A stretch of DNA of 64,000 nt from an uncultured Clostridiaceae bacterium (GTDB lineage: Bacteria; Bacillota; Clostridia; Monoglobales; Firm-18), in contig CAZNKU010000002.1 of NCBI GenBank assembly GCA_964573775.1, positions 9,286-73,285 on the forward strand, read 5' to 3'. The position numbers were made by a program, and so were the translations under genes. Shown piece after piece: positions 1 to 64,000 of the stretch (positions are counted from its first letter, which is position 1; the number at the start of each line of letters is the position of its first letter). A model generated the notes under the pieces. The model made no database searches. It had not been told where the DNA came from and worked only from the letters and a program-made list of their open reading frames with translations.

Positions 1-1
1 T

Positions 2-835
2 ATTGTACCTGCACCTTATTGGGTAAGCTATACTGAAATGATTAAAATGGCAGACGGTATTCCTGTTATTATAGAAACAAAGGAAGAAGACGACTTTAAG
101 TTTACTGCACAGCAGTTAAAGGATGCTATTACTCCAAAAACTAAGGCTTTGGTTTTAAACAGCCCAAGTAATCCTACGGGTATGCTTTACAACGAGGCAG
201 AACTTCGCAAAATTGCAGAAATTGCAGTAGAAAAAGACATTTTTGTTGTAGCTGATGAAATTTATGAAAAACTTATCTATGACGGTAAGGAACATATAAG
301 CATTGCATCATTTAATGAAGAAATAAAAGACAGAACAATTATAGTAAACGGTGTTTCAAAAAGTTATGCAATGACAGGTTGGAGAATTGGTTTTACTGCG
401 GCTAATGCCGAGGTAACAAAGGCTATGGCAAATATGCAGAGCCACGCAACATCTAACCCAAGTTCAATTTCTCAGGCAGCTGCATTGGAGGCGTATGTTG
501 GCGAACAGGATACTGTTGAAGAAATGAGAAGGGTTTTTGAGCAAAGACGTAACTACATGGTAGAACGTATCAACAGTATTGAAGGTGTTTCATGCAAAAT
601 GCCTGAAGGTGCATTTTATGTAATGATGAACATCAAGAATGTTTTAGGCAGAGAAATCGGTGGTAAGGTTATAAATACATCAGATGATTTCTGCGAAGTA
701 TTGCTTGAAAAGAGCCTTGTTGCTCTGGTACCGGGTTCAGGATTTGGTTGTGAGGGTTATGTAAGATGGTCTTATGCCACAAGTATGGAAAATATCGAAA
801 TGGGTCTTGACAGACTTGAAGAATTTTTGAAATAA
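2..835 (+). CDS. Class I/II aspartate-type aminotransferase, C-terminal part (5' end outside window)
   Basis: Frame is open back to base 2 (..PAPYWVSYTEM..); NSPSNPTG and SKSYAMTGWRIG (PLP-lysine) motifs. Confidence 0.85.
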   Translation: MVPAPYWVSYTEMIKMADGIPVIIETKEEDDFKFTAQQLKDAITPKTKALVLNSPSNPTGMLYNEAELRKIAEIAVEKDIFVVADEIYEKLIYDGKEHISIASFNEEIKDRTIIVNGVSKSYAMTGWRIGFTAANAEVTKAMANMQSHATSNPSSISQAAALEAYVGEQDTVEEMRRVFEQRRNYMVERINSIEGVSCKMPEGAFYVMMNIKNVLGREIGGKVINTSDDFCEVLLEKSLVALVPGSGFGCEGYVRWSYATSMENIEMGLDRLEEFLK

Positions 836-838
836 ATC

Positions 839-873
839 AAAATCCTGTGAAATTTTTTCATGGGATTTTTTTG
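839..873 (+). terminator. Rho-independent terminator after the aminotransferase
   Basis: AAAATCCTGTGAAA / TTTCATGGGATTTT stem (with G-U pairs) followed by a T-run. Confidence 0.55.
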
Positions 874-1036
874 TTATGGACATTTAGTAAATATTATTAT
901 ATAATAAAAATAAATTTGGACGTTATTATTTCTCATCGTACAAATGACTAACATACAGACCATCGTGCAGTAGGACAGCATGTGCAGGATGTTTCAGGGA
1001 CAAGATTATTAAAAGATATAGTTAAGGAGAATAATT

Positions 1037-2296
1037 ATGGATGTTAAACAACTTAATGCTATTATTGAAGAAAGAAAAGATGAACTTTTTAAGATACTTT
1101 GTGATTTAATAAAGATAAATTCCGAAAATTTCGGTGACCATGGTAATGAGGCAGAGTGTGCAGAATTCATACATAAGCTTTGTCAGGAAATGGGACTTGA
1201 AAGTGATTTGTATTCACCTCTTGATCTTGAGGGATTTACGGAATGTGAAGACTATTATCCCGGCAGAAATTTAGAAACAAGGTACAATGTAACTGCACGT
1301 TGGAAGGGCACAGAAGACAAGGATGAGCTTATGCTTATGGGACATCATGATACTGTACCAATAGGTGACACGGCAAACTGGAGCTTTGAACCTCTTTTGG
1401 GTGAAGTTCGCGACGGAAAGGTTTTGGGAAGAGGTGCCTGTGACGATAAATATGCTCTTGCAACAGTTATATTCCTTATAAAGGTTTTAAAAGAAAATGG
1501 CTTTGTGCCAAGAGCAAATCTGATATTTGCATCATATTCCGATGAGGAATTCGGAGGTTCTCACGGAGCTATGGCATCGGTTATGAAATATCCCTGCACA
1601 CGCATTGTGAATCTTGACGGTCGTGATGGACAAATTTGGCACTGTGCATCAGGTGGCGGTGAAATGTATTTTAAATATCACACTGTAAATACTGTTGACA
1701 GTGCAAAGCTTACTGCACAGGTTATACCTGTAATAATGGAGGAAATAGGGAATTTTGCAGATAACAGAAGCACCGAGCTTGAAGCAAACCGTTTTTACAA
1801 AGGAACAATTATTCCTTCAACCTCACTTCGGTACCTTGATGTTCATGCAGGCAATAACGGCTTTGATTTAGGTGTAGGAAGTGTAAAATTTGTATTCTAT
1901 ACCGTTAAGACAAAAGAAGAAATTTACAAAGAATTTGAAGAAGTTACAAAGAAAATCAACGAGAGAATAGAGCCTATGGGAGTTGTGGGTGACGGATTTT
2001 TCCCCGCCACAAGATTTTTCCATTACGGTTTTTGCGAGCCTGACCATGAAAGCATTAAGGATATGGTTCGGTCTGCAAAGGATGCTGTTGGCAATGATGT
2101 GTTGGTATGTGGTTCGTGCCTTTCTGATTTGTCGGTAATTTTAAAATACGGCAACAACAGTGCATACGGTTTTGGTGCAGGACGTGACTTCAGTTTGGCA
2201 GGCGGAGCACATCAGCCTGACGAGTTTATTGAATGTGACAGACTTATTAATTTTGCTAAAACTGTAGGAGCTTACTTGATTAACTTTCTTGGGTAG
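1037..2296 (+). CDS. M20-family metallopeptidase / deacylase (ArgE/DapE-like)
   Basis: AAGGAG RBS; GHHDTVP and GRGACDDK motifs typical of M20 zinc peptidases. Confidence 0.75.
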   Translation: MDVKQLNAIIEERKDELFKILCDLIKINSENFGDHGNEAECAEFIHKLCQEMGLESDLYSPLDLEGFTECEDYYPGRNLETRYNVTARWKGTEDKDELMLMGHHDTVPIGDTANWSFEPLLGEVRDGKVLGRGACDDKYALATVIFLIKVLKENGFVPRANLIFASYSDEEFGGSHGAMASVMKYPCTRIVNLDGRDGQIWHCASGGGEMYFKYHTVNTVDSAKLTAQVIPVIMEEIGNFADNRSTELEANRFYKGTIIPSTSLRYLDVHAGNNGFDLGVGSVKFVFYTVKTKEEIYKEFEEVTKKINERIEPMGVVGDGFFPATRFFHYGFCEPDHESIKDMVRSAKDAVGNDVLVCGSCLSDLSVILKYGNNSAYGFGAGRDFSLAGGAHQPDEFIECDRLINFAKTVGAYLINFLG

Positions 2297-2306
2297 GTAA
2301 TTTGTT

Positions 2307-3092
2307 ATGACAAAAATTGTTGCAACAGATTTTGACGGAACATTATACAAGCAAAGTAAAATAAGCACGGAAAATATTGAAGGCATCAAAAAATTTCGCA
2401 GTGGCGGAAATTTATTTGGCATTGTAACAGGCAGAGATTACAAAAGTCTTAAACAAGTGTTGGATAAGCTGGATTTTTCCGCATATGATTTTTTGATTCT
2501 TGGTAACGGTGCGGTATGTTGTAATGAAAAAGATGAATTTTTATTTGAGAATAATGTGGATGCAAAGATGAGGTGGGGAAGTTCCACCCTTGCAAAACAG
2601 GTTCGCAGTCGTCTTTTTGAGCTTGATTCTTATTGCGGAATATCTTTTGGCAAGGAAAATTACTTGTTTGGTAAAGATTATTCCAATGGGGGAAGTGACA
2701 GTGTATATAACTATCACTCACATAAGCTTATTGAAAGTGTTTCAGAGTTTGGCAGAATGTTCGGGCGGTGCAAAACAAATGAGCTGACCGCAAAGGCTGT
2801 TAAAATACTAGCAGATGAATTCGGTGAGGTTTTAAACCCTACACAAAATGGCATATCAATAGACATTCCCGGTGTGGGCATAAATAAGGCAACGGGCATT
2901 AGAAAATATGCTGAGTTTATGAAAGTACCTGTTGACAACATTTGGACAGTTGGCGATAATTTTAATGACATACCTATGTTTGACAGTTTTCACAGTTGCC
3001 TTATGAGCGATGGTGAGAAAAAATTAAAAAAACTGGTGGATTTTGTGTGTGACAATGTGTCGGACTATATAGAAGTTGTTTTAAAATACTAA
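2307..3092 (+). CDS. HAD-IIB (Cof-type) phosphatase
   Basis: N-terminal DFDGTL and C-terminal GDNFNDIPMF HAD motifs. Confidence 0.75.
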   Translation: MTKIVATDFDGTLYKQSKISTENIEGIKKFRSGGNLFGIVTGRDYKSLKQVLDKLDFSAYDFLILGNGAVCCNEKDEFLFENNVDAKMRWGSSTLAKQVRSRLFELDSYCGISFGKENYLFGKDYSNGGSDSVYNYHSHKLIESVSEFGRMFGRCKTNELTAKAVKILADEFGEVLNPTQNGISIDIPGVGINKATGIRKYAEFMKVPVDNIWTVGDNFNDIPMFDSFHSCLMSDGEKKLKKLVDFVCDNVSDYIEVVLKY

Positions 3093-3109
3093 ATGAATGG
3101 AGAAATAAT

Positions 3110-4057
3110 ATGAGAATTGGAATAGATATAGGTGGAACAAATCTTGTTGCAGGGTTGGTTAATGAACGTTACGAGCTTGTTGACAAGGTGGATACTCCTG
3201 CAAATGCGTCAAGGCAAGATACTGAAATTGTAGCAGATATTATATCACTTTGCAAAAAACTGATGGATAAAAACAACTTGTCGGAAAGTGATGTTTTGTC
3301 AATCGGCATAGGTGTACCAGGTTGTTATGACAATGAAAACGGTATTATTCTTTTTTGTGAAAATATCAACTTTTTAAATACTCCCATTGTCCAAATGATA
3401 CAGGCGGAAATAAATGTTCCCGTATATCTTGGCAATGATGCGGACTGTGCCGCACTTGGTGAGGCATATGCAGGGGCAACAAAGGATGCAAAAAATTCCG
3501 TTATGGTTACAATCGGCACAGGCATAGGCGGAGGAATAATAATCAATAAAAAAATTTATAACGGTTTTAACAGCTGTGGTGGTGAACTTGGACATATTGT
3601 AATAAATGTAGGCGGTGAACCATGCGGATGTGGCAGAAAGGGATGCTGGGAGGCTTACGGCTCTGCTACGGCACTTGTGAAACAGACACGCAGGGCAATT
3701 ACGGAAAATCCCGAAAGTATACTTGCAAAGCTTGCTCAGGGTGACCTTGAAAAGGTTAACGGTAAAACCTCCTTTGATGCTATGCGTGCAGGCTGTCCCG
3801 TTGGAACAGCGGTTGTGGAAAAATATGTTGAATACTTTTCAACAGGTGTTACAAATGTTATAAATATATTCCAGCCCGAAATGCTTGTTATAGGCGGTGG
3901 TGTTTCAAAAGAGGGAAGTACACTTATAGACATGATTATGAAACATGTTTCAAGAGAAAGATACGGCGAACACAACGGACTTCCAAAAACAACTGTATGC
4001 ACAGCTCTTTTGGGTAATGATGCAGGTGTTATTGGTGCGGCTTTGCTTGGGGCATAA
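3110..4057 (+). CDS. ROK-family glucokinase
   Basis: IGIDIGGTN ATP-binding start; GHIVIN..CGCGRKGCWE ROK zinc motif. Confidence 0.8.
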   Translation: MRIGIDIGGTNLVAGLVNERYELVDKVDTPANASRQDTEIVADIISLCKKLMDKNNLSESDVLSIGIGVPGCYDNENGIILFCENINFLNTPIVQMIQAEINVPVYLGNDADCAALGEAYAGATKDAKNSVMVTIGTGIGGGIIINKKIYNGFNSCGGELGHIVINVGGEPCGCGRKGCWEAYGSATALVKQTRRAITENPESILAKLAQGDLEKVNGKTSFDAMRAGCPVGTAVVEKYVEYFSTGVTNVINIFQPEMLVIGGGVSKEGSTLIDMIMKHVSRERYGEHNGLPKTTVCTALLGNDAGVIGAALLGA

Positions 4058-4103
4058 AACACAATAAAAGTCTTGACAAATTTTAGGATTTTTTGGCATA
4101 ATT

Positions 4104-4139
4104 ATATGCAGGGATTAGTTTAGTCCCTGCATATTTTTT
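4104..4139 (+). terminator. Rho-independent terminator after the glucokinase gene
   Basis: ATATGCAGGGA (4104-4114) pairs with TCCCTGCATAT (4124-4134), then T6. Confidence 0.7.
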
Positions 4140-4158
4140 GAAAAGAAGGCGCATATAA

Positions 4159-4803
4159 ATGAAAAATATGAAAATTCGTTTTCCTATGTATCTGTTGGGA
4201 CTATTTATAGTAACAATAGGAGTGGCTGTTTCTGTAAAGGCAAATCTGGGTGTTGCCCCTGTAAGCTCTATTCCATATGCAATGACTTGTGTCTGGGGTA
4301 TAGAAATGGGCAAGGCAACCATTATATTTTACATATTCCTGATACTGTTGCAGGTACTTATATTGCGTAAAAAAGTAAAATTAGCAACCTTTTTACAGCT
4401 TGCCATAGGTATAGTTTTCGGTTATTTTACAACCTTCAGCAACTGGTGTATGACATTTTTGCCCGATGTTGAAAGTATGTTTATAAGAATACCTATGATG
4501 CTTGTAAGTGTGTTTTTAATAGCCCTTGGACTATTTTTCTACATACCTGCGAATATTTTGCCCATACCGCCTGACGGTACAACTCAGAATATTGCCATGA
4601 TAACAGGTAAGGAATTTTCTAAAGTAAAAGTTATTTTCGATATTTCATTGGTTGCAGGTGCACTTGTTATCTGCCTTTTAACCATAAAATCATTGGGTAG
4701 TGTTGGAATAGGTACTGTTGTAGCAGCAGTTATGGTAGGGACAACTCTTGGATGGATAAACAAGTTTTTCGGAAAATGGCGTGACAATTTATATAACAAA
4801 TAA
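4159..4803 (+). CDS. Polytopic membrane protein, YczE/YitT-like (DUF6198-type)
   Basis: About 6 predicted TM segments; N-terminal LGLFIVTIGVAVSVKANLGVAPVSSIPY resembles the YczE-like family. Confidence 0.5.
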   Translation: MKNMKIRFPMYLLGLFIVTIGVAVSVKANLGVAPVSSIPYAMTCVWGIEMGKATIIFYIFLILLQVLILRKKVKLATFLQLAIGIVFGYFTTFSNWCMTFLPDVESMFIRIPMMLVSVFLIALGLFFYIPANILPIPPDGTTQNIAMITGKEFSKVKVIFDISLVAGALVICLLTIKSLGSVGIGTVVAAVMVGTTLGWINKFFGKWRDNLYNK

Positions 4804-4833
4804 AAAACCTCGGTTTTCACCGAGGCATTTTTT
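4802..4833. terminator. Bidirectional terminator between convergent genes
   Basis: CCTCGG (4808-4813) / CCGAGG (4820-4825) hairpin flanked by A6 and T6. Confidence 0.75.
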
Positions 4834-4836
4834 ATT

Positions 4837-5019
4837 TTATTTGCTTTCAACCGAACAGTTACAACAACTGCCGTTGCAATTAACGCTTTTTTTAGATGCA
4901 CAGGTTTTACCTGAGGGACAGCCTATACATTTAACGCCTTTTTTCTTCTGGCGTATAATATATGTAAGTGCAAGTCCTAAAATAACCAATATAATAATTA
5001 TGGCAATTATATCTTTCAT
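4837..5019 (-). CDS. FeoB-associated Cys-rich membrane protein
   Basis: 60 aa; one N-terminal TM plus a Cys-rich tail (CIGCPSGKTC..CNGSCCNC); directly downstream of feoB. Confidence 0.7.
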   Translation of the reverse strand: MKDIIAIIIILVILGLALTYIIRQKKKGVKCIGCPSGKTCASKKSVNCNGSCCNCSVESK

Positions 5020-5031
5020 ACTATATCATCC

Positions 5032-7041
5032 TTATGCTTTTGTTTTTGCTTTTAAAGCATATTCTTCATTGATATTTTTGTTTGCTTTTACTATAAGTGC
5101 AATTACAATACCGATCATTGCCGCAACTGCAATAAGTCCGGGAACAAAGCCTGAACCAAGCTTGTGTTCGGTTATAAGTGTGCCAATCTGGTATACAAGG
5201 AATGCAACTGTATAACCTGTACCAAGCTGTAATGCAATACCGCCAAACATCCATTTCTTATCCTTGATTTCAGAGTTCATAGCACCGATAGCCGCGAAGC
5301 AAGGAGGTGTGAACAAATTGAACATCAGGCAAGCCAATGCTGCTGCGGCTGAAAGTCCAAGCACTCCTGCAACGTCTGCACCTGCACCTTCTACCATAGC
5401 AAGCTCTTCTGTATCAATAAAGTTAGAGATTGCATAAACAGATGCCAATGTGCCAACAACATTTTCCTTGGCGATAAAGCCTGTAACAGCGGCTGCTGCC
5501 ATCTGCCATACACCAAAGCCCAAAGGAATAAGCAAGAATGCAACAGGTGATGCAATTGAAGCTAGAATTGAAGCATTAGGATCTTCAACAGGCTGGAAGT
5601 TCCAACCGTATCCCTGCATAATTGTAACTACCGCATTACATACCAAAATGATTGTACCTGCTTTAACTATGTAAGCCCAACCGCGTGAGCACATTGATTT
5701 GAATGCTCTTACAACACTTGGTGCCTTGTATTCAGGAAGTTCTATGATAAAGAATGACTTTCTGTTCTTGTAACCTGAAATTTTATTAACAAGCAACGCA
5801 CCTATGAAAATCAAAATAATACCTACAAAGTACATTGATGTACCTACCCATGGGTTGTCACCAAAGAATGCACCTGCAAAAAGTGCTATAACGGGAAGCT
5901 TTGCACCACATGGCATAAAGGGAGTAAGCATTGCTGTTGCACGGCGCTCTCTTTCGTTACGGATAGTACGGCAAGCCATAATACCCGGGATTGCACAACC
6001 TGTACCGATTACAAAAGGAATTACCGATTTACCTGAAAGTCCAACCTTTTTGAATATGGGGTCAAGTACAACTGTTGCACGTGCCATATAACCGCAGTCT
6101 TCAAGCAATGCAATAAGGAAATACATAACCATTACAAGTGGTAAAAAGCCTACAACCGCACTTACACCGCCAACTATACCGTCAACTACAATTGTCTGCA
6201 AAATTGGGCTTGTACCGGTCATCCAGCCGGCAACCAATTCGCCAAAACTGTCAATTACCGGGCAAAGTACTGCCTCTGCAAGCCATGGACCAAGCCATGC
6301 CTGAGAAACCCAGAATACAAACCACATTACAACTGCAAAAATAGGAATACCTACCCATTTATTTGTTATAACAGCATCAATTTTGTCCTGTGCGTTTTTC
6401 TTGTTTGTGAAAACCTTGCGTGTTTCAACAGATGCTACGATTTTGTTTACGAATTCAAAACGCTTTCTGTCTGCTTCTTCAACCACATTTTTATCATTAA
6501 GGTCGATATCGCCCTGAACGTAAGGCGCGCTCTGAGATTTACTTTTACTTTCTACAGCAGCTGCCACAACCTTTTCAAGACCTTCATCACCTGACGAAGT
6601 GGAAACTGTTTCGATAACAGGACAACCTAATTTTTCTGACAAAGCTGCAGAATCAATTTTGTTTTCCTTCTTTTTGTTAAGGTCACTTTTGTTAAGAGCA
6701 ACAACTACCGGAATGCCAAGTTCTAAAAGCTGTGTTGTAAAGAACAAGCTTCGGCTTAGGTTTGTAGCATCAACAATGTTGATGATAACATCCGGATTTT
6801 CATTTTTTACATAGCTGCTTGTGATGCTTTCTTCTGATGTAAACGGGGACATTGAGTACGCACCGGGAAGGTCAACTGCAATTAAATCCTCTTTTACGTC
6901 ACTGAAACTTTTTTTGATAAGAGCTTCTCTCTTATCAACAGTAACACCTGCCCAGTTACCAACACGCTCATTTTTACCTGTAAGTGCGTTGTACATGGTG
7001 GTCTTACCGCTGTTTGGATTGCCGGCTAAAGCAATTCTCAT
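5032..7041 (-). CDS. feoB: Ferrous iron transporter FeoB
   Basis: N-terminal G-domain GNPNSGKTT with DLPG, followed by a polytopic membrane domain; 669 aa. Confidence 0.95.
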   Translation of the reverse strand: MRIALAGNPNSGKTTMYNALTGKNERVGNWAGVTVDKREALIKKSFSDVKEDLIAVDLPGAYSMSPFTSEESITSSYVKNENPDVIINIVDATNLSRSLFFTTQLLELGIPVVVALNKSDLNKKKENKIDSAALSEKLGCPVIETVSTSSGDEGLEKVVAAAVESKSKSQSAPYVQGDIDLNDKNVVEEADRKRFEFVNKIVASVETRKVFTNKKNAQDKIDAVITNKWVGIPIFAVVMWFVFWVSQAWLGPWLAEAVLCPVIDSFGELVAGWMTGTSPILQTIVVDGIVGGVSAVVGFLPLVMVMYFLIALLEDCGYMARATVVLDPIFKKVGLSGKSVIPFVIGTGCAIPGIMACRTIRNERERRATAMLTPFMPCGAKLPVIALFAGAFFGDNPWVGTSMYFVGIILIFIGALLVNKISGYKNRKSFFIIELPEYKAPSVVRAFKSMCSRGWAYIVKAGTIILVCNAVVTIMQGYGWNFQPVEDPNASILASIASPVAFLLIPLGFGVWQMAAAAVTGFIAKENVVGTLASVYAISNFIDTEELAMVEGAGADVAGVLGLSAAAALACLMFNLFTPPCFAAIGAMNSEIKDKKWMFGGIALQLGTGYTVAFLVYQIGTLITEHKLGSGFVPGLIAVAAMIGIVIALIVKANKNINEEYALKAKTKA

Positions 7042-7154
7042 AATAAAATCCTCCTTTTGTAACAGACTATATCTGAAACAGTAATTTGTTTTAAGTTAGC
7101 GGCGACTAACTGTATATTTAAATATAAGACCGATAAAATCGGCCGTTTATATTT

Positions 7155-7385
7155 TTAGATTATAATAGCCTCTGCAAGCTGATTATCAATGTTGTATCTG
7201 CCGTCTTTTATGGAAACTACACAACCGCTTTTGCGGCGTGAAATAACAGTAATTGCTTCACCGCTGTAGCAACCTAAAGAAAACAGAAATGCGTTAAGAT
7301 CTTCATCGTCTGTGTCAATATCTTTTATGATATATTCTTTTTCCTCAATAGCTTCGGTTAAGTTCATAATCTGCCTCGATTCCAT
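7155..7385 (-). CDS. feoA: FeoA-family protein (true start possibly the ATG at 7367)
   Basis: Small SH3-like FeoA-sized protein directly upstream of feoB; GAGG RBS favours the second ATG. Confidence 0.8.
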   Translation of the reverse strand: MESRQIMNLTEAIEEKEYIIKDIDTDDEDLNAFLFSLGCYSGEAITVISRRKSGCVVSIKDGRYNIDNQLAEAIII

Positions 7386-7418
7386 AAAAAAGTTAGTTTC
7401 ATTTAACTACCGATAGTT

Positions 7419-7447
7419 AGTTTAACATAACTAACTCCAATTGTCAA
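7419..7447 (-). promoter_or_regulatory. Candidate sigma-A promoter of feoA-feoB
   Basis: Minus strand reads TTGACA-N17-TAAACT; overlapped by the perfect 8-6-8 palindrome at 7415-7436. Confidence 0.45.
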
Positions 7448-7464
7448 TATTTTCTTGCAAAAAA

Positions 7465-7508
7465 AATTTAAAAAATACACTTGGCTTAACCGTCAAGTGT
7501 ATTTTTTA
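7465..7508 (-). terminator. Terminator after the SASP gene
   Basis: ATACACTTG (7475-7483) / CAAGTGTAT (7494-7502) stem flanked by A- and T-runs. Confidence 0.7.
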
Positions 7509-7520
7509 CTATTTAAAATG

Positions 7521-7712
7521 TTATTTCATGCTGTTTTCGTAAGCTTCGATCATCTTTTTAACCATCTGACCGCCGATGCTGCCTGCCTGACGAGAAGTCA
7601 AGTCACCGTTGTAACCTTCTTTTAGGTTAACACCAACTTCACTTGCAGCTTCCATCTTGAATCTGTTCATAGCCTGCTTTGCTTCAGGTACTACATGTTT
7701 GTTGTTAGCCAT
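7521..7712 (-). CDS. Alpha/beta-type small acid-soluble spore protein
   Basis: 63 aa; KMEAASEVGV and LTSRQAGSIGGQMVKKMIE are SASP signature regions. Confidence 0.9.
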   Translation of the reverse strand: MANNKHVVPEAKQAMNRFKMEAASEVGVNLKEGYNGDLTSRQAGSIGGQMVKKMIEAYENSMK

Positions 7713-7851
7713 TTCTACTACATCTCCTTTGCTTTTATAGTTTAACTTTTTTCAAGTTACAGTCATATTTTTTGCAAAGGCGTATTTTATATACTGTTAA
7801 TTTTTGGACAAATAAAAAATATGATTTTATTATTTTTTTGATATAAAAGTA

Positions 7852-7880
7852 TTGCATTTAATATTTGATTAGAGTATAAT
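7852..7880 (+). promoter_or_regulatory. Sigma-A-type promoter of the glycan operon
   Basis: TTGCAT (7852-7857), 17-nt spacer, TATAAT (7875-7880). Confidence 0.6.
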
Positions 7881-7970
7881 TATTATGTATAGATATAGGC
7901 ACTCGACAGCATTTTTCAAAAAAAGGGATTGGAATGCTGTTTTGGTCGTGCATTAAAAATTAAGTAGGAG

Positions 7971-9185
7971 ATGTTATTTGTGAAGAAAAGGAACATACCT
8001 TTTTCGCCTCCGGATATTTCGGATTTAGAAATAGAAATGGTTACCGAAGTTTTAAAAAGTGGTTGGATAACCACAGGACCCAAGACAAAACTTTTTGAAA
8101 AAGCCATTACAGAATATTGCGGTACTTCAAAAGCAGTATGTTTAAATTCTGCTACTGCGTGTATGGAAATGGCATTGAGAGTTATGGGAATTGGTGAAGG
8201 CGATGAGGTTATAACCAGTGCATATACATATACTGCAAGTGCAAGTGTTATCTGTCATGTGGGTGCAAAGGTTGTTATGGTTGATACTGCAAAGGACAGC
8301 TATCAGATGGATTACGGCAAGCTTGCTGATGCAATTACCGAAAAAACAAAAGCAATTATTCCTGTTGATATTGCAGGAGTAATGTGTGATTATGATAAAA
8401 TATTTGAAATTGTTGAAAACAAAAAACATTTGTTCAACCCAAATAACGATTACCAAAAAGCTTTGGGAAGAGTTATGGTTCTTGCAGATTCTGCGCACGG
8501 CTTTGGTGCAGAATATAAGGGCAGAAAAAGCGGTTCGGTTGCAGACTTTACAAGCTTTTCTTTCCACGCGGTTAAAAACCTTACAACAGGTGAAGGTGGG
8601 GGTCTTACATGGAATTCAATAGACGGAATAGATGATGATGAGCTTTACAAAAAGTTTATGTTGCTTTCCTTACATGGTCAATCTAAAGATGCCTTGGCTA
8701 AAACACAGCTTGGGGCATGGGAATATGATATTGTTGCACCGTACTTTAAGTGTAATATGACAGATATTATGGCTGCAATAGGTCTTGCTCAGCTTGAACG
8801 TTATGACGGTATGCTGAAAAAAAGAAAAAGACTTATAAAAATGTATGACAGCGGACTTAAAGACCTTGGTTTTGAAAGTCTTGAACACTATAATGATAAT
8901 GTTCAGTCCAGCGGACATTTGTATCTTACAAGAATTACAGGTAAAGACAGTGATTTTCGTAATGAGTTTATAATTAAAATGGCAGAACGTGGCATCGCAT
9001 GTAATGTGCACTACAAACCTCTTCCTATGCATACTGCATATAAAAATCTTGGATTTGACATTAATAATTATCCTAATGCATACAATCAGTTTGCAAACGA
9101 GGTTACTCTTCCTCTTAACACTCTTATGGCAGAGGAAGATGTGGAATACATAATAGAAAATATCAAAGAAATAATAGAGGGTTGA
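7971..9185 (+). CDS. DegT/DnrJ/EryC1-family sugar aminotransferase (PglE/WcfR-like); start may be the GTG at 7980
   Basis: IPFSPPDI start, SAH..AVKN PLP-lysine region, 404 aa; AGGAG abuts the ATG, so the GTG 9 nt downstream is plausible. Confidence 0.85.
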   Translation: MLFVKKRNIPFSPPDISDLEIEMVTEVLKSGWITTGPKTKLFEKAITEYCGTSKAVCLNSATACMEMALRVMGIGEGDEVITSAYTYTASASVICHVGAKVVMVDTAKDSYQMDYGKLADAITEKTKAIIPVDIAGVMCDYDKIFEIVENKKHLFNPNNDYQKALGRVMVLADSAHGFGAEYKGRKSGSVADFTSFSFHAVKNLTTGEGGGLTWNSIDGIDDDELYKKFMLLSLHGQSKDALAKTQLGAWEYDIVAPYFKCNMTDIMAAIGLAQLERYDGMLKKRKRLIKMYDSGLKDLGFESLEHYNDNVQSSGHLYLTRITGKDSDFRNEFIIKMAERGIACNVHYKPLPMHTAYKNLGFDINNYPNAYNQFANEVTLPLNTLMAEEDVEYIIENIKEIIEG

Positions 9186-9189
9186 TTTA

Positions 9190-9915
9190 ATGCTGCTTAA
9201 AAAGTTTGAAGACCTTGCACCCGAATTTCAAAATGAAAATGTAAAGAGATATTATGACATTTTAAAAAAGAAAACATTTGCACTTATTTTAAAAAGAACT
9301 TTTGATATAATTGCTTCGGCAATTATGCTTGTGATTTTATCGCCTGTCTTTTTGATTCTCGCAATAGCAATTAAGGTTGATTCAAAAGGCCCTGTTTTTT
9401 ACAGACAGGAGAGAATTACACAGTTTGGAAAAAAATTCAGGATTTTCAAATTCCGCACAATGGTTGCAAATGCAGACAAAATAGGCTCACTTGTTACGGT
9501 AAATAATGACAGCCGTATAACAAAGGTTGGCAGTTTTATAAGAAAGTGCAGACTTGACGAAATATGTCAGCTTATTGATATTTTCAGAGGAACAATGTCC
9601 TTTGTAGGAACACGACCTGAGGTGAAAAAATATGTGGACGCATATGCTGACGAAATGTATGCAACCTTGCTTATGCCTGCAGGGGTTACTTCACTTGCAA
9701 GTATAAAGTATAAGGATGAAGAAAAGCTTCTCTCAGGTGCAGATGATACAGACAGTACATACATAAACCGCATACTTCCTGATAAAATGAAATATAATCT
9801 GGAATATCTTGAAAAGTTCGGTTTCTTTTACGACATCAAACTTATGTTTATGACGGTTTTTGCGGTTTTGAAAAAAGAAGAGGAAGAAAAAACGGAGGAA
9901 AAAGTAAATGGATAA
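9190..9915 (+). CDS. Small bacterial sugar transferase (PglC/WcfS-like polyprenyl-phosphate priming phosphoglycosyltransferase)
   Basis: KRTFDI, one re-entrant helix, KGPVFYRQERIT..KFRTM, RPE motifs. Confidence 0.85.
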   Translation: MLLKKFEDLAPEFQNENVKRYYDILKKKTFALILKRTFDIIASAIMLVILSPVFLILAIAIKVDSKGPVFYRQERITQFGKKFRIFKFRTMVANADKIGSLVTVNNDSRITKVGSFIRKCRLDEICQLIDIFRGTMSFVGTRPEVKKYVDAYADEMYATLLMPAGVTSLASIKYKDEEKLLSGADDTDSTYINRILPDKMKYNLEYLEKFGFFYDIKLMFMTVFAVLKKEEEEKTEEKVNG

Positions 9916-10657
9916 GTTGGTTTCTATTATCACACCCACATATAATTGCGGAAAGTTTATTGCGCGCACAATAGATTCCGTATTAGCGCAGACATACATA
10001 AACTGGGAAATGGTTATTGTGGATGATTGCTCACAAGACGATACAAAAGAGGTTGTCAAAGGGTATATGGAAAAGGACAGCCGTATAAGGTACGAATGCC
10101 TTGAAAGTAATTCAGGAGCTGCAGTTGCACGGACACGCGCTATGGAACTGGCAGAAGGACAGTATATGGCTTTTTTAGACAGCGATGATATATGGAAACC
10201 CGAAAAGTTGGAAAAACAGTTGCGTTTTATGGAAGATAATAATATTAATTTTTCCTGTACCGAATATGAACAGATTGACGAAGATGACAATAAGTTTGGC
10301 AAGGTAATTAAGGTAGTGAAAAAGACTGACTATAACAGGCTTTTGCTTGATTGTCCTGTTGGAAACTCAACAGTTATGTACAATGTTGAAAAAATGGGTA
10401 AATTTGAAGTCCCCAATATCAGAAAGAGAAACGATGACGCACTGTGGCTTCAGATGCTCAAAAGAGAAAAATATATAATCGGTATGCCTGAAGTTCTTAT
10501 GGAATACCGTATACGACAAAATTCAATTTCAAGTAATAAATTTAATCTAATTAAATATCATTGGAAGTTGTATCGTGAAATTGAACATCTTAATGTATTC
10601 CGTTCAACATTTCATGTTTGCTGGTGGATTTTTCTAAAAGTTTTTAAAATAAAATAG
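9908..10657 (+). CDS. Family 2 glycosyltransferase
   Basis: SIITPTYNCGKFI and DSDD motifs; 8-nt overlap with the upstream gene. Confidence 0.8.
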   Translation: MDKLVSIITPTYNCGKFIARTIDSVLAQTYINWEMVIVDDCSQDDTKEVVKGYMEKDSRIRYECLESNSGAAVARTRAMELAEGQYMAFLDSDDIWKPEKLEKQLRFMEDNNINFSCTEYEQIDEDDNKFGKVIKVVKKTDYNRLLLDCPVGNSTVMYNVEKMGKFEVPNIRKRNDDALWLQMLKREKYIIGMPEVLMEYRIRQNSISSNKFNLIKYHWKLYREIEHLNVFRSTFHVCWWIFLKVFKIK

Positions 10658-10671
10658 TGGGGATATAAATC

Positions 10672-11607
10672 ATGAGCAAAGAAAAAGTATTGGTACTTAT
10701 GGGCGGTATTTCTACAGAAAGAGAAATATCACTAAAAAGCGGAACTGCTGTTGCAAAGGCTTTGCAGGAAGCAGGATATACAGTTGAAACACTTGATATA
10801 AATCAGAATAATGTATCTGAAATAGCAAAAATAAAACCTGATGTTTGTTACCTTGCTCTTCACGGCAAGGGCGGAGAGGACGGTTGCATCCAGGGTATGC
10901 TTGAATGGATGGGTATTCCATATACAGGTCCCGGAGTTTCGGCAAGTGCAATTTGTATGGATAAGGCACTTACTAAAAAGGTTTTGGTACAAAGTGGTAT
11001 ACCTACACCAAAGTCTTTGGAATATACAAAGGATGAATGTACAGATGTTGAAAAAATCAAAAATGAATTGATAGAAAAATTGGGTATTCCTGTTGTGTTA
11101 AAATCACCTTGTCAGGGTTCAAGCATCGGTGTTGTTATCGTACGTGACGAAGCATCTGTTGCAGACGCTATTGAAGAAGTTTTCAAATACGGCGACATTA
11201 TGCTTGCGGAACAGTTCGTTTGTGGTGTAGAAATTTCCGTTCCTGTTGTAGGCAATGAAAATCCTAAGGTTTTTCCGATTATTGAGATTGTACCTGTCAG
11301 CGAATTTTATGATTTTGAATCAAAGTATACACCTGGTATGAGTGAACATATCATACCTGCACGAATCAGCGAAAAAGCTATTGCAAACGTAAATAAGTAT
11401 GCAAAGGAAGCCTATGAAAAAACAGGTTGCAGAGGAGTTTCGAGAATAGACCTTATTATTGATGAAAATGATAACCCTTATGTTATAGAAATAAACACAA
11501 TCCCAGGTATGACCGAAACAAGCCTTGTGCCTGATTCCGCAAGATATATAGGAGTAGAATTCCCACAGCTTGTTGACAGAATTGTAAAACTTGCATTGAA
11601 AAAGTAG
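10672..11607 (+). CDS. ddl: D-alanine--D-alanine ligase (ATP-grasp)
   Basis: Full-length Ddl-like sequence: VLMGGISTEREISL, HGKGGEDG, EINTIPGMTETSL. Confidence 0.85.
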   Translation: MSKEKVLVLMGGISTEREISLKSGTAVAKALQEAGYTVETLDINQNNVSEIAKIKPDVCYLALHGKGGEDGCIQGMLEWMGIPYTGPGVSASAICMDKALTKKVLVQSGIPTPKSLEYTKDECTDVEKIKNELIEKLGIPVVLKSPCQGSSIGVVIVRDEASVADAIEEVFKYGDIMLAEQFVCGVEISVPVVGNENPKVFPIIEIVPVSEFYDFESKYTPGMSEHIIPARISEKAIANVNKYAKEAYEKTGCRGVSRIDLIIDENDNPYVIEINTIPGMTETSLVPDSARYIGVEFPQLVDRIVKLALKK

Positions 11608-11627
11608 TTTTCATAAAAAGGATTTTA

Positions 11628-12692
11628 ATGTACCAGAGAGGGTTTGATAAAGTGAAAAAAATTTGTGTTATAGGGCATTTTGCTTTTGGTAAAACAATGC
11701 TTAACGGTCAAACCGTAAAAACAAAAATTTTATCTGACGAACTTGATAGGATATATGGCTCAGAAAATGTAGGGAAGATAGATACTCATGGTAATAAGCT
11801 TAAAATGGCATGGTATGTTTTAAAGGCAATGTTCGGTATGTTTTGTTACAAAAACATAATTATTTTGCCTGCCCATAACGGAGTGCGTGTTTTTGTACCG
11901 GTGCTTTCTGCACTTAGAAGAATTTCAAAATGCAAACTTCACTATGCTGTTGTAGGCGGTTGGCTTGCAGATTACATAAAGGATAAGGACAAAGTAAAAA
12001 AGAGCCTTTTCAAGTTTGACGGTGTGTATGTGGAAACAACTGCCATGAAAAATGCACTCAATGAAATGGGTTATGGCAATGTATTTGTCATGCCAAACTG
12101 CAAAAATTTAAATATCTTAAAAGAGGAAGAGCTTGTTTATAATACTGAAAAACCTTATAAGCTGTGTACCTTTTCTCGTGTTATGAAGGAAAAGGGTATA
12201 GAGGATGCCATTAATGCTGTTAAGGCAGTAAATGAAAAATACGGTGAAACAATCTATACGCTTGATATTTATGGACAGGTTGATGCAGGCCAAATAGAAT
12301 GGTTTGAAAATTTACAAGCCAATTTTCCCGATTATGTAAAATATGGGGGGTTAGTCCCTTTTGATAAAAGTGAGGAAGTGCTGAAAAATTATTTTGCTCT
12401 TTTGTTCCCTACCAATTATTACACAGAAGGGATACCGGGAACTATTATAGATGCTTATGCGGCAGGAATTCCCGTAATTTCTGCAAAATGGGAAAATTAT
12501 AAAGATATTGTTATTGAAAATAACACAGGCTTGTTGTTTGAAATGCAGAACAACGAGGAATTTACAGAAAAACTTACAGAAGTTTGTGGGAATGTTGATA
12601 AATTAAATTCCTTGAAAGTAAATTGTCTTAAAGAGTCAGAAAAATATTTGCCGAAAAATGTTTTGGATTTGCTTATTAAAAATTTAAGATAG
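11628..12692 (+). CDS. GT4-type (GT-B) glycosyltransferase
   Basis: C-terminal EGIPGTIIDAYAAGIPVI retaining-GT motif. Confidence 0.7.
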   Translation: MYQRGFDKVKKICVIGHFAFGKTMLNGQTVKTKILSDELDRIYGSENVGKIDTHGNKLKMAWYVLKAMFGMFCYKNIIILPAHNGVRVFVPVLSALRRISKCKLHYAVVGGWLADYIKDKDKVKKSLFKFDGVYVETTAMKNALNEMGYGNVFVMPNCKNLNILKEEELVYNTEKPYKLCTFSRVMKEKGIEDAINAVKAVNEKYGETIYTLDIYGQVDAGQIEWFENLQANFPDYVKYGGLVPFDKSEEVLKNYFALLFPTNYYTEGIPGTIIDAYAAGIPVISAKWENYKDIVIENNTGLLFEMQNNEEFTEKLTEVCGNVDKLNSLKVNCLKESEKYLPKNVLDLLIKNLR

Positions 12693-12705
12693 AGGTGTTT
12701 TTGCT

Positions 12706-13221
12706 ATGTGGAATATAAAAACCAGAATATGGTATATATTATATAAAATATCTGCGGCAAGCTTACCCGAAAGTCGTCACTTTGGGTTTGCAAAAAAGGC
12801 TCGTGGTTTTTACGCTCGCAAGATAGCCGCCTTTGTGGGCAGAAATGTTAATATTGAAAAGAATGCATATTTTACTCCCGGTTTGCGTATAGGTAATAAT
12901 TCGGGAGTAGGTATCCGTTGTGAAGTCAATGGAGAGGTTACAATTGGCAACGATGTAATGATGGGACCGGAGGTTGTTATTTATACTTCATCTCATGCCC
13001 ATGACCGAATAGACATACCGATGATCGAACAAGGCTCACAAGAAACCAAGCCTGTAATTATAGGCAATGATGTGTGGATAGGACGGCGCGCCATAATTAT
13101 GCCCGGTGTAAACATCGGCAACGGATGTATTATAGGTGCCGGTGCAGTTGTTACAAAAGATGTTCCTGATTATTGTATAGTTGGTGGAGTGCCTGCTAAA
13201 ATAGTTAAAAGGAGACAATAA
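12706..13221 (+). CDS. Left-handed beta-helix (hexapeptide) O-acyltransferase
   Basis: Hexapeptide repeats IGNDVWIGRRAIIMPGVNIGNGCIIGAGAVV, MAT/WcaF-like. Confidence 0.75.
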   Translation: MWNIKTRIWYILYKISAASLPESRHFGFAKKARGFYARKIAAFVGRNVNIEKNAYFTPGLRIGNNSGVGIRCEVNGEVTIGNDVMMGPEVVIYTSSHAHDRIDIPMIEQGSQETKPVIIGNDVWIGRRAIIMPGVNIGNGCIIGAGAVVTKDVPDYCIVGGVPAKIVKRRQ

Positions 13222-13223
13222 AA

Positions 13224-14324
13224 ATGAAAAGACTTTTATGTATTGTAAGTAATATGAATGCAGGCGGTGCAGAAACATTTTTAATGAAATTATTTCGTAA
13301 TATAGACCGAACACAATATATGATGGATTTTTGTGTTAATAGAAAGGACACCTGTTTTTACGAAGAAGAAATATATAAATTGGGTGGTAAAATTTTTGAA
13401 ATACCCTCAAAATCAGATAATTTAAAAGCTTTCAAAAAAGCACTTTTCAAATTGGTAAAAGAAGAAAAATATGAATATGTTTTAAGAATAACTTCTAATA
13501 CTGTGGGATTTATGGACTTGAAGATAGCAAAAAAAGCGGGGGCGAAGGTTTGCAGTGCACGTTCCAGCAATTCCAGTGACGGAGGTAGTTTGAAAAGTTT
13601 ACTTGTACATAAACTTGGGCGTTTGTTATATGGTAAATATGTTGATGTAAAGTTTGCGCCTTCTGACCTTGCCGCTAAATACACTTTCGGCAAAAAGGCT
13701 TATGAAAATGGAGTGGCCAAAATTTTGCACAATGCGATTGATTTAGATGTGTTTTCATATAAGGCAGATGGAAGAGACAGAGTTCGTGAAGAATTTAAAA
13801 TAAATGATAATACCATAGTCGTTGGTCATATGGGCCGTTTTATGACACAGAAAAATCATATGTTTTTATTGGATATTTTTGATGAGTATCATAAAAAGCA
13901 TAAGAATAGTGTTTTGATGCTTGTCGGCAAAGGGGAACTTGAACAGCAGATTAAGGGAAAAATTGCTGATAAAGGATTGACCGATTCGGTTATATTTACC
14001 GGTGTTCGTTCTGATGTACCTGATGTTTTTTCTGCTATGGATGTTTTTGTAATGCCTTCTTTATATGAGGGTATGCCAAATGTTGTTATTGAAGCACAGG
14101 CTACAGGTCTTCCGTGCATTATAGCTGATACTATTACCAAGGAAGCAGATATAACAGGATTAGTTAGTTATATGTCTTTACAAACCTCTGCAAAAGAATG
14201 GGCAGAGAAAGTTGGTAAATCCATAAATACGGAAAGAGTAGATACAAAAGAGAATTTTATAAAAAATGGCTATGATATTAGAGGCGTTGCTGACGAATTT
14301 ATCAAATTGGTATTTGGAGAGTGA
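13224..14324 (+). CDS. GT4-type glycosyltransferase
   Basis: N-terminal GGAE motif and EGMPNVVIEAQATGLPCI motif. Confidence 0.8.
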   Translation: MKRLLCIVSNMNAGGAETFLMKLFRNIDRTQYMMDFCVNRKDTCFYEEEIYKLGGKIFEIPSKSDNLKAFKKALFKLVKEEKYEYVLRITSNTVGFMDLKIAKKAGAKVCSARSSNSSDGGSLKSLLVHKLGRLLYGKYVDVKFAPSDLAAKYTFGKKAYENGVAKILHNAIDLDVFSYKADGRDRVREEFKINDNTIVVGHMGRFMTQKNHMFLLDIFDEYHKKHKNSVLMLVGKGELEQQIKGKIADKGLTDSVIFTGVRSDVPDVFSAMDVFVMPSLYEGMPNVVIEAQATGLPCIIADTITKEADITGLVSYMSLQTSAKEWAEKVGKSINTERVDTKENFIKNGYDIRGVADEFIKLVFGE

Positions 14325-14329
14325 AATAT

Positions 14330-15418
14330 ATGAAGCATATATTATTTGCAATCGGTTCACTTTATGGCGGTGGTGCAGAACGAGTTGTTTCGGTATGGTC
14401 AAGCAGACTTGCGAAAAAAGGGTATAAAGTTTCTGTCTTAGTGTATTCCAGAATGGAAAATGAATATCCGATTGACAACAAAGTAGAAGTGTATACTATT
14501 GCAAAATCTCAAAAAGAATGTAACGATATGTCTATTTTATCAAGGTTAAGATTGTTCAGGAAAAAGCTAAAAGAAATTAAACCTGATGTCGTTATAAGTT
14601 TTTTACCGATTATGCAAATATATGTTAGAATTGCGTGTATCGGACTACATATTCCCAGAATAGAAACAGTCAGAAATAATCCATGGGAAATTGAAAAAGG
14701 ACTAAATGCAATATACTCTAAACTATGGTTAAATTGTTTTAAAACCTGTAATGCTTTTATAGTACAAACAGGAGACCAGAAACTTTTTTTTGATAAGAAG
14801 GTGCAGGATAAAGCTGTAGTTATTCCCAATTCGATAAATGAATCATATTTGCAAAGCCATAAGACAGAATATAATGATAATTCTCATAAAATTATTGCAG
14901 CGGGCAGGCTTACTTTACAAAAGAACTATAAAATGATGATTGATGCTGTAAAAACGGCATCACAGAAATATGTGGATATAACCCTTGAAATATATGGTGT
15001 TGGAGAGCTTTACGATGAACTTAACGATTACATAAATGAACAGGGTTTATCCGATAAAATAACTCTTATGGGAAGAAGTGACAGTTTGTACAAGCTGTAT
15101 CCGGAGCGGGATTTGTATTTGATGAGTTCGGACTACGAAGGTATGCCAAATGCTTTGGCTGAGGCTATGGCAGTAGGACTTCCTTGTATTTCGACGGATT
15201 GCAAAACCGGACCACGGGATTTGATTGAAAATGGAGAAAATGGGTATTTGGTTGAAGTGGGAAATGCAGGTGTTATGGCAGAAAAAATTGTGGAATTTTT
15301 CGAACTTTCTGGCGATGGCCAAAAGATAATTGGTGAGAATGCAAGGAAAAAAATAATTGATTTTTGCAGTGAAAAAAATAGTATGTCAAAGCTAATACAA
15401 TTAATTGAGGCGATTTAA
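14330..15418 (+). CDS. GT4-type glycosyltransferase (ORF opens at GTG 14321; the ATG at 14330 has the better RBS spacing)
   Basis: GGGAERV and EGMPNALAEAMAVGLPCI motifs. Confidence 0.8.
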   Translation: MKHILFAIGSLYGGGAERVVSVWSSRLAKKGYKVSVLVYSRMENEYPIDNKVEVYTIAKSQKECNDMSILSRLRLFRKKLKEIKPDVVISFLPIMQIYVRIACIGLHIPRIETVRNNPWEIEKGLNAIYSKLWLNCFKTCNAFIVQTGDQKLFFDKKVQDKAVVIPNSINESYLQSHKTEYNDNSHKIIAAGRLTLQKNYKMMIDAVKTASQKYVDITLEIYGVGELYDELNDYINEQGLSDKITLMGRSDSLYKLYPERDLYLMSSDYEGMPNALAEAMAVGLPCISTDCKTGPRDLIENGENGYLVEVGNAGVMAEKIVEFFELSGDGQKIIGENARKKIIDFCSEKNSMSKLIQLIEAI

Positions 15419-15442
15419 ATATATTGTGAGAGGAGAAGGTAA

Positions 15443-16708
15443 GTGAATTATTGTATAAAAGAAAAAAATGGGAAAAGCATACTAGAGTCTAAAAATGGCA
15501 TAAATAATTTTCTTGCCTTTGCAACACTTTTGCTTTTAGTCTTATCCCAAAATAAGGATTGGGGAAGCACTAGCTTTTTGTGGTGGGGTGCAGTAGGGCT
15601 ATTTATGGTTACGGTTGTTCTTTCAAATAATTTAAAGTTTTATTTGGATGTTGGATATACAACCTGGGTTGTATCGTTTTTACTTATATGCTTTTTTTCA
15701 TTAATGTGGGCAGTTGACACTACTCCTGTTATAAATTCATTAAAAAATCTATTAGTCCATTTTACTATATTAATATTATTACGTTCTTCAATAAGAACGC
15801 GTGAAGATATTGAAACTGTATTTAAAGTTATAGTTTTGTCGGTTGTTATTAATTCTGCTTATCTTCTTTTTATTAGTTCAAGTGTTTTAGAACAGGCAAA
15901 AATGGTGGAGAGTGGGGCAGCCAGACTGGGCGAAGAAGGTGCCTGGAATGCCAACGGAATAGGGTTTATGACTTCAAATGCTGTGTTGATTTCCTTGTTT
16001 TTTTTCAAAAAAACCAAGAAAAATTATGTGAAGTTAATTAATATTTGTATAATTGTATTGACTTGTGTGGTTACTTTGTTGACCGGATCGCGTACTGCGA
16101 TTCTAAAAGTTGCTGCAGGTTTAGCATTGTTTACATATTTTAGTTATAATGGTAAACGGTTTAAAGCAGTGTTAATTATTTTGATTCTGTTGATTGTACT
16201 ATACTGTGTTATGATGTATGTGCCCTTATTTTACTCTATTATCGGTTGGAGAATGGAAGGGTTGTTTGCAATGTTTACAGGTGTAGGTGAAATTGAATCC
16301 AGTGCTGATATACGCGATAAATTTATAGGAGATGCAATAGAAAGATGGAAGGAAAGGCCAATTTTAGGTTATGGGCTTGATTGTTACAGAAGGGTTAATA
16401 CAATAAAACAAAATTATTATTCCCATAATAATTTTGTTGAATTGTTGGCTGATTTAGGTGTGGTAGGATTTATTGCATTCTATATTGCACACATAAAGAA
16501 TTTGTTTATATTATTCAAATTCAAAAAGGATGATAGTATGAAGTGGTTTTTGATTACAGCTATTATTGTGGTGCTGCTTTCTGACTATGGTACAATTTCA
16601 TACCATAACCTTTTGACTATGTCATTGATTATGTTGTCTTTCGCATATATTACAATTTGCAAAAGGGAGGAACAAAAATATGATATCGAGAATCAAAGCG
16701 ATGTATAG
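15443..16708 (+). CDS. wzy: O-antigen polymerase/ligase-family membrane protein (Wzy-like)
   Basis: About 10-12 TM segments with a large loop containing GSRTA and HNNFVELLADLG, as in Wzy_C. Confidence 0.6.
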   Translation: MNYCIKEKNGKSILESKNGINNFLAFATLLLLVLSQNKDWGSTSFLWWGAVGLFMVTVVLSNNLKFYLDVGYTTWVVSFLLICFFSLMWAVDTTPVINSLKNLLVHFTILILLRSSIRTREDIETVFKVIVLSVVINSAYLLFISSSVLEQAKMVESGAARLGEEGAWNANGIGFMTSNAVLISLFFFKKTKKNYVKLINICIIVLTCVVTLLTGSRTAILKVAAGLALFTYFSYNGKRFKAVLIILILLIVLYCVMMYVPLFYSIIGWRMEGLFAMFTGVGEIESSADIRDKFIGDAIERWKERPILGYGLDCYRRVNTIKQNYYSHNNFVELLADLGVVGFIAFYIAHIKNLFILFKFKKDDSMKWFLITAIIVVLLSDYGTISYHNLLTMSLIMLSFAYITICKREEQKYDIENQSDV

Positions 16709-17225
16709 AGTATTTAAAGGGCCGTTTAAATGTGCCGTTGAAAATGGGCTTAAGGTCGGGAAGAATGTAAGTTTTGGCGCCAACATTAATTGGGGTTCAG
16801 AACCATATCTGATTACAATTAAAGACAATGTAAGGTTATCAAGCAATATTGTGTTTTTAACTCATGATGGAGGTTCACATGCCTTCAGGGATAAGGATAT
16901 CTATAAGGGTGTAAACAAGTTTGGCAAAATTGTAGTAGAAGAGCATTCATTTATAGGTACTAATGCGATAATTATGCCAAATGTTCGTATAGGTAAACGA
17001 AGTGTTGTAGGTGCAGGCGCAGTTGTTACCAAAAGCGTACCTGACGATTGTGTTGTTGCAGGTATTCCTGCAAGAATTATATGTTCTACTTCCGAGTATG
17101 CAGATAAAATGAAAAGTATGCAAGCAGATTTGGGATGGGATGCCAAAAACTATATGGCAAATAAAAAGGACTATTTGATTAATAATATTCCAGAACCGCC
17201 TGTTGGAAATATTAATAACAAATAA
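16680..17225 (+). CDS. Hexapeptide-repeat acyltransferase
   Basis: IGTNAIIMPNVRIGKRSVVGAGAVV repeats; GGGAGG RBS; 29-nt overlap with wzy. Confidence 0.7.
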   Translation: MISRIKAMYRVFKGPFKCAVENGLKVGKNVSFGANINWGSEPYLITIKDNVRLSSNIVFLTHDGGSHAFRDKDIYKGVNKFGKIVVEEHSFIGTNAIIMPNVRIGKRSVVGAGAVVTKSVPDDCVVAGIPARIICSTSEYADKMKSMQADLGWDAKNYMANKKDYLINNIPEPPVGNINNK

Positions 17226-17235
17226 CGGAGGAAAA

Positions 17236-18126
17236 ATGAATAGTTTTATAAAAGATTTTATATTTAAATTAAATCAAAGAGGTTATTTAAACTTTTTGTC
17301 TGACAAAGCATTTTTGAAATTGATGTTTCGGGTTAGAATGGATAAAAAATTAAACCTAAAAAATCCACAGACGTATAACGAAAAATTACAATGGCTAAAG
17401 CTTTATGACAGAAATATTGAATATTCAAAGCTTATTGATAAGTATGAAGTAAAAAAATACGTGGCTGATTTAATTGGTGATGAATATGTAATTAAAACTT
17501 TGGGTGTATGGGATAATTTTGATGATATAGATTTTGATAAATTGCCCAAGCAGTTTGTTTTAAAGTGTACTCATGACAGTGGTGGTCTTGTAATTTGTGA
17601 TGATAAAGAAAAACTTGATATAAATGAAGCTAAGGCAAAAATAGAAAGCTGTTTGAAAAAAGATTATTACAAACACGGACGAGAATGGGTTTATAAAAAT
17701 GTAAGCCATCGTATAATTGCAGAGGAATATATGAAGGATAGTAAGACCAATGAGTTGCGTGACTATAAATTCTTTGCTTTCGATGGTGAGGTAAAGGCGG
17801 TATTTATTGCTACTGACAGGCAGCTTAAGGATGAGGAAACCAAATTCGATTTTTATGATGATAAATTTAATCATTTGCCGTTTACCAATGGACATCCTAA
17901 TGCAGATGTGCCTCCTGAAAAACCGGAAAATTTTGAAAAGATGAAGGAACTTGCATCAATCCTTTCAAAAGGCTTGCCCCATGCAAGGGTAGATTTCTAT
18001 GAGGTTGATGGTAAAATTTATTTTGGTGAAATTACCTTTTTCCATTGGAGCGGTATGGTGCCTTTTGAACCTGAAGAGTGGGATTATACTTTTGGTTCAT
18101 GGATAAAATTACCTGAGAAACGATAA
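17236..18126 (+). CDS. TupA-like ATP-grasp amidoligase
   Basis: NPQTYNEKLQWLKLYD, FVLKCTHDSGG, DYKFFAFDGE, RVDFYEVDGKIYFGEITF match the ATPgrasp_TupA family as I recall it. Confidence 0.7.
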   Translation: MNSFIKDFIFKLNQRGYLNFLSDKAFLKLMFRVRMDKKLNLKNPQTYNEKLQWLKLYDRNIEYSKLIDKYEVKKYVADLIGDEYVIKTLGVWDNFDDIDFDKLPKQFVLKCTHDSGGLVICDDKEKLDINEAKAKIESCLKKDYYKHGREWVYKNVSHRIIAEEYMKDSKTNELRDYKFFAFDGEVKAVFIATDRQLKDEETKFDFYDDKFNHLPFTNGHPNADVPPEKPENFEKMKELASILSKGLPHARVDFYEVDGKIYFGEITFFHWSGMVPFEPEEWDYTFGSWIKLPEKR

Positions 18127-18138
18127 CAAGGAGTTGTA

Positions 18139-19245
18139 TTGTATATGAGAGCATTGTTGGGCAAAATATGGCGAAATTTTAATGAAAAGAGAATTTTAAG
18201 AAAAGCGCTTAGAAGCAGAGTAAAAAAAATGAAGGACAGGCGTCGCCAGGAAATTGCAAACAAATATATTTTAACTAAAGAACAAGAAAAGCAAATTGAT
18301 AAGTTATATCTCAGTACATATGGAAAAAAAATCCCCTATGATTGGCATAAGTTTTATTCGGCATATACAAAAAACTTTGATGTAAATTATATTCCTGAAT
18401 TGATTTTTTTACCAATAATAGAGAAAAAATTCAACAATCAGAAATATGTGTCGGCATTTTCCGATAAAAACTTGTTACCATTTTATGTTAGCGGATTAGA
18501 AAATGTAAAAACCCCGAAAATATTTTTATCTTCCGCAAATGGTTTTTATAGAGATGAAAATTATAATTTGATTACCAAGGATCAGGCAATCAATTTGCTT
18601 TCAAATCTTCGTTGTTTTGGAAAACCGACTGTTGATTCCAATTCGGGCAATATGTGTGCTGTATATAACTTCGAAAATGGTATAGATATAATTTCCAAAA
18701 AGACCGTAGAACAAGTTATTGATAATATGGGAAAGAATTTTTGTTTCCAGGAACTTATTTCTAATTGCGAAAGTGTCAGAAGGTTGCATGAAAATAGCTT
18801 GAATACATTTAGAATTACTACTTATTTGTGGAATGATAAGGTTTGGCATGCGCCGATGGTTATGAGAATTGGGCAAGGAAATTCGCTTCTTGATAATGTC
18901 CATCAGGGTGGGATGTTTATTGGCGTTTCTGATAGCGGAGAATTAGCCGAATGTGCCTTCACAGAATTCCTGGACAAATTTTATGTTCATCCTGATTCTA
19001 AAATAGAATTTAAAGGCTATTGTGTTCCAGAAGCAAAAAAAGCTCTTGAGGCTGTAAAAAAGATTCATCAAAGAATACCACAGATGGGATTAGTGGCATG
19101 GGATGTAATTGTAAATGAAAAAGAAGAAGTAGTCGTTATTGAGATGAATGTTTTTGGACAGGGACCCGAAGCATCACAAAAGGCGAATGGTCAAGGACTG
19201 TTTGGCGAAAATACGGCAGAAATTTTGACTTGGATAGGAAAATAA
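18139..19245 (+). CDS. Sugar-transfer-associated ATP-grasp protein (ATPgrasp_ST-like)
   Basis: FRITTY, NVHQGGMFIGV, VAWDVIV..VVIEMN pattern; start ambiguous (TTG 18139 or ATG 18145). Confidence 0.55.
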   Translation: MYMRALLGKIWRNFNEKRILRKALRSRVKKMKDRRRQEIANKYILTKEQEKQIDKLYLSTYGKKIPYDWHKFYSAYTKNFDVNYIPELIFLPIIEKKFNNQKYVSAFSDKNLLPFYVSGLENVKTPKIFLSSANGFYRDENYNLITKDQAINLLSNLRCFGKPTVDSNSGNMCAVYNFENGIDIISKKTVEQVIDNMGKNFCFQELISNCESVRRLHENSLNTFRITTYLWNDKVWHAPMVMRIGQGNSLLDNVHQGGMFIGVSDSGELAECAFTEFLDKFYVHPDSKIEFKGYCVPEAKKALEAVKKIHQRIPQMGLVAWDVIVNEKEEVVVIEMNVFGQGPEASQKANGQGLFGENTAEILTWIGK

Positions 19246-19344
19246 TTTTATTTTGCCGAGGTGTGTTTTTGAGTGCTTTATATCCTATATGATTAGGTAG
19301 ATTATATATTGCCAGGTAAATATTATTGTGTGAGGGGTGTTTTT

Positions 19345-20250
19345 ATGGATTTGGTAACATGTGCAATTACAACACATAAACGCAAACCGGAAATTGTTGA
19401 AAGAGCATTGAAGAGTATATTGAATCAAACACATAAAAATATTGAGGTTTTTATTGTTGATGACAGTCCTGCTGATTGGGAATACCGCAGTGAAGTGAAA
19501 AATATGGTTGAATCATATTCGGAGCATAATGTTATGTATATCGCTCACGAAGAATGCATGGGAGCATGTGTAGCAAGAAATACAGCCCTTGAAAATGCCA
19601 AAGGTGTATACATAGGTTACCTTGATGACGATGATGAATGGTGTCCGGACAAGATAGAAAAACAATTGCAAGGATTCACTAATAAAAATATAGCTCTTGT
19701 ATATTGTGATCATAAAATTATATACGATGGAACAGATAGGGTGAAAAATATAGTATCTGAAAAGCACTCCGGCTATGTGTTTGATAAATTGTTTTTCAGT
19801 AATTTCATAGGTTCTACATCTTTTCCCTTGATAAAAACAAAATGTTTAAAAGAAATTGGCGGATTTGATCCACTTATGCCTGCAGCACAGGATTATGATG
19901 TGTGGATTAGAATTGCAGAGAAATATGAAGTTAATTATGTGTCAGCGGAACTTGTTGTGTATCATGCTCACGAGGGAGAACAAATTACTAAAAATCCAGC
20001 TAAAAAAAACAATGGATTAAAGAGGATTATGGAAAAGCATAAAGATTACTTAAATGCTAACAAAGAGGCTTATTGGGTGCGTTATATGAAGCTGATTCTT
20101 TCACACATGAATGCAAAACAATATTCTGAAGCATTAAGATGTTGGAGAAAGGCTGCTTTTAAGTGTCCGCTAAAAATTACAGAAAATTTACATTATTTGT
20201 ATTTAATATTTGCAAAGATGTTTGTTAGTATAAGAGATAGAAAAAAATAA
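19345..20250 (+). CDS. Family 2 glycosyltransferase
   Basis: GAGGGG RBS before the ATG at 19345; NQTHKNIEVFIVDDS and LDDDDEW motifs. Confidence 0.75.
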   Translation: MDLVTCAITTHKRKPEIVERALKSILNQTHKNIEVFIVDDSPADWEYRSEVKNMVESYSEHNVMYIAHEECMGACVARNTALENAKGVYIGYLDDDDEWCPDKIEKQLQGFTNKNIALVYCDHKIIYDGTDRVKNIVSEKHSGYVFDKLFFSNFIGSTSFPLIKTKCLKEIGGFDPLMPAAQDYDVWIRIAEKYEVNYVSAELVVYHAHEGEQITKNPAKKNNGLKRIMEKHKDYLNANKEAYWVRYMKLILSHMNAKQYSEALRCWRKAAFKCPLKITENLHYLYLIFAKMFVSIRDRKK

Positions 20251-20279
20251 ATCTTTTGGGATTGATGGGAGAAAGAAAT

Positions 20280-21443
20280 ATGAAAAAGTATATTCTGGTT
20301 ACCGGCGGAGAACTCCGAAATAAAGGAGCTCAGGCAATGACATTTATTACAGTTGACCAAATTGCAAAGAAATTTCCTGAATACCGTGTTGTTTTATTGG
20401 ACGGCTACGATTATAGTGAGGGACTAACGAAAAATTTAAAGTTTCAATTTACAAAATTAGCAAGAATACGATATATGCTTAATTGCTTAAAACCTTGGAA
20501 AAATCCATTTCCAAAAAAATATGAAGTTTCTGAAATTTTTAATAATTTGGCAGGGGTTGTGGATATAAGCGGATACAGACTTGGGTCAAATTGGCCTGAT
20601 CATACTGTTAAGTCATACATACGAACCATTTTTTTTGCCAAACATCTTGGCGTACCGGTATATTTGATGCCGCAATCTTTCGGACCGTTTGAATTTAAGG
20701 GAAAAAACAAGTTTATACTTAATACTTTAATAAAGAGATATCTTAAATATCCAAAGGTTATAATGGCAAGAGAAACCGAAGGGTATAATTGGCTTTGTGA
20801 AAAGTATAAACTTAAAAATGTAGTTAAAACCCCTGACCTTGTACTGCAGAACACAGGTATTGATTTAGCCAATATTTTTCATAAAGTTCCCGAAACATTT
20901 AAACTTTCCGTACGTGAAAACAGTGTTGCCATAATTCCAAACAGTAAAAATAATAAATTTGGAAATAAAGAAGAAATAATGATTTTGTATAAAAATATTA
21001 TAGATATGCTTTTGGAAAAAGGGAAGTATGTATATCTTTTGTATCATGCAAAAGAAGATTTGTCCATTTGCAGAGAAATGAAAGAATTGTATACGGAAAA
21101 TGAAAATGTAATTCTCGTAGAGCAGGAGTTGGGATGTATAGAATACGGTGATTGTGTTGGTAAGTTTGATTATATTATAGGCTCCAGATATCATTCCATA
21201 GTTCATGCATACAAGGAATATACACCTGCAATAGTTTTTGGATGGGCAACCAAGTACAGAGAACTTGCAGAAATGTTCGGACAGGAAGGTTATTGCTTTG
21301 ATGTACGAAATTCTATGAATACAGAAAATATATTGAATAAAATTGAAATTATGTGTAATCTTTTTGATGAAGAATCTCAAAAAATCAAAAAAGTTATGAA
21401 TGAGGTTCAAAGCAGTAATGTATATGATTATTTAGAATTTTAG
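20280..21443 (+). CDS. Polysaccharide pyruvyl transferase (WcaK/CsaB family)
   Basis: MKKYILVTGGELRNKGAQAM start and SRYHSIVHA region typical of PS_pyruv_trans. Confidence 0.65.
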   Translation: MKKYILVTGGELRNKGAQAMTFITVDQIAKKFPEYRVVLLDGYDYSEGLTKNLKFQFTKLARIRYMLNCLKPWKNPFPKKYEVSEIFNNLAGVVDISGYRLGSNWPDHTVKSYIRTIFFAKHLGVPVYLMPQSFGPFEFKGKNKFILNTLIKRYLKYPKVIMARETEGYNWLCEKYKLKNVVKTPDLVLQNTGIDLANIFHKVPETFKLSVRENSVAIIPNSKNNKFGNKEEIMILYKNIIDMLLEKGKYVYLLYHAKEDLSICREMKELYTENENVILVEQELGCIEYGDCVGKFDYIIGSRYHSIVHAYKEYTPAIVFGWATKYRELAEMFGQEGYCFDVRNSMNTENILNKIEIMCNLFDEESQKIKKVMNEVQSSNVYDYLEF

Positions 21444-21452
21444 AGGTGTAAA

Positions 21453-22970
21453 ATGAGCGAAAGTAGAACTAAAAATGCTTCAAGGAATATAATTTTCGGT
21501 TTTGCTAACAGGTTTGTGGTACTTTGTCTTCCCTTTGTTACGAGAACAATCATCTTGTATTTGCTTGGTTCGGAATATTTAGGCATAGGCACATTATTTT
21601 CATCTGTACTTAGTTTTCTTAATCTTGCAGAATTGGGTTTAGGCAGTGCAATAGTTTATTCTATGTATAAACCGATTGCAGAAAATGATGTTGTCAAAAT
21701 TGGAGCACTATTGAATTTTTACAAAAAGTTGTACAGGCTTATCGGTATAGTTATTTTAGCAGTTGGGTCCATGTTGGTGCCATTTATACCATATTTAATG
21801 AAGGGCGGAGCACCGCAAAATCTTAATCCATACTTGCTTTATTATTTATACCTTATAAATTCCGTTATAAGTTATTTCTTTGCAGGATATAAACAGAGTC
21901 TTTTGACATCCCATCAAAGAAGTGACATTATTAGTAATATTTCGACGCTTATAAGTATATTTATACAGATAGGACAGATTGTTCTTTTGTGTGTAACAAG
22001 GAGTTTGTATACATACGCAATCGTTCCGATTTGCGGAACAATTCTTACAAATATATGTATAGCTATTATTACAAAAAGAAAGTATCCTGACATAAAATGC
22101 GAAGGGGATATTTCATCAGATATCAAGAATGAAATTAAGACTAAAATAGGTGGTTTGTTTGGAACAAAGCTTAACAGTATTGTTGTTCACTCTGCAGACA
22201 CTTTGATTATTTCAGCATTTCTGGGTCTTAGTATGACAGCAAAATACGGAAACTATTACTATATTATGAATGCAATATGCGGTTTTATTATGGTATTTTA
22301 TTCATCAATGACGGCAGGTATAGGTAACAAACTTGTGGTTGATTCCATAGAGGAAAACTATAAATTCTTTAAAAATATGAATTTTATCAATGCATGGCTT
22401 GTTGGTTGGTGCAGTATTTGTCTGCTGTGCCTGTATGAACCGTTTATGGAGCTTTGGGTCGGAGACAGTATGAAACTGGGCATTGTATTTGTAATACTTA
22501 TGGTTGTATATTTTTACATATATATGATTCAAAGAAATATGCTAACATTTAAAGATGCAGCAGGACTTTGGAATAAGGATTGGATGAGGCCTTATATTTC
22601 CATGTCTTTGAATGTTGTTTCTAATTTGGTTCTGGTAAGGTTTATTGGCATTTATGGAATAGTTGTTTCAACGATTCTGGCATTTTTAATATCTGTTCCG
22701 TGGGTAACCAGTGTGTTGTTTAAGAATCTGTTTAAGATGTCACCCGCAAAAAATCTTTTTGCAATCTTTAAATATTCTATATTTACTATTGCTATTGCAT
22801 GTGTTACATATTTTATTTGCGGATTGTGTATGGAAGGGTTTATAGGTTTGATACAGCGTGCAATAATCTGCTGTGTTGTGCCTAATATATTTTTTATATT
22901 GTTTTTCTTTAAGACTGCAGAGTTTGCTTATTTAAAGGATTTTATTCTTAAGAAGGTACTTAAACATTAA
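21453..22970 (+). CDS. wzx: MOP-superfamily polysaccharide flippase (Wzx)
   Basis: 505 aa, about 14 TM segments, N-terminal RNIIFGF..R pattern. Confidence 0.7.
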   Translation: MSESRTKNASRNIIFGFANRFVVLCLPFVTRTIILYLLGSEYLGIGTLFSSVLSFLNLAELGLGSAIVYSMYKPIAENDVVKIGALLNFYKKLYRLIGIVILAVGSMLVPFIPYLMKGGAPQNLNPYLLYYLYLINSVISYFFAGYKQSLLTSHQRSDIISNISTLISIFIQIGQIVLLCVTRSLYTYAIVPICGTILTNICIAIITKRKYPDIKCEGDISSDIKNEIKTKIGGLFGTKLNSIVVHSADTLIISAFLGLSMTAKYGNYYYIMNAICGFIMVFYSSMTAGIGNKLVVDSIEENYKFFKNMNFINAWLVGWCSICLLCLYEPFMELWVGDSMKLGIVFVILMVVYFYIYMIQRNMLTFKDAAGLWNKDWMRPYISMSLNVVSNLVLVRFIGIYGIVVSTILAFLISVPWVTSVLFKNLFKMSPAKNLFAIFKYSIFTIAIACVTYFICGLCMEGFIGLIQRAIICCVVPNIFFILFFFKTAEFAYLKDFILKKVLKH

Positions 22971-22994
22971 AACAATATGATGGGAGTAGGTAAT

Positions 22995-23954
22995 ATGAGG
23001 ATAAAAGAAAAAATCAAGACAGTGGCAAACATGATTGTCAGGAAAAGTTCTTATAAGGATTTATTTAATAATTATCAAAAAAGATATGTAAAAAACACTT
23101 TTGGTAATGGTGTATATGTTAATTACAGTCAATATGAAGCTGTTATTACCAAAATGTATCATACAGTTGAAAAGGGTTTGTCCTATGTTGATTACAGAGC
23201 AGGTTTTGGGGAAAAGGCGATTTTTGAATTGGTTGATACTATGGAAAAGTATAGCCGTAATTATGATGTTAATGCTTTCTTTTATCAGACTGCACTTTGT
23301 ACATTATATGAATATATTGAAAAAAACAGAAAATACGGCTACGAAAATAAAGAATTAGAATCAAAAATAAAAAATCTTTCAGGTATGCCAAATGAGGTTG
23401 GAGGAATTATTACTTTTAATCCTGAAAATATACCTGCTGATTTTGAAGAATTTGTTATGAGCCGTCACAGCATAAGGGAATTTTCCAATGTGCCTGTGGA
23501 TGTTGAAAAACTTGTCTCGGCAATTAAACTTTCTCAGCATACTCCCTCAGCATGTAACCGTCAGGGGTGGAAAACAAGAATTGTTGCAGATAAAGACGTC
23601 TTAAGAACTATTCTTAATAACCAGAACGGAAACAGGGGATTTGGAGATAAAATTGATAAATTATTGGTTATAACATGTGATTTGTGTTATTTTAATAAAA
23701 GCAGAGAAGTGCATCAGGCTTTTATAGATGGAGGTATGTATGCAATGAATATATTGCATAGTTTGCACTATAATAAAATTGCCACAATTCCACTAAGTGC
23801 TTCGTTGAATGTAGTTCAGGATGAAAATGTCAGAAAAGCGATAAATATGAAGAATTCGGAAATTTTGATTATGTTTATTGGCGTGGGCAATTATCCAGAA
23901 ACTTGTCAGACTACAAGATCCGAAAGAAGAAAAGCTGATATTGAAATAATATAA
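22995..23954 (+). CDS. Nitroreductase-fold protein with an N-terminal extension of about 150 aa
   Basis: SRHSIREF, PSACNRQ, NGNRGF motifs in the C-terminal 170 aa. Confidence 0.55.
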   Translation: MRIKEKIKTVANMIVRKSSYKDLFNNYQKRYVKNTFGNGVYVNYSQYEAVITKMYHTVEKGLSYVDYRAGFGEKAIFELVDTMEKYSRNYDVNAFFYQTALCTLYEYIEKNRKYGYENKELESKIKNLSGMPNEVGGIITFNPENIPADFEEFVMSRHSIREFSNVPVDVEKLVSAIKLSQHTPSACNRQGWKTRIVADKDVLRTILNNQNGNRGFGDKIDKLLVITCDLCYFNKSREVHQAFIDGGMYAMNILHSLHYNKIATIPLSASLNVVQDENVRKAINMKNSEILIMFIGVGNYPETCQTTRSERRKADIEII

Positions 23955-23969
23955 CATTGGAGAGATTTT

Positions 23970-25145
23970 ATGAAATGTGTTGAGAGATTTCAAAATACGT
24001 ATAATAAAGAACCTGACGGTATTGCCTTTTGTCCGTATAGGATTTGTCCAATTGGTGCACATTCCGACCATCAGTACGGCAAAATAACCGGACTTGCCAT
24101 AGACAAGGGTATTCATATTGCTTATGGACCAAAGAAAAACGGAGTTATAGAGCTTGTTTCAATGCAGTTTAACAAGCGGGCACAGTTTCATGTTGCAAGC
24201 ATTCCGAAAACTCCTCAAAATGACTGGGCAGATTATTTGCGAGGGGCAGCTTTTGCGTTGGCAAAAAATCATGACCTTGAAGTTGGGCTTTGCGGAGTTA
24301 TAGAAGGTAGCTTGCCAATTGGCGGTCTTTCATCTTCCGCAGCGGTTATTATTGCATTTTTGTCAGCACTTTGCACAGTAAACAAAATAAAAATATCTAA
24401 GCAGGAACTTATTATGACGGCACTTTCTGCGGAAAATAATTACGTTGGTGTATCATGCGGAAAGCTTGACCAGTCATGTGAAGTGTACAGCAAGAAAAAG
24501 CATTTGCTTTACCTTGATACAAAGGATGACAGCTACGAGCTTATTCCTCAGAACCCTGATATGAAACCTTATGAAATTGCAGTTTTCTTCAGCGGTGTAG
24601 AGCGTTCTCTTGCAGGCTCTGCTTTTAATATGAGGGTTGACGAATGCCGAAGCGCCGCATATGCACTTAAGGCGTATGCCGGTTTGGAATATGGGAAATT
24701 CGATGAAACGAACCTTCGCGAAGTGCCATATGAGGTGTATTTGAAATATAAGGAAAGGTTGCCCGAGAACTGGGCAAAACGAGCTGAACATTGGTATACA
24801 GAATATATGCGTGTTGAAGTCGGAGTAGAAGCATGGCGAAAGGGAGATATAGAAACATATGGCAAACTTTCCTTTGAAAGCGGAAGAAGTTCCATTGAAA
24901 ATTGGGAAACAGGCTCGCCTGAACTTAAATCTATATATGAAATAATGCTTGAAACCGATGGTATATACGGAGGGCGTTTCAGTGGTGCAGGCTTTAAAGG
25001 TTGCTGTATGGCGCTCATAGACCCTGCATTCAAAAAAGAAATTTCAAAAAATGTTACCGAAAAATATCTTGCAATGTTTCCGCAGTATAAAGATACATTT
25101 TCAGTACATTTTTGTAAATCTGCAGATGGTTGCAAAATAAAATAA
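23970..25145 (+). CDS. GHMP sugar-1-kinase, galactokinase family (substrate unassigned)
   Basis: PYRICPIGAHSDHQ and PIGGLSSSAA GHMP motifs; GGRFSGAGFKGC. Confidence 0.7.
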   Translation: MKCVERFQNTYNKEPDGIAFCPYRICPIGAHSDHQYGKITGLAIDKGIHIAYGPKKNGVIELVSMQFNKRAQFHVASIPKTPQNDWADYLRGAAFALAKNHDLEVGLCGVIEGSLPIGGLSSSAAVIIAFLSALCTVNKIKISKQELIMTALSAENNYVGVSCGKLDQSCEVYSKKKHLLYLDTKDDSYELIPQNPDMKPYEIAVFFSGVERSLAGSAFNMRVDECRSAAYALKAYAGLEYGKFDETNLREVPYEVYLKYKERLPENWAKRAEHWYTEYMRVEVGVEAWRKGDIETYGKLSFESGRSSIENWETGSPELKSIYEIMLETDGIYGGRFSGAGFKGCCMALIDPAFKKEISKNVTEKYLAMFPQYKDTFSVHFCKSADGCKIK

Positions 25146-25157
25146 GGGGATTATAAT

Positions 25158-25895
25158 ATGATATGCTTAATATTAGCGGCAGGTTATGCCACAAGACTTT
25201 ATCCACTAACTGAAAATTTCCCAAAGCCTCTTTTAAAGGTTGGGGAAAAGACAATTCTTGACCACCTTACAGATGACATATATTCCGGTGGCAAGATAGA
25301 AGAATTTATTGTTATTTCCAACCACAAGTTTGCACAGCATTTTGAGGATTGGGCAAAAACAAAGGAATATAAAATCACAGTAGTTGATGACGGCACAAGC
25401 ACTAACGAAACACGCCTTGGAGCAGTCAAGGATATTAAGTTTGCCATTGATAAATTAAATTTAAGTGATGATATGCTGATTATAGCAGGGGATAATGTCC
25501 TCGATTTTTCTCTTAATAAATTTGTTGATTATGCAATATCTAAAAATTCAAGTGCTGTAATGAGATATTTTGAGGGTGAAAAGAAAAGATTGCAAAAGTG
25601 CGGCGTTTTAGAACTTGATGATGCTGATTTAATTAAAGGTATGGAGGAAAAACCTCAAGAACCAAAATCTAATTGGTGTTGTCCGCCCTTCTATTTCTAT
25701 AAAAAAGATGATATTTCAAGAATTGGAGAGGCAATATCTGACGGATGCGGTGTAGATGCACCGGGAAGCTTGGTTTCCTGGATGTGTAAAAAATCATCAG
25801 TTTATGCTTTTGAAATGCCCGGTTCAAGATATGACATCGGCAACCTTGAAAGTTATGAAAAAGTACAAGAGGAGTATAAAGGAATAACATGCTGA
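25158..25895 (+). CDS. Sugar-1-phosphate nucleotidyltransferase
   Basis: LILAAGYATRLYPLTENFPKPLL signature. Confidence 0.75.
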   Translation: MICLILAAGYATRLYPLTENFPKPLLKVGEKTILDHLTDDIYSGGKIEEFIVISNHKFAQHFEDWAKTKEYKITVVDDGTSTNETRLGAVKDIKFAIDKLNLSDDMLIIAGDNVLDFSLNKFVDYAISKNSSAVMRYFEGEKKRLQKCGVLELDDADLIKGMEEKPQEPKSNWCCPPFYFYKKDDISRIGEAISDGCGVDAPGSLVSWMCKKSSVYAFEMPGSRYDIGNLESYEKVQEEYKGITC

Positions 25896-26962
25896 TACCT
25901 AATGTTGATCTCAATAACAAAACAATAATGGTTACAGGGGCTGCAGGGTTTGTAGGTGCAAATCTTGTTATGGAGCTTTTAAATTCATATGACAATGTTA
26001 ATATTATCGGTGTAGATAATCTTAATGATTATTACGATGTTTCCATAAAGGAATACCGTCTTTCAGAGATAGAAAAGCTTGTTGTCCAAAAGCCTGAAAG
26101 TAACTGGACATTAGTAAGAGGAAGTATCGCAGACAGACAGCTTATGGATAGTATTTTTGAAGAATACAGACCAAATGTAGTTGTAAACCTTGCTGCACAG
26201 GCGGGTGTAAGGTATTCTATTACAAATCCTGATGTATACATAGAATCAAACATTATAGGATTTTATAATATTTTAGAAGCCTGCAGAAAGTATCCTGTTG
26301 AGCATTTAGTGTATGCTTCAAGCTCATCAGTTTACGGTTCAAACAAAAAAATACCATATTCAACAGACGATAAGGTAGATAACCCTGTTTCACTTTATGC
26401 GGCTACCAAAAAGTCTAATGAACTTTTGGCACATTCGTATTCCAAACTTTACAATATTCCGTCAACAGGTTTAAGATTTTTTACTGTATATGGACCTGCG
26501 GGCAGACCGGACATGGCTTATTTTGGATTTACAAACAAGCTTTTAAAGGGTGAAACCATACAAATATTTAACTTTGGTAACTGCAAAAGAGATTTCACCT
26601 TTGTGGACGATATAGTTGAGGGTGTAAGAAGAGTTATGGAATGTGCACCGGAAAAGGAGGATGGTGAAGATGGTTTACCGTTGCCTCCGTACAGAGTTTA
26701 CAACATCGGTAATAACAGTCCGGAAAACTTGTTGGACTTTGTAGATATACTTCAACAAGAACTTATCAATGCAGGTGTGTTGCCTGAAGATTATGACTTT
26801 GAAGCACACAAAGAACTTGTGCCTATGCAACCCGGAGATGTTCCTGTTACCTACGCAGATACATCAGCACTTGAGCGTGATTTTGGTTTTAAGCCATCCA
26901 CAAGTTTGCGTGATGGATTGCGTAAATTTGCAGAGTGGTATAAAACGTTTTATAATTGCTAA
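25889..26962 (+). CDS. NAD-dependent epimerase, UDP-glucuronate 4-epimerase-like (CapI/Cap1J type)
   Basis: VTGAAGFVGANL, YASSSSVYG, YAATKK (YxxxK) and overall resemblance to the CapI family. Confidence 0.7.
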   Translation: MLIPNVDLNNKTIMVTGAAGFVGANLVMELLNSYDNVNIIGVDNLNDYYDVSIKEYRLSEIEKLVVQKPESNWTLVRGSIADRQLMDSIFEEYRPNVVVNLAAQAGVRYSITNPDVYIESNIIGFYNILEACRKYPVEHLVYASSSSVYGSNKKIPYSTDDKVDNPVSLYAATKKSNELLAHSYSKLYNIPSTGLRFFTVYGPAGRPDMAYFGFTNKLLKGETIQIFNFGNCKRDFTFVDDIVEGVRRVMECAPEKEDGEDGLPLPPYRVYNIGNNSPENLLDFVDILQQELINAGVLPEDYDFEAHKELVPMQPGDVPVTYADTSALERDFGFKPSTSLRDGLRKFAEWYKTFYNC

Positions 26963-26970
26963 TAAACAAA

Positions 26971-27008
26971 CGCAAGGAAAATCCGATATTTTCCTTGCGT
27001 TTTCTCTT
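26971..27008. terminator. Bidirectional terminator closing the glycan operon and the convergent gene
   Basis: CGCAAGGAAAAT / ATTTTCCTTGCG perfect 12-bp stem followed by a T-rich tract. Confidence 0.8.
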
Positions 27009-27639
27009 ATACAGAATTGATTTTAGTATAAACATCTGTTTCGATCTTTGAAATGGATATTTCGTAAGCTGTTTTAGTAATGATATCATCTTCAAGCTTT
27101 TTTTGATACTGCCTGCTTTGCATTCTGCCTGTTATCACAATGTTGTCCCCAACCTGTAGTTTTTGGGCAAACTTTGCATTTCTGCCCCATGCAATGCAGG
27201 GTATGTAGTCGGATTTGTTGTGAGTTCGGTTTACTGCAAGCAGAATATCTGTTATCTCTCTGCCAAATGGTGTTGTGCGGTAGACAGGCTCTTTGCACAA
27301 AAAACCGTTTAATATTATTTCATTCAAATATCTTTCATTTTCGGCTTTTTCCATTGTTTTTGCAAACAGTGTAAGTATAAGTTTGTTTCCTATTTCTGTG
27401 TAATTGTTGTAAGATCTGAATTGCCCTATAATTTTTACTCTGTCACCAATTTTATAGTCTTCATCGCATAAAATACGCTCCGATGCTGTTACGGTTATAA
27501 TGTCTGCACTGTCCGAAAGTCTGGGTATTTTTACTGAAAAAGAATAAAAGCATTCACCGTAGCTTTCGTGACTGAATGTAAATTCACTTTCTAAATTACC
27601 CACCACGGCGGCATAATTGTTGTTAAGCAAGCTTTCCAC
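27007..27639 (-). CDS. Tandem OB-fold, SSB-like protein
   Basis: Two internally similar halves (GDRVKIIGQFRSYN / GDNIVITGRMQSRQY) resembling short Firmicute SSB-like proteins. Confidence 0.5.
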   Translation of the reverse strand: MESLLNNNYAAVVGNLESEFTFSHESYGECFYSFSVKIPRLSDSADIITVTASERILCDEDYKIGDRVKIIGQFRSYNNYTEIGNKLILTLFAKTMEKAENERYLNEIILNGFLCKEPVYRTTPFGREITDILLAVNRTHNKSDYIPCIAWGRNAKFAQKLQVGDNIVITGRMQSRQYQKKLEDDIITKTAYEISISKIETDVYTKINSV

Positions 27640-27691
27640 TTGTGTTCACTCTCCGTTCATATCAATAAGTATATTTAATCCTATTCATATA

Positions 27692-27731
27692 AACAAAGAA
27701 AAAGAACTGCAAAATATTTTTTACAGTTCTT
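27692..27731 (-). terminator. Terminator after mtnN
   Basis: AAGAACTG (27702-27709) / CAGTTCTT (27724-27731) stem, T-rich on the minus strand. Confidence 0.6.
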
Positions 27732-27737
27732 AAAAAC

Positions 27738-28427
27738 TTATAATGATCTTACAAATTCCAACATTATATTAATTGATATGTCAGATGCTTTTTTAGCAAA
27801 TTCCTCAAAGCTCATGTCTGCACTGCCGTCTGCGTTGTCGGAAATAACACGCAAAACTGTAAATTTTACGTTGTTAAGTGTGCATATGTGACCAATGCTA
27901 CCGCCTTCCATTTCAGCGGCTATGGCACCGAAAAGATTTTTGATTCTGTTACGCTGTGCATCAGAGGCAATAAACTGGTCGCCTGATGCGATTGTACCTT
28001 TGAAAATTTTGCTGTCACATGCTTTTTCTGCACATTTTTCAATTATGGCGTTTAGCGTATCATCGCATTTCATTTCGACCTTTTCAACCTGCGGAATGTA
28101 CCCCGGCTTGTAGCCTAAAGGCGAAATGTCAAAATCGTGCTCACACACATTTTCGGCTATTGCAATATCCATAACCTTCATATGGGGATGAAGTCCCCCT
28201 GCAACACCTGAATTCACTATAAAGTCAGGGTTGTATTTTAAAATCATTGTCTGTGCAGTCATTGCAGAGTTTACTTTACCCTCACCGCATTTTGCAACTA
28301 CTACTTCTTTTCCGAAAAGAGTACCTGTGCAGAATTTAATGCCTGAAATTTCTTCAGTCTTTAAATTTTCAATGTTTTTCTTGATGCCGTCAACTTCGAC
28401 ATCCATTGCCCCTATAATACCTATCAT
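27738..28427 (-). CDS. mtnN: 5'-methylthioadenosine/S-adenosylhomocysteine nucleosidase
   Basis: MIGIIGAMDVEV start, AAEMEG and SDNADG motifs. Confidence 0.9.
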   Translation of the reverse strand: MIGIIGAMDVEVDGIKKNIENLKTEEISGIKFCTGTLFGKEVVVAKCGEGKVNSAMTAQTMILKYNPDFIVNSGVAGGLHPHMKVMDIAIAENVCEHDFDISPLGYKPGYIPQVEKVEMKCDDTLNAIIEKCAEKACDSKIFKGTIASGDQFIASDAQRNRIKNLFGAIAAEMEGGSIGHICTLNNVKFTVLRVISDNADGSADMSFEEFAKKASDISINIMLEFVRSL

Positions 28428-28444
28428 AATTTCAACCTCTTTTA

Positions 28445-29542
28445 TCAGACATTGATACGGAACAGTACTACGTCGCCGTCCTTCATAACATATTCCTTAC
28501 CTTCGGAACGTACGAGACCTTTTTCCCTTGCCGCAACAAGGTTGCCGCACTCAACAAGGTCATTGTATGCAACAACTTCTGCACGTATAAAGCCTCTTTC
28601 AAAGTCTGTGTGTATTTTACCTGCTGCCTGAGGAGCCTTTGTACCGTTTACAATTGTCCATGCTCTTGTTTCAGGCTCACCGCTTGTAAGGTAGCTTATT
28701 AGTCCCAAAAGGCTGTAGCTTGCACGTACAAGTCTGTCAAGCCCTGATTCTTCAATGCCAAGTTCTGCAAGATATTCCATTTTTTCTTCATCATCAAGCT
28801 GAGAAATTTCTTCTTCAATTCTTGCGGAAACAGGGATAATTTCACAACCCTTGTCCTTTGCAAATTCGCTTAACTTTTTAAAGTTTTCGTTGTCTGCATA
28901 TGCACCTGAAAGCTCGTCTTCAGCAACATTAGCCGCAAAGATAACAGGTTTTGTTGTAAGGAGAAATACTTCCTTCATCATTTCCTTTTCGTCTTCGGAC
29001 ATATCCATTGTTCTTACAGGGTTACCGCCTTCAAGATGAGCCTTTACTCTTTCAAAGAAATCTGCTTCTGCAAGGAATTTCTTGTCACCGCCCTTGGCGT
29101 TTTTCTTTGAACGGTCAATTCTCTTTTCAACAGATTCTACGTCTGCAAATATAAGCTCAAGCTCAATTGTTTCAACGTCACGGATAGAATCTACACTACC
29201 GTCAACGTGTACAATGTTTTTATCTTCAAAGCAACGTACAACGTGTACAATTGCATCAACCTCACGAATGTGTGAAAGGAACTTGTTACCAAGACCTTCA
29301 CCGCGGCTTGCACCCTTTACAAGACCTGCAATGTCAACAAACTCAATTACTGCAGGAACAATTTTTGCAGAATTATGCATTTTTGCAAGTACGTCAAGTC
29401 TTTCGTCAGGTACACTTACAATACCTACGTTTGGCTCTATCGTACAGAAGGGATAGTTTGCAGATTCCGCACCTGCCTTTGTTATTGCGTTAAAAAGTGT
29501 ACTTTTGCCCACATTCGGCAAGCCTACAATTCCTAATTTCAT
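28445..29542 (-). CDS. ychF: Redox-regulated ATPase YchF
   Basis: GIVGLPNVGKSTLFNA P-loop; 365 aa with a TGS-like C-terminus. Confidence 0.95.
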   Translation of the reverse strand: MKLGIVGLPNVGKSTLFNAITKAGAESANYPFCTIEPNVGIVSVPDERLDVLAKMHNSAKIVPAVIEFVDIAGLVKGASRGEGLGNKFLSHIREVDAIVHVVRCFEDKNIVHVDGSVDSIRDVETIELELIFADVESVEKRIDRSKKNAKGGDKKFLAEADFFERVKAHLEGGNPVRTMDMSEDEKEMMKEVFLLTTKPVIFAANVAEDELSGAYADNENFKKLSEFAKDKGCEIIPVSARIEEEISQLDDEEKMEYLAELGIEESGLDRLVRASYSLLGLISYLTSGEPETRAWTIVNGTKAPQAAGKIHTDFERGFIRAEVVAYNDLVECGNLVAAREKGLVRSEGKEYVMKDGDVVLFRINV

Positions 29543-29647
29543 AATAATTCACATCTCCTTATATTTCAAGGGTTTTCAAATTGGCCTGACACCAATTTGA
29601 CACCATTCTCAAAAGATAATTTTAAATATTTAACATAAGCCTAAGAT

Positions 29648-29676
29648 ATTTTATCACATTTTCGATTTAAAATCAA
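29648..29676 (-). promoter_or_regulatory. Candidate promoter of ychF-mtnN
   Basis: Minus strand TTGATT-N17-TAAAAT with a TGn extended -10. Confidence 0.5.
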
Positions 29677-29718
29677 CGGTTTTATAAATTTAAAAGTCTT
29701 TATTTAAGAAATAAACAG

Positions 29719-29770
29719 ATAAAAATCAAGCGGTTACTGTTTAACCTTCAAAGGCAGACAGCAACCGCTT
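29719..29770 (-). terminator. Terminator after the P-type ATPase
   Basis: AAGCGGTT..CTGT / ACAG..AACCGCTT stem, then a T-run on the minus strand. Confidence 0.65.
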
Positions 29771-29790
29771 TTTGTTTCAGAAAAGAGGAG

Positions 29791-32490
29791 TTATTTTGTA
29801 TTCTTCCTGTCCACTATTCTGCAAATTATTTTTATTAACTCAACTATAGGAATTATGAGAATTGCAAGACCAAAAGCAATTCCGTATTCCATAAGGTCAA
29901 GATGTGCAAGTTCAAATGCTTTTGTAAGGAAATCAACTTCAATAACGAGAGTTGTGAGCACAAGTGACAGAACACCTGCACCCCATAGCCACAAGTTTTG
30001 ACCCTTCATTTTGAAAATTGAACCGTGGAGTGATCTCATATTGAATGCATGGCATATCTCACAAAGAGAAAGTGTAAGGAAAGCCATAGAGGTACCCAGC
30101 ATTTCCGCAGAATATGTTCCCTGAGAGATAGCTTCCGCATGATGAAGGTCTGCAAGCCAATATCTTCCCAAAAGATAAGAAACCATAGTAATGATAGTTA
30201 CAAGCACACCCTGGTAAGCAACTGCGAAACCAAGACCGCCTGAGAAAATACCTTCCTTGCTGTCACGTGGTTTACGATTCATAATGCTTGCTTCGGGCTT
30301 TTCCATACCAAGTGCAAGTGCAGGGAAACAGTCTGTAATAAGATTTATCCAAAGCAAATGAACAGGTGCGAAGATTGTAAATCCGAAAAGTGTGGCAAAG
30401 AAGATTGTCAGCACTTCTGAAAGATTTGATGCAAGAAGAAACTGTATGGCTTTTCTTATGTTGTCATAAATTCTTCGTCCTTCACCAGCTGCTGAAACAA
30501 TGGTAGCAAAGTTATCATCGGCAAGAATCATATCAGCTACATTTTTTGTAACATCTGTACCTGTGATACCCATACCTACACCGATATCTGCATTTTTGAT
30601 TGAAGGGGCATCATTAACGCCATCACCTGTCATAGCGGTAACCTTTCCCTTCTTTTTCCAGGCGTTTACAATTCTCGTTTTATGTTCGGGCTGAACACGG
30701 GCATAAACCGAATATTTTTCTACAGCAATATCAAATTCATCGTCAGAAATATCATCAAGATCTGCACCTGTAATAGCATTGGATGCATCTGTAATAATGC
30801 CAAGCTGCATTGCGATAGCAACTGCGGTGTCTTTATGGTCACCTGTAATCATTATGGGGCGGATGCCGGCGTTTCTACACTCGTCAATTGCAGGCTTAAC
30901 TTCAGGGCGTACAGGGTCAATCATGCCGACAAGACCTATAAAGCAAAGTTCACATTCGACATTTTGCGAGTCATACACTGAAGGTTCGGCAGAAAGGTCC
31001 TTCTTGGCTGCTGCAAGAACACGAAGTGCGCGGTCAGCCATTTCCTTGTTTGCGTCAAGTATGTTTTTGCGGATTTCGTCTGTGATTTCTACAACATTAC
31101 CGTCAATAAGTGCTTTTGTGCATCTCTTTAAAAGCTCGTCAGGGGCACCCTTTGTAAACTGAATAAGAGAACCGTCAGCAGTCTTGTGAATGGTTGACAT
31201 CATCTTTCTTCCGGAATCAAAGGGAACTTCTCCGATTCTGACAAACACATTTTTCTGAGTGTTTTTGGAAATACCAAGTGTTTCAGCATAGTTGACGAGG
31301 GCACATTCGGTAGGTTCGCCCACAGCAGTGTTGGCATCTGTATCAAACTCTGCATCTGAACAAAGTGACATAGCATTTGCAAGGAGAGTTTCGTCTTCAC
31401 CGTAGTGATCAACAACTGTCATTTTATTTTGTGTAAGAGTACCTGTTTTATCTGAACAGATAATCTGAGTGCATCCAAGAGTTTCAACAGCGGTAAGCTT
31501 ACGGATGATAGCATTACGCTTTGACATATTGGTAACACCGATAGAAAGAACAATGGTTACAACAGTGGCAAGACCTTCCGGAATTGCCGCAACTGCAAGG
31601 GAAATAGCAATCATAAATGAATTCAGAAATGAATTCATAATAGGTTCACGACCGATAACGCCACGAATAATCTGAACAGCAAAAATGACGATACAGATAC
31701 CTATAACGAGATAGGTAAGAATTTTTGAAAGACCTGCAAGCTTAATCTGAAGAGGTGTTTTGCCTTCCTCTGCCTGAGCGAGAGCATCTGCAATTTTACC
31801 CATTTCAGTTTCCATACCTGTAGCTGTTACAACTGCCTTACCACGTCCGTAAACGACAGTTGAACCCATAAACACCATATTTTTTCTATCACCGAGAGCA
31901 ACGTCACCGTTTGCTCCCGCTGTAAGAGCGTCAACCTTTTTATCTACGGGAACTGATTCTCCGGTAAGAGCTGATTCCTCAATCTTCATAGAGGCACAGT
32001 CAATAATTCGTGCGTCTGCCGGAACTGAATCACCAGCTTCAAGAACTATAATATCACCTACAACCAGGTCTTCGCTGGGTATGGATATCTGCCTTCCGTC
32101 ACGTATGACCTTACTCTGTGCCTTAGACATTTCCTGTAGAGCTTCAATTGCTTTTTCTGCCTTGCTTTCCTGAAAAACGCCTAAAATAGCATTGATAAGA
32201 ACAACTGCAAGGATAATAACCACATCAGAAGGAAAACCCATGGAGCCCGAATGAATACCCTCGTAGATTTCTACGCCTGCAGAAATTGCAGCGGCAACCA
32301 ACAGGATAATTGTCATAGGCTCACAAAGCTGTTTTAAAAAGCGATGGAGCATTGACTCCTTCTTTGCCTCAATAAGTTTGTTTTTGCCGTTTTTGTCAAG
32401 TCTTGCTGTTGCCTCTGAAGAACTTAAACCGTCATTATTACTGTCAACGGTCTTAATTACATCTTCAGCGTTGCTTAAATAATGTTTCAT
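29791..32490 (-). CDS. P-type IIA cation-transporting ATPase (Ca2+/Mn2+-type)
   Basis: CSDKTGTLT, TGDGVNDAPS and IPEGL motifs; 899 aa; GGAGGAG RBS. Confidence 0.9.
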   Translation of the reverse strand: MKHYLSNAEDVIKTVDSNNDGLSSSEATARLDKNGKNKLIEAKKESMLHRFLKQLCEPMTIILLVAAAISAGVEIYEGIHSGSMGFPSDVVIILAVVLINAILGVFQESKAEKAIEALQEMSKAQSKVIRDGRQISIPSEDLVVGDIIVLEAGDSVPADARIIDCASMKIEESALTGESVPVDKKVDALTAGANGDVALGDRKNMVFMGSTVVYGRGKAVVTATGMETEMGKIADALAQAEEGKTPLQIKLAGLSKILTYLVIGICIVIFAVQIIRGVIGREPIMNSFLNSFMIAISLAVAAIPEGLATVVTIVLSIGVTNMSKRNAIIRKLTAVETLGCTQIICSDKTGTLTQNKMTVVDHYGEDETLLANAMSLCSDAEFDTDANTAVGEPTECALVNYAETLGISKNTQKNVFVRIGEVPFDSGRKMMSTIHKTADGSLIQFTKGAPDELLKRCTKALIDGNVVEITDEIRKNILDANKEMADRALRVLAAAKKDLSAEPSVYDSQNVECELCFIGLVGMIDPVRPEVKPAIDECRNAGIRPIMITGDHKDTAVAIAMQLGIITDASNAITGADLDDISDDEFDIAVEKYSVYARVQPEHKTRIVNAWKKKGKVTAMTGDGVNDAPSIKNADIGVGMGITGTDVTKNVADMILADDNFATIVSAAGEGRRIYDNIRKAIQFLLASNLSEVLTIFFATLFGFTIFAPVHLLWINLITDCFPALALGMEKPEASIMNRKPRDSKEGIFSGGLGFAVAYQGVLVTIITMVSYLLGRYWLADLHHAEAISQGTYSAEMLGTSMAFLTLSLCEICHAFNMRSLHGSIFKMKGQNLWLWGAGVLSLVLTTLVIEVDFLTKAFELAHLDLMEYGIAFGLAILIIPIVELIKIICRIVDRKNTK

Positions 32491-32544
32491 TTTTCTCCTC
32501 CTGTCAAAAATTTATATAATAATAATTTTATTATGTGCAAAAAT

Positions 32545-32713
32545 AAAAAAGTGTTTCAAAAAACACATTAGCTCCCTGTCTCCGCTGTCCGCTACGGTCG
32601 TTGATAGGCGATTGCCACCGGCAAGCATCAACCCTCAATCTTGAGGGGATCAAGGTACACTTTTGTGTAATATAGAAAATTGCAAAAGTATCAATTTTCT
32701 ATAAGATAAAAAA
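32545..32713 (-). repeat. Intergenic structured repeat, copy 1 (long form with an extra GC-rich module of about 50 nt)
   Basis: Shares the ATCTTATAGRAAATTG..CAATTTYCTATATTACACAAAAGTGYACCTTRATCCCC..CAAGATTG..GGG core with 43761-43891; ends in GTGTTT/AAACAC hairpin plus T-run on the minus strand. Confidence 0.8.
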
Positions 32714-32830
32714 GACTTTTGCGGCATAACGCCGCAAAAGTCTTGCCATCAAAATAGATCCAAATAACCGGACAAAAAAGTCGAGATGACGGTTATCGGA
32801 AATGCAGAGCATTCAGCTACTCCCTTTTGC
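32708..32830 (-). promoter_or_regulatory. yybP-ykoY-like (Mn2+-type) riboswitch with intrinsic terminator
   Basis: Minus strand GCAAAAG-GGAGUAG..GGCAAGA-CUUUUGC; the P1 3' strand overlaps the terminator GACUUUUGCGGC-GUUAU-GCCGCAAAAGUC-U6 (32742-32708). Confidence 0.65.
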
Positions 32831-32839
32831 AATATAATA

Positions 32840-32868
32840 ATATTATCACAAAAACAAAATATTGTCAA
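32840..32868 (-). promoter_or_regulatory. Sigma-A promoter driving the riboswitch leader
   Basis: Minus strand TTGACA (32868-32863), N17, TAATAT (32845-32840) with a TGn extended -10; aptamer begins about 10 nt downstream. Confidence 0.65.
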
Positions 32869-33064
32869 TTATATTGGCAAAAATTAATTTAAAACATTCG
32901 GAATGTTATATATTTGGCTCTTTTGCTTTCACTGTTGATTTTAAAACTCATTGATTTTACCGTAACAAAATTTGTATATAATTAAAAATATTTTTATCAA
33001 CATCTTTATTTTTTTAATAATATGTAGTATAATATATCTATATTGTTAAAAAGGAGTGCATATA

Positions 33065-33436
33065 ATGAGCGATTACGTAAATGAATATGTAGAAAGTGCA
33101 AAGGAAGTACTTGCATCTGCTGCAAAAAAAGTGGTTGAAAAATCATCGGAAATTTATGCTACAACAAAAATGACATATGAAATTTCTAAATTAAGAGATG
33201 AAATCAATAGATCTTACAAAGAATTAGGCGAAATGTTTTATGCAAATTATCTTGGAAAAGAAACATCAACAGAGGAAGCGGAAGCAATATGCCGTAAGAT
33301 AGAAGGCTTAAAAGCAGATATAGATAAGGTTGCAGTTGAGATAGCTCATATAAAAGGGAATAATGTATGTGATAACTGCGGAGCAGAGGTTACAAAAGAA
33401 AGTGTTTACTGCGCAAAGTGCGGAAGGGAATTGTAA
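33065..33436 (+). CDS. Coiled-coil protein with a C-terminal zinc ribbon
   Basis: AAGGAG RBS 7 nt before the ATG at 33065; C-terminal CDNCG..CAKCG. Confidence 0.6.
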   Translation: MSDYVNEYVESAKEVLASAAKKVVEKSSEIYATTKMTYEISKLRDEINRSYKELGEMFYANYLGKETSTEEAEAICRKIEGLKADIDKVAVEIAHIKGNNVCDNCGAEVTKESVYCAKCGREL

Positions 33437-33451
33437 TAGGGAGAGCAAGAA

Positions 33452-34537
33452 GTGGATTTTACGGATATTTCATTAGAAAACATAGAATATACACAAAAAC
33501 TCGGTGGCAATATTTATTATTCTGCAACACCATCGAGAGTTGTTGATTACAGTTGTAATTACAATATTTTAAAAACACCGAAAAATATTGCAAAGGCTTT
33601 AAAGAAAGTTAATCCTTCTTCAAGACCTGACCCGGATTATAAGAAGGCAATACTTAACCTGTCTGCCAGACACGGTGTAACACACGAAAACGTTGTTCTT
33701 GAAAAAAATTATTATTCTGCACTTAATGTTGCTTTAAGGGCAATAAAGGCACGGTGTGCAACTGCAATTACTCCCTGTGCTACAGCCTGCAGGGATATAT
33801 GCAGAATGAATAACTGCGATATTTTAAGTCATGTTTTGCAGGAAAGAAAAAACTTCAAGTTCGACAGTGACGAGTTTATTGAAAAAATAGGCGGTCGTAC
33901 CGATACTGTTGTTTTGAGCAATCCAAACAACGCAACAGGGCGTATGATACCAAAATCAGACATTATAACAATTCTTGACTATTGTTTGTCTAAGGGCATA
34001 TATGTAATCATAGACGAAACATATATGGATTTTGTACCTGACGGTCAAAGTTCAATAAACCTTATTTCTCAGTATTACAACCTTGTTGTTATACGTTCAC
34101 TTTCGGAATATTACAACCTTTCAGGTATAGGTGCGGCATATGTGGTTTCAAGTCCGGAAATTATAGAAAATATCAGGGAAATTCAGGTGCCGTGGCAGGT
34201 TGATGTATACGGAAACGCAATATGTGAAAATGCATATAAGGATGAAAAATTTGAACTTAAAACTAAAAAGTGGATTTTTGAGGAAAAGAGAAAGTTTGTA
34301 AATAAGCTTAAAACACTTAATAATGTTCGTGTCATTAACAGTGATTGTCATTTTATGTTGTTAAAGCTTGAAGATACATCTGCTACAAATGTATATAATC
34401 GTCTTTTAAAGAGCAATATACTTATAAGGGATGCGTCAGGATTTACGGGACTTGACGGGTCGTATATCCGTATTGCTGTAAAAGATGAAAAATCCAACGA
34501 TAAGTTTTTGCAGGCTTTGCTTAAATATTTGATTTAA
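33452..34537 (+). CDS. Class I/II aminotransferase-fold protein (HisC/CobD-like) lacking the PLP-binding lysine
   Basis: SNPNNATG and IIDETY motifs are present, but the S-x-S-K position reads SLSEYYNLSG (GAA codon at 34106-34108). Confidence 0.6.
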   Translation: MDFTDISLENIEYTQKLGGNIYYSATPSRVVDYSCNYNILKTPKNIAKALKKVNPSSRPDPDYKKAILNLSARHGVTHENVVLEKNYYSALNVALRAIKARCATAITPCATACRDICRMNNCDILSHVLQERKNFKFDSDEFIEKIGGRTDTVVLSNPNNATGRMIPKSDIITILDYCLSKGIYVIIDETYMDFVPDGQSSINLISQYYNLVVIRSLSEYYNLSGIGAAYVVSSPEIIENIREIQVPWQVDVYGNAICENAYKDEKFELKTKKWIFEEKRKFVNKLKTLNNVRVINSDCHFMLLKLEDTSATNVYNRLLKSNILIRDASGFTGLDGSYIRIAVKDEKSNDKFLQALLKYLI

Positions 34538-34543
34538 AAAAAC

Positions 34544-34571
34544 GCTCCTTTTTTAAAAGGGAGCTTTTTTG
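34544..34571 (+). terminator. Rho-independent terminator
   Basis: GCTCCTTTT / AAAAGGGAGC stem followed by T6. Confidence 0.75.
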
Positions 34572-34600
34572 TTGATTTTTTTAAAATAATATGTTATAAT
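34572..34600 (+). promoter_or_regulatory. Sigma-A promoter of the OPT transporter operon
   Basis: TTGATT, N17, TATAAT with an upstream TGn. Confidence 0.6.
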
Positions 34601-34646
34601 TTTATAGATTATTATGAGTCGGTTATCCGACGGAACGGAGTAAGTT

Positions 34647-36560
34647 ATGGGGAATAATAAAAATTTTAAGCCATACATTCCGGCAGAAAATATTACTCCC
34701 GAGATTACTGTTACATCAGTAATTATGGGTATTATTCTTGCTGTAGTGTTTGGCGCTGCAAATGCTTATTTAGGACTTAGAGTAGGTCTTACGGTTTCTG
34801 CTTCTATTCCTGCTGCGGTAATTGCAATGGGCGTTATACGCGTAATTATGCGTAAAAATTCAATTCTTGAAAGTAATATTGTACAGACAACCGGTTCTGC
34901 AGGCGAATCGTTGGCGGCAGGTGCAATATTTACATTACCTGCACTTTTCCTTTGGGCAAGAGAAGGTATTATGGGTATGCCTACAATACTTGAAATAACT
35001 CTTATTGCTTTATTGGGCGGTCTTTTGGGTGTATTCTTTATGGTACCTCTTCGTAATGCACTTATTGTAAGAGAACACGGCACATTGCCTTACCCTGAAG
35101 GTACTGCTTGTGCAGAGGTTCTTTTAGCAGGTGAAGAAGGCGGTGCAAACGCGTCTACAGTATTTGCAGGTATGGGCTTTGCGGCAATTTTCAAATTCAT
35201 TATTGACGGTCTTAAAGCCGTTCCAGGTGAAATTACATTTGCTGTTAAAGGTTATGCAGGTGCAATAGGTACACAGATTTATCCTGCTGTAATGAGTGTT
35301 GGTTATATCTGCGGTCCACGTATTTCATCTTATATGTTTGCGGGCGGTGTTCTTAGCTGGTTGGTACTGATTCCGCTTATCGTGCTTTTCGGCAAGGACT
35401 TGGTTATGTATCCCGGCACTGAAACTATCGGCTCAATTTATGCGGCAGGCGGTGCAAGCGGCATCTGGAGCACATATATACGTTATATAGGTGCAGGTGC
35501 TTTGGCAGCGGGAGGTATCATAAGCCTTGTAAAATCTCTTCCGCTTATTGTACGTACTTTCGGTGATGCTCTTAAGAGTATGTCACAGAACAGTATGATA
35601 AGTAATGAAAGAACAGCTCAGGATATAAATATTAAAATTGTTTTGATTGTGATTGTTATTCTTACACTTTTGGTATGGTTGGTTCCTGCTGTACCTGTAT
35701 CACCGCTTGGTGCTGTTATAGTTGTTGTATTTGGCTTCTTCTTTGCAACAGTATCATCACGTATGGTTGGTCTTGTGGGAAGCAGTAACAACCCTGTATC
35801 AGGTATGGCTATTGCAACACTTTTAATTGCTACACTTATTCTTAAACTTACAGGTCAGGTGGGTGCAACAGGTATGCATGCCGCAATTGCTATCGGTTCT
35901 ATAATCTGTATTGTTGCGGCAATTTCAGGTGATACATCTCAGGACCTTAAAACAGGATATTTGCTTGGTGCAACACCTAAAAAACAGCAGTATGCTGAAA
36001 TTATTGGTGTAGTTGCAGCGGCATTTGCTATCGGCGGTACACTTTATCTTCTTGACAGTGCATGGCATTTTGGCTCTGCAGAAATTCCTGCTCCTCAGGC
36101 TACTTTAATGAAGATGATTGTTGAAGGCGTTATGGAGGGTAATCTTCCATGGGCATTGGTATTTACAGGTGTATTTATTGCAGTTGTTGCTGAAGTAGTA
36201 GGTGTTCCCGTACTACCTTTTGCAATTGGTGTTTATTTGCCGGTACATCTTAATGCCTGCATTATGGTAGGTGGTCTTGTAAGACATATACTTGATAAGG
36301 TAAAGGGTACAGAGGAAGAAAAGAAAGCAAAAGTTAATGACGGTATTTTGTTCTGCTCAGGTATGATTGCAGGTGAGGGACTTGTAGGTATCATTCTTGC
36401 GGTGCTTGCTGTTGCAGGTGTGGACAAGGTAATAGATATTTCAGGTATGTTAGGAATGCCTGAAACTGTTGCAAATATAGCAAGTCTTGTGGTATTTGCA
36501 CTTGTTGTTCTTAGCGTTCTTAAGTTTTCACTTTGGAAAAAACGCAGTAAACAACTATGA
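34647..36560 (+). CDS. OPT-family oligopeptide transporter
   Basis: 637 aa polytopic; N-terminal FKPYIPAE..TPE..GAANAYLGLRVG is typical of bacterial OPT proteins. Confidence 0.85.
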   Translation: MGNNKNFKPYIPAENITPEITVTSVIMGIILAVVFGAANAYLGLRVGLTVSASIPAAVIAMGVIRVIMRKNSILESNIVQTTGSAGESLAAGAIFTLPALFLWAREGIMGMPTILEITLIALLGGLLGVFFMVPLRNALIVREHGTLPYPEGTACAEVLLAGEEGGANASTVFAGMGFAAIFKFIIDGLKAVPGEITFAVKGYAGAIGTQIYPAVMSVGYICGPRISSYMFAGGVLSWLVLIPLIVLFGKDLVMYPGTETIGSIYAAGGASGIWSTYIRYIGAGALAAGGIISLVKSLPLIVRTFGDALKSMSQNSMISNERTAQDINIKIVLIVIVILTLLVWLVPAVPVSPLGAVIVVVFGFFFATVSSRMVGLVGSSNNPVSGMAIATLLIATLILKLTGQVGATGMHAAIAIGSIICIVAAISGDTSQDLKTGYLLGATPKKQQYAEIIGVVAAAFAIGGTLYLLDSAWHFGSAEIPAPQATLMKMIVEGVMEGNLPWALVFTGVFIAVVAEVVGVPVLPFAIGVYLPVHLNACIMVGGLVRHILDKVKGTEEEKKAKVNDGILFCSGMIAGEGLVGIILAVLAVAGVDKVIDISGMLGMPETVANIASLVVFALVVLSVLKFSLWKKRSKQL

Positions 36561-36907
36561 AAAAGAAAAATGTTATAACTAAAAATTATCTTGAGGGCAT
36601 TCCCTTAAGACATCCTGATATTAATTGGTCAAAGGATAATGAAGGGCTTGTTACTCTTGAAATAGAAAACACGGGGTTTATGAACCGTGTAGCTCAGAAG
36701 CTTTTTAAAAAACCTAAAATCAGTTATGTTCATCTAGATGAAATGGGTAGCTTTGTGTGGCCGGTTATGGATGGCGAAAAGAATCTTATAAAAATAGGTG
36801 AAGAAGTAAAAGAACACTTTGGAGAAAAGGCAGAGCCTTTATATGAAAGGTTGGCAAAGTATTTTCAAATACTGGAAAGTTATCATTTTATACAATGGAA
36901 TAATTGA
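36557..36907 (+). CDS. PqqD-like (RRE-type) small protein
   Basis: 116 aa; LDEMGSFVWPVMDGEKNLIKIGEEV resembles the PqqD family; ATGA overlap with the OPT stop. Confidence 0.5.
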   Translation: MKKKNVITKNYLEGIPLRHPDINWSKDNEGLVTLEIENTGFMNRVAQKLFKKPKISYVHLDEMGSFVWPVMDGEKNLIKIGEEVKEHFGEKAEPLYERLAKYFQILESYHFIQWNN

Positions 36908-36920
36908 GTTTTAACAAATT

Positions 36921-36957
36921 AAAAACTCCTACGGTGATATGCCGTAGGAGCTTTTTG
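36921..36957. terminator. Bidirectional terminator
   Basis: CTCCTACGG (36926-36934) / CCGTAGGAG (36942-36950) flanked by A5 and T5. Confidence 0.8.
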
Positions 36958-36958
36958 T

Positions 36959-39772
36959 TTATTCAAAAACATTTTTAAAATAATCGACATTTACTACGCG
37001 GTCATTAATTTCCATAAGATGAATAATTTTTTTATTCATTTCATCAATGTATTCCTTGTTTTCGGCACCGTATGATGAAATATCTGTGCCCGGTTTATAG
37101 TGTATCTGCCCATCAAACCATGAACCGTTTGAAAAATATACATATCCCGGATATTCAGGATTAAAAGCATCATTACCCAGGTAATACCCGTTATTTAGTC
37201 CAAACAGATTTGTAATGGTAGGAACAATGTCAATAGCACCTGTAACCTTGGTTACGCTTACCGGTTCAATGCCGGGTGAGTAGATAAAGAACGGAACCTT
37301 TTCCGATATTTCACTGCCTGCTTCCTTTGAAAACTCTGCCAGTTTTTCTTTATCCTTATAACCGTACGCATAATGGTCCGCTATACCGATAATTACAGTG
37401 TTTTCATACAAACCGTCTTCTTTCAGGCGTTCAATCAGTGTTCTGAAGAACTCATCTGTGTCGTGTGCAAGTATGTTAATAACCTGTGTTTCTGAATCCA
37501 GACTTTCATCAACAAGTTCAGGATATTTTTCCAATGCTCCGCCTATCCTGTTATCTACCACGTCATAAGGCAAGTGAGCAGAATAGGAGATAAAGAAGTC
37601 AAAGAATGTTCCTTCTGTCATATAATTATATACCGTGTCATTAAGAGGAACTTCGCTGTCCAGTACGCACTTTTCAATTGGCATATAGTCCATCAGACAA
37701 TAATAGTTGCTGTAACCAAATTTTAAATGCATAGATTTTCTGTTATAGAAGTTTTTGCTGTTAAAGTGGAATGAGTTAACATTATAACCTTCTTTGGCGA
37801 ACAAGCTTGGCATAGCATAATCAAAGTTGTTGCTTGTAAAAACAGAAGATGACGAAGTTGTTGACGGACAATGAAAACCTGTATTCATTGAAAATTCCGA
37901 ATTAAAGGTGTAACCGCTTCCCATATTCGGCATATAATGGTTTTCAAAGTTTATTCCGTTATCCATCATATATTTTATTGTAGGAGTATATTCTTCGGTT
38001 ATCAGCCAGTCGTCCATACTTTCCATCAATACAAATACAACATTTTTACCCTTTAAAATACCTGTCATTTCGTTTTGATGAACATTCTTCTTTTCAACAA
38101 AGTAATCGTCACATTCCTTAATTTCCTCTTTTGTATACTGCTGAGTTTCAAACATGGTTCTGTATATGCTTTTGAAAGTAAACTGATAAAATCCGCACAT
38201 ATTCAATGATTTGTTTGCATCTGTAAAGTTTTTGTATACCAGAACGGGTCTTTCCCATACTTCCCATGCACCGTTTTTTATCTGTATTTTAGTATCTATA
38301 AGAATTCCTGCATGTAAAGCAGCTACCAGTAAGAACGGTATTATACACTTAATATATTTTAAATATCTTTCATATTTGTTTTTGTATACAGGTTTTTTCC
38401 ACAAAATCAATGTAATGACTAAAAATGATATATATATAAGAATAACAGATATTACCCGTCCGTTAATATACGGCAGTGCTTCACTTACATAGTCCATTCC
38501 TTCTCCGGCAAGAAGTATTGCTCTTATCCACATATACTGGTTGAATATACAGAAATAAATGTAATTTACAAAGAACAATATTCCAAACAAAAGATATATA
38601 ACTGCATATAATAATTTGCCTAGTTTTTGGGGCAAGACAGCATAACAGAAGTAAAATATGCCAAATATCCAGAAAATGTCAAACAATATGGGAACTATAT
38701 AATATTTTACATCATTTATAACTATAAAGTTAATTACATATCTTAGTATAAAATCTGTCAGGAAGAAAGGAAAAACCGCACAAAAAACAAAAATAATGCG
38801 TGAATCCTTTGTTTTTTTAAATTCGGACAAATCTTTTTTGAATTGTACAAAACTCTGCTTGGCTTGTTTTATAAGCTCAGCTAATCCGATTTTTTTCATC
38901 TTAACAGCTACTGATGTTAAAAGGAATGTTATAATAGCCGAGAAAATTTTTGATTGCAGAAAATCAGAAAACAATACATCTACATAAAGCCACATAACGG
39001 CTGTGTCTGCAATCAATATAAAAACACTCATCTTTAAAAATGACACAGGACTGTCCGGTATTATATCAATAGCAGACGGTCTTGCCTTTTTAAGTCCGTA
39101 AAGTGCAATAAGGGATATTGCACAAGCAATTATTGTGCTTATAAGATTCCATATATGAAGTATTTTAAATAATAGCCCGTATATGGCAATGTTTATCAGT
39201 ATTGCAATTGCTGTGAATATGATTTTTTTATATTTACAATATAATTTTTTTGTTTTTCCCAAAACATTTCCTGACTTCAGGATTTTTACTGCACAAATTA
39301 CAAATGTTGCCAATACAATAAACCAAACGGTATAATGCTCGTTGTATTTTGATATCAAAAATACTGTGTTGGCACCTGTCAGTACAGCAAGCCACAGCGC
39401 CAACGAAATGTGTTTGCACTTGGTAAAGCTGATAAAAATCATTGCAAACAGAAGAAATCTCAACAGCATAAATGTTTCAAATTTGCAAAAACACAGAGCA
39501 TTATTTGAAATGAGTATGATAAAATTAAAGCACGTCAGTGCGAAACGTCTTTTGTTTTTTATACCACGTACTGTTTTATAACAAATATGGCACAATGCAG
39601 ATGCCAATATAAAATCCAACGCTATTGAAATTATGAAATATTTTTTATCAATGCTTATTCCGGAATTGATATTATAAAATGCTGTAAACGTGATGTAAAC
39701 TAAAGGTATTGCAATACATATCAAAAGACTGAGGAAGTTTTTTGATATGTATACTTTTTTAGTGTTGTGCAT
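36959..39772 (-). CDS. LtaS-family sulfatase-fold phosphoglycerol/phospho-sugar transferase with an extended N-terminal membrane region
   Basis: 937 aa; C-terminal VLMESMDDW and GSGYTFNSEF (Thr nucleophile context); far more TM segments than the usual 5. Confidence 0.65.
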   Translation of the reverse strand: MHNTKKVYISKNFLSLLICIAIPLVYITFTAFYNINSGISIDKKYFIISIALDFILASALCHICYKTVRGIKNKRRFALTCFNFIILISNNALCFCKFETFMLLRFLLFAMIFISFTKCKHISLALWLAVLTGANTVFLISKYNEHYTVWFIVLATFVICAVKILKSGNVLGKTKKLYCKYKKIIFTAIAILINIAIYGLLFKILHIWNLISTIIACAISLIALYGLKKARPSAIDIIPDSPVSFLKMSVFILIADTAVMWLYVDVLFSDFLQSKIFSAIITFLLTSVAVKMKKIGLAELIKQAKQSFVQFKKDLSEFKKTKDSRIIFVFCAVFPFFLTDFILRYVINFIVINDVKYYIVPILFDIFWIFGIFYFCYAVLPQKLGKLLYAVIYLLFGILFFVNYIYFCIFNQYMWIRAILLAGEGMDYVSEALPYINGRVISVILIYISFLVITLILWKKPVYKNKYERYLKYIKCIIPFLLVAALHAGILIDTKIQIKNGAWEVWERPVLVYKNFTDANKSLNMCGFYQFTFKSIYRTMFETQQYTKEEIKECDDYFVEKKNVHQNEMTGILKGKNVVFVLMESMDDWLITEEYTPTIKYMMDNGINFENHYMPNMGSGYTFNSEFSMNTGFHCPSTTSSSSVFTSNNFDYAMPSLFAKEGYNVNSFHFNSKNFYNRKSMHLKFGYSNYYCLMDYMPIEKCVLDSEVPLNDTVYNYMTEGTFFDFFISYSAHLPYDVVDNRIGGALEKYPELVDESLDSETQVINILAHDTDEFFRTLIERLKEDGLYENTVIIGIADHYAYGYKDKEKLAEFSKEAGSEISEKVPFFIYSPGIEPVSVTKVTGAIDIVPTITNLFGLNNGYYLGNDAFNPEYPGYVYFSNGSWFDGQIHYKPGTDISSYGAENKEYIDEMNKKIIHLMEINDRVVNVDYFKNVFE

Positions 39773-39773
39773 A

Positions 39774-40745
39774 TTAATCCTCCAAATATAAATTGGAATT
39801 TTGTATATTGGTTTCTCTTACAATGAAAACAGGACGGTTTTTGATTTCCAGATATGTTTTTGACAAATATTGTCCCATTATTCCCATACAGAACAACTGT
39901 ACTCCGGATACAAAGAAAATAATACAAACCAATGATGGATAACCTGCAACCGGATCACCGAAAATAAGGGTTTTTGCTATAAAAACAACAATCATTACAA
40001 AAGAAATTATACAAAACAGCAGACCTATTACAGAAGCTATTGCCAAAGGTGCATTTGAAAATGCAATGATTCCGTCTAATGAGTAGAAAAACAGTTTCCA
40101 GAAGGACCACTTTGTTTCTCCGGCTCTTCTTTCAATATTTTCATACTCCAACCACTTTGTTTTAAAGCCTACCCAACCGAAAATACCTTTTGAAAATCTG
40201 TTGTATTCTTTAAGTGAAAGTATGGCGTTAACCATAGTTCTTTTCATAAGTCTGAAGTCTCTGGCACCGTCTACGATATCGGCTTTTGAAATTTTATTGA
40301 TTAACTTATAAAACATTCTTGCAAAAAATGAGCGTATTGGTGGCTCGCCCTTACGAGTTGTTCTTCTTGTTGCACAGCAATCGTAATCCTCTTCCTTAAG
40401 AGCTTTGTACATATCCTCAAGCATAGCAGGAGGGTCCTGTAAGTCTACATCCATAACAGCAACATAGTTACCGCTTGCGGCTTTTAAGCCTGCATACATT
40501 GCACCTTCTTTACCGAAATTACGGGATAAAAGTACATAACGGACTTTAGGGTCGTTTTCTGCATATTTTTTCATTACCGCTGCAGTGTTGTCCTTTGAAC
40601 CGTCATCCACAAATATATACTCGAAATCAACGCCGTAATTTTCACACATTTTCTCGGCGGTTTTATTGATTTCTTCAATAAAATATGGAATTGCTTCTTC
40701 TTCATTGAAGCATGGAACAACCACACTTATAAGTTCTTTTGTCAT
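39774..40745 (-). CDS. GtrB/CsbB-like GT2 polyprenyl-phosphate glycosyltransferase
   Basis: GGAGGTG RBS before the ATG at 40745; VVVPCFNEEE, DVDLQDPP, two C-terminal TM helices. Confidence 0.8.
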   Translation of the reverse strand: MTKELISVVVPCFNEEEAIPYFIEEINKTAEKMCENYGVDFEYIFVDDGSKDNTAAVMKKYAENDPKVRYVLLSRNFGKEGAMYAGLKAASGNYVAVMDVDLQDPPAMLEDMYKALKEEDYDCCATRRTTRKGEPPIRSFFARMFYKLINKISKADIVDGARDFRLMKRTMVNAILSLKEYNRFSKGIFGWVGFKTKWLEYENIERRAGETKWSFWKLFFYSLDGIIAFSNAPLAIASVIGLLFCIISFVMIVVFIAKTLIFGDPVAGYPSLVCIIFFVSGVQLFCMGIMGQYLSKTYLEIKNRPVFIVRETNIQNSNLYLED

Positions 40746-40767
40746 TTGTTGCACCTCCGGATTATGC

Positions 40768-42594
40768 TTATGAATCACTTTCATTTTTGTTTTTGAATAT
40801 AAATAATTTGCTTGCCACATAGTTAAGAACCACTACAATAACATTTGAAATTATTTTCAGCAATGTGGAATTAAATAGTAATAAATCAACGCCTATCCAC
40901 ATTATACCCACATCTAAAAATCCTGTTAAAATTCTGCAGGCAAAGAAGGAAGATGCCTCTTTTACCAGAATGGCAGGTTTTAGTGATTTACTTTCAAATA
41001 CCCATATTTTATTTGTTACATATGCAACAATAACCGATACAAACCAGGCTATAACAGTAGCTGTAACATTTTCAATATGCAATTTGTTGTAAAGGACATA
41101 GTATGTTATTATATTGGAAATTGTTGTTACAATACCAAAAACAATATAGTTCATCTGAGTTTTGTATTTTTGATAAATATTTATTGCCTTTGTGAAGTAT
41201 TCATTGTCTGAACTGAAGCTTTCCAAACCGCAAACAGCAAGTATTATGAATATCCAGCTTACTACATACGAGTATCTTCCCTGAGTTTCCAGCAGCATAA
41301 ATGCCGCACCAAATCCGCACAGTAAAAGGAACATAAGTGCAAGATTTTGGGTTTTGTTTTTATTTACAAAAGTACATAGTGACAAAATCAATACAATAAC
41401 ATATGTTGCCTGAAACGGTATTGGCAAAGGATAAGGAAATGGTGTATCCGTATCAAATGTCGCCCAGTATGTTCCGCTACAGTCACCGATTGACCACTGA
41501 TTTGCAAATTTTTTACCGTAGAAACCGGCAATTTCCAAAGGTGTTCTTTCACTTAGTCTTTCCCGTATAACCTCAAAACATTTTTTTGATAAGTCGTCAC
41601 TTTTTAAATGTTCATCAACAAAATGAGCATCCTCAAGATTCCATGTTCCGTTGTGTTCAAAATTACTCCCCTTTAGCATAAGGGTTGCATAGCTTGGCTC
41701 TTTTGCCTGCCATAGGGGTTGTTCTATAACATTGGTTGCCATAAGAATACCGCTTACAATTAAGCTTACTGTAAAATAACCAACAATTATTGATGCCATT
41801 GATGCTATTTTGTTTTTTGAAGTGAATATAAATATAAACAGTCCGAAAGCAATAAGGAATATAATTGCTACGCCACGGAACATATTGCTAAAATACAGTA
41901 CAGCACCGCACTCTAAGAATCTCAAAAGCTTGTGGTTTTCTGCATTCACCGCTTTATGGAACAGTATAACACTTAGCAAAAATAAAGGTACGCCTACTGT
42001 TTCGGTACAGTATGTGGAGCTGTAGGAAACAAGTGACGGATATATTGAAGCAATAAGTGCTGCAATTAATCTGTTTCTGTCACTTTTTATATAGTAACCT
42101 GATAGCTTGTATATTAAATATACCGATAAAACAGATAATGCAAGACCAACACATTTCATTGCTATAATATGGTACGGACCAAAAAGCTTAATCATTCCTG
42201 CCATATAAAGCATCATTGGTGTAAGGTGAGGAAATCTTGCAAGGTAGCCGTAGTCTCTTAGTTGGCTTACATTACCGTTAAGAAATTCCTTGGCAGTATT
42301 GTATATTGTAAGAAAGTCCGATACCGGTACGCTTTTTACATTAATAATCCATATAAGTCTTATTATAAAAGCTATTAATAAAATTATCAGAAGTTTGGAT
42401 TTGGTTTTAAGTTTTGAAAAAACCGTAATTATTCCGGCTAAAAAACCTGCACCTAACAATATCGTCAGCTTGTATTGCCATGGTGACATATGTGAAGTAG
42501 TTAACAGACCCGTTGATACCAACACAAGTATTGCAAGGGCTATGGCTACAAGAACACTTAAAAATATAAATGAAATTTTTGCAATTTTATTCAT
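40768..42594 (-). CDS. GT-C (family 39/ArnT-like) membrane glycosyltransferase fused to a C-terminal GtrA-like domain
   Basis: About 470-aa polytopic GT-C-like N-terminus; last 130 aa (YVTNKIWVF..NYVASKLFIF) match the 4-TM GtrA pattern. Confidence 0.55.
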   Translation of the reverse strand: MNKIAKISFIFLSVLVAIALAILVLVSTGLLTTSHMSPWQYKLTILLGAGFLAGIITVFSKLKTKSKLLIILLIAFIIRLIWIINVKSVPVSDFLTIYNTAKEFLNGNVSQLRDYGYLARFPHLTPMMLYMAGMIKLFGPYHIIAMKCVGLALSVLSVYLIYKLSGYYIKSDRNRLIAALIASIYPSLVSYSSTYCTETVGVPLFLLSVILFHKAVNAENHKLLRFLECGAVLYFSNMFRGVAIIFLIAFGLFIFIFTSKNKIASMASIIVGYFTVSLIVSGILMATNVIEQPLWQAKEPSYATLMLKGSNFEHNGTWNLEDAHFVDEHLKSDDLSKKCFEVIRERLSERTPLEIAGFYGKKFANQWSIGDCSGTYWATFDTDTPFPYPLPIPFQATYVIVLILSLCTFVNKNKTQNLALMFLLLCGFGAAFMLLETQGRYSYVVSWIFIILAVCGLESFSSDNEYFTKAINIYQKYKTQMNYIVFGIVTTISNIITYYVLYNKLHIENVTATVIAWFVSVIVAYVTNKIWVFESKSLKPAILVKEASSFFACRILTGFLDVGIMWIGVDLLLFNSTLLKIISNVIVVVLNYVASKLFIFKNKNESDS

Positions 42595-42909
42595 ATTAAC
42601 CTCCGATTTGATTATTAAAATATTATATCACCTGACATATAAAAAGTCAACAAAGACAGTTTTGTGTCAATGTCTGTTGGTTTTCGGTTTGTGTCGCATC
42701 TTAAAAATATTTTAACTGTAAAAGCTACATTTACAACAACTGTTTACTATATCGGTATAGAGCTTGAATATCTGCCTATGCTTTATGTTGTTTCAACAAA
42801 TAATATTTTTGGAATTTTTAACTCTTTTTCCTGTATTTGATGGTTGCTGAAGTTTACATAATATGATATAATTTCTATGCAATTAACATTAAATACAGGA
42901 AAGGAGAAG

Positions 42910-43749
42910 ATGATGTTTCATAAGTTTTTAGCTGTTGTTACGATTGTGATTATGCTTTGTACCTCTTTGGGATTTGGTGTATACGGTGACAACAGTATGC
43001 CAATCAGTATTTATGTTAATGAAAAGGAGATTTGCACAGACAGCAATGCTTATATTGAGAATGGAACAACTTATGTTCCTGTCCGTGCAATTTGTAATGC
43101 AATGGGGGTTAAGGACATTGAATGGAATGACTCTCATAAAAAGGCAACGATAAAAGGATATAGCAAATTGGAATTTTATATAGGCAAAAGCTATGCCTAT
43201 GTAAACGGAGAAAAGAAACAAATGCCTGTAAAGGCTGTTCTTAAAAACGGAAGAACAATGGTACCTGTAAGATTTTTTGCTGAAAATTCAGATGCACAAG
43301 TAAAGTGGGATGACACCTTGCACTCTGTAAAAATAACGAAAGACGGAGTAAATGTTCCGTCAAAATACTGTGCAAACAGTTATTCGGCAGATGACATTTT
43401 GTGGCTTTCGAGAATTGTTCATGCGGAAAGTGCAGGTGAGCCTGTAAATGGGCAGATTGCGGTAGCAAATGTGGTTTTAAACCGTGTAAAAGATATTAAC
43501 TATCCTAACACAATTTATGGTGTTATATTTGACCGTAACTACGGCATACAGTTTCAGCCTGTTGCAAACGGCACTATATATAATACTCCTTCAAAAAAGA
43601 GTGTGTATGCGGCAAAAAGAGCTGCAAACGGTGAAAGTTATGCAGGTGAAAGTCTGTATTTTCTGAATGAAAAAATAGCTACAAATTTCTGGATTGTAAA
43701 TAACAGAAAATATTACACAACAATAAGTAATCATTCATTTTATCTATAA
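42910..43749 (+). CDS. SleB/CwlJ-family cell-wall hydrolase with a copper-amine-oxidase-N-like stalk domain
   Basis: Signal/TM start; TYVPVRAICNAMG domain; C-terminal VHAESAGEP..VANVVLNRV hydrolase_2 motif. Confidence 0.75.
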   Translation: MMFHKFLAVVTIVIMLCTSLGFGVYGDNSMPISIYVNEKEICTDSNAYIENGTTYVPVRAICNAMGVKDIEWNDSHKKATIKGYSKLEFYIGKSYAYVNGEKKQMPVKAVLKNGRTMVPVRFFAENSDAQVKWDDTLHSVKITKDGVNVPSKYCANSYSADDILWLSRIVHAESAGEPVNGQIAVANVVLNRVKDINYPNTIYGVIFDRNYGIQFQPVANGTIYNTPSKKSVYAAKRAANGESYAGESLYFLNEKIATNFWIVNNRKYYTTISNHSFYL

Positions 43750-43760
43750 TAGGGAATGTA

Positions 43761-43891
43761 AAAAAGTGTTTAGAAAAAACACTTCAACCCCCTGCCCCCA
43801 ATCTTGGGGGATTAAGGTGCACTTTTGTGTAATATAGGAAATTGCAAAAGTGGAAATTGCAAAAGTGGCAATTTCCTATAAGATAAAAAAA
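43761..43891 (-). repeat. Intergenic structured repeat, copy 2 (contains a 15-nt internal tandem duplication)
   Basis: Same core as 32545-32713; GAAATTGCAAAAGTG occurs twice (43838-43867); AAGTGTTT/AAACACTT hairpin plus T-run on the minus strand. Confidence 0.8.
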
Positions 43892-43965
43892 GCGCAGAAC
43901 ACAAAAAGAAATTTATGTTTTGTTTATGAATGGTACAATTTTAAAAGAAGAATATTGAGTTTGTT

Positions 43966-44001
43966 GAAAAGCTGAATTTGATTTCGGCTTTTCTCTTTTT
44001 T
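43966..44001 (+). terminator. Strong hairpin plus T-run (terminator-like)
   Basis: GAAAAGCTGAA (43966-43976) / TTCGGCTTTTC (43983-43993), then TCTTTTTT. Confidence 0.6.
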
Positions 44002-44102
44002 GTTCTTTTGCTACAAACAAACGTTCGCCTTCGCAGTATAAACATACAACTTTGGCTCAGTTTGTTCGTTCTGCATCTTTTTTTCCTATTCCACGGAACA
44101 TT

Positions 44103-44801
44103 TTATTTGTATATTCCATCATAAATACACTGTGCAAGTTTTTTTTGATATTCTTCGGTTGCAAGCAACTTCTCCTCTGCCGGACAGGATAAAAAACCGC
44201 ATTCCACAACAACCGCTGTAGAATTACATCCCTTGAAAATATAAAGACTTGATGGTGCAGGCTTTGCTACGCGTTTGTTGCCGTCTGCAAGGCCGTTTAT
44301 CAATGAATTTTGTATTTTGTTGGCGAGGGTTCTGCTTTGGTCGTTATTTGCATAAAAAACCTGAGATCCTTTTACATCTTCAGATTCATATTTATTCATA
44401 TGAATACTTATAAATATGCCTGTATTGTTGTTTTGCAGTATCTGACGTCTGTTTTCAAGGTCAGACCGTTTCTGGTTACGCACCTTAGAACTGTCGGTAG
44501 TGTGAAGTGATGTATCTTCCTCGCGTGTCATAATTACCTTTTTACCGTTTTTTTCAGCAATTTCTTTTAAGTATATTGACACCTTCAAATTTATTTCCTT
44601 TTCAAGCGTTCCGTTTGTTCCTACTGCTCCGCCGTCCATTCCGCCGTGCCCTGCATCTATTATTAAAAGGTCGTTATTTGTTTGGGGCAGGGGCTTATTA
44701 TCCGCATAATTATAAATCCCCAGAGAAAGTATAAAAATTACCACAACAGCACAGGAAAGAAATATGTGAGTTTTTCGTATTACAAAAAGCATAAAAAACA
44801 C
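44103..44801 (-). CDS. cwlD: Germination-specific N-acetylmuramoyl-L-alanine amidase CwlD
   Basis: N-terminal TM, IIDAGHGGMDGGAVG, SIHMN and ECGFLS motifs. Confidence 0.8.
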   Translation of the reverse strand: MFFMLFVIRKTHIFLSCAVVVIFILSLGIYNYADNKPLPQTNNDLLIIDAGHGGMDGGAVGTNGTLEKEINLKVSIYLKEIAEKNGKKVIMTREEDTSLHTTDSSKVRNQKRSDLENRRQILQNNNTGIFISIHMNKYESEDVKGSQVFYANNDQSRTLANKIQNSLINGLADGNKRVAKPAPSSLYIFKGCNSTAVVVECGFLSCPAEEKLLATEEYQKKLAQCIYDGIYK

Positions 44802-45080
44802 CTCTTTATTACTTTGTTAATAATAAATTTTATGCTCTGTTGTATTGCAATTATTACTCTTTTTATATATAATAAATATAGCAATTTAAAATGACTATTA
44901 AAAATTGGGGAGCAACAGACATAATTGTTGAATCTTTAAATCCTGAATATATTACAAACGGAATTGAATATTTTGCAAAATATTTGTAAAATAGTGCAGA
45001 TGGCTTGCTATTGAAAAAAATTTATATTTATAGTATAATAAATTGTTAAATAATTTGATATGCAATAGGAGTAATTATAT

Positions 45081-45947
45081 ATGTGGTACAGTAGTGATTG
45101 GAAGGAATACGAGCTTTTAGATGCTGCAGACGGTCAAAGGCTGGAAAGATGGGGCAAATACGTATTTGTAAGACCCGACCCTCAGGCTGTATGGGGTGAC
45201 AAAAGCAACAACCCTTTATGGAAAAAGGCAGACGGCAGATACAACCGCAGTAACAGTGGCGGCGGGCAGTGGCAATTCTTTAAAGATTTGCCCGAAAGCT
45301 GGACTATTACACAGGGCAACTATAAATTTAAAATTAAGCCGATGAATTTTAAACACATGGGCTTATTTCCCGAACAGCTTGTTAACTGGCAGTGGGCAGA
45401 CAATTTAATACGAAGTGCTAAAAGACCTATAAATGTTCTTAATCTGTTTGCTTATACAGGTGGGGCAACTGTTGCGGCATCCTGTGCAGGTGCATCAGTT
45501 TGTCATGTGGATGCATCAAAGGGCATTGTTGCCCATGCAAAGGATAATGCACAGCTTACAAACATTGCTGACAGACCAATTCGCTACATCGTAGACGACT
45601 GTATGAAGTTTGTACAGAGAGAAATTCGCAGAGGCAGAAAATACGATGCTATCATAATGGACCCTCCTTCATACGGCAGAGGCCCCGGCGGTGAAGTGTG
45701 GAAGATAGAAACAGAGCTTTTCGGCTTTGTTGAACAGTGTGCAGAGGTCTTAAGCGATAATCCTCTGTTTGTTCTTTTAAATTCTTATACAACAGGGTTA
45801 AGTGCCGCAACGATGGCAAATGTGCTTAACTTAACAGTAGGAAAAAAATTCGGCGGAGAAGCTACTGCTGATGAAATTGGTATACCTATGAAGGATAAAG
45901 GATTAATTTTACCTTGCGGGTCATCTGCAAGATGGGTGATGAAATAA
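45081..45947 (+). CDS. Class I SAM-dependent methyltransferase (RlmI/PF10672-like)
   Basis: NLFAYTGGATVAAS SAM-binding motif and DPPSYGRG motif. Confidence 0.65.
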   Translation: MWYSSDWKEYELLDAADGQRLERWGKYVFVRPDPQAVWGDKSNNPLWKKADGRYNRSNSGGGQWQFFKDLPESWTITQGNYKFKIKPMNFKHMGLFPEQLVNWQWADNLIRSAKRPINVLNLFAYTGGATVAASCAGASVCHVDASKGIVAHAKDNAQLTNIADRPIRYIVDDCMKFVQREIRRGRKYDAIIMDPPSYGRGPGGEVWKIETELFGFVEQCAEVLSDNPLFVLLNSYTTGLSAATMANVLNLTVGKKFGGEATADEIGIPMKDKGLILPCGSSARWVMK

Positions 45948-47663
45948 ATGATAAAAGCGGAAAATCTGACTTTTCGCTATAATGAAGAGTCGGAAATAAA
46001 TATTCTAGACAATTTGAATATAGAAATCCACAAAGGCGGGTTTACAGCTGTTTTGGGTCATAATGGAAGCGGCAAATCTACGCTTGCAAAGCATTTTAAC
46101 GCTATAAATCTACCGTTGGGCGGGAAGGTGTACATTGAAAAGATGGATACAGCCGACGAAAAGCTTTTGTATGAAATTCGCCAGACTGTAGGTATGGTTT
46201 TTCAGAATCCCGATAACCAGATTGTTGCTACAATCGTAGAAGAGGACGTGGCTTTTGCACCTGAAAATATGGGTGTCGCACCGGCAGAAATCCGTAAACG
46301 TGTAGATGATGCACTGGAAGCTGTGGGTATGACAAAGTATAAAAAGCGTGCACCTCATATGCTTTCCGGAGGGCAGAAGCAAAGGGTTGCAATAGCAGGC
46401 ATTCTTGCAATGGAACCTGCTTATATTGTACTTGATGAACCTACCGCAATGCTTGACCCTATCGGCAGACGTGAGGTTATGGCAACACTTAAAAGGCTTA
46501 ATAAAGAAAAAAATGTAACAGTTGTAATTATAACTCATAATATGGATGAGGCAGTTCTGGCAGACCGTGTTGTAGTTATGGATAAAGGCTGTATTATACT
46601 TGATGATGTTCCGGAAAAAGTATTTTCCGATGTTGAAAAAATAAAAACCATAGGTCTTGATGTGCCTCAGGTAACAGAGTTTGCTTATGAACTGCGTAAA
46701 AGAGGCTTTGATATAAAAAATGATATACTGTCAGTTTCACAAGGGGTTGAGGCAATAAAACCGCTTGTTAAAAATGGTACTGTAAGCAGAGTGGAAAACA
46801 ACATATCATTAAGAAATGAACCTATAATAGAGGTCAAAAATGTTTCTTATGAATATTCACCCAACGGACCTTTTAATAAGGTTGCGGTAAAGGATGTAAG
46901 TCTTACTGTAAACAAAGGTGATTTTGTTGCAATTATTGGGCATACAGGTAGTGGAAAATCCACACTTTTACAGATGTTTAATGCCCTTGTAAAGCCTACA
47001 AAGGGAGAGGTTTTTGTTAACGGCAAAAGCATAACCGATAAGTCAACAAACCTGCGTGAAATACGCACAACGGTAGGTCTTGTTTTTCAGTATCCCGAGC
47101 ATCAGCTTTTTGAGGAAACTGTAAGAATGGATATTGCATTCAGTCCTAAAAATATGGGACTTTCGGATGCGGAGGTAGATGAAAGAGTAAAGCTTGCCTG
47201 TGAAATTGCAGGGGTTGATGAAAAATGGCTTGAAAAGTCACCTTTCGAGCTTTCGGGCGGTCAGAAAAGACGAGTTGCAATAGCAGGCGTTCTTGCTATG
47301 CAACCAAAGGTGCTTGTGCTTGATGAACCAACAGCAGGGCTTGACCCGATGAGTAAAACAAAGCTTTTAAACCGTATACGCAGAATGCACGATGAATATG
47401 GCATAACAATAGTTTTAGTATCACACGATATGGAGGATGTTGCAAACTGTGCGGAAAGGGTTGTGGTTTTGAATGACGGTGAAATATTTGCCGAAGGAAC
47501 ACCCTTACAGGTATTTTCGGATTACGAAAATCTTGAAAAAATAGGAGTGACCGCACCTCAGATTACAAGGCTTATGGATAAGCTTTGCGGCATAAAGGTG
47601 TGTAAGGTTTTAGATGCCGTAGATTGTATTGTACAAATGAACGGAGGTGGGGAAAATGCTTAG
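45948..47663 (+). CDS. Fused ECF-transporter ATPase (EcfA1-EcfA2 in one polypeptide)
   Basis: Two complete ABC cassettes: [22 protein letters not shown] and [22 protein letters not shown]; followed by ecfT. Confidence 0.85.
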
Positions 47664-48462
47664 TGATATGACACTTGGGCAGTATTACCCTGCCGATTCC
47701 TGTGTGCACAAAATGGATGCCAGAATAAAAATTTTAATTGCTCTTGCCTTTATGATTGTTATTTTTTGCATCAATACCGTTTATGGGTATGCGGCATTGT
47801 TTTTCTTTACGGCATTTATGATTGCATTGTCAAAAGTTCCTTTAAAGTTTATGCTTAAGGCAATAAAGCCTATAATGTTTTTTGTGGTCCTTACGGCAGT
47901 GCTTAATGTGTTGCTTACAAAAAGCGGAGAGGTTTTGTGGCATTACGGATTTTTGACAATAACAAAAGATGGTGTTTTAAATGCAGTGTATATGTTGATA
48001 AGAATTTTATTTCTTGTTATGGGAACATCATTGCTTACCTATACAACATCACCAATAGAGCTTACAGACGGTATAGAAAGGCTTTTAAGACCTTTTTCCA
48101 AAATCGGTTTGCCGTCCCACGAGCTTGCTATGATGATGAGCATTGCGCTTCGTTTTATTCCCACAATTTTAGAAGAAACAGATAAAATCAAAAAGGCACA
48201 GACAGCAAGAGGCGCTGACTTTGAAAGCGGTAATATTTTAAAACGTGCCAAGGCGCTTATACCGCTTTTGGTTCCGCTTTTTATAAGTGCATTCAGGCGT
48301 GCCGACGAACTGGCTATGGCAATGGAATGCCGTTGTTATCACGGTGGCAAAAACCGTACAAAGATGAATGAACCCCATATGGGCGTACGCGATTTGTTTG
48401 GAGCACTGTCATTTTTAATATTTGCGGCTGTAGTTATTGCAACAAATATAATTTTGGGCTAA
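47656..48462 (+). CDS. ecfT: ECF transporter transmembrane component EcfT
   Basis: GGAGGTG RBS before the ATG at 47656; ARGADF coupling-helix motif. Confidence 0.85.
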
Positions 48463-48473
48463 GGTGGTGCGTT

Positions 48474-49205
48474 ATGAATTATAAATTGAATATTTCTTAT
48501 GACGGCACCGCCTACCATGGCTGGCAAAAGCAAAATAATGCAATTACTGTTTGTGATGTTCTTGAGCAGGCAACAGAAAAAATATTCAAGCACAAGGTGG
48601 AAATAACCGGTTGCAGCAGAACAGATGCCGGTGTTCATGCCCTTAACTACGTATGCAACTTTAAAAGTGAGCTTTTTATACCTGCGGATAAGCTTCCGTT
48701 GGCAATAAACACAAAATTGCCCGGTGATATACGGGTAAAAAGTGCCGAAGAGGCAGATGAAGATTTCAATTCACGCTTCAGTGCTCATTCCAAAACATAT
48801 ATTTACAAAACCTGTTGTTCAAATATTCTAAATCCATTTCTCAGAAATTATGCCTATCATTTCCCCTACAGCGTTAATGTGGATGATATGAAGAAAGCTG
48901 CAAAGCATTTTGTGGGCACTCATGATTTCGTAGGATTTATGACTCAGGGCAGCAGTCAGAAAACAACGGTAAGAACGGTTAATTTTCTGGATGTAAGAAG
49001 TTGTGATGATATAATAGAATTCGAAATTAATGCAAATGCATATTTGTATAATATGGTTCGTATAATTTCCGGTACACTCTTGTATGTTGGAATAGGCAAA
49101 ATAGAACCCGACAGCATTCCGGATATTATTATAAGCGGGGAGCGCAACCGTGCGGGAATAACCGTAGAACCGCAGGGGCTTTATCTTAAGGAAATTTTAT
49201 ACTGA
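48474..49205 (+). CDS. truA: tRNA pseudouridine(38-40) synthase TruA
   Basis: YDGTAYHGWQKQ and GCSRTDAGVHA (catalytic Asp) motifs. Confidence 0.9.
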   Translation: MNYKLNISYDGTAYHGWQKQNNAITVCDVLEQATEKIFKHKVEITGCSRTDAGVHALNYVCNFKSELFIPADKLPLAINTKLPGDIRVKSAEEADEDFNSRFSAHSKTYIYKTCCSNILNPFLRNYAYHFPYSVNVDDMKKAAKHFVGTHDFVGFMTQGSSQKTTVRTVNFLDVRSCDDIIEFEINANAYLYNMVRIISGTLLYVGIGKIEPDSIPDIIISGERNRAGITVEPQGLYLKEILY

Positions 49206-49215
49206 GGTGAACGGT

Positions 49216-50385
49216 ATGGATGAATTTGAAAAGGATATGAAATTAGAAACTGAACAGAACGGCATAAGTGATGTGCCGGAAAGTGAACAGGCAGAAATAA
49301 AACCCCAAAAGAAGAAAAGAAAACTGAAAAAAGTCGCAAAGTATATTCTTGTTTTTGCTTTGATTTTCGTAGCTGTTGTTGTATACCAAACTGTAGGTTG
49401 CAACAATCAGGCTGTTGAAAATATGTATAATTTTGAAAGCGACTCCAATTGCCAGATAACGGAATATAACGGAAAGGTACTTGTTCTTAATTATGACGGA
49501 GCAAAAATTATTAACCTTGACGGAACGCAAAGTGAAAGTATAGAATATCACATGGCAAACCCTCATATGAATGTATGTGGAGAAATGATTTTGCTTTATG
49601 ACAAAGACAACAAAAAGCTTGCTGTTTTTAAAGGTGGAGAAAAGAAATATTCGTACGAAAGTGAATTTAAAATTAAAAGTGCAAAGATAAATGAGGACGG
49701 GCATGTTGTCTTTATAAGTGATGAAAGCGGATATAATTACAGAGTAAATATTCTGAATAATAAAGGCGAAGAAGAATATATATGGAAAATAGGCGATGAG
49801 TATCTTTTGGATGCAGATATTTCACCTGATGGAAAAAAACTTGTTGCCGCAACTATTACCACTGCAACAGGGCAGATAGTACAGAATATAATTATGGTAG
49901 ATGTTGAAAAGGCTGTAGAGATTGGGCGTACAACTACCGAAGGTGTTATGCCCCTTCGTGTTGAATTTGCGGAAAACGGTCTGGCTGTTGTTGTGTCCGA
50001 TGACCGTATAGGTGGCTATAACACAAAGGCAGAGAAAAAGTGGGAAGACAGCTTTGAAAACAGACTGCTTGATTACTTTGCTATGGACGAAGAAGGAAAC
50101 ACTGTTGTTTCTTTGCGCGGTATAAAGAATAACTCTGTAGTACTTGCCTATACGAAAAACGGCAAAAATTCCGGGGAATTTACCTCGGATACTAAAACAA
50201 CGTATGTGGATTTAAACAGTAAACACATTGCCGTTTGTGAGGAAAATAAAATTTCTATGATTAGTTATTCCGGCAAAGTGGTTGCGGAAATGGAAATAAA
50301 AAAGGAAGTAATGGGTATTTCTGTAATAAGTAACAACAAAGCAATTATTTTGTGTAAAGATTGTATTCAGATTTTCAAACTGTAG
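49216..50385 (+). CDS. Membrane-anchored hypothetical protein with repeated beta-strand-rich ectodomain (DUF5711-like)
   Basis: Lys-rich N-terminus, one TM, then a repetitive region of about 300 aa; function unknown. Confidence 0.4.
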   Translation: MDEFEKDMKLETEQNGISDVPESEQAEIKPQKKKRKLKKVAKYILVFALIFVAVVVYQTVGCNNQAVENMYNFESDSNCQITEYNGKVLVLNYDGAKIINLDGTQSESIEYHMANPHMNVCGEMILLYDKDNKKLAVFKGGEKKYSYESEFKIKSAKINEDGHVVFISDESGYNYRVNILNNKGEEEYIWKIGDEYLLDADISPDGKKLVAATITTATGQIVQNIIMVDVEKAVEIGRTTTEGVMPLRVEFAENGLAVVVSDDRIGGYNTKAEKKWEDSFENRLLDYFAMDEEGNTVVSLRGIKNNSVVLAYTKNGKNSGEFTSDTKTTYVDLNSKHIAVCEENKISMISYSGKVVAEMEIKKEVMGISVISNNKAIILCKDCIQIFKL

Positions 50386-50394
50386 GAGGTCTTT

Positions 50395-50952
50395 ATGTTA
50401 GCGGATATTATTATAATTGCATTTATGGTTTTATCAGCATATTTTGGATATAAAAAAGGTTTTGTAAGAACTGTTTCAAAATTGATAAGCTTTGTAATAT
50501 CAATTATTCTTGCAAAAATTTTGCATCCGATAATTTCAGGTTATATCAGAAATTCATTTATAGGTGAATTTATTAACAGTAAAATTGCAGATAAGGCAGA
50601 TTCTATTATTACCGAGAGTGCTCCGTCATTTATACAAAATGCCGGACACAGTACGGTAAATGAAATTACGGATACGATAGTAACTGTGCTTACAATTATT
50701 TTTATAATAATTGTTACATTTATTGCAGTTTACTTTCTGATAAAGGCACTCGACCTTGTATCAAGGCTGCCTGTTATATCCTGGCTTAACCATTTGGCAG
50801 GGTTTGTTGCAGGATTTTTCTGGGGCATCCTTTTAGTCTATACACTGTTGGCTGTGGTTGTAGTTATAAACCCCGATGTTTCATGGATGGAAAATTCATC
50901 TATCGCAATTATAATGTTTAAAGACAATTACCTTATAAATATAATTTATTAA
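50395..50952 (+). CDS. cvpA: CvpA-family membrane protein
   Basis: DIIIIAFMVLSAYFGYKKGFV start and 4 TM segments typical of CvpA. Confidence 0.7.
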   Translation: MLADIIIIAFMVLSAYFGYKKGFVRTVSKLISFVISIILAKILHPIISGYIRNSFIGEFINSKIADKADSIITESAPSFIQNAGHSTVNEITDTIVTVLTIIFIIIVTFIAVYFLIKALDLVSRLPVISWLNHLAGFVAGFFWGILLVYTLLAVVVVINPDVSWMENSSIAIIMFKDNYLINIIY

Positions 50953-50969
50953 TCTGAAAGGATTTTAAT

Positions 50970-52265
50970 ATGACTAATAAAACACTTGCAGAACTTAAAG
51001 AAATTGCAAAAAAATATGATATCAAAAATATATCGAAATTCAAAAAAGAGGAACTTATAGAGGCAATTGAGGAATGTATGGAAAAATCCCGGGAAGCGGA
51101 CGTACAAAGAGAAGATAACGGCAAAGTACGCACAGAAACTGTCGAAACTGAAGGGATTTTGCAGATATGCGAAGACGGTTACGGCTTTTTAAGAAGTGAA
51201 AATTACCTATCCGGCGTGGACGACGTGTATGTTGCTCAGGCACAGATAAGACGTTTTCGCTTAAAAACAGGTGATATGCTAAAGGGGATTGCCCGTCTTC
51301 CAAGAGAAAATGAACGTTTCAGAGCCTTGCTTTACGTTAATTCCGTAAACGGAGACAAGCCTGATGTAGCAATACACAGAACTGCTTTTGAAAACCTTAC
51401 TCCAATTTATCCTACCCAGCGTATGCATATGGTAAACAAGCCTACAGATTATGCCATGAGGCTTATAGACATTATAGACCCTATAGGTAAAGGTCAGCGA
51501 GGCATTATTGTTTCTCCGCCAAAGGCAGGTAAAACCACCTTGCTTAAACAGATAGCAAAGAGTATTGAAATTAATCATCCTGATGTTACATTGCTTGTAC
51601 TTCTTATTGATGAAAGACCGGAAGAAGTTACGGATATGAAACGCAGTATAAAAGGAGAAGTTATTTATTCTACATTTGATGAAGAACCTGCACATCATAT
51701 AAGGGTTTCTGAAATGGTTTTAGAACGTGCAATGAGACTTGTGGAACATAAAAAAGATGTTGTAATATTGCTTGACAGTATTACAAGACTTGCAAGGGCT
51801 TATAACCTTACAAGTACATCTACGGGAAGAACACTTTCGGGCGGTCTGGACCCTAATGCACTTCACAAGCCCAAAAAGTTTTTTGGTGCGGCACGTAATA
51901 TTGAAGATGGCGGCAGCCTTACAATTCTTGCTACCGCCCTTGTAGATACGGGAAGCAGAATGGACGATGTTATATTTGAGGAATTCAAGGGTACCGGTAA
52001 TATGGAAATTCATCTTGACCGCCGTATGCAGGAAAGACGAATATTCCCTGCAATAGATATTTATAAATCCGGCACCCGTAAAGAGGAGCTTCTATTAGAA
52101 CAAAAAGAGCTGGAATGTGTATGGACAATACGCCGTGCATTGCATAGCCAGAATACCGCAGATGTTACTGAAATGCTGGTAAATAAGCTTGTTGCTACAA
52201 AAAGTAATGAAGAATTTGCGGATAATATTGTAAAAATGTTTGGCAAAAATTCGGAGGAGAAATGA
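50970..52265 (+). CDS. rho: Transcription termination factor Rho
   Basis: N-terminal [20 protein letters not shown]-binding region, PPKAGKTT P-loop. Confidence 0.95.
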
Positions 52266-53020
52266 AGAAAATAGTACTGATGATAATAACGGTGCTTGTG
52301 GCTTTGGGCAGTGTAAATGCTTCCGCAAACCATATACCGGTGTTACTTTACCACGATGTACAGCAACAGTACGAGCCCGACAGAGCGGTAATTACAGTTA
52401 CCCCTGAAAGGTTTGATGAGCATATTGCTGCACTTTTAAAAAAGGGTTATACGCCTATAAGCTTTGAAGATGCTTACAAAGCTTCAATGGGTAATTTTGC
52501 TATGCCCGAAAACCCTATTATAATTACTTTTGATGACGGTTATCTTACAAATTACACCTATGCTTTTCCCATAATACAGAAGTATAAAGTAAAAACCACT
52601 ATTTTTGTTGTTACGGAAACGGTCGGTAAAACTACGGGTAATCCTCATTTTACATGGGAACAGGCAAGGATAATGCAACAAAGCGGACTTGTAAGCATAC
52701 AGTCACATACTAACAGTCATACCGATTTGCTTACAATGAACAGCTATGATATTGAAAGAGAAATACGCCTTTCAAAATACCTTATTGAAAAAAATCTTGG
52801 TACTGAATGTGATTTTCTTGCATTTCCCTTCGGAAGTTGCAACAATGAGATTGTAAATTCAGCATACAAAGCAGGCTATAAGGTTGTGTCACAGGTTGGT
52901 GAAACGGGCGAAAACACATTGGAAGATGTAACCTCAAACCCTCTTGTGCGTATTACTGTTTACGGTTCGTGGACAGGTGACGACCTTATTATGATGATAA
53001 ATGAGCTTTCAAAGCAGTAA
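52262..53020 (+). CDS. Secreted polysaccharide deacetylase (CE4)
   Basis: Signal peptide; ITFDDGY and HTNSH metal-binding motifs. Confidence 0.8.
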   Translation: MKKIVLMIITVLVALGSVNASANHIPVLLYHDVQQQYEPDRAVITVTPERFDEHIAALLKKGYTPISFEDAYKASMGNFAMPENPIIITFDDGYLTNYTYAFPIIQKYKVKTTIFVVTETVGKTTGNPHFTWEQARIMQQSGLVSIQSHTNSHTDLLTMNSYDIEREIRLSKYLIEKNLGTECDFLAFPFGSCNNEIVNSAYKAGYKVVSQVGETGENTLEDVTSNPLVRITVYGSWTGDDLIMMINELSKQ

Positions 53021-53066
53021 ATATTGAATGACTAAAAGAGTATAATGTAATGTGGGAGGTGTAAAA

Positions 53067-53657
53067 GTGAAGGTTGAAAAAATATCACCCAATAAATTTA
53101 AACTGACTTTTTCAGATGAAGATTTAAAAGATTTCGGAGTCGATTTTGAAAATATAAGATATAATTCTGAAGATGCACAGGAGCTTTTCTGGAACCTTAT
53201 TGAGCATGCGGATATTGAGGAGGAATTTTTCAAAGATAATGCGCAGATAGTGGTAGAGGCAGTTGCAACAAAAAATGACGGTCTTACCATGACGGTAACT
53301 CGTGTGACAGACAATTCTAAAAAAATACCTAAAATAAAACATCGAAAAGGCAAGGCGGAAAAGCATACTGATATTTCACCTGTTATTTTCAGCTTTGATG
53401 AATTTGAAAATCTTGTTCAGGCTTGTAAGTATATTGAAAATATATTTGTCGGTGTAAGCCGTCTTTACAAAATGGAAGGCGAATATTTCCTTGTAATGGA
53501 TGCAATACATGAAAGTGTGGCAGTTTCTGTTGATTCTGTTTTACATGAATACGGTGAAAAGGTTTTGAATAGTATTGTCGCTGAAGGTAAGCTTTCCGAA
53601 TATGGGGATTTGCTTATAAAAAATACGGCAATTGCAAACATTTCTGCAAACTTTTAA
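53067..53657 (+). CDS. mecA: Adaptor protein MecA-like
   Basis: GGGAGGTG RBS before the GTG at 53067; MKVEKISPNKFKLTFS..DL start typical of MecA. Confidence 0.6.
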   Translation: MKVEKISPNKFKLTFSDEDLKDFGVDFENIRYNSEDAQELFWNLIEHADIEEEFFKDNAQIVVEAVATKNDGLTMTVTRVTDNSKKIPKIKHRKGKAEKHTDISPVIFSFDEFENLVQACKYIENIFVGVSRLYKMEGEYFLVMDAIHESVAVSVDSVLHEYGEKVLNSIVAEGKLSEYGDLLIKNTAIANISANF

Positions 53658-53729
53658 TTAAAGGCGGTTCGTTATAGGGATAAATAGGTTTTTTTGGACG
53701 ACTTATCCATAAGCCGAACCGCATAAAGA

Positions 53730-53766
53730 CTGAGAATTTTGCACAGCAGAATTTCTCGGTTTTTTG
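53730..53766 (+). terminator. Terminator after mecA
   Basis: CTGAGAA (53730-53736) / TTCTCGG (53753-53759), then T6GT5. Confidence 0.55.
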
Positions 53767-53814
53767 TTTTTGAAATGTGCTTTTGGGTATTTTTTGCATA
53801 TATATAAAAAAGTC

Positions 53815-53843
53815 TTGAAAAATGTGCAAAATTTATGTATAAT
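53815..53843 (+). promoter_or_regulatory. Sigma-A promoter of darA-holB-ricT
   Basis: TTGAAA (53815-53820), N17, TATAAT (53838-53843). Confidence 0.6.
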
Positions 53844-53892
53844 ATATGTGCAAAGGGATTTTGTATTATTTTTTGAAGGGATTGGTGATTTT

Positions 53893-54213
53893 ATGAAGCT
53901 TATTATTGCTATCGTAGGAGATGAAGACAGCGCAAGGCTAACAGATAAATTAAGCAAAAATGCGATTCCTGTAACAAAATTGGCATCAACAGGCGGTTTT
54001 TTGCGTGCAGGTAATGTTACGCTTATGATTGGTACTGATAATGATAAGGTAGAGGAAGTAATAGAAATCATCAAGTCAGTTTGTAAGTCACGTAAGGAAA
54101 TTATTGCACCTACTTCTGTAAGTATGGCAGCAGCAATTACATGGCCTATTGAAGTTACAGTGGGCGGTGCGACATTGTTTGTTCTTGATATTGACAGGTT
54201 TGAAAAGATATGA
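53893..54213 (+). CDS. darA: Cyclic-di-AMP receptor, PII-like (DarA/YaaQ)
   Basis: MKLIIAIV..D, KLASTGGFLR, GGATLFVL motifs; the ORF-track N-terminal 43 aa are upstream read-through. Confidence 0.75.
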   Translation: MKLIIAIVGDEDSARLTDKLSKNAIPVTKLASTGGFLRAGNVTLMIGTDNDKVEEVIEIIKSVCKSRKEIIAPTSVSMAAAITWPIEVTVGGATLFVLDIDRFEKI

Positions 54214-55109
54214 TGTTTGAAAATGTTATTGGGCACGAAAATGTCATACAAAGACTTGAAAGTTCAATAGCGACCGATAAAATTTCACATGCTTATATTT
54301 TTGCCGGCAAACGGGGAGTTGGTAAAAAAACAGTAGCAAATGCCTTTGCCGACATTCTTACCGGCGGAAGTTTTGCCGACATCGTTACTGTTACCAATGA
54401 ATATTACGGTGTGGATTCAAAATCGGATATTGTTTCGGTTGATACAATCCGTGCGGCATCTGCTGATATGTATATGAAGCCTTATCTTGCAGACAGGCGT
54501 ATATTTATAATACCGAATGCTGAAAAAATGAATGCGCAGGCACAGAATGCTCTTCTTAAAATTTTTGAAGAACCGCCGTCATATTGTGTAATAATTCTCA
54601 TAACACAGAATGACAATATGCTGTTGCAGACTATCCGTTCCCGTGCAATTACGGTTCGCTTCGGTCCGCTTAGCGACAGTCAGGTAAGGGATTATGCCCA
54701 CAGTAAGGGTATAAATGTATCCGATATTGTCATCAGGCTGGCATTTGGGAGTATTGGTATGATACAGGAGCTGTCTGAAAATGAGGAGCTGGACGGAATG
54801 CTTGGAGCTTTTGTGGGTTTGTTCTCAAAAATCGGAAGCGGTACAGCCGAATGCACATATACACTTATAGATTATCTTCAGAAGGAGAAGAAAAACAGCG
54901 AGGTTCTGTTTGATATTATGCTTATCATGTTGCGTGATACTATGCTTGGTAAAAATTCAGAACTTACAATTAAAGGACTTAACAGCAGAAAAGCTGTCCG
55001 TATAATAGAATTGGTCGAAAATACAAGAAATTCCTTTTCATTTAATGCTGATTATAATATGGCAGTAAGTGAAATGTTGTTGAATATAATGGGGGAAACT
55101 AATGATTGA
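54210..55109 (+). CDS. holB: DNA polymerase III subunit delta'
   Basis: HAYIFAGKRGVGKKT and LLKIFEEPP motifs. Confidence 0.85.
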   Translation: MMFENVIGHENVIQRLESSIATDKISHAYIFAGKRGVGKKTVANAFADILTGGSFADIVTVTNEYYGVDSKSDIVSVDTIRAASADMYMKPYLADRRIFIIPNAEKMNAQAQNALLKIFEEPPSYCVIILITQNDNMLLQTIRSRAITVRFGPLSDSQVRDYAHSKGINVSDIVIRLAFGSIGMIQELSENEELDGMLGAFVGLFSKIGSGTAECTYTLIDYLQKEKKNSEVLFDIMLIMLRDTMLGKNSELTIKGLNSRKAVRIIELVENTRNSFSFNADYNMAVSEMLLNIMGETND

Positions 55110-55968
55110 AGTTGTAGGAGTTCGTTTTAAAACTGCGGGAAAAATTTATTATTTTTCACCTAAAGGAATTGAATTTTCCAGAGGTGATTATGCCGTTGTT
55201 GAAACTGTACGCGGCACGGAAATTGGCGAGGTAATGCTTACAAATCGTCAGATTCCGGAAGAAAATATTGTTTCACCGCTAAAGCCTGTTCTTAGAAAGG
55301 CAACAAACGAAGATATTAAAAAAATTGATAAAATAAAAGAAAAAGAAAAAAAGGCTTTTGAAATTTGTGTAGAAAAGATTAATCAGCATAATCTGGATAT
55401 GCACCTTGTTGATGTTGAATATACTTTTGATGAAAACAAAATTTTGTTTTATTTTACTGCAGAAGGCAGAGTAGACTTCCGTGAACTTGTAAAGTCACTT
55501 GCATCTGTATTTAAAACAAGAATTGAACTTCGTCAGATAGGTGTTCGCGATGAGGCTAAAATGCTTGGTGGCATAGGTGTATGTGGCAGACCTATTTGCT
55601 GTAATTCATTTTTGGGAGATTTTCAGCCGGTGTCAATTAAAATGGCTAAGGAACAGAATCTTTCACTTAATCCCACAAAAATTTCAGGCACCTGCGGAAG
55701 GTTGATGTGTTGTCTTAAGTACGAGCAGTCAACCTACGAGGAAATGCTTAAATTCGTTCCCCGTGTAGATGCGGTGGTAGAAACAAAGGACGGTAAAGGT
55801 ACTGTTATTGAAAATAATGTTCTTGCAGGGCTTGTAAAGGTCAGAATAGACCGTGGTGATGATTCAATAATCAATGTCTATGATGCAAAGGATGTGGTTG
55901 TCATAAAGGCGGCTTCCGTAAAACTTACAGCCGAGGAACTTAAAGAGCTTAAAAAGCTTGAGGAATAG
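55102..55968 (+). CDS. ricT: PSP1-domain regulator RicT/YaaT (stage 0 sporulation protein)
   Basis: VVGVRFK..GKIYYF, GVCGRPICC and CGRLMCCLKYE motifs. Confidence 0.85.
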   Translation: MIEVVGVRFKTAGKIYYFSPKGIEFSRGDYAVVETVRGTEIGEVMLTNRQIPEENIVSPLKPVLRKATNEDIKKIDKIKEKEKKAFEICVEKINQHNLDMHLVDVEYTFDENKILFYFTAEGRVDFRELVKSLASVFKTRIELRQIGVRDEAKMLGGIGVCGRPICCNSFLGDFQPVSIKMAKEQNLSLNPTKISGTCGRLMCCLKYEQSTYEEMLKFVPRVDAVVETKDGKGTVIENNVLAGLVKVRIDRGDDSIINVYDAKDVVVIKAASVKLTAEELKELKKLEE

Positions 55969-56029
55969 TTATTAATTTTCGGTAACGAAAAGTAATATAT
56001 ATAAAAATTAACCAAGGAGGTGTACTATA

Positions 56030-56200
56030 ATGGCTTACAAGATTACAGATGAATGTATTTCATGCGGTGCTTGCGCAGCAGTATGTCCTGCAGAATGTAT
56101 TTCAGAAGGTGACGACAAGTATGTTATCGATGCTGATAAGTGCTTGGAATGCGGTGCATGTGCAGGTGAATGTCCGGTAGGAGCTCCTGTAGCTGAATAA
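56030..56200 (+). CDS. 2x[4Fe-4S] clostridial-type ferredoxin (56 aa; absent from the ORF track)
   Basis: Hand translation MAYKITDECISCGACAAVCPAECI..KCLECGACAGECPVGAP; GGAGGTG RBS; terminator follows. Confidence 0.9.
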   Translation: MAYKITDECISCGACAAVCPAECISEGDDKYVIDADKCLECGACAGECPVGAPVAE

Positions 56201-56208
56201 TTTAAATG

Positions 56209-56238
56209 AAAACTGCTCATTTGAGCAGTTTTTGTTTT
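56209..56238 (+). terminator. Terminator after the ferredoxin gene
   Basis: AACTGCTCA / TGAGCAGTT stem, then TTTTGTTTT. Confidence 0.75.
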
Positions 56239-56378
56239 CCTTGACTTTTTTTAATTTTTATGTTAAATTTAATTCATATTAAATATACTGCCACCGGGTA
56301 GTGAATGCAAAGCATTCGTTTTCACATCGTTAGGTCTTTGAAGATGTGAATTCGGATGTTATTTTTTTGGAGGTATGT

Positions 56379-57070
56379 ATGAATTTGTCAAATCCGTTTA
56401 AAAAGCTTACCCATTTTGAATTGGGTTTGTGGTTTACATCTGTTATTGTAACAGCTATATCCTTTTTGGTGTCGGGAGGTGGAGATATTTTAACACTTAT
56501 AGCATCACTTATCGGTGTTACCGCACTTATTTTTCTGGCAAAGGGTTATGTTATAGGTCAGGTGCTCTGTATTATATTTGCAATTTTTACGGTATTATAT
56601 CATTTTATTTTAAATATTACGGAGAAATGCTCACGTATTTGTGTATGACCACGCCCGTTGCATTTGCATCTTTAATATCGTGGATAAGACATCCTTATAA
56701 GGATTCCGAAGAGGTAGAAGTCAGCAGGGTAACTAAAAAACACAAAGTTTTACTTGTGGTTTACACAATACTTGTAACGGTAATATTTTACTCTATACTT
56801 TCGGCACTTGATAATGCCAATTTACTTTTCAGCGTAATTTCTGTCAGCACAAGTTTTGTGGCATCTTATCTTACATACTTAAGAAGTCCATACTACGCAC
56901 TTGGTTATGCAGCAAACGATGTTGTACTTATAATACTTTGGGTGCTGGCATCTATTGAGGATATCAGCTATATGCCGATGATAATGTGTTTTGTAATGTT
57001 TTTGTTAAATGATATTTATGGCTTTTATAACTGGAAGCGTATGCAAAGTTGTCAGTCGGCTGACATATAA
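56379..57070 (+). pseudogene. pnuC: Nicotinamide riboside transporter PnuC, interrupted by a 1-nt frameshift in a T5 run (56584-56588)
   Basis: The N-terminal part (..GQVLCIIFAIF) is in the frame of 56346-56648 and the rest (YGIISFYFKYYGEM..) in the frame of 56429-57070; one extra T joins them. Confidence 0.75.
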
Positions 57071-57073
57071 AAA

Positions 57074-57110
57074 CGGCAGAGAATGCAATTCATTCTCTGC
57101 CGTTAATTTT
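57074..57110 (+). terminator. Terminator after pnuC
   Basis: CGGCAGAGAATG (57074-57085) / CATTCTCTGCCG (57091-57102), then TTAATTTT. Confidence 0.8.
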
Positions 57111-57149
57111 CTATAATACACAAAAGTGTACCTTAACCCTACAAGATTG
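57107..57149 (+). repeat. Intergenic structured repeat, copy 3 (truncated core only)
   Basis: TTTTCTATAATACACAAAAGTGTACCTTAACCCTACAAGATTG matches the core of copies 1 and 2 in the opposite orientation. Confidence 0.7.
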
Positions 57150-57152
57150 TTT

Positions 57153-57803
57153 TTATTTTGCTACATTTTCAAAGGGGGTTTTGCTGAATATTTCTTTTGT
57201 AATACCGTTATCCAGTACCAAATATCTTTCGGTAACTTCAACTGTTTTGTTGTAAGAATCCGGTTTGGATACGTATCTTACAATTATAATATTATCCACT
57301 CTGGTATATGTTCCGCTGTATACTATCTTTCCTTCCGAATTTTCTGAATCCACAGTACCGTCATCCATAAACCACAGGCGTTCAACAACTTTTCCGTCTT
57401 CTTCATACGCGAAGGCACAGTTCCAAAGTTTTTCGTTACTGGTTTTTCCTTTGTAGACCTTATCTTTTCTGTAAATAAAATCGTCAGATGTCTGAACAAA
57501 TGTATACGCATCACTGCTTTCGTAGGTAAGGGTTATTTCATTATTGTTTTGCGACCATGTACCTTTGCTTACATCTGCAGTGCTTTCATCAGTCTGAACT
57601 GTGTATGAAAATGTATTATCTTTGTTGAATTGCAGACGCTTATCGGTAGCTTGCTGATAGTAGTATATACCCTCACCGCTGTATACTTTATTGTTTATGT
57701 TACGATAAATTTTTACACCTGCTATTACTGCTATAATTATTACAATTGCAATAATTCCCAAAAAGATTTTTTTGTTTTTCTTATTTATAAATTTAGATGC
57801 CAA
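57153..57803 (-). CDS. Membrane-anchored hypothetical protein
   Basis: N-terminal TM, then a beta-rich ectodomain of about 180 aa; no recognisable motifs. Confidence 0.35.
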   Translation of the reverse strand: MASKFINKKNKKIFLGIIAIVIIIAVIAGVKIYRNINNKVYSGEGIYYYQQATDKRLQFNKDNTFSYTVQTDESTADVSKGTWSQNNNEITLTYESSDAYTFVQTSDDFIYRKDKVYKGKTSNEKLWNCAFAYEEDGKVVERLWFMDDGTVDSENSEGKIVYSGTYTRVDNIIIVRYVSKPDSYNKTVEVTERYLVLDNGITKEIFSKTPFENVAK

Positions 57804-57863
57804 TTTTCCTCATTCCTTTCATTGCAATTATACATTGTTTGCAGGAGATTGTCAATAAAATTA

Positions 57864-58553
57864 CTATTTTTTACTTGCATGATAGTCTTTCGTGTTGCAA
57901 AGAATATCTGCAAGCATTGCGCGTGTTATTTTGATGTACGGTCGAAAACTGCCGTCTTCGTAACCTTTCATCAACCCGTAGTCAGAAGCATTTTTTACGG
58001 CTGTAACCGCATATTTTGGTATAAGGTAGCTGTCGGAATATTCGGTAGCGGAAAAGGTGTTGTCAAGACCTAACATATTATTTAAAATTATGGCACACTC
58101 AAGTCTGGATATTTTTTCATCATAATTAAAGTATAGCTTATCTTTTTCTATATTCCCATTTATAATACCATGTTCATACATGGCACAAACCGTAGGGAGT
58201 TGCCATTGCGGTATAGAAGATGTGTCTGCAAAAGGCAGGTTAATGGTTTTGGAGGAGCTCTTTTTTAAAATTGTATTAAGATACAGCAAAAACTCTCCTC
58301 TTGTTATATGTTCATCCGGCAAAAAGTAATTTGTTTCACCTATTTTTATTCCTTTGAAAATACCTTCGTTATACAGCCTTTCGGCGGCATAATTACACCA
58401 ATGTGCATTTGTGTCAGCGTAGATTTGTTCTGCTTTGTCAGTTTCTTTAAATGCAGGTTTTACAAAAAAACCATCATAGGTTAATTTAAAAGCATTTACA
58501 TTTGATGTAACAAATGTAAACAAAAACAATAATACTGATATTTTTCTTTTCAT
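57864..58553 (-). CDS. Secreted protein with three SLH (S-layer homology) domains
   Basis: Signal peptide; three FxD..W-type repeats with ITRGEF / ISRLECA / ITRAMLA segments. Confidence 0.6.
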   Translation of the reverse strand: MKRKISVLLFLFTFVTSNVNAFKLTYDGFFVKPAFKETDKAEQIYADTNAHWCNYAAERLYNEGIFKGIKIGETNYFLPDEHITRGEFLLYLNTILKKSSSKTINLPFADTSSIPQWQLPTVCAMYEHGIINGNIEKDKLYFNYDEKISRLECAIILNNMLGLDNTFSATEYSDSYLIPKYAVTAVKNASDYGLMKGYEDGSFRPYIKITRAMLADILCNTKDYHASKK

Positions 58554-58678
58554 CCCAAATCCTCCTTTTATTAGTATTTTTATCTTTGGCTAATATGTTA
58601 TGCTGAAAAAATATTACAGTTTGTACAATTAATTCATAATAATTTTTTGTAAAAATATAATTAAACTGAGGTGATTCA

Positions 58679-59824
58679 ATGAACTGTTTTGTAAAGGAAA
58701 GTTACGGTGTTATATGGCATTTTTATCATAATGCTCACGGGATATGCTATTGTAAAATGACGGATGAAAATATTACGGAATACAATGTTCTTCTGGCAGA
58801 CGGACAGGAGGATTTTGATGTTTTGGTGGATGATTCCAACTGTATACATATGGTGTATCAAAACAGAGAGGGTGATATATTGTATGCAAATCACTTTAAC
58901 GGACAGTGGCGCAAAACCACCTTGTTGGAAAGTAAAAGCCGTGAATATTATCCCAAAAATTTTACATTAAAAAGAATTAATAATTGGCTTAATTTACTTT
59001 ACTGTATTGAATATAACGGAAGAAAAATGCTTACTCATCAGATTATTGACAGTACACGGGGTACACCTGAGGTTATAGACTGTATAAAGGATGATTTTTG
59101 CAGCGTACAGGATTCGTCAGGAAATATAATATTGCTCTATTACAGCGAAACACATAAATCATACGGAATACGCAGGTTTGTGTGGAGTAAGAAGGAATGG
59201 GATGATTTCAGTGCTATGTCTGCACTTGAAAGTTGCAATAATATATTTTTGTTTTCTGATGCACAGGATTGTCTGCATATATTGTATGACAAAAATTACA
59301 GCATCTATGAATTTTTCGACGGTGTTGAAAATATGATTGGTACCGGACAAAGACCATTGATGTTTTATCAAAAAGAAAATGTTATTATGTGGGAGGGAGT
59401 TTCTGATAACAAAATTTACATAAAAAAAGAATCTGACAGCGCACCTACAGTTATAATGTCCGGCAGTTTTTCAAAGCCTGTGCGTTTTGGACTAAGGTAT
59501 ACAACTTATGAGGACGGAATTATTGCGGATAGCTGTTCGGGTAATATAATAAACAGCAGCATAAGGATGTACGGTATAAACAATTTTTTCTTAATTTCCC
59601 CCACATCACCAATAAATATGAATATAAGCAATAATGACGCAGATGATGTTGCATACAGGGAAATGCAAAAATTAAAGATAAAAATAAACAGGTTGAGTGA
59701 TATGGTGGAAAAAATGCAGATTCAGTTGGATGAATATGATATAAAAAAAACAGACCGCCGTTTAAAAGAATTGGAAACGGCGGTCAATAAAACCAATAAA
59801 AATAAACTTTTTGGTCTGTTTTAA
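58679..59824 (+). CDS. Hypothetical protein: repeated beta-sheet N-region plus C-terminal coiled coil
   Basis: Recurrent hydrophobic-YxN/Y blocks (IHMVYQN, NLLYCIEYN, IILLYYSE, LHILYDKN); heptad-like tail REMQKLKIKINRLSDMVEKMQIQL. Confidence 0.3.
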   Translation: MNCFVKESYGVIWHFYHNAHGICYCKMTDENITEYNVLLADGQEDFDVLVDDSNCIHMVYQNREGDILYANHFNGQWRKTTLLESKSREYYPKNFTLKRINNWLNLLYCIEYNGRKMLTHQIIDSTRGTPEVIDCIKDDFCSVQDSSGNIILLYYSETHKSYGIRRFVWSKKEWDDFSAMSALESCNNIFLFSDAQDCLHILYDKNYSIYEFFDGVENMIGTGQRPLMFYQKENVIMWEGVSDNKIYIKKESDSAPTVIMSGSFSKPVRFGLRYTTYEDGIIADSCSGNIINSSIRMYGINNFFLISPTSPINMNISNNDADDVAYREMQKLKIKINRLSDMVEKMQIQLDEYDIKKTDRRLKELETAVNKTNKNKLFGLF

Positions 59825-60867
59825 TTGCTCAGCTGAACACTAAGCCAAATATCTGAATATTTTTCGGTTACGCTTGCTGAATATGTGTAGGTTTCGCAGT
59901 TTGCAAGGGTTTCTGCAGACGGATAATACACCTCCGTATCGGATTCCTCTTCGGGTTTAGTACCCAAAACAGGAGATACATAACCGGTTTCAATCATGTT
60001 TTTCTGTGCAATATCCTGACTGCACACAAAGTCAATAAATTTCATTGCAAGCTCTTTTTGCTTACCTGTTTTTAAAACAACGAATCCGTCAACCCATTTG
60101 TTACTGCCTTCTTTGGGAACAGCATAGCTTAGCTCATCGTTTTCGTCAAGAGAAAGTGCGTATGCTGCCTCACCGGAATAAGCAAGTGTAAGTAAGCCTT
60201 CTCCTGCAACCATTTTATCTACCATTTCATCGGTAATATATGCCTGAACAAGAGGTTTTTGTTTTATAAGAAGGTCCTTAGCCTGATCCAGCTCGGCTTC
60301 ATCAGTAGAATTTACACTGTAACCAAGGTGTATAAGTGCAACTCCAAGAGCGTCGCGTACACTGTCAAGCATAAATATCTGACCTTTGTATTTTGCGTCA
60401 AATAGCATAGAGTATGTGACATCCTCTTCCTCAACACCTGTCTTTGCTTTGTTGTATAAGATACCGACAGTGCCTACCATATAAGGAATGCTGTACTGGT
60501 TGCCGGGATCGTAGACAGGGTTAAGGTATTGCTCGTCCAGATTCGAAATATTTGGCATAATTGATTTATCAAGCTTTTCTGCTCTGCCTTCCTGAATAAG
60601 TCTGTCTATATAATAGTCGGACGGAACAACAATATCATAGGTGTATGTGTTGTTTGCAATCTGTACATACATACTTTCATTGCTGTCAAATTCATCATAT
60701 ACAACCTTACAGTTATAAAGCTCTTCAAATTCCTCTATTACTGCAGGGTCAATATATTTGCCGGCGTTGTATATTTTAAGAACCGGGCGATTGTCTCCGC
60801 AGGAAGAAAAAAGCAGTGCAGTAAAACAAATCAGTAATATTAAACTAATTTTTTTCAATTTCCACAT
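59821..60867 (-). CDS. potD: Spermidine/putrescine ABC transporter substrate-binding lipoprotein
   Basis: Lipobox LFSSC; PotD-like length and operon context. Confidence 0.85.
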   Translation of the reverse strand: MWKLKKISLILLICFTALLFSSCGDNRPVLKIYNAGKYIDPAVIEEFEELYNCKVVYDEFDSNESMYVQIANNTYTYDIVVPSDYYIDRLIQEGRAEKLDKSIMPNISNLDEQYLNPVYDPGNQYSIPYMVGTVGILYNKAKTGVEEEDVTYSMLFDAKYKGQIFMLDSVRDALGVALIHLGYSVNSTDEAELDQAKDLLIKQKPLVQAYITDEMVDKMVAGEGLLTLAYSGEAAYALSLDENDELSYAVPKEGSNKWVDGFVVLKTGKQKELAMKFIDFVCSQDIAQKNMIETGYVSPVLGTKPEEESDTEVYYPSAETLANCETYTYSASVTEKYSDIWLSVQLSN

Positions 60868-61627
60868 CTCCTTTACCTGATCTTCTGTTAATAATAAGGA
60901 GAAGTACCATTACCGCTACAAACAACAGTGTTGAAAGGGCGTTAATGCTTGGAACAACACCTCTTTTTGCCATATTGTATACATGTACCGACAATGTATT
61001 TACACCTGGACCTTTGGCAAACAGACTTATTACAAAGTCGTCTATTGAAAGGGTTATTGAAAGTAGGAAGCCTGATATTATTCCGGGCATAATTTCCGGC
61101 AATATTATGCGGAAAAATGTGTATGTTCCGCTTGCTCCCAAATCCTGAGCCGCTTCAAATAAATGTTCGTTCATCTGCTTTAATTTTGGTAAAATCGAAA
61201 GTATAACATACGGTATGTTGAAGGATATGTGTGCAATCAGCAAGGTCCAGAAGCCCTTTTGTATGTTAAGTGTAAGAAAAAGCATAAGCAGTGAAACACC
61301 TGTTACAATATCAGGATTCATAACAGGAAGATATGAAATACCTGACAAAATTGCACGTGGTTTTTTCTTCATATAATGCATACCGAATGCTGTGACTGTT
61401 CCAACTATTGTAGCAATAACCGCAGAAAGTAAGGCAATAAGTATGGTGGTTTTAAGTGCATCCATAGTTTCTGCATCTCTGAAAAGCTCACCGTACCACT
61501 TCAGTGTGAAGCCGCCCCATTTGCCTCTTGAACGTGAATCGTTAAACGAATACAGCATAAGAATAAAAATAGGGGCATATAAAAATATAAATACAAGACC
61601 TACATATATTTTTTTTGCAAACCTCAT
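60845..61627 (-). CDS. potC: Spermidine/putrescine ABC permease PotC
   Basis: 6-TM BPD permease with EAAQDLGAS motif. Confidence 0.85.
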   Translation of the reverse strand: MRFAKKIYVGLVFIFLYAPIFILMLYSFNDSRSRGKWGGFTLKWYGELFRDAETMDALKTTILIALLSAVIATIVGTVTAFGMHYMKKKPRAILSGISYLPVMNPDIVTGVSLLMLFLTLNIQKGFWTLLIAHISFNIPYVILSILPKLKQMNEHLFEAAQDLGASGTYTFFRIILPEIMPGIISGFLLSITLSIDDFVISLFAKGPGVNTLSVHVYNMAKRGVVPSINALSTLLFVAVMVLLLIINRRSGKGDVEIEKN

Positions 61628-62451
61628 ATCAAGCCGCCTCCTTCCGAATTGTCGTCAGGATTAAGCTTATTTGAAATTGCCATAGAAATCAGTATAACTA
61701 TAATCAGTATAAGTGAAAGCGCACCGCCAAATGATGAGGTACTGCTTACTTCCATAAACTGTTTTTCTATAATATTGCCTATAAGCATCTGCTGACCTCC
61801 GCCCAAAAGCTTTGAAATTACAAAGGTTGTAACAGCAGGCATAAACACCATAGCTATTCCCGAATATACGCCGGGCATACTAAGGGGTAGTTCAACGCGC
61901 ATAAATGTCTGAAATCTGTTGGCACCAAGGTCGTATGATGCCTGTATGACATTTTTATCCTGTTTTGCCAATACTGTATATATAGGCAAAATCATAAATG
62001 GCAGGTAGTTGTATACCATACCTAAAAGTACAGCACCTTCGTTATAAAGAAGCTGGTAAGGTCCGAGATTGAAAAATCCCAGAATTTTATTTATTATTCC
62101 GTTGTTTTCTAAAATTGTAAGCCACGCGTATGTTCTGAGCAAAAAGTTCATCCACATGGGTGCAATTACAAGAAATAATAGGGTATCTTTTTGTTTAAAA
62201 GATGTTTTTGCAAGAATCATTGCTACAGGATAACCTATAAGCAAACAAAGTACAGTGCAGTACAGCGCTAATTTGAAGGAATAAAGTATAACCTTCAAAT
62301 ACAGCGGATCAAAGCACTTTTGTATATAGTGCATAGTAAAAGTGCCGGTTGACTGGTCATAAACACTGTAAAAAAGTACCATAACCAACGGAATAACGGT
62401 AAAAAGTATAGCCCATACTACATATGGATAAGCTGATACAGATTTTTTCAT
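61624..62451 (-). CDS. potB: Spermidine/putrescine ABC permease PotB
   Basis: BPD permease with ASYDLGAN motif; 4-nt overlaps on both sides. Confidence 0.85.
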
Positions 62452-63500
62452 TCCGTTTCTTCCGCCTTTCTCATAATGTGTATATCATCAGGGTATATAT
62501 CCATACCAACATTGCTTCCCGCAGGAGCCATTTTTGTAGAATGAACTGTCCATACGTAATTATCCGATGAAATTTTCATTTCGTAGTGAACACCCTTGAA
62601 AATTACTGAATCAACATGACCTTTAAGCATACCGTCATCAGGATTTTCAACAACTTTTATATCTTCGGGGCGTATAACTACATCAACAGGATTGTTTTCG
62701 CCAAAATCCTTGTCTACACATACGAAATCTTTATCTGCAAAGTTAACAAGCAAATCCTTTTTCATAATACCGTCAATTATGTTACTTTCACCTATAAAGT
62801 CTGCAACAAAAGCATTGTTAGGTTCATTATATATATCAACGGGACTACCCATTTGCTGGATAACACCGTTTTTCATAACAACTATTGTATCAGACATTGT
62901 AAGAGCTTCTTCCTGGTCGTGAGTAACATATATAAATGTAATACCAAGACGTTGCTGTATTTTTTTAAGCTCGGTCTGCATGCTTTTTCTCAGTTTAAGG
63001 TCAAGTGCACCCAATGGTTCATCCAGAAGCAGAACTTCCGGTTCGTTAATAAGAGCACGGGCTATTGCCACACGCTGTTGCTGACCGCCGCTTAAGGAAG
63101 TTACTGAGCGTTTTTCATATCCTTTAAGGTTTATAAGGGCAAGCATTTCTTTTACTTTTTTGTCAATTACATCCTTAGGCGCCTTTTTGATTTTAAGACC
63201 GAACGCAACATTTTCATATACATTCATGTGCGGAAAAAGTGCATATTTTTGAAAAACTGTATTTAAATTTCTCTTGTTTGGAGGAAGGTCATTTATATTA
63301 ACTCCATCAAAAAAAACGTTGCCATCATCGGCCGTTTCAAAGCCACCGATAATTCTGAGCATAGTAGTTTTACCGCAACCACTTGGCCCCAGCAACGTAA
63401 AAAATTCATTTCGTTTAATTGACAGATTAATTGAATCCAAAACTTTTTCATCATTAAATGTTTTTGTTACGTTTTCTAAACGTATAACATCTTGTTTCAT
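62448..63500 (-). CDS. potA: Spermidine/putrescine ABC ATPase PotA
   Basis: [25 protein letters not shown]-terminal TOBE-like domain. Confidence 0.9.
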
Positions 63501-63532
63501 TTATCAAACCCCTTCCTGTTTTCAATACAATC

Positions 63533-63561
63533 ATAGTATAATTTTTTTGGCGTTTTGTCAA
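63533..63561 (-). promoter_or_regulatory. Candidate potABCD promoter
   Basis: Minus strand TTGACA-N17-TACTAT. Confidence 0.5.
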
Positions 63562-63613
63562 TATAAAATTGGAAATTTGTAAAAATAATTACATATTAAC
63601 AATAAAAGATATA

Positions 63614-63642
63614 TTGAAATTATGTTTGGTTGGTGATATAAT
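63614..63642 (+). promoter_or_regulatory. Candidate promoter of the terminal partial gene
   Basis: TTGAAA-N17-TATAAT with TGn. Confidence 0.5.
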
Positions 63643-63672
63643 AAACGGTAGTATTTATTATCGGAGGTTATT

Positions 63673-64000
63673 ATGGGTTTAATAGCATTATTTACTTTTA
63701 TTATTCTACTGTGTTATCTGATATATAACAGAAGTAACATTATTTCTTCAATTGCAGAATTCAGGTACGGTACCGGGCATGCTGAAAATGCTCTGAAACT
63801 TTATAAGTTTGCGGATAAAATCGGTAAAATGAAGTTCGTACACCGTGTAAGAAGAGCATATCTTACCTTAAAGGAAGGAGATATTGACGAGGCAAACAAG
63901 CTGTTTGTACTCATTTCTATGGACAAGCTAAAGCCCGAACAGCGTGCAAAGCTTAAGGAGTCTCATGCTCTTGTGGCGTGGAAGCGGGGAGATGTTGCCG
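63673..64000 (+). CDS. Membrane-anchored helical-repeat (TPR-like) protein, N-terminal part (3' end outside window)
   Basis: GGAGG RBS; hand translation MGLIALFTFIILLCYLIYN..ALKLYKFADKIG..; open to the window end. Confidence 0.45.
   Translation, partial: MGLIALFTFIILLCYLIYNRSNIISSIAEFRYGTGHAENALKLYKFADKIGKMKFVHRVRRAYLTLKEGDIDEANKLFVLISMDKLKPEQRAKLKESHALVAWKRGDVA

Follow-up and report, generated by a model that had tools for sequence, protein, structure and literature searches.

A Wzx/Wzy-dependent heteropolysaccharide operon from an uncultured Clostridia bacterium with probable uronate amidation and a ddl gene that is most likely a core gene

Nineteen open reading frames (ORFs) lie in the same direction between positions 7971 and 26962 on the forward strand of the 64-kb stretch of DNA analyzed here (the window), with intergenic gaps of −29 to +63 bp. 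This agrees well with a preliminary description of the same DNA, which had counted about 20 co-directional genes with tiny gaps or overlaps, and whose gene identifications are correct according to Pfam and NCBIfam profile matches. All operon ORFs but one have a clear assignment to one of these collections. Two genes had not been named before, namely the DegT gene at 7971 and a nitroreductase-like gene at 22977. The operon is preceded by a 259-bp AT-rich intergenic region with candidate sigma-70-type promoters at 7805–7880 (forward strand), recognized by consensus matches only. The previously proposed promoter, TTGCAT-N17-TATAAT, is present at 7852–7880, but its −35 element agrees with TTGACA at only three of six positions, it does not appear in the list from our promoter scan, and it competes with a second candidate, TGGACA-17-TATTAT, at 7805–7833. 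Promoter-like sites number 105 in the region versus 86 ± 10 in shuffled sequences, which is not a clear excess. The strong terminator reported at the far end is borne out: an intrinsic terminator at 26968–27002, bidirectional and with a stem of 15 bp, is the sole strong hairpin of the region and closes both the operon and a convergent SSB-like gene. Genes for LCP, Wzz, and tyrosine kinase proteins, stated earlier to be missing in and next to the locus, are absent among ORFs of at least 150 aa in the whole 64-kb window, and the same holds for Ugd, alr, and a second ddl.

The operon opens with a PLP-dependent aminotransferase of the DegT/DnrJ/EryC1 family (7971–9185, alternative GTG start at 7980; PF01041, E = 7e-96). 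Its best NCBIfam match is PseC, with a score of 299 bits that is below the PseC cutoff, and L007 and L008 have syntenic copies with 89–91% identity (we number related loci with the prefix L). The DegT product is probably the amino sugar used in priming, and the next gene encodes a small (241 aa) polyprenyl-phosphate glycosyl-1-phosphate priming transferase (9190–9915; Bac_transf PF02397, E = 4e-58) with one transmembrane or hydrophobic segment. Five glycosyltransferases follow at intervals, two of the GT2 type (9908–10657, PF00535, E = 1e-40; and 19309–20250, profile match) and three of the GT4 type (11628–12692, PF13692 and PF00534; 13224–14324 and 14321–15418, profile matches). The first GT2 enzyme is TuaG-like, that is, of teichuronic-acid type, with 290 bits against the NCBIfam TuaG model, below the cutoff of 400. 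Two hexapeptide-repeat proteins are encoded, one matching profiles of the O-acetyltransferase type (12706–13221; WcaF/maltose-OAT-like) and the other having a NeuD/PglD-like C-terminus (16680–17225; TIGR03570, 66 bits, below cutoff), which makes the latter a candidate N-acetyltransferase for the amino sugar. The Wzy-type repeat-unit polymerase (15443–16708; Wzy_C PF04932, E = 8e-18) has at least seven hydrophobic segments. A polysaccharide pyruvyl transferase (20256–21443; PS_pyruv_trans PF04230, E = 3e-24) precedes a Wzx-like flippase of 505 aa (21453–22970; NCBIfam WZX_like, E = 1.8e-5) with about 11 hydrophobic segments. The flippase has no Pfam match, and this call is weaker than those for the other operon genes; its positional homologue in L086 matches PF01943 weakly. 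The nitroreductase-family protein (22977–23954; PF00881, E = 2e-13), to which no role is assigned, also adjoins the pyruvyl transferase and Wzx genes in L086 and L087.

The last three genes appear to be concerned with the supply of uronic acids. The first encodes a GHMP anomeric sugar kinase of the GalK family (23970–25145; profile matches), in which the sugar signature GEHTDY is replaced by GAHSDH; the surrounding motif PYRICP[ILV]GAH[SI]DHQ is invariant between the window protein and seven homologues from related loci. On the basis of this one motif and a presumed link to the plant enzyme GalAK, the kinase is a candidate uronic-acid (GalA) 1-kinase. It is followed by a sugar-1-phosphate nucleotidyltransferase (25158–25895; NTP_transferase PF00483, E = 3e-31) that reaches the cutoff of no NCBIfam model, and by an SDR of the UDP-glucuronate 4-epimerase type (25889–26962), which scores 372 bits to PDB entry 5U4Q and 135 bits to the Bacillus cereus UDP-GlcA 4-epimerase (6ZL6/6ZLA). 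4,6-Dehydratases, which follow RmlB chemistry, have an Asp-Glu pair at the position where this SDR carries SSSSVYG. Neither a UDP-glucose/UDP-GlcNAc 6-dehydrogenase nor a 4,6-dehydratase for the DegT substrate is found in the operon or the 64-kb window, and the genes for these two precursor steps must therefore lie elsewhere. UDP-sugar 6-dehydrogenases are present in L006, L007, L012, L013, L086, L087, and L088. The locus is mosaic at the strain level: in the conspecific strain L092, the acetyltransferase gene at 12706–13221 is replaced by a glucuronyl C5-epimerase-like (C5-epim_C) gene. A uronic-acid theme is thus supported by sequence comparison, through the TuaG-like GT2 enzyme, the epimerase-type SDR, the 6-dehydrogenases of sister loci, and the C5-epimerase-like gene of L092.

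Two adjacent genes encode the putative amidating enzymes. The first product is a TupA-like ATP-grasp amidoligase (17203–18126; PF14305, E = 3e-68, covering 241/241 profile positions). The true start is likely the ATG at 17236, giving a protein of 296 aa, which is also the length of the gene call in L001. K121, K189, R262, D264, and E276 are invariant. The second is an ATP-grasp ligase of the ATPgrasp_ST ("sugar-transfer associated") family (18139–19245; PF14397, E = 3e-41) with invariant K110, K162, D322, E335, and N337. Both proteins thus match their own families strongly, as the preliminary description had anticipated. Compared with the PDB, their AF2 models (pLDDT 91.9 for the TupA-like protein and 94.8 for the ST protein) find matches solely among carboxylate-amine ligases of the ATP-grasp type: the top folds for the TupA-like protein are all ATP-grasp ligases, those for the ST protein are RimK, LysX, and VanA/Ddl, and the top neighbors of the two models taken together are RimK, LysX, Ddl/VanA, and PsnB. 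The two genes are adjacent in five loci (the window, L086, L087, L089, and L092). ST is absent from four further TupA loci, and in the loci examined an ST gene is always accompanied by a TupA-like gene. Most TupA-like loci examined also carry uronic-acid genes.

The ATP-grasp superfamily can work with either polarity, and Ddl, for instance, activates an amino-acid carboxylate; aminoacyl-amino sugars are known in some O-antigens. The ligases could therefore activate an amino acid and N-acylate the DegT-derived amino sugar, leaving the uronates unamidated. A DegT gene does head the locus, and more DegT genes occur in related loci. We nevertheless consider this quite unlikely, because uronate-generating or -modifying genes lie beside the TupA-like genes in most loci examined, because a PglD-like acetyltransferase is at hand to cap the amine, and because the sole characterized TupA-like enzyme activates the sugar carboxylate (PMC11800379). 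That enzyme, Cj1438C from Campylobacter jejuni, adopts a TupA-like fold and makes an amide at the C6 carboxylate of GlcA (PMC11800379), and the preliminary description was correct in naming a glucuronamide-forming enzyme of C. jejuni. For WemR and other TupA-like enzymes, a role in attaching amino acids to surface polysaccharides has also been predicted (PMC13419641). Given the recurrent TupA-like/ST pair and the uronic-acid genes found in most loci, amidation of uronate carboxyls with amines or amino acids, by analogy with Cj1438C, is the best reading. In the polymer encoded here, the amine could be small, as it is in C. jejuni, or could be an amino acid. The amidation proposed earlier is thus supported by the ATP-grasp folds, the uronic-acid genes, and the Cj1438C precedent, but D-Ala-D-Ala as the dedicated amine is not.

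The latter proposal was prompted by a short-form (DdlB-type) D-alanine–D-alanine ligase gene at 10672–11607 (NCBIfam PRK01372, 378 bits, cutoff 243). Its product aligns end to end with Escherichia coli DdlB and keeps E15, H63, S150, K215, Y216, R255, D257, E270, N272, S281, and L282; judged by sequence, the active site is intact, with all DdlB catalytic and specificity residues retained. The gene is 73–83% identical to ddl genes at one chromosomal site common to relatives, the PhosphMutase/Flavin_Reduct site. Here, ddl stands alone, with no glycan genes around it, in four species (L002, 81%; L091, 79%; L003 and L009, 73%), and it heads or lies inside a glycan locus in two (L007, in the order DegT-PGT-ddl-glycan, and L090, 83%, in the order ddl-glycan). 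In a tree, the stand-alone genes are nested among those from glycan contexts. Nucleotide identity to L008 is 80–82% over flanking housekeeping genes and ddl alike, and the GC content of ddl (0.379) resembles that of core genes, the central glycan genes having 0.315–0.343. L087 is collinear with the window over 12 genes (55–80% amino acid identity) and carries a UDP-sugar 6-dehydrogenase at the ddl position; ddl is absent from the L086, L087, and L088 loci. Cross-genome comparison, suggested earlier, finds the TupA-like/ST pair conserved. No second close ddl copy was found in the species-representative MAGs of L006–L009. Given orthologues that stand alone at a shared site and a collinear TupA/ST locus without the gene, we read ddl as most likely the core peptidoglycan ligase gene of the organism, embedded in the operon and co-transcribed, and probably not encoding a glycan-specific enzyme. 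Against this reading, the whole block including ddl lies at a FeoB/SASP site in the window and L008, unlike in L007, L090, and L091, and ddl has therefore moved with glycan genes at least once.

These same observations bear on the idea that the Ddl makes D-Ala-D-Ala (or D-Ala-D-X) for the glycan, with the TupA-like and/or ST ligase attaching it to uronates, which would yield a polymer displaying D-Ala-D-Ala. In its favor, the gene is tightly embedded (gaps of 14 and 20 bp), and its position varies from one glycan locus to another across several genera, where its neighbors include genes for flippases, ATP-grasp ligases, uronate dehydrogenases, and the GalK-like kinase. In L005, it occurs together with a TupA-like gene, an AsnB-like gene, and four more genes for ATP-grasp proteins that resemble L-amino-acid ligases. 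L031 and L032 have alr as well as ddl, and in L089 an alr gene comes after the flippase gene. However, in addition to the stand-alone orthologues and the collinear loci without ddl, the protein is not specialized in sequence relative to housekeeping DdlB, and since D-Ala-D-Ala is available in every cell, an in-locus ddl is neither needed nor diagnostic. We therefore regard a dedicated Ddl as unlikely, and a D-Ala-D-Ala glycan serving as a transpeptidase substrate or glycopeptide decoy as pure speculation.

With a probability of about 0.6, we read the locus as one operon for the Wzx/Wzy-dependent synthesis of a surface heteropolysaccharide in an uncultured Clostridia bacterium from the gut or rumen, with probable uronate amidation and with ddl as a core gene; given the housekeeping-like Ddl, the locus is rather typical of a kind already known. 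In the pathway we propose, the DegT and PglD-like enzymes would generate an N-acetylated amino sugar, which the small PglC-type transferase would load onto undecaprenyl phosphate. The kinase, nucleotidyltransferase, and SDR would provide UDP-uronic acids, possibly through galacturonate salvage, and the five glycosyltransferases would assemble a repeat unit roughly six sugars long, O-acetylated and pyruvylated. The TupA-like and ST ligases would activate uronate carboxyls by phosphorylation and join them to the amine (an amino acid or small amine), after which Wzx would flip and Wzy polymerize the repeat unit. Throughout, ddl would be a vertically inherited fixed point, encoding the co-transcribed peptidoglycan D-Ala-D-Ala ligase, around which glycan genes are exchanged.

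The destination of the polymer is a separate matter. Instead of a capsule or exopolysaccharide, it might be a secondary cell-wall polymer of the teichuronic-acid type that carries pyruvate and uronic acids and anchors SLH-domain proteins. The pyruvyl transferase and TuaG-like enzyme fit this, as does an SLH-domain protein encoded at 57864–58553 of the window, and it would explain the co-transcription of the peptidoglycan gene ddl inside the operon. Nevertheless, we find it somewhat unlikely: the pyruvyl transferase falls far short of the CsaB model (56 bits, cutoff 213), no LCP ligase is found nearby (64-kb window, ORFs of at least 150 aa), and strain-level mosaicism better fits antigenically variable capsules. 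Such a destination would in any case be compatible with the amidation mechanism.

Also speaking against ddl as simply a core gene, ddl occurs at shuffled positions in L005 and L010–L015. Together with the alr genes mentioned above, this recurrence of D-alanine genes in glycan loci hints that D-Ala supply may matter for these glycans.

The surface-polysaccharide locus is an operon of 19 plus-strand ORFs that runs from 7971 to 26962, in which neighbouring ORFs overlap by up to 29 bp or lie up to 63 bp apart. It begins with a DegT aminotransferase (start 7971), a 241-residue Bac_transf priming transferase with one TM segment (start 9190; PF02397, E 4e-58), a TuaG-like GT2 (start 9908) and Ddl (start 10672). 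These are followed by a GT4 (start 11628), a first hexapeptide acyltransferase (start 12706), two more GT4 enzymes (starts 13224 and 14321), a Wzy-type polymerase that is polytopic by hydropathy (start 15443; PF04932, E 8e-18) and a second, PglD/NeuD-like hexapeptide acyltransferase (start 16680). The ATPgrasp_TupA protein (TupA-like; start 17203; E 3e-68) and the ATPgrasp_ST protein (ST; start 18139; E 3e-41) come next, and the remainder comprises a GT2 (start 19309), a pyruvyl transferase (start 20256), a Wzx-like protein (start 21453), a nitroreductase-like protein (22977-23954), a GalK-like GHMP kinase (23970-25145), a 245-residue nucleotidyltransferase (start 25158) and an SDR of the UDP-GlcA 4-epimerase type (start 25889). 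These identifications derive from Pfam and NCBIfam, with the epimerase type of the SDR assigned by sequence matches in the PDB, and they agree with the parts list of the preliminary description, from which only the DegT and nitroreductase-like genes were missing. The locus thus has both the priming transferase and the Wzy-type polymerase expected of a Wzx/Wzy locus. The 505-residue Wzx-like protein is polytopic with about 11 hydrophobic segments; it has no Pfam match and only a weak NCBIfam match (WZX_like, E 1.8e-5), and its positional homologue in the related locus L086 matches PF01943 weakly. The pyruvyl transferase scores 56 bits with the CsaB model, whose cutoff is 213 bits, and its reading as an orthologue of CsaB was rejected. 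A nitroreductase-family protein lies directly downstream of the pyruvyl transferase/flippase pair in the window and in two related loci (L086:14671-15642 and L087:13820-14785).

The operon ends at a strong terminator at 26968-27002, which had been noticed before and proves to be bidirectional, with a 15-bp stem, and the sole strong one in the region. A minus-strand gene at 27007-27639 converges on it, encoding a 210-residue protein in which only residues 105-200 form an SSB/OB-fold domain and the N-terminal half is without assignment. The promoter originally placed at 7852-7880 is present as a sequence, but its -35 element agrees with the consensus at only three of six positions. Because promoter-like matches across the region are not clearly above those in shuffled sequence, and a competing site occurs at 7805, the promoter is a guess. 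An Rfam scan of the whole window returned no riboswitches or leader RNAs. As previously described for the locus and its surroundings, genes for an LCP protein, Wzz or a CpsC/D-type tyrosine kinase are absent, here among the ORFs of at least 150 residues across the entire 64 kb; the chain-length regulator, tyrosine kinase and LCP ligase may lie in other parts of the genome. Nor did the larger ORFs throughout the window include Ugd, alr or a second ddl.

That the two non-Ddl ligases belong to ATP-grasp families was borne out by HMM searches: the TupA-like protein scores 230 bits where PF14305 has a cutoff of 25 and covers profile positions 1-241 of 241, and ST scores 142 bits where PF14397 has a cutoff of 31. 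Since the PDB contains no sequence relative of either protein, we built alignments and predicted structures. Residues K121, K189, R262, D264 and E276 are invariant in an alignment of the TupA-like protein with 44 homologues, as are K110, K162, D322, E335 and N337 in that of ST, where E335 and N337 form the E-x-N metal motif. The AF2 models have pLDDT values of 91.9 (TupA-like) and 94.8 (ST), and the best Foldseek matches in the PDB for both are solely ATP-grasp carboxylate-amine ligases (Ddl/VanA, RimK, LysX/ArgX, PsnB and L-amino-acid ligases), with Ddl, LysX or PsnB making up all the top matches of the TupA-like protein and RimK, LysX and VanA being the top folds for ST. The TM-scores are low (0.37-0.43), and both proteins are therefore genuine yet distant members of the ATP-grasp fold. 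Sequence and fold place these parts of the locus in PF14305, PF14397 and the Ddl family, and their activities are predicted.

Close homologues of the TupA-like protein number in the thousands in gut Clostridia, and all three with listed source names are called 'glycosyl transferase'. Among the matches listed, many are 430-490 residues long rather than the ~300 found here, the ~150 extra residues being without a Pfam assignment. The PF14397 family, which is not mentioned in the literature searched, is smaller than this homologue set yet not rare, with 5417 clusters at 50% identity at E values up to 1e-3 and 324 at E values up to 1e-30; a comparison of the ST protein with JGI metagenome contigs gave 90 pattern matches, none of which was confirmed. 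The TupA-like and ST genes are adjacent in the window and in the related loci L086, L087, L089 and L092, and a single gene separates them in L088; the TupA-like gene is present in two copies in L086 and in three in L089. An uncharacterised family thus travels paired with TupA-like ligases, which provides a concrete enzyme pair for assay.

By analogy, we regard the locus as working like known or predicted ATP-grasp-decorated polysaccharide systems, namely those of C. jejuni Cj1438C, WemR and TupA. [quoted passage not shown] Unlike the TupA system, the locus is without genes for poly-glutamate synthesis, and both the host lineage and the export pathway are different. For the WemR-type enzymes encoded in Proteus O-antigen loci, the predicted role is the attachment of amino acids to the O-antigen (PMC13419641). 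The glucuronamide precedent named in the preliminary description proved correct: in C. jejuni, Cj1438 has a TupA-like C-terminal domain that forms an amide on the C6 carboxylate of glucuronate in an ATP-dependent manner (PMC11800379). The TupA-like protein shares its Pfam family, fold class and surface-polysaccharide setting with Cj1438 of the HS:2 capsule. However, it stands alone (~296-307 residues) without a GT2 fusion, is paired with a second ATP-grasp protein of the ST family, and is encoded in a Gram-positive Wzx/Wzy locus rather than with an ABC-transporter capsule. Based on the Cj1438C precedent and the genomic association with uronate genes, we regard the TupA-like and ST proteins as probable uronate carboxyl amidoligases. 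The locus is a well-delimited Gram-positive Wzx/Wzy addition to the small set in which ATP-grasp amidoligases are expected to act on acidic sugars.

The uronate theme is supported by the last gene of the operon, which encodes the SDR. The SDR matches PDB entry 5U4Q with 372 bits and the B. cereus UDP-glucuronate 4-epimerase (BcUGAepi, 6ZL6/6ZLA) with 135 bits, and a SSSSVYG motif occupies the site of the Asp-Glu pair of 4,6-dehydratases. The label 'UDP-glucuronate-4-epimerase-like' thus appears fair as a prediction from sequence. A dTDP-glucose 4,6-dehydratase, as the PDB label of the best match would have it, was rejected because the catalytic Asp-Glu pair is absent; 5U4Q was deposited as a dTDP-glucose dehydratase, but we take it to be of the Uge/Gla type. 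Additional support comes from the TuaG-like GT2, from UDP-sugar 6-dehydrogenases in sister loci and from a C5-epimerase-like gene in L092, a locus in the conspecific MAG GCA_045591785.1.

The kinase belongs to the GalK family, and its assignment as HddA was rejected (E 2e-5, compared with 1e-64 for GalK models). Its sugar signature reads GAHSDH where galactokinases have GEHTDY, with Ala in place of the Glu that contacts the C6-OH in galactokinase, and the segment PYRICP[ILV]GAH[SI]DHQ does not vary between the window kinase and its seven homologues in related loci. This Ala may correspond to Ala41 of plant galacturonokinase (GalAK), whose A41E mutant was reportedly found to be dead by Yang et al. 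in 2009; the galacturonokinase literature found in our search concerned plants only. As in plant galacturonate salvage (GalAK, UDP-sugar pyrophosphorylase and GAE epimerase), a kinase, a nucleotidyltransferase and a UDP-GlcA 4-epimerase-type SDR are encoded side by side, although the nucleotidyltransferase is RmlA/GlmU-like and not USP-like. Galacturonate salvage is an attractive candidate by analogy, and the kinase and nucleotidyltransferase may constitute a bacterial path from dietary galacturonate to UDP-uronic acids. This reading is weakened because L086 and L087 have the kinase and nucleotidyltransferase alongside a 6-dehydrogenase, and given that enzyme in sister loci, the module may make a different sugar. 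The GalK-like kinase travels with the 245-residue nucleotidyltransferase in the window and in L010-L013, L086, L087 and L089, and in sister loci it is joined by an uncharacterised NTP_transf_5 (PF14907) gene that is absent from the window.

The 5' end of the operon resembles the PglC/PglE/PglD and B. subtilis EpsL/EpsN/EpsM modules in that DegT is encoded directly upstream of a small one-TM Bac_transf protein and a PglD/NeuD-like acyltransferase is encoded in the locus. Unlike those modules, neither the locus nor the window has a PglF/EpsC-type 4,6-dehydratase. The matches to models of such modules all fall below the equivalog cutoffs. The operon has neither a 4,6-dehydratase for the DegT substrate nor a 6-dehydrogenase.

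The third ATP-grasp protein is a short-form D-Ala-D-Ala ligase, as had been proposed, with 378 bits against a cutoff of 243 and all catalytic residues kept. Its alignment with E. coli DdlB (2DLN/1IOV; 222 bits) extends from end to end, and it retains the E15/S150/Y216 triad as well as K215, R255, D257, E270, N272, S281 and L282, which cover catalysis and D-Ala2 specificity. Its setting differs from that of housekeeping DdlB, for which the gene lies in the dcw cluster or is monocistronic, whereas here it lies inside a glycan operon. Comparison with relatives bears on whether it belongs to the glycan pathway. L008 and the window align at 80-82% nucleotide identity in the housekeeping genes on the flank, in DegT, in the priming transferase and in ddl, and ddl has therefore been vertically inherited, with no recent import; its GC content is also core-like. 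In four other relatives, ddl stands alone, without glycan genes around it, with identities to that of the window of 81% (L002), 79% (L091) and 73% (L003 and L009). Upstream of these are a conserved PhosphMutase, an EPSP_synthase-family gene, Lactamase_B and HAD, with Flavin_Reduct directly upstream in three of the four, and downstream are a transporter or other unrelated genes. In L007 this site carries PhosphMutase, Flavin_Reduct, DegT, the priming transferase and ddl ahead of glycan genes. In L090 it carries ddl (83%) at the head of another glycan locus, one with a TupA-like gene among its members. Hence ddl is the constant, and glycan genes are gained and lost on either side of it. An rve-family integrase/transposase fragment (L090:9056-9409) in the ~590-bp gap upstream of the L090 ddl would fit a recent rearrangement there.

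A neighbour-joining tree nests the stand-alone ddl genes among those from glycan contexts, and all therefore form one orthologous lineage with no specialised paralogue clade. No second close ddl was found in the representative MAGs of L006-L009 or, by tblastn, in the window, and in a pattern-based search of species-representative genomes, suited to close copies and not to distant long-form ones, each assembly appeared once among the best 80 of 237 ddl matches. A glycan-dedicated Ddl paralogue is not supported on these grounds, the orthologues of 73-81% identity standing alone at a conserved site and no second close copy being returned. L087 is collinear with the window locus over 12 genes at 55-80% amino-acid identity and has a UDP-sugar 6-dehydrogenase at the exact place of ddl, and L086 and L088 are likewise TupA/ST loci without ddl. 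The earlier proposal that D-Ala-D-Ala is made in situ for the glycan is not supported by these comparisons. The simplest reading of the sequences is that ddl is probably the core gene of the host, co-transcribed with the glycan genes, and the three ATP-grasp ligases would thus be two glycan ligases and a probable housekeeping passenger. An essential cell-wall gene can evidently anchor a hypervariable glycan locus, and we therefore caution that operon membership is not pathway membership.

Several other contexts nevertheless leave some room for the idea that D-Ala-D-Ala is attached to the glycan. In more distant Clostridia (L005 and L010-L015; 58-64% identity), ddl is tightly embedded at varied positions in glycan loci, next to flippases, L-amino-acid-ligase-like ATP-grasps, uronate dehydrogenases and the same GalK-like kinase. 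Furthermore, alanine racemase genes occur within glycan loci or at their ends: ddl and alr lie side by side in two Lachnospiraceae loci (L031:9974-12048 and L032:8534-10927), and alr directly follows the flippase at L089:18796-19932 in a locus with three TupA-like genes and ST. The entire block, with ddl in it, occupies one chromosomal site in the window, L008 and L092 and another in L007 and L090. Since ddl and alr recur in glycan loci, a link between D-alanine supply and the glycan is possible, but the context of the ddl relatives places the gene probably outside the glycan pathway, and we consider such attachment unlikely. Less probable still is the more specific idea that ddl and alr are tied to TupA/ST loci in this Clostridia clade because uronates are amidated with D-Ala or D-Ala-D-Ala, giving a stem-mimic polymer that transpeptidases use. 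If true, the polymer would show peptidoglycan-stem-like termini, which penicillin-binding transpeptidases could cross-link into the wall, replacing the missing LCP ligase, or which could instead bind glycopeptides. In the L005 glycan locus (1651-19368), ddl and a TupA-like ligase gene are joined by an asparagine-synthase-like gene and by four more ATP-grasp genes, one of which encodes an L-amino-acid-ligase C-terminal domain; this locus appears heavily geared to peptide or amide formation.

With ddl treated as a probable passenger, a pathway can be proposed from what was observed, namely the protein families and their folds, the residues that are conserved, the structure of the operon and the recurrent pairing of genes. 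DegT and the PglD-like acyltransferase would produce an amino sugar, which the small priming transferase would load onto undecaprenyl phosphate, while the kinase, nucleotidyltransferase and epimerase would supply UDP-uronates. The five glycosyltransferases would then assemble the repeat, which would be O-acetylated and pyruvylated. The TupA-like and ST ligases would convert uronate carboxyls to amides via acyl-phosphates, or, in what we judge a rather improbable variant, N-acylate the amino sugar instead. Finally, Wzx would flip the unit and Wzy polymerise it. Every substrate, the order of the steps and the identity of the amine are what we infer here. The pyruvyl transferase in the operon and an SLH-domain protein encoded in the window at 57864-58553 on the minus strand, ~31 kb from the locus, also raise the possibility of a pyruvylated secondary cell-wall polymer that anchors SLH proteins; a wall-bound, teichuronic-acid-like polymer of this kind seems to us unlikely.

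The exact locus is also found on a Logan contig, and L092 carries it at 91-95% nucleotide identity. The nearest species-representative genomes are 'Clostridia bacterium' MAGs, and a small acid-soluble spore protein gene just upstream of the locus points to a spore-forming host. Compared with the window, L092 has the segment 12533-13848 swapped, with a glucuronyl C5-epimerase C-terminal-domain gene (L092:12047-12955) replacing the first hexapeptide acyltransferase, and it also differs everywhere past 20249, where another GT2 and a Polysacc_synt flippase are found in place of the pyruvyl transferase and flippase. Antigenically variable surface-glycan loci typically show such mosaicism. A second glycosylation cluster in the window (36959-42594, minus strand) encodes a 608-residue protein whose C-terminal domain is GtrA, a GT2 and a 937-residue membrane protein that has an LtaS-like sulfatase domain. 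After it come genes for a cell-wall hydrolase (42877) and for an amidase (44103).

Follow-up and report, generated by a model that had tools for sequence, protein, structure and literature searches.

Two adjacent ATP-grasp genes of an uncultured gut Clostridiaceae bacterium, here called gene A (TupA-like, PF14305) and gene B ('sugar-transfer associated', ST, PF14397), form a pair that recurs across many bacteria and is not a one-off. Adjacency of TupA-like and ST genes is far above chance across lineages, and the probable role of the two ligases is to decorate acidic sugars with groups of the amino-acid type. Each gene is an ordinary member of a known family, and the pair in the window (the whole 64-kb stretch of DNA analyzed here) is a typical instance and no surprise. 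Capsules and O-antigens change in charge and antigenicity when amino acids are amide-linked to their uronic acids. To our knowledge, the enzymes adding such amino acids are largely unassigned. With ST tied to TupA-like amidoligases and to genes for uronic-acid supply, an anonymous Pfam family gains a concrete hypothesis. Our preferred, still tentative, interpretation is that the pair represents a conserved module in which two ligases decorate a Wzx/Wzy surface polysaccharide: gene A would amidate a uronic acid, and gene B would perform a dependent second ligation.

Genomic context of the pair

The pair is located inside a Wzx/Wzy polysaccharide operon (Table 1). The first-pass annotation described two consecutive genes, one TupA-like and one ST-like, following a Wzy and an acyltransferase gene. 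Both ORFs are indeed present on the + strand with the motifs that it quoted (NPQTYNEKLQWLKLYD in the gene A protein and NVHQGGMFIG in the gene B protein), and the two preceding genes have been correctly identified. The last 29 nt of wzy are shared with the start of the acyltransferase gene. Gene A begins with ATG, with GGAGG upstream at 17227-17231, and gene B has an in-frame alternative TTG start at 18139, nearer to AAGGAG (18128-18133). A promoter/terminator scan yielded nothing informative inside the operon, including no convincing + strand terminator, and placed a strong hairpin at 26971-26999, past the operon end. The GC content of the operon (0.32-0.34) is below that of its flanks. The neighbors of gene B, namely, Wzy, acyltransferase, TupA, GT2, PyrT and Wzx, are all polysaccharide genes.

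Table 1. The polysaccharide operon and its genes; positions refer to the 64-kb window.
Feature	Position	Strand	Assignment
Whole Wzx/Wzy polysaccharide operon, with the pair inside	7971..26962	+	ORF map and family assignments; co-oriented, 19-kb
DegT-type aminotransferase and small polyprenyl-phosphate sugar-phosphate transferase (PGT), operon start	7971..9915	+	PF01041, PF02397
D-Ala-D-Ala ligase (Ddl), third ATP-grasp gene of the cluster	10672..11607	+	NF002378
Wzy-type repeat-unit polymerase	15443..16708	+	PF04932 (E 8e-18); TIGR04370
Hexapeptide-repeat acyltransferase, directly 5' of gene A	16680..17225	+	PF00132/PF14602; NeuD/WbbJ/LacA-like partial matches
Gene A, TupA-like ATP-grasp, 296 aa	17236..18126	+	PF14305
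Gene B, 'sugar-transfer associated' ATP-grasp, 366 aa	18145..19245	+	PF14397
GT2 glycosyltransferase, WcaA/TuaG-like	19345..20250	+	PF00535; NF047683 TuaG-like, 95 bits
Pyruvyl transferase (PyrT), Wzx flippase, nitroreductase-like protein	20256..23954	+	PF04230, NF041503, PF00881
Galactokinase-like GHMP kinase and sugar-1-P nucleotidyltransferase (sugar activation route)	23970..25895	+	
SDR, hexuronate/HexNAc 4-epimerase-like, probable UDP-GlcA 4-epimerase	25889..26962	+	Best PDB relative 5u4q (4e-110), then 6zl6, WbgU, MoeE5

Gene calls of the pair are also found in two other public assemblies. In a sister strain, TupA is identical and ST 94% identical, and the shared block stops at 20249, with GT2 as the final shared gene; the block of PyrT, Wzx and nitroreductase-like genes is absent, and no PyrT is found in the 20.9 kb of cluster covered. 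Both genes are under purifying selection, with dN/dS of 0.07 for TupA and 0.13-0.17 for ST.

The same cluster encodes a third ATP-grasp enzyme, a canonical Ddl, of which the first-pass annotation made no mention. It scores 377.8 bits against the NCBIfam model NF002378 (cut-off 243) and, when aligned to Escherichia coli DdlB (1iov/2dln), keeps all the DdlB residues listed (E15, H63, S150, K215, Y216, R255, D257, E270, N272, S281 and L282). Its closest homologs with known context (73-83% identity) occupy a housekeeping-type locus, which in one case lies immediately upstream of a polysaccharide cluster, and homologs at 62% identity are inside polysaccharide clusters, adjoining Wzy-TupA. It is possible that the Ddl of this cluster supplies a donor or, alternatively, that it is a hitch-hiking housekeeping gene.

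Family membership and conserved residues

Gene A matches PF14305 (ATPgrasp_TupA) over the entire profile (positions 1-241 of 241) with 230.4 bits (E 3e-68; Pfam cut-off 25 bits), and gene B covers positions 7-272 of 278 of PF14397 (ATPgrasp_ST) with 141.9 bits (E 3e-41; cut-off 31.4 bits). Residues invariant in the family alignment of gene A are K110, E163, D176-Y177-K178, R251, D253, E265 and T267. K110, the conserved lysine of the ATP-binding type, aligns with Ddl K144, and R251-x-D253 and E265-x-T267 are conserved residues of the Mg-site type. BLASTP aligns residues 21-292 of gene A with Cj1438C of Campylobacter jejuni (33% identity, E 6e-43), and judging by this alignment gene A is clearly a full-length homolog of a proven uronate amidoligase.

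The invariant residues of gene B are K160, Q202/E203, N220-T221-R223, D250-N251-H253-G255, D320 and E333-N335, of which D320, E333 and N335 align with D257, E270 and N272 of Ddl; K160 is the conserved lysine of the ATP-binding type. Gene B keeps 34 of 34 invariant columns, by construction, as the alignment of 32 sequences includes gene B itself. Its first 60 residues contain 19 lysines or arginines. The next-best Pfam family of the gene B homologs is PF14398 (YheC/D-like) in 25 of 32 cases, with a best E-value of 5e-7. PF14397 is a large family, with about 9,600 clusters at 50% identity matching at E<=1e-3, and the literature searched contained no characterized member and no biochemical data for it. 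The earlier statement that both families are mostly uncharacterized appears to hold for PF14397; the TupA-like family is not wholly uncharacterized, as Cj1438C has a proven function.

Residues 338-349 of gene B depart from the family consensus. The near-invariant W342 and the AHG that follows are replaced, in the sister strain as in the window. A compensated frameshift as the cause was tested and rejected; the sister strain has the same C-terminus. These replacements, together with the fragmented ST copies of Streptococcus constellatus, could mean that gene B is degenerate in this lineage, a relic partner beside an active gene A. This is very improbable: every ATP/Mg residue is kept, the ORF is intact in at least three assemblies, dN/dS is in the range given above and the AlphaFold2 model is confident.

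Predicted structures

The AlphaFold2 (AF2) models have pLDDT values of 93.1 (gene A) and 91.0 (gene B). Foldseek searches against the PDB at E<=1e-3 returned 220 matches for gene A and 270 for gene B; the best 50 of each are nearly all ATP-grasp ligases or carboxylases, with two ITPK kinases in the case of gene B. The gene A model matches Ddl, LysX and PsnB, and that of gene B matches VanA, Ddl, LysX/ArgX, PsnB and BacD. As modeled, both proteins show an ATP-grasp fold with intact ATP/Mg residues. The structure-prediction check proposed in the first-pass annotation thus returned a nucleotide site in both, backed by motif equivalences to Ddl. In both models the N-terminal region is helical and replaces the usual alpha/beta pre-ATP-grasp domain, which makes the label 'non-canonical' a fair one. 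Neither family has a relative among the PDB sequences as judged by profile searches. ST and TupA were aligned by hhalign only locally and weakly (probability 2.5%), and a sister-family relation is not demonstrable by sequence.

Co-occurrence across lineages

We surveyed 63 lineages carrying a homolog of gene B. A TupA-like gene is present on the same strand in 46 of them; among the 44 whose sequence spans 15 kb or more, 38 have one. Relative to ST, TupA occupies position -1 in 20 lineages, -2 in 13 and +1 in five. Of the 45 lineages in which gene order was scored, 27 have the two as immediate neighbors, versus 8.7 +/- 2.6 expected under random gene order, a count reached in none of 200,000 simulations (0/200,000). 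The six long ST loci lacking TupA are either non-polysaccharide loci or contain other ATP-grasp ligases, and ST is found beside Ddl and Lal-like ligases where TupA is missing. Conversely, ST is present in only 13 of 46 long TupA-anchored loci. ST is therefore a near-obligate partner of TupA-like amidoligases, whereas TupA mostly occurs without ST. This asymmetry, in which ST nearly always accompanies TupA or another ATP-grasp ligase, favors a dependent, sequential role of gene B. Cultured carriers include Collinsella aerofaciens, Anaeroplasma bactoclasticum ATCC 27112, Alkalicoccus luteus KCTC 33100, Butyrivibrio sp. AE2015, Ruminococcus sp. YRD2003 and S. constellatus.

The hexapeptide acyltransferase, GT2 and PyrT were considered as general partners of the module, and all three fail across lineages; the acyltransferase family, found near ST in six of 63 lineages, is not part of it. 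The GHMP kinase and nucleotidyltransferase recur jointly in 11 ST lineages. A TupA-ST fusion of the Rosetta stone type was looked for and not found; long ST proteins are ST-ST tandems and long TupA proteins consist of two TupA stretches. The unannotated genes following TupA in two loci (L166 and L170) were tested as cryptic ST homologs and are not. Serial ligations are suggested by the tandem ST-ST fusions and by arrays of the type ST-TupA-TupA-TupA.

Alternatively, the two ligases might work in parallel, each amidating its own carboxylate with its own amine, on two uronic acids or on a uronic acid and a pyruvate ketal or lactyl group. The frequent presence of several TupA paralogs per locus (up to 3-4) suggests one enzyme per site, and S. 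constellatus carries two TupA-ST-GT4 repeats. In the window, the gene for PyrT, which would provide the ketal, lies two genes downstream; Collinsella has it between TupA and ST, and it is present in 13 of 63 ST lineages altogether. We consider parallel amidation rather unlikely: ST hardly ever occurs as the sole ATP-grasp ligase of a polysaccharide locus, whereas TupA commonly does, the sister strain keeps the pair without PyrT, and 28 of the 38 long TupA-bearing loci lack PyrT. A pyruvate ketal as the general second carboxylate was rejected, because the sister strain and most loci do without PyrT.

Uronic acids as the probable target

UDP-glucose dehydrogenase (Ugd) is encoded in 26 of the 63 ST lineages and the SDR 4-epimerase-like family in 39, and this co-occurrence points to uronic acids as the target. 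Homologs of the window's SDR (586-630 bits) adjoin Ugd in two loci (L063 and L071), Ugd is present in a syntenic locus (L003), and the sister strain encodes a glucuronyl C5-epimerase in the same cluster. The 64-kb window contains no Ugd, and for this polymer a uronic acid is predicted from the related loci.

The missing Ugd is also consistent with a different chemistry, in which one or both enzymes would acylate a sugar amine with an amino-acid carboxylate, or would be kinases or ester-forming enzymes. The operon opens with DegT and a small PGT, and a DegT aminotransferase implies a 4-amino sugar; kinases are known among ATP-grasp enzymes, as in the ITPK matches of gene B. However, DegT accompanies ST in six of 63 lineages versus 26 for Ugd, and the homology of gene A to the uronate amidoligase extends over the full length, making a different chemistry improbable.

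Proposed mechanism

Based on fold and catalytic motifs, both products are predicted to be cytoplasmic ATP-grasp carboxylate-amine ligases. Homology and context suggest that the most likely substrate of gene A is a hexuronic acid of the growing lipid-linked repeat unit, whose C6 carboxylate would be activated to an acyl phosphate and then joined to an amine (an amino acid or amino alcohol), in the way of the relative Cj1438C. From the co-occurrence asymmetry, gene B most likely acts on the product of gene A, ligating another residue to the carboxylate of the one already attached; the side chain would then be a dipeptide or a short peptide. More speculatively, the basic N-terminal helices of gene B may hold the protein at the membrane or at the acidic lipid-linked substrate. 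We infer the order, TupA and then gene B; co-occurrence cannot order the steps and fits donor synthesis, discussed next, equally well.

In donor synthesis, gene B would act on soluble substrates, in the manner of Ddl or an L-amino-acid ligase, and make a dipeptide or modified amine for gene A to attach. The same dependence of ST on TupA is predicted, the top structural matches of gene B include the dipeptide-forming VanA, Ddl and BacD, and ST adjoins Ddl and Lal-like ligases where TupA is missing. Against this, gene B has its basic helical N-terminus in place of the alpha/beta domain with which Ddl and Lal enzymes bind their first amino acid, a canonical Ddl is already encoded in the cluster, and the nearest Pfam relative of gene B is YheC/D-like, not Ddl. 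We regard donor synthesis as unlikely.

A bolder version of the preferred sequential scheme is a glycopeptide-like polymer, in which a short stem peptide on a uronic acid of each repeat unit would be built stepwise, by the TupA-like enzyme first and then by the PF14397 enzyme, possibly with a D-Ala-D-Ala end from the cluster Ddl. This is decidedly doubtful. If true, it would be an ATP-grasp counterpart of stem-peptide synthesis by Mur ligases and would generalize teichuronopeptide to gut anaerobes; loci L025 and L166, which encode four to six ATP-grasp ligases, would then build longer stems.

Comparison with known systems

The closest characterized relative of the pair is Cj1438C of the C. jejuni HS:2 capsule, a proven glucuronate C6 amidoligase. 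Using ATP and an amine phosphate, Cj1438C amidates GlcA at the chain end, ahead of the following glycosyl transfer (PMC11800379, PMC12409886). Like gene A, Cj1438C is a PF14305 member of a surface-polysaccharide pathway and is located next to a GT2. The two share the motifs NEKL, FVLK(C/T)xHDxGG, REWxYK, AEE, YKF, TDR, RVDxY and GExTFxH. They differ in that Cj1438C is fused to its GT2 and belongs to a proteobacterial ABC-transporter-type capsule pathway, whereas gene A is free-standing in a Clostridia Wzx/Wzy locus and is paired with a PF14397 enzyme, of which Campylobacter uses none. The amine of Cj1438C is ethanolamine phosphate or serinol phosphate. The segment around residues 200-225 of gene A (ETKFDF..NHLPFTNGHPNA), which is expected to face the substrates, is unlike that of Cj1438C, so that gene A may use another amine or even another acceptor.

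CfmP, which acts in fimbrial modification in Klebsiella pneumoniae, is TupA-like by predicted structure (PMC13419641). Unlike the role proposed for gene A, CfmP acts on pilin, independently of surface polysaccharides, and PF14305 membership alone is therefore no proof of a glycan substrate. For gene B, the YheC/D-like family PF14398 gives 15.6 bits, under the gathering threshold of 26.8, and YheC/D proteins, unlike gene B, are not polysaccharide-locus enzymes.

Ligases of the Ddl/VanA/LysX-ArgX/RimK type are the best structural matches of both models. The catalytic lysine and the D...E-x-N Mg site align, but identities are 10-20%, TM-scores are only 0.40-0.45, and the window proteins lack the alpha/beta N-terminal domain. 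Among these enzymes, LysX and RimK, which extend a carboxylate on a macromolecular carrier, are the closest mechanistic analogs of the role proposed for gene B.

The namesake of PF14305 is TupA of Bacillus (Halalkalibacterium) halodurans C-125, which is assigned to teichuronopeptide synthesis and is compared here by family and description, as no demonstration of its reaction was found in the literature searched. Teichuronopeptide is composed of polyglucuronate and poly-gamma-L-glutamate (PMC8153356). In Alkalicoccus, an alkaliphilic member of the Bacillaceae, the TupA-ST pair adjoins a TuaD-like Ugd (locus L065). Teichuronopeptide is a glycan-peptide conjugate, the same kind of product as that proposed here for the TupA-ST pair.

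Operon organization

Positions 7971–26962 of the plus strand form a single co-oriented Wzx/Wzy-type polysaccharide operon, as judged from the ORF map and family assignments, in which genes A and B are co-transcribed. The GC content in mid-operon is 0.32–0.34, below that of the flanks. A terminator scan found no convincing plus-strand terminator inside the operon, which is closed by a strong hairpin at 26971–26999. The cluster is also present in an independent Logan assembly, and the records related to the window are uncultured Clostridia/Eubacteriales MAGs. The end of wzy and the ORF of the second hexapeptide acyltransferase overlap by 29 nt (16680–16708), suggesting that the two are translationally coupled. 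The start of the operon, with DegT and a small phosphoglycosyl transferase, resembles the WcfR/WcfS pair starting zwitterionic polysaccharide A of Bacteroides fragilis; by this analogy, the polymer may contain a 4-amino-4,6-dideoxy sugar. Acylation of the DegT-derived amino sugar is a less likely alternative reaction for one or both ligases.

Gene content of the polysaccharide operon, in order
Feature	Position	Strand	Remark
DegT-type aminotransferase, then polyprenyl-phosphate sugar-phosphate transferase	7971–9915	+	Opening genes; transferase small (241 aa)
GT2	After sugar-phosphate transferase, before Ddl	+	
D-Ala-D-Ala ligase (Ddl)	10672–11607	+	Third ATP-grasp gene of the operon
GT4, hexapeptide acyltransferase, two GT4	Between Ddl and Wzy	+	In that order
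Wzy, then second hexapeptide acyltransferase	Directly before gene A	+	
Gene A	17236–18126	+	296 aa, PF14305
Gene B	18145–19245	+	366 aa, PF14397; alternative TTG start at 18139
GT2	After gene B, before pyruvyl transferase	+	
Pyruvyl transferase, Wzx, nitroreductase-like protein	20256–21443 (pyruvyl transferase); 22977–23954 (nitroreductase-like)	+	In that order
Galactokinase-like GHMP kinase, then sugar-1-P nucleotidyltransferase	23970–25895	+	
SDR epimerase/dehydratase	End at 26962	+	Last operon gene

Family, fold and active site of genes A and B

The families PF14305 and PF14397 were defined in 2009. Pfam assigns gene A to the former over its full length (TupA-like, 230 bits) and gene B to the latter (ATPgrasp_ST, 142 bits; next-best family YheC/D-like), whereas NCBIfam has no model for either, and we found no mention of PF14397 in the literature searched. 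AlphaFold2 models built from alignments of 37 (gene A) and 32 (gene B) homologues have pLDDT values of 93.1 and 91.0. The Foldseek matches listed from the PDB are almost all ATP-grasp enzymes, including Ddl, VanA, LysX/ArgX, PsnB, BacD and biotin carboxylases, plus two ITPK kinases for gene B (E-values 1e-6 to 1e-7, TM-scores 0.40–0.45); profile searches of PDB sequences yielded no solved relative of either family. The tandem of ATP-grasp ligases proposed in the first-pass annotation is thus borne out by Pfam, AlphaFold2 and Foldseek, and the motifs quoted there are present in both genes. Its label 'non-canonical' is apt, since the first 80–115 residues of both models are helical, replacing the alpha/beta pre-ATP-grasp domain. 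The nucleotide site, the absence of which would have spoken against the assignment, is intact in both proteins: besides the predicted folds, profile alignment matches gene A K110 to Ddl K144 and gene B D320/E333/N335 to Ddl D257/E270/N272, all invariant in their respective families.

Both genes are under purifying selection (dN/dS 0.07 for gene A, 0.13–0.17 for gene B). Residues 338–349 of gene B (19156–19191) read GPEASQKANGQG in the window and the sister strain, compared with S(V/A)WLxQMAHGxG in the family, so that a nearly invariant Trp is missing from a gene nonetheless under purifying selection. A compensated frameshift was tested as the cause and rejected; the sister strain has the same segment. 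Degeneracy of gene B is an unlikely alternative.

An asymmetric partnership

A gene B profile scan of one genome per species gave 80 loci with an ST (gene B) homologue, spanning Clostridia, Collinsella, Bacilli, Anaeroplasma, Streptococcus constellatus, Alkalicoccus, Elusimicrobia, Thermoguttaceae and Bacteroidales. A same-strand TupA-like gene lies less than 300 bp from ST in 32 of them; in another 30 the distance is at most 5 kb. Once the loci are collapsed to 63 lineages, TupA directly precedes ST in 20 of them, lies two genes ahead of it in 13 and directly follows it in 5; where another gene intervenes, it is Wzy, Wzx or pyruvyl transferase. The two are adjacent in 27 of the 45 lineages that have both, versus 8.7 ± 2.6 expected under random gene order. 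Genes A and B are ordinary members of their families, and the TupA–ST arrangement is typical for PF14397.

Where the sequence extends to 15 kb or more (44 ST lineages), TupA is present in 38. Four of the six others are not polysaccharide loci, and two have other ATP-grasp ligases: a Lal-like ligase, Ddl and a second PF14397 gene in L025, and an ATP-grasp_4 ligase with an AMP-binding enzyme in L076. Conversely, of 46 long metagenome loci collected around close TupA homologues, only 13 contain ST, many of the 13 being one abundant lineage. The TupA family is also much bigger in the protein collection, even though PF14397 itself falls into some 9,600 clusters when grouped at 50% identity. Since ST rarely occurs without TupA or another ligase and TupA often occurs without ST, gene B is dependent on a partner ligase and gene A is not.

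Several variants were seen. PF14397 proteins P0307 and P0353 are tandem ST–ST fusions of 756–790 aa, and many close TupA homologues (P0002, P0003, P0025) have 440–490 aa with two TupA-matching stretches. In S. constellatus (L071, 5499–10633), two successive TupA–ST–GT4 units are accompanied by a third TupA; both ST copies seem split into shorter ORFs, as pseudogenes or by assembly errors. PF14397 homologues outside polysaccharide loci (L015, L046, L066, L067) neighbour sulfate permease; peptidase M50 and argininosuccinate synthase; SurE and LpxB; GNAT and an LPG_synthase_C-like protein. The substrates of these homologues may differ.

Probable link to uronic acid

The conserved pair is associated with genes of uronic acid supply. 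UDP-glucose 6-dehydrogenase (Ugd) is found in the loci of 26 of the 63 ST lineages and the SDR family of the window in 39; Ugd was not found within the 64-kb window. The window SDR is closest to PDB 5u4q, followed by 6zl6, WbgU, MoeE5 and WbpP, of which 6zl6 and MoeE5 are UDP-glucuronate 4-epimerases. Its homologues at 586–630 bits adjoin Ugd in L063 and S. constellatus. The next lineage, L003, is syntenic (gene B 60% identical, order TupA–ST–TupA) and has Ugd in the slot occupied by Ddl in the window. The sister strain (L001) matches the window at 94–95% nucleotide identity over 7642–12533 and 13848–20249, with gene A identical and gene B 94% identical; between these stretches (12533–13848), a glucuronyl C5-epimerase homologue replaces one hexapeptide acyltransferase. 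Beyond 20250 its cluster is entirely different (GNAT, PylC-like ATP-grasp, second DegT, Acyl_transf_3), with no pyruvyl transferase in the 20.9 kb of cluster covered. That the sister strain keeps the pair and has the epimerase homologue without the pyruvyl transferase suggests that the shared backbone contains a uronic acid, and makes a pyruvate ketal an unlikely ligase target.

Pyruvyl transferases occur in 13 of the 63 ST lineages. They recur with a second protein (seen in the window, L003, L023, L061 and L167, among others): the nitroreductase-like protein, mostly with Wzx between, or, in eight other ST lineages and L167, a Fer4/FrhB_FdhB_C protein; speculatively, such transferase-plus-reductase pairs perhaps make carboxyethyl (lactyl) ethers instead of ketals. 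The galactokinase-like kinase, found in 11 of the 63, is joined there by the sugar-1-P nucleotidyltransferase, sometimes with Ugd.

The Ddl of the operon is of the canonical D-Ala-D-Ala type. Among homologues whose genomic context is known, the closest (73–83% identity) are in a housekeeping-type locus, in one case with a polysaccharide cluster 29 bp downstream of ddl. More distant homologues (62% identity) occur within polysaccharide clusters arranged as GT4–Ddl–Wzy–TupA, one with five further ATP-grasp genes. Among the Ddl contexts compared (L025, L166, L167, L170), L166 has six ATP-grasp genes and an Asn-synthase-like gene. Ddl may be a housekeeping gene hitch-hiking at a hot spot for polysaccharide genes, or may have been recruited to supply a donor. 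It is the basis of a more novel reading, of low probability, in which the polymer carries a peptide stem.

Proposed reactions and comparison with characterised relatives

We infer that gene A would amidate the C6 carboxylate of a hexuronate on the lipid-linked repeat unit and that gene B would carry out a second ligation that depends on gene A, in the simplest case attaching another residue to the first. Hints for this sequence are the usual gene order TupA-then-ST, the ST–ST fusions, arrays such as ST–TupA–TupA–TupA and the strongly basic gene B N-terminus (19 K/R in 60 residues). Alternatively, the two ligases may amidate two separate sites in parallel, or gene B may synthesize the donor. 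The analysis adds a documented asymmetric partnership and the uronic acid link.

TupA is named from the synthesis of teichuronopeptide, a polyglucuronate/poly-gamma-glutamate polymer (PMC8153356). Membership in the TupA-like family alone leaves the substrate unfixed, since a Klebsiella TupA-like protein modifies pilin instead (PMC13419641). The C-terminal domain of Campylobacter jejuni Cj1438 (Cj1438C) has a TupA-like fold and, with ATP, amidates the C6 carboxylate of a terminal glucuronic acid with ethanolamine phosphate or serinol phosphate, which is needed ahead of the next glycosyl transfer (PMC11800379, PMC12409886). We compared both genes with the published Cj1438 sequence; gene B showed no similarity to Cj1438C. 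Between residues 21 and 292, gene A shares 33% identity (E 6e-43) and all signature motifs with Cj1438C, but differs at residues of about 200–225, a segment that matches the omega-loop region closing over the substrate in Ddl.

Follow-up and report, generated by a model that had tools for sequence, protein, structure and literature searches.

The repeat described here is a mobile, non-autonomous insertion element of 112-176 nt that encodes no protein and whose precise insertion point is almost always the end of an intrinsic terminator's T-tract. Three copies lie in the 64-kb window, that is, the whole stretch of DNA analysed, at essentially the positions given in a preliminary description. W1, a long form of 167 nt, occupies 32543..32709 on the minus strand, with boundaries set by the family alignment and an empty site; W2, a short form of 129 nt, occupies 43758..43886 (-); and W3, a decayed remnant, lies at 57105..57149 on the plus strand. 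They share a 20-nt core, TACACAAAAGTGYACCTTRA, found at 32650 (-), 43812 (-) and 57117 (+). With up to three mismatches allowed, these are three matches in the window against 0.07 expected, a number reached in 0 of 100 shuffles. W1 matches the covariance model of the family with 114 bits, and neither this model nor an nhmmer profile detected a copy beyond W1-W3 in the 64-kb window.

More than 25 further copies were found across at least nine genomes of uncultured Clostridia, in one metagenome and at one prophage border. The original view of a dispersed, modular, hairpin-rich intergenic repeat, which rested on the three window copies, holds. An exact 18-mer scan covering one genome per species yielded 15 family copies in six uncultured Clostridia assemblies, with at most six per genome; the same scan also returned eight chance matches elsewhere. 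Seven more copies came from one metagenome and one from a predicted viral contig, where it sits at a prophage border beside host genes, while additional copies were found in L006, L037 and L083. The flanks are different in every copy, and many contigs break off within the element, as contigs typically do at repeats. The flanking proteins have homologs labelled Clostridia, Ruminococcaceae or Oscillospiraceae, and the hosts belong to an Oscillospiraceae/Ruminococcaceae-type clade of uncultured gut Clostridia. The repeat is previously undescribed and has no sequence match to anything annotated. Rfam gave chance-level matches only, whether the whole window was searched at the gathering threshold or the surroundings of W1 and of the ATPase leader were scanned permissively, and the long-form consensus had no blastn match among GenBank phages and PLSDB plasmids, in agreement with the initial failure to recognise a known family.

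The anatomy of the element was read from an alignment of 26 copies from elsewhere with the window copies. On the sense strand, and still outside the element, lies a host terminator hairpin with a T-run ending in NTTAT. The element itself starts with CT, followed by hairpin H1, a 13-bp AT-rich stem with a variable loop of 7-22 nt, then by the invariant core TTACACAAAAGTGYACCTTAAT and the G+C hairpin P1. The latter occurs in two variants, CCCCCA/TGGGGG and CCCCTCA/TGAGGGG, the difference being a compensated inserted base pair. An optional GC-rich module of 53-55 nt may follow P1; a G-run and TTGAWGTG then precede the terminal hairpin, the final GTG already being the start of that hairpin, and the right end consists of a weak hairpin, GTGTTT..AAACAC, and TTTTTTAT. 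Both junctions obey the rule NTTAT|CTTATAGG ... CACTTTTTTAT|. There are three length classes: long copies of 167-176 nt, including W1, short copies of 117-129 nt, including W2, and one copy of 112 nt. No ORF is conserved across copies in the family alignment, and inspection of the alignment revealed no terminal inverted repeats when the left end (TTATCTTATAGG) was compared with the reverse-complemented right end (ATAAAAAAGTGTTT). Each end has a hairpin close by, at a distance of 2 nt on the left and 8 nt on the right; the sequences of the two, H1 (TATAGGAAATTAC) and the terminal hairpin (GTGTTT), show no relationship to each other.

Since the hairpin GTGTTT..AAACAC with T6AT is conserved in every full copy, it must be the element's own right end. 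In copies 1 and 2, where it forms the low-coordinate end, it had been read as a host terminator. The hairpin at 32712-32744, which had been assigned to copy 1 as its own end, is in fact the host terminator: it differs from copy to copy and also occurs at the orthologous site that lacks the element. The orientation of the repeat had likewise been inverted. The sense strand of copies 1 and 2 is the minus strand, the only one on which a hairpin plus T-run forms there.

W1 is located between the terminator of an ATPase leader and the ATPase ORF, in surroundings made up of a conserved promoter-leader-terminator unit and this ORF. The host intrinsic terminator of the leader (32712..32744 (-), 15 pairs in the terminator scan) lies directly 5′ of W1 and is its insertion target. 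Within W1, H1 is a 12-bp AT-rich stem, TATAGAAAATTG/CAATTTTCTATA, with a 9-nt loop (32671..32703 (-)), and its right arm contains the sequence TATATT. The core TTACACAAAAGTGTACCTTGAT (32649..32670 (-)), whose columns are invariant or nearly so in the family alignment, is mostly unpaired and the most conserved segment of the family. It is followed by P1 (CCCCTCA AGAT TGAGGG, 32632..32648 (-)) and by the 53-nt GC-rich module that marks the long form (32579..32631 (-)). The right end of W1, the weak hairpin GTGTTT-TTGA-AAACAC and TTTTTTAT (32543..32566 (-)), is kept in all full copies; it resembles a terminator and mimics the insertion target. The GC-rich module had been noticed before as an extra segment of W1, and it is indeed present there with about the size then given, yet it is not confined to W1 and recurs in at least ten copies elsewhere, including those in L006 (both copies), L023, L024, L026, L027, L029, L030 and L037. 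A peptide encoded in the module was considered and rejected, the frame being shifted by indels in L006 and L027. As a further and rather doubtful possibility, the module could act as an RNA scaffold, e.g. a guide-RNA remnant, that helps the element persist.

A SleB-like hydrolase gene and a CwlD-like amidase gene converge on W2, which carries, as first described, a 15-nt tandem duplication in the H1 loop (CACTTTTGCAATTTC twice, 43838-43867). The truncation of the third copy was also correctly recognised. W3 retains the right arm of H1, the core and the 5′ half of P1, while the left arm and loop of H1 and the 3′ half of the element have been lost in two internal deletions. Directly 5′ of W3 the terminator scan placed a host bidirectional terminator (57072..57104 (+)), and a residual T-tract, TTTTTAT, remains on its 3′ side (57150-57156 (+)).

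Paired substitutions keep the three hairpins intact. Between W1 and W2, both of the pairs of changes originally pointed out were recovered, i.e. TATAGAAAATTG/CAATTTTCTATA versus TATAGGAAATTG/CAATTTCCTATA in the first hairpin and CCCTCA..TGAGGG versus CCCCCA..TGGGGG in the second, and in a model-based alignment of 21 full copies the covariation stands above both shuffled and slid controls. In this alignment 97.3% of the cells pair, compared to 39-58% when the partner columns are moved by 1-3 positions, and five pairs are changed on both sides versus 1.1 +/- 0.9 in shuffles, of which 0/500 reach five. With further copies elsewhere and covariation above the controls, neither of the two outcomes that the preliminary description had named as refuting it has come about. 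The independent compensatory events are few, roughly four. They comprise G-C to A-T and A-T to G-C double changes in H1, the inserted U-A pair in P1 and a rebuilt, compensated terminal stem in L006 copy 2 (GTGTGAC/GTCACAC). The sense strand folds far more stably than shuffled sequences (z = -5.3 to -6.0), and the antisense strand does so equally well (z = -6.7). Wobble pairs show no clear strand bias, with nine G.T on the sense strand versus five A.C. Given this lack of preference, the hairpins could matter in RNA or in single-stranded DNA, or they could persist via repair within palindromes. Alternative pairings can also be drawn, between the core and the 3′ tail (AAAAGUG/CACUUUU) and between the distal G-run and ACCUU. 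That the unpaired core is the most conserved part suggests, as judged from the alignment, that it may serve as a sequence-specific recognition site.

The choice of target is the most distinctive property of the element. A hairpin of -12 kcal/mol or better is found within 44 nt upstream of 22/24 copies, and the median for a set of 22 copies is -18.3 kcal/mol versus -3.7 kcal/mol at control sites before TTTTAT (Mann-Whitney p = 4e-12); W3 and L083 were scored separately from this set and both qualify. Among unoccupied intergenic T4-6AT sites in the same DNA, only 13-27% have such a hairpin. Insertion is co-oriented with the host terminator. The five nucleotides to the left are TTTAT in 17 cases, CTTAT in three, ATTAT in two and GTTAT in one, so that NTTAT precedes the element in 23/23 scorable copies. 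The sequence to the right is not conserved, and specificity therefore resides in the left flank only; the right end of the element itself reads TTTAT in most copies. No strong hairpin lies upstream of W2 or L006 copy 1, the remaining two copies, although both come after T6-7AT. The flanking T-tracts differ in length and sequence between copies (TTTCTTAT, TTTTATTAT and GCGTTAT are examples from the host side), whereas the terminal T6 + AT of the element has a constant length. The terminal hairpin of the element is also much weaker, with approximately -4 kcal/mol compared to -12 to -27 kcal/mol for the host terminators. This precise and co-oriented placement behind NTTAT at terminator T-tracts did not figure in the preliminary description.

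Two empty sites document the insertion directly. The first concerns the ATPase leader. In L038/L039, where the ATPase is 92% identical, the hairpin of the leader is present without the element and the site reads AAAAGTCTTTTTTGTTTTTGCGC (in a longer form ...AAAAGTCTTTTTTGTTTTTGCGCATAATAA), while the window and L037, a closer relative with 98% identity, have AAAAGTCTTTTTT[ATCTTATAG...AAACACTTTTTT]ATTTTTGCAC (longer form ...AAAAGTCTTTTTT[ATCTTATAG...GAAACACTTTTTT]ATTTTTGCACATAATAA). The second is provided by L084/L085, in which the host hairpin of W3 is followed by an uninterrupted TTTTTTAT. There, the empty site GCCGTTTTTTAT|CTTGCCAC (in sense orientation and longer form CTCTGCCGTTTTTTAT|CTTGCCAC) corresponds to the occupied site GCCGTT[remnant]TTTTTATTTTGCTAC at W3 (longer form CTCTGCCGTT[AATTTTCTATAATACAC...CAAGATTG]TTTTTATTTTGCTAC). 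W3 is thus an old T-tract insertion that has since undergone two internal deletions. Another species, L083, contains an independent full copy in this intergenic region, behind a different terminator. Five relatives (L032-L036) lack W2 between the orthologous genes, but as the intergenic region there is otherwise not alignable, we have counted the W2 locus as presence/absence evidence only. Both empty sites are compatible with insertion without target duplication; the element ends in the target's own TTTTTTAT, and a duplication of up to 8 nt would also be compatible with them. We had also considered W1 and L006 copy 1 as orthologous insertions upstream of one gene, an idea that was rejected when the two large proteins turned out to be unrelated.

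The best explanation of these data, to which we assign a probability of about one half, is a small mobile terminator-targeting element that is most likely moved as single-stranded DNA by an HUH/Y1 transposase provided from elsewhere in the genome. We infer the single-stranded movement and the Y1-type enzyme from hallmarks held in common with IS200/IS605-type elements. Cleavage by a transposase of this type would fall 3′ of two TTTAT sequences, the one in the flank and the one that terminates the element. The right end, a hairpin with T6 and AT, has the shape of the target, a terminator hairpin with T-run and AT, and in this model either the enzyme would read that shape or folded terminators would expose the T-tract as single-stranded DNA. 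If moved in this way, the element would be a palindrome-associated, bcr1-like non-autonomous derivative. Its own 3′ hairpin being weak, the element should be tolerable even inside a 5′ leader, and this fits the presence of W1 in such a position in two lineages. A more far-reaching proposal, which we regard as rather doubtful, is that movement is directed by DNA structure, the predicted single-strand transposase or another enzyme recognising 'hairpin + T-tract + AT' as such; the element would then be the DNA-transposon counterpart of class C group II introns, with every genomic terminator a safe landing site.

The likeness to IS200/IS605 derivatives (PATE) lies in the absence of terminal inverted repeats, in hairpins near both ends and in a specificity limited to the left flank. 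Insertion 3′ of TTTAT, TTAT or ATTAT is a further trait in common with these derivatives, IS606 and IStrons; a target duplication is not evident at either empty site, within the ambiguity set by TTTTTTAT. IS606 inserts beside 5′-TTTAT or TTAT (PMC3154945), and group A IStrons, which are of the IS200/IS605 type, insert 3′ of TTGAT, ATTAT or TTTAT; they are specific for the 5′ flank only, have subterminal palindromes, lack terminal inverted repeats and do not duplicate the target (PMC4227781). There are also differences. The left and right hairpins of the present element are unrelated and H1 abuts the left junction, so that the pattern of similar subterminal palindromes does not apply; the end geometry of IS608 and ISDra2 differs from an H1 that starts 2 nt from the left junction. 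To our knowledge, a near-obligate association with terminator hairpins is not a described feature of the IS200/IS605 family either. Neither a cognate TnpA nor a full-length parent of the element was found in the DNA searched, and together with the unrelated end hairpins and the position of H1 this counts against strict membership in the family.

The searches for a mobilising gene were as follows. As already stated in the preliminary description, the window contains no transposase, according to the ORF list and a Pfam search with ten unassigned ORFs. In ~270 kb of family-associated DNA, phmmer gave no match with IS200 TnpA, a weak negative as the query was an approximate sequence. An all-against-all comparison of the ORFs around copies revealed no recurrent mobilisation gene, recombinase or reverse transcriptase; only AraC-type, DeoR-type and ABC-transporter paralogs were shared in this comparison. 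A longer parent with the same ends was not found in the 18-mer genome scan, the metagenome or the viral contigs. On the latter, the left-end pattern gave 42 matches, all of them due to chance in coding DNA except L023, and the pattern of the GC module matched L023 only. The orientation of copies with respect to local GC skew (14/27) was uninformative.

The repeat had also been discussed as a possible small structured RNA, and one alternative is a multi-copy family of small-RNA or cis-acting RNA genes whose spread would be a side effect of an RNA-based function. The TATATT/TATAAT box of the H1 right arm would direct transcription from a start near ACACAAAAG, giving an RNA of ~75 nt in the short or 125 nt in the long form, with an unpaired 5′ seed (ACAAAAGUGYACCUUAAU), P1 and a terminator, the alternative pairings serving as a switch. 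This seed, hairpin and hairpin with U-run would be a typical sRNA layout. The unpaired and most conserved core does lie directly downstream of the -10-like box, which is a perfect TATAAT in W3, and the truncated copies W3 and L003 retain exactly the part from this box onward. The fold stability, the compensatory changes in P1 and the terminal hairpin and the existence of alternative structures all point in the same direction. However, a consensus scan detected no internal sigma-70-type promoter, and the position of a -35 box would fall within the loop of variable length. The antisense strand folds equally well, the wobble pairs lack a strand bias and the terminal hairpin is weak. Moreover, copies are present or absent at orthologous loci and some are decayed (L008, L016 and W3), and an RNA function would leave unexplained the exact placement after NTTAT at terminators. 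We therefore judge this reading unlikely, although a small RNA could exist alongside mobility.

Two alternatives retain mobility and change its mechanism. A different DNA-based process could be a recombination-like event at TTTAT as proposed for bcr, or the action of a tyrosine/serine recombinase or of a rolling-circle (Y2, IS91-type) enzyme. The presence of TTTAT at both junctions, as reported for bcr1, and the absence of terminal inverted repeats agree with this proposal, and the ambiguity of the junction over TTTTTTAT would be compatible with recombination in a short identical core. Nevertheless, the host T-tracts vary to such an extent that there is no long identical crossover core, no recombinase gene recurs beside the copies, and the process is poorly defined as no enzyme has been identified for bcr1 either; altogether we consider it improbable. 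Movement through an RNA intermediate would have the U-tract at the end of the transcript anneal to the A-run opposite the terminator T-tract and prime reverse transcription in a SINE-like manner, or would let the element ride on the machinery of class C group II introns, which are known to insert after intrinsic terminators (PMC4424553). Co-oriented insertion at a T-tract with T-runs on both sides, and the 5′-truncated copies W3 and L003, would be in line with this idea. On the other hand, W3 also has a 3′ internal deletion and decay is the better explanation for its truncation, the left end is sharp without a promoter to define it, and no reverse transcriptase gene was seen near the copies. 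Rfam detected no ribozyme or intron domains in an element that is far too small for an intron. The 3′ T-run is constant (T6) and followed by a conserved AT, which is unlike RNA 3′ ends and argues for copying from DNA and against copying from the 3′ end of an RNA. An RNA intermediate is in our opinion very improbable, and transposition as single-stranded DNA remains the preferred reading.

No single system with which we have compared the element accounts for all of its features, and the targeting of terminator T-tracts is the trait that sets it apart. Among the closest are the repeats bcr1-bcr18 of the Bacillus cereus group, interspersed, strongly structured, non-coding Firmicutes elements of 100-400 bp with TTTAT at the junctions. 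Their mobility has been linked to TTTAT, and no mobilising enzyme has been identified for them either (PMC6199540, PMC6542083). They occur in another host clade, and blastn against PLSDB, including the B. cereus plasmids reported to contain bcr copies, detected no similarity to our element; the texts consulted on bcr do not mention terminator T-tracts as insertion sites. SPRITEs are also small and AT-rich with a terminator-like hairpin and a T-rich tract, are enriched at gene 3′ ends and between convergent genes, and their mode of mobilisation is not known (PMC3049150). They consist essentially of one 18-bp duplex and a U-rich tract with AAAA/TTTT ends, compared to three hairpins, a conserved unpaired core and an optional module here, and while no empty sites were available for SPRITEs, the present element has two and is located after the host terminator rather than replacing it. 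Group IIC introns insert right after intrinsic terminators in a fixed orientation and whatever the sequence of the stem (PMC4424553). They are ribozyme retroelements, usually with a reverse transcriptase ORF, whereas the 112-176 nt of our element contain no intron domains; in particular, there was no Rfam match to group II intron domains at gathering or E-value thresholds. With classical MITEs, BOX, RUP and ERIC it has in common that it is short, non-coding, structured, intergenic and present in multiple copies, and BOX is also modular. All of these have terminal inverted repeats, and BOX and RUP show target duplications made by DDE transposases (PMC3049150). As the present element lacks terminal inverted repeats, it is not the BOX/RUP/ERIC-type element or classical MITE suggested earlier; nor do its flanking T-tracts, variable in length and sequence, match the fixed-length target duplication of a MITE.

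Terminators are an unusual choice of target for so small an element without genes, and at the same time they are ideal safe havens for selfish DNA. We know only of class C group II introns as elements that target terminators as a class. Such behaviour in a DNA element without genes would suggest that terminator shape can be read in a second, independent way, and the element would make a clean model in which to identify the enzyme responsible in uncultured gut Clostridia. There are practical consequences as well. The covariance model and the junction rule permit annotation of the element, and copies need no longer be confused with sRNAs or riboswitches. Metagenome assemblies break at the element, and 3′ UTRs that contain it gain hairpins and a second weak terminator. 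W1 separates a conserved regulatory leader from a cation-ATPase gene and can thereby alter gene regulation. The ORF upstream of L006 copy 1 even takes its stop codon from the element.

The minus-strand P-type cation ATPase gene (29791-32490) is preceded by a conserved leader of ~125 nt (32712-32868, minus strand), and W1, a long-form copy of the element carrying the optional GC-rich module, now sits between this leader and the ATPase ORF. The leader comprises a promoter of sequence TTGACA-17-TAATAT preceded by TG (32868-32840, minus strand), followed by AAAGGGAGUAGC... and a strong terminator (32744-32712, minus strand). It is present both in L037, a closer relative which carries the element at this position, and in the more distant L038 and L039, where the site is empty. 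A comparison of the leader with Rfam gave no match, and it may represent an unclassified attenuator or riboswitch.

The short-form copy W2 is adjoined by ~215 nt of intergenic DNA (43887-44102) that close relatives lack; their SleB-like and CwlD-like genes lie 28-50 nt apart and have one bidirectional terminator in common. This extra DNA contains a terminator of its own (43966-43993, plus strand).

On locus L006 of the MAG JAZQIO01, a gene of 910 aa lies between two long-form copies (2163-2333 and 5297-5484) that share one orientation. The ORF at 1319-2173, upstream of the first copy, takes its TAG stop codon from that copy, and the terminal hairpin of the second has been rebuilt as GTGTGAC/GTCACAC. 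The single copy in the viral collection is found at a prophage border (L023, 10481-12164 with its neighbours), where a CI/LexA-like repressor stands between the host genes (PheS, a radical SAM enzyme) and the element; a new gene begins immediately past the element's TTTTTTAT. The copy at L003 (1-102, minus strand) lacks the left arm of H1, the left AT-rich hairpin, which is replaced by TTGAAAAGTGTTTAGC. Since the 3′ part of another copy has a similar sequence (TTGAAGTGTTT), the comparison suggests that two elements recombined or were inserted in tandem.

Elsewhere in the window, the plus-strand pnuC-like NMN transporter gene (56346-57070) is 1 nt shorter around position 56583 than in GCA_045591785.1, a deletion that splits it into two ORFs. 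A Logan contig from SRR14307658 carries the same frameshift, and the gene is missing from the corresponding locus of more distant relatives (L083 and L084). Finally, a long plus-strand block of glycosyltransferase-, polymerase- and flippase-like genes (8000-26000) has a G+C content of 0.32-0.36, below that of its flanks, and is probably a surface-polysaccharide locus.
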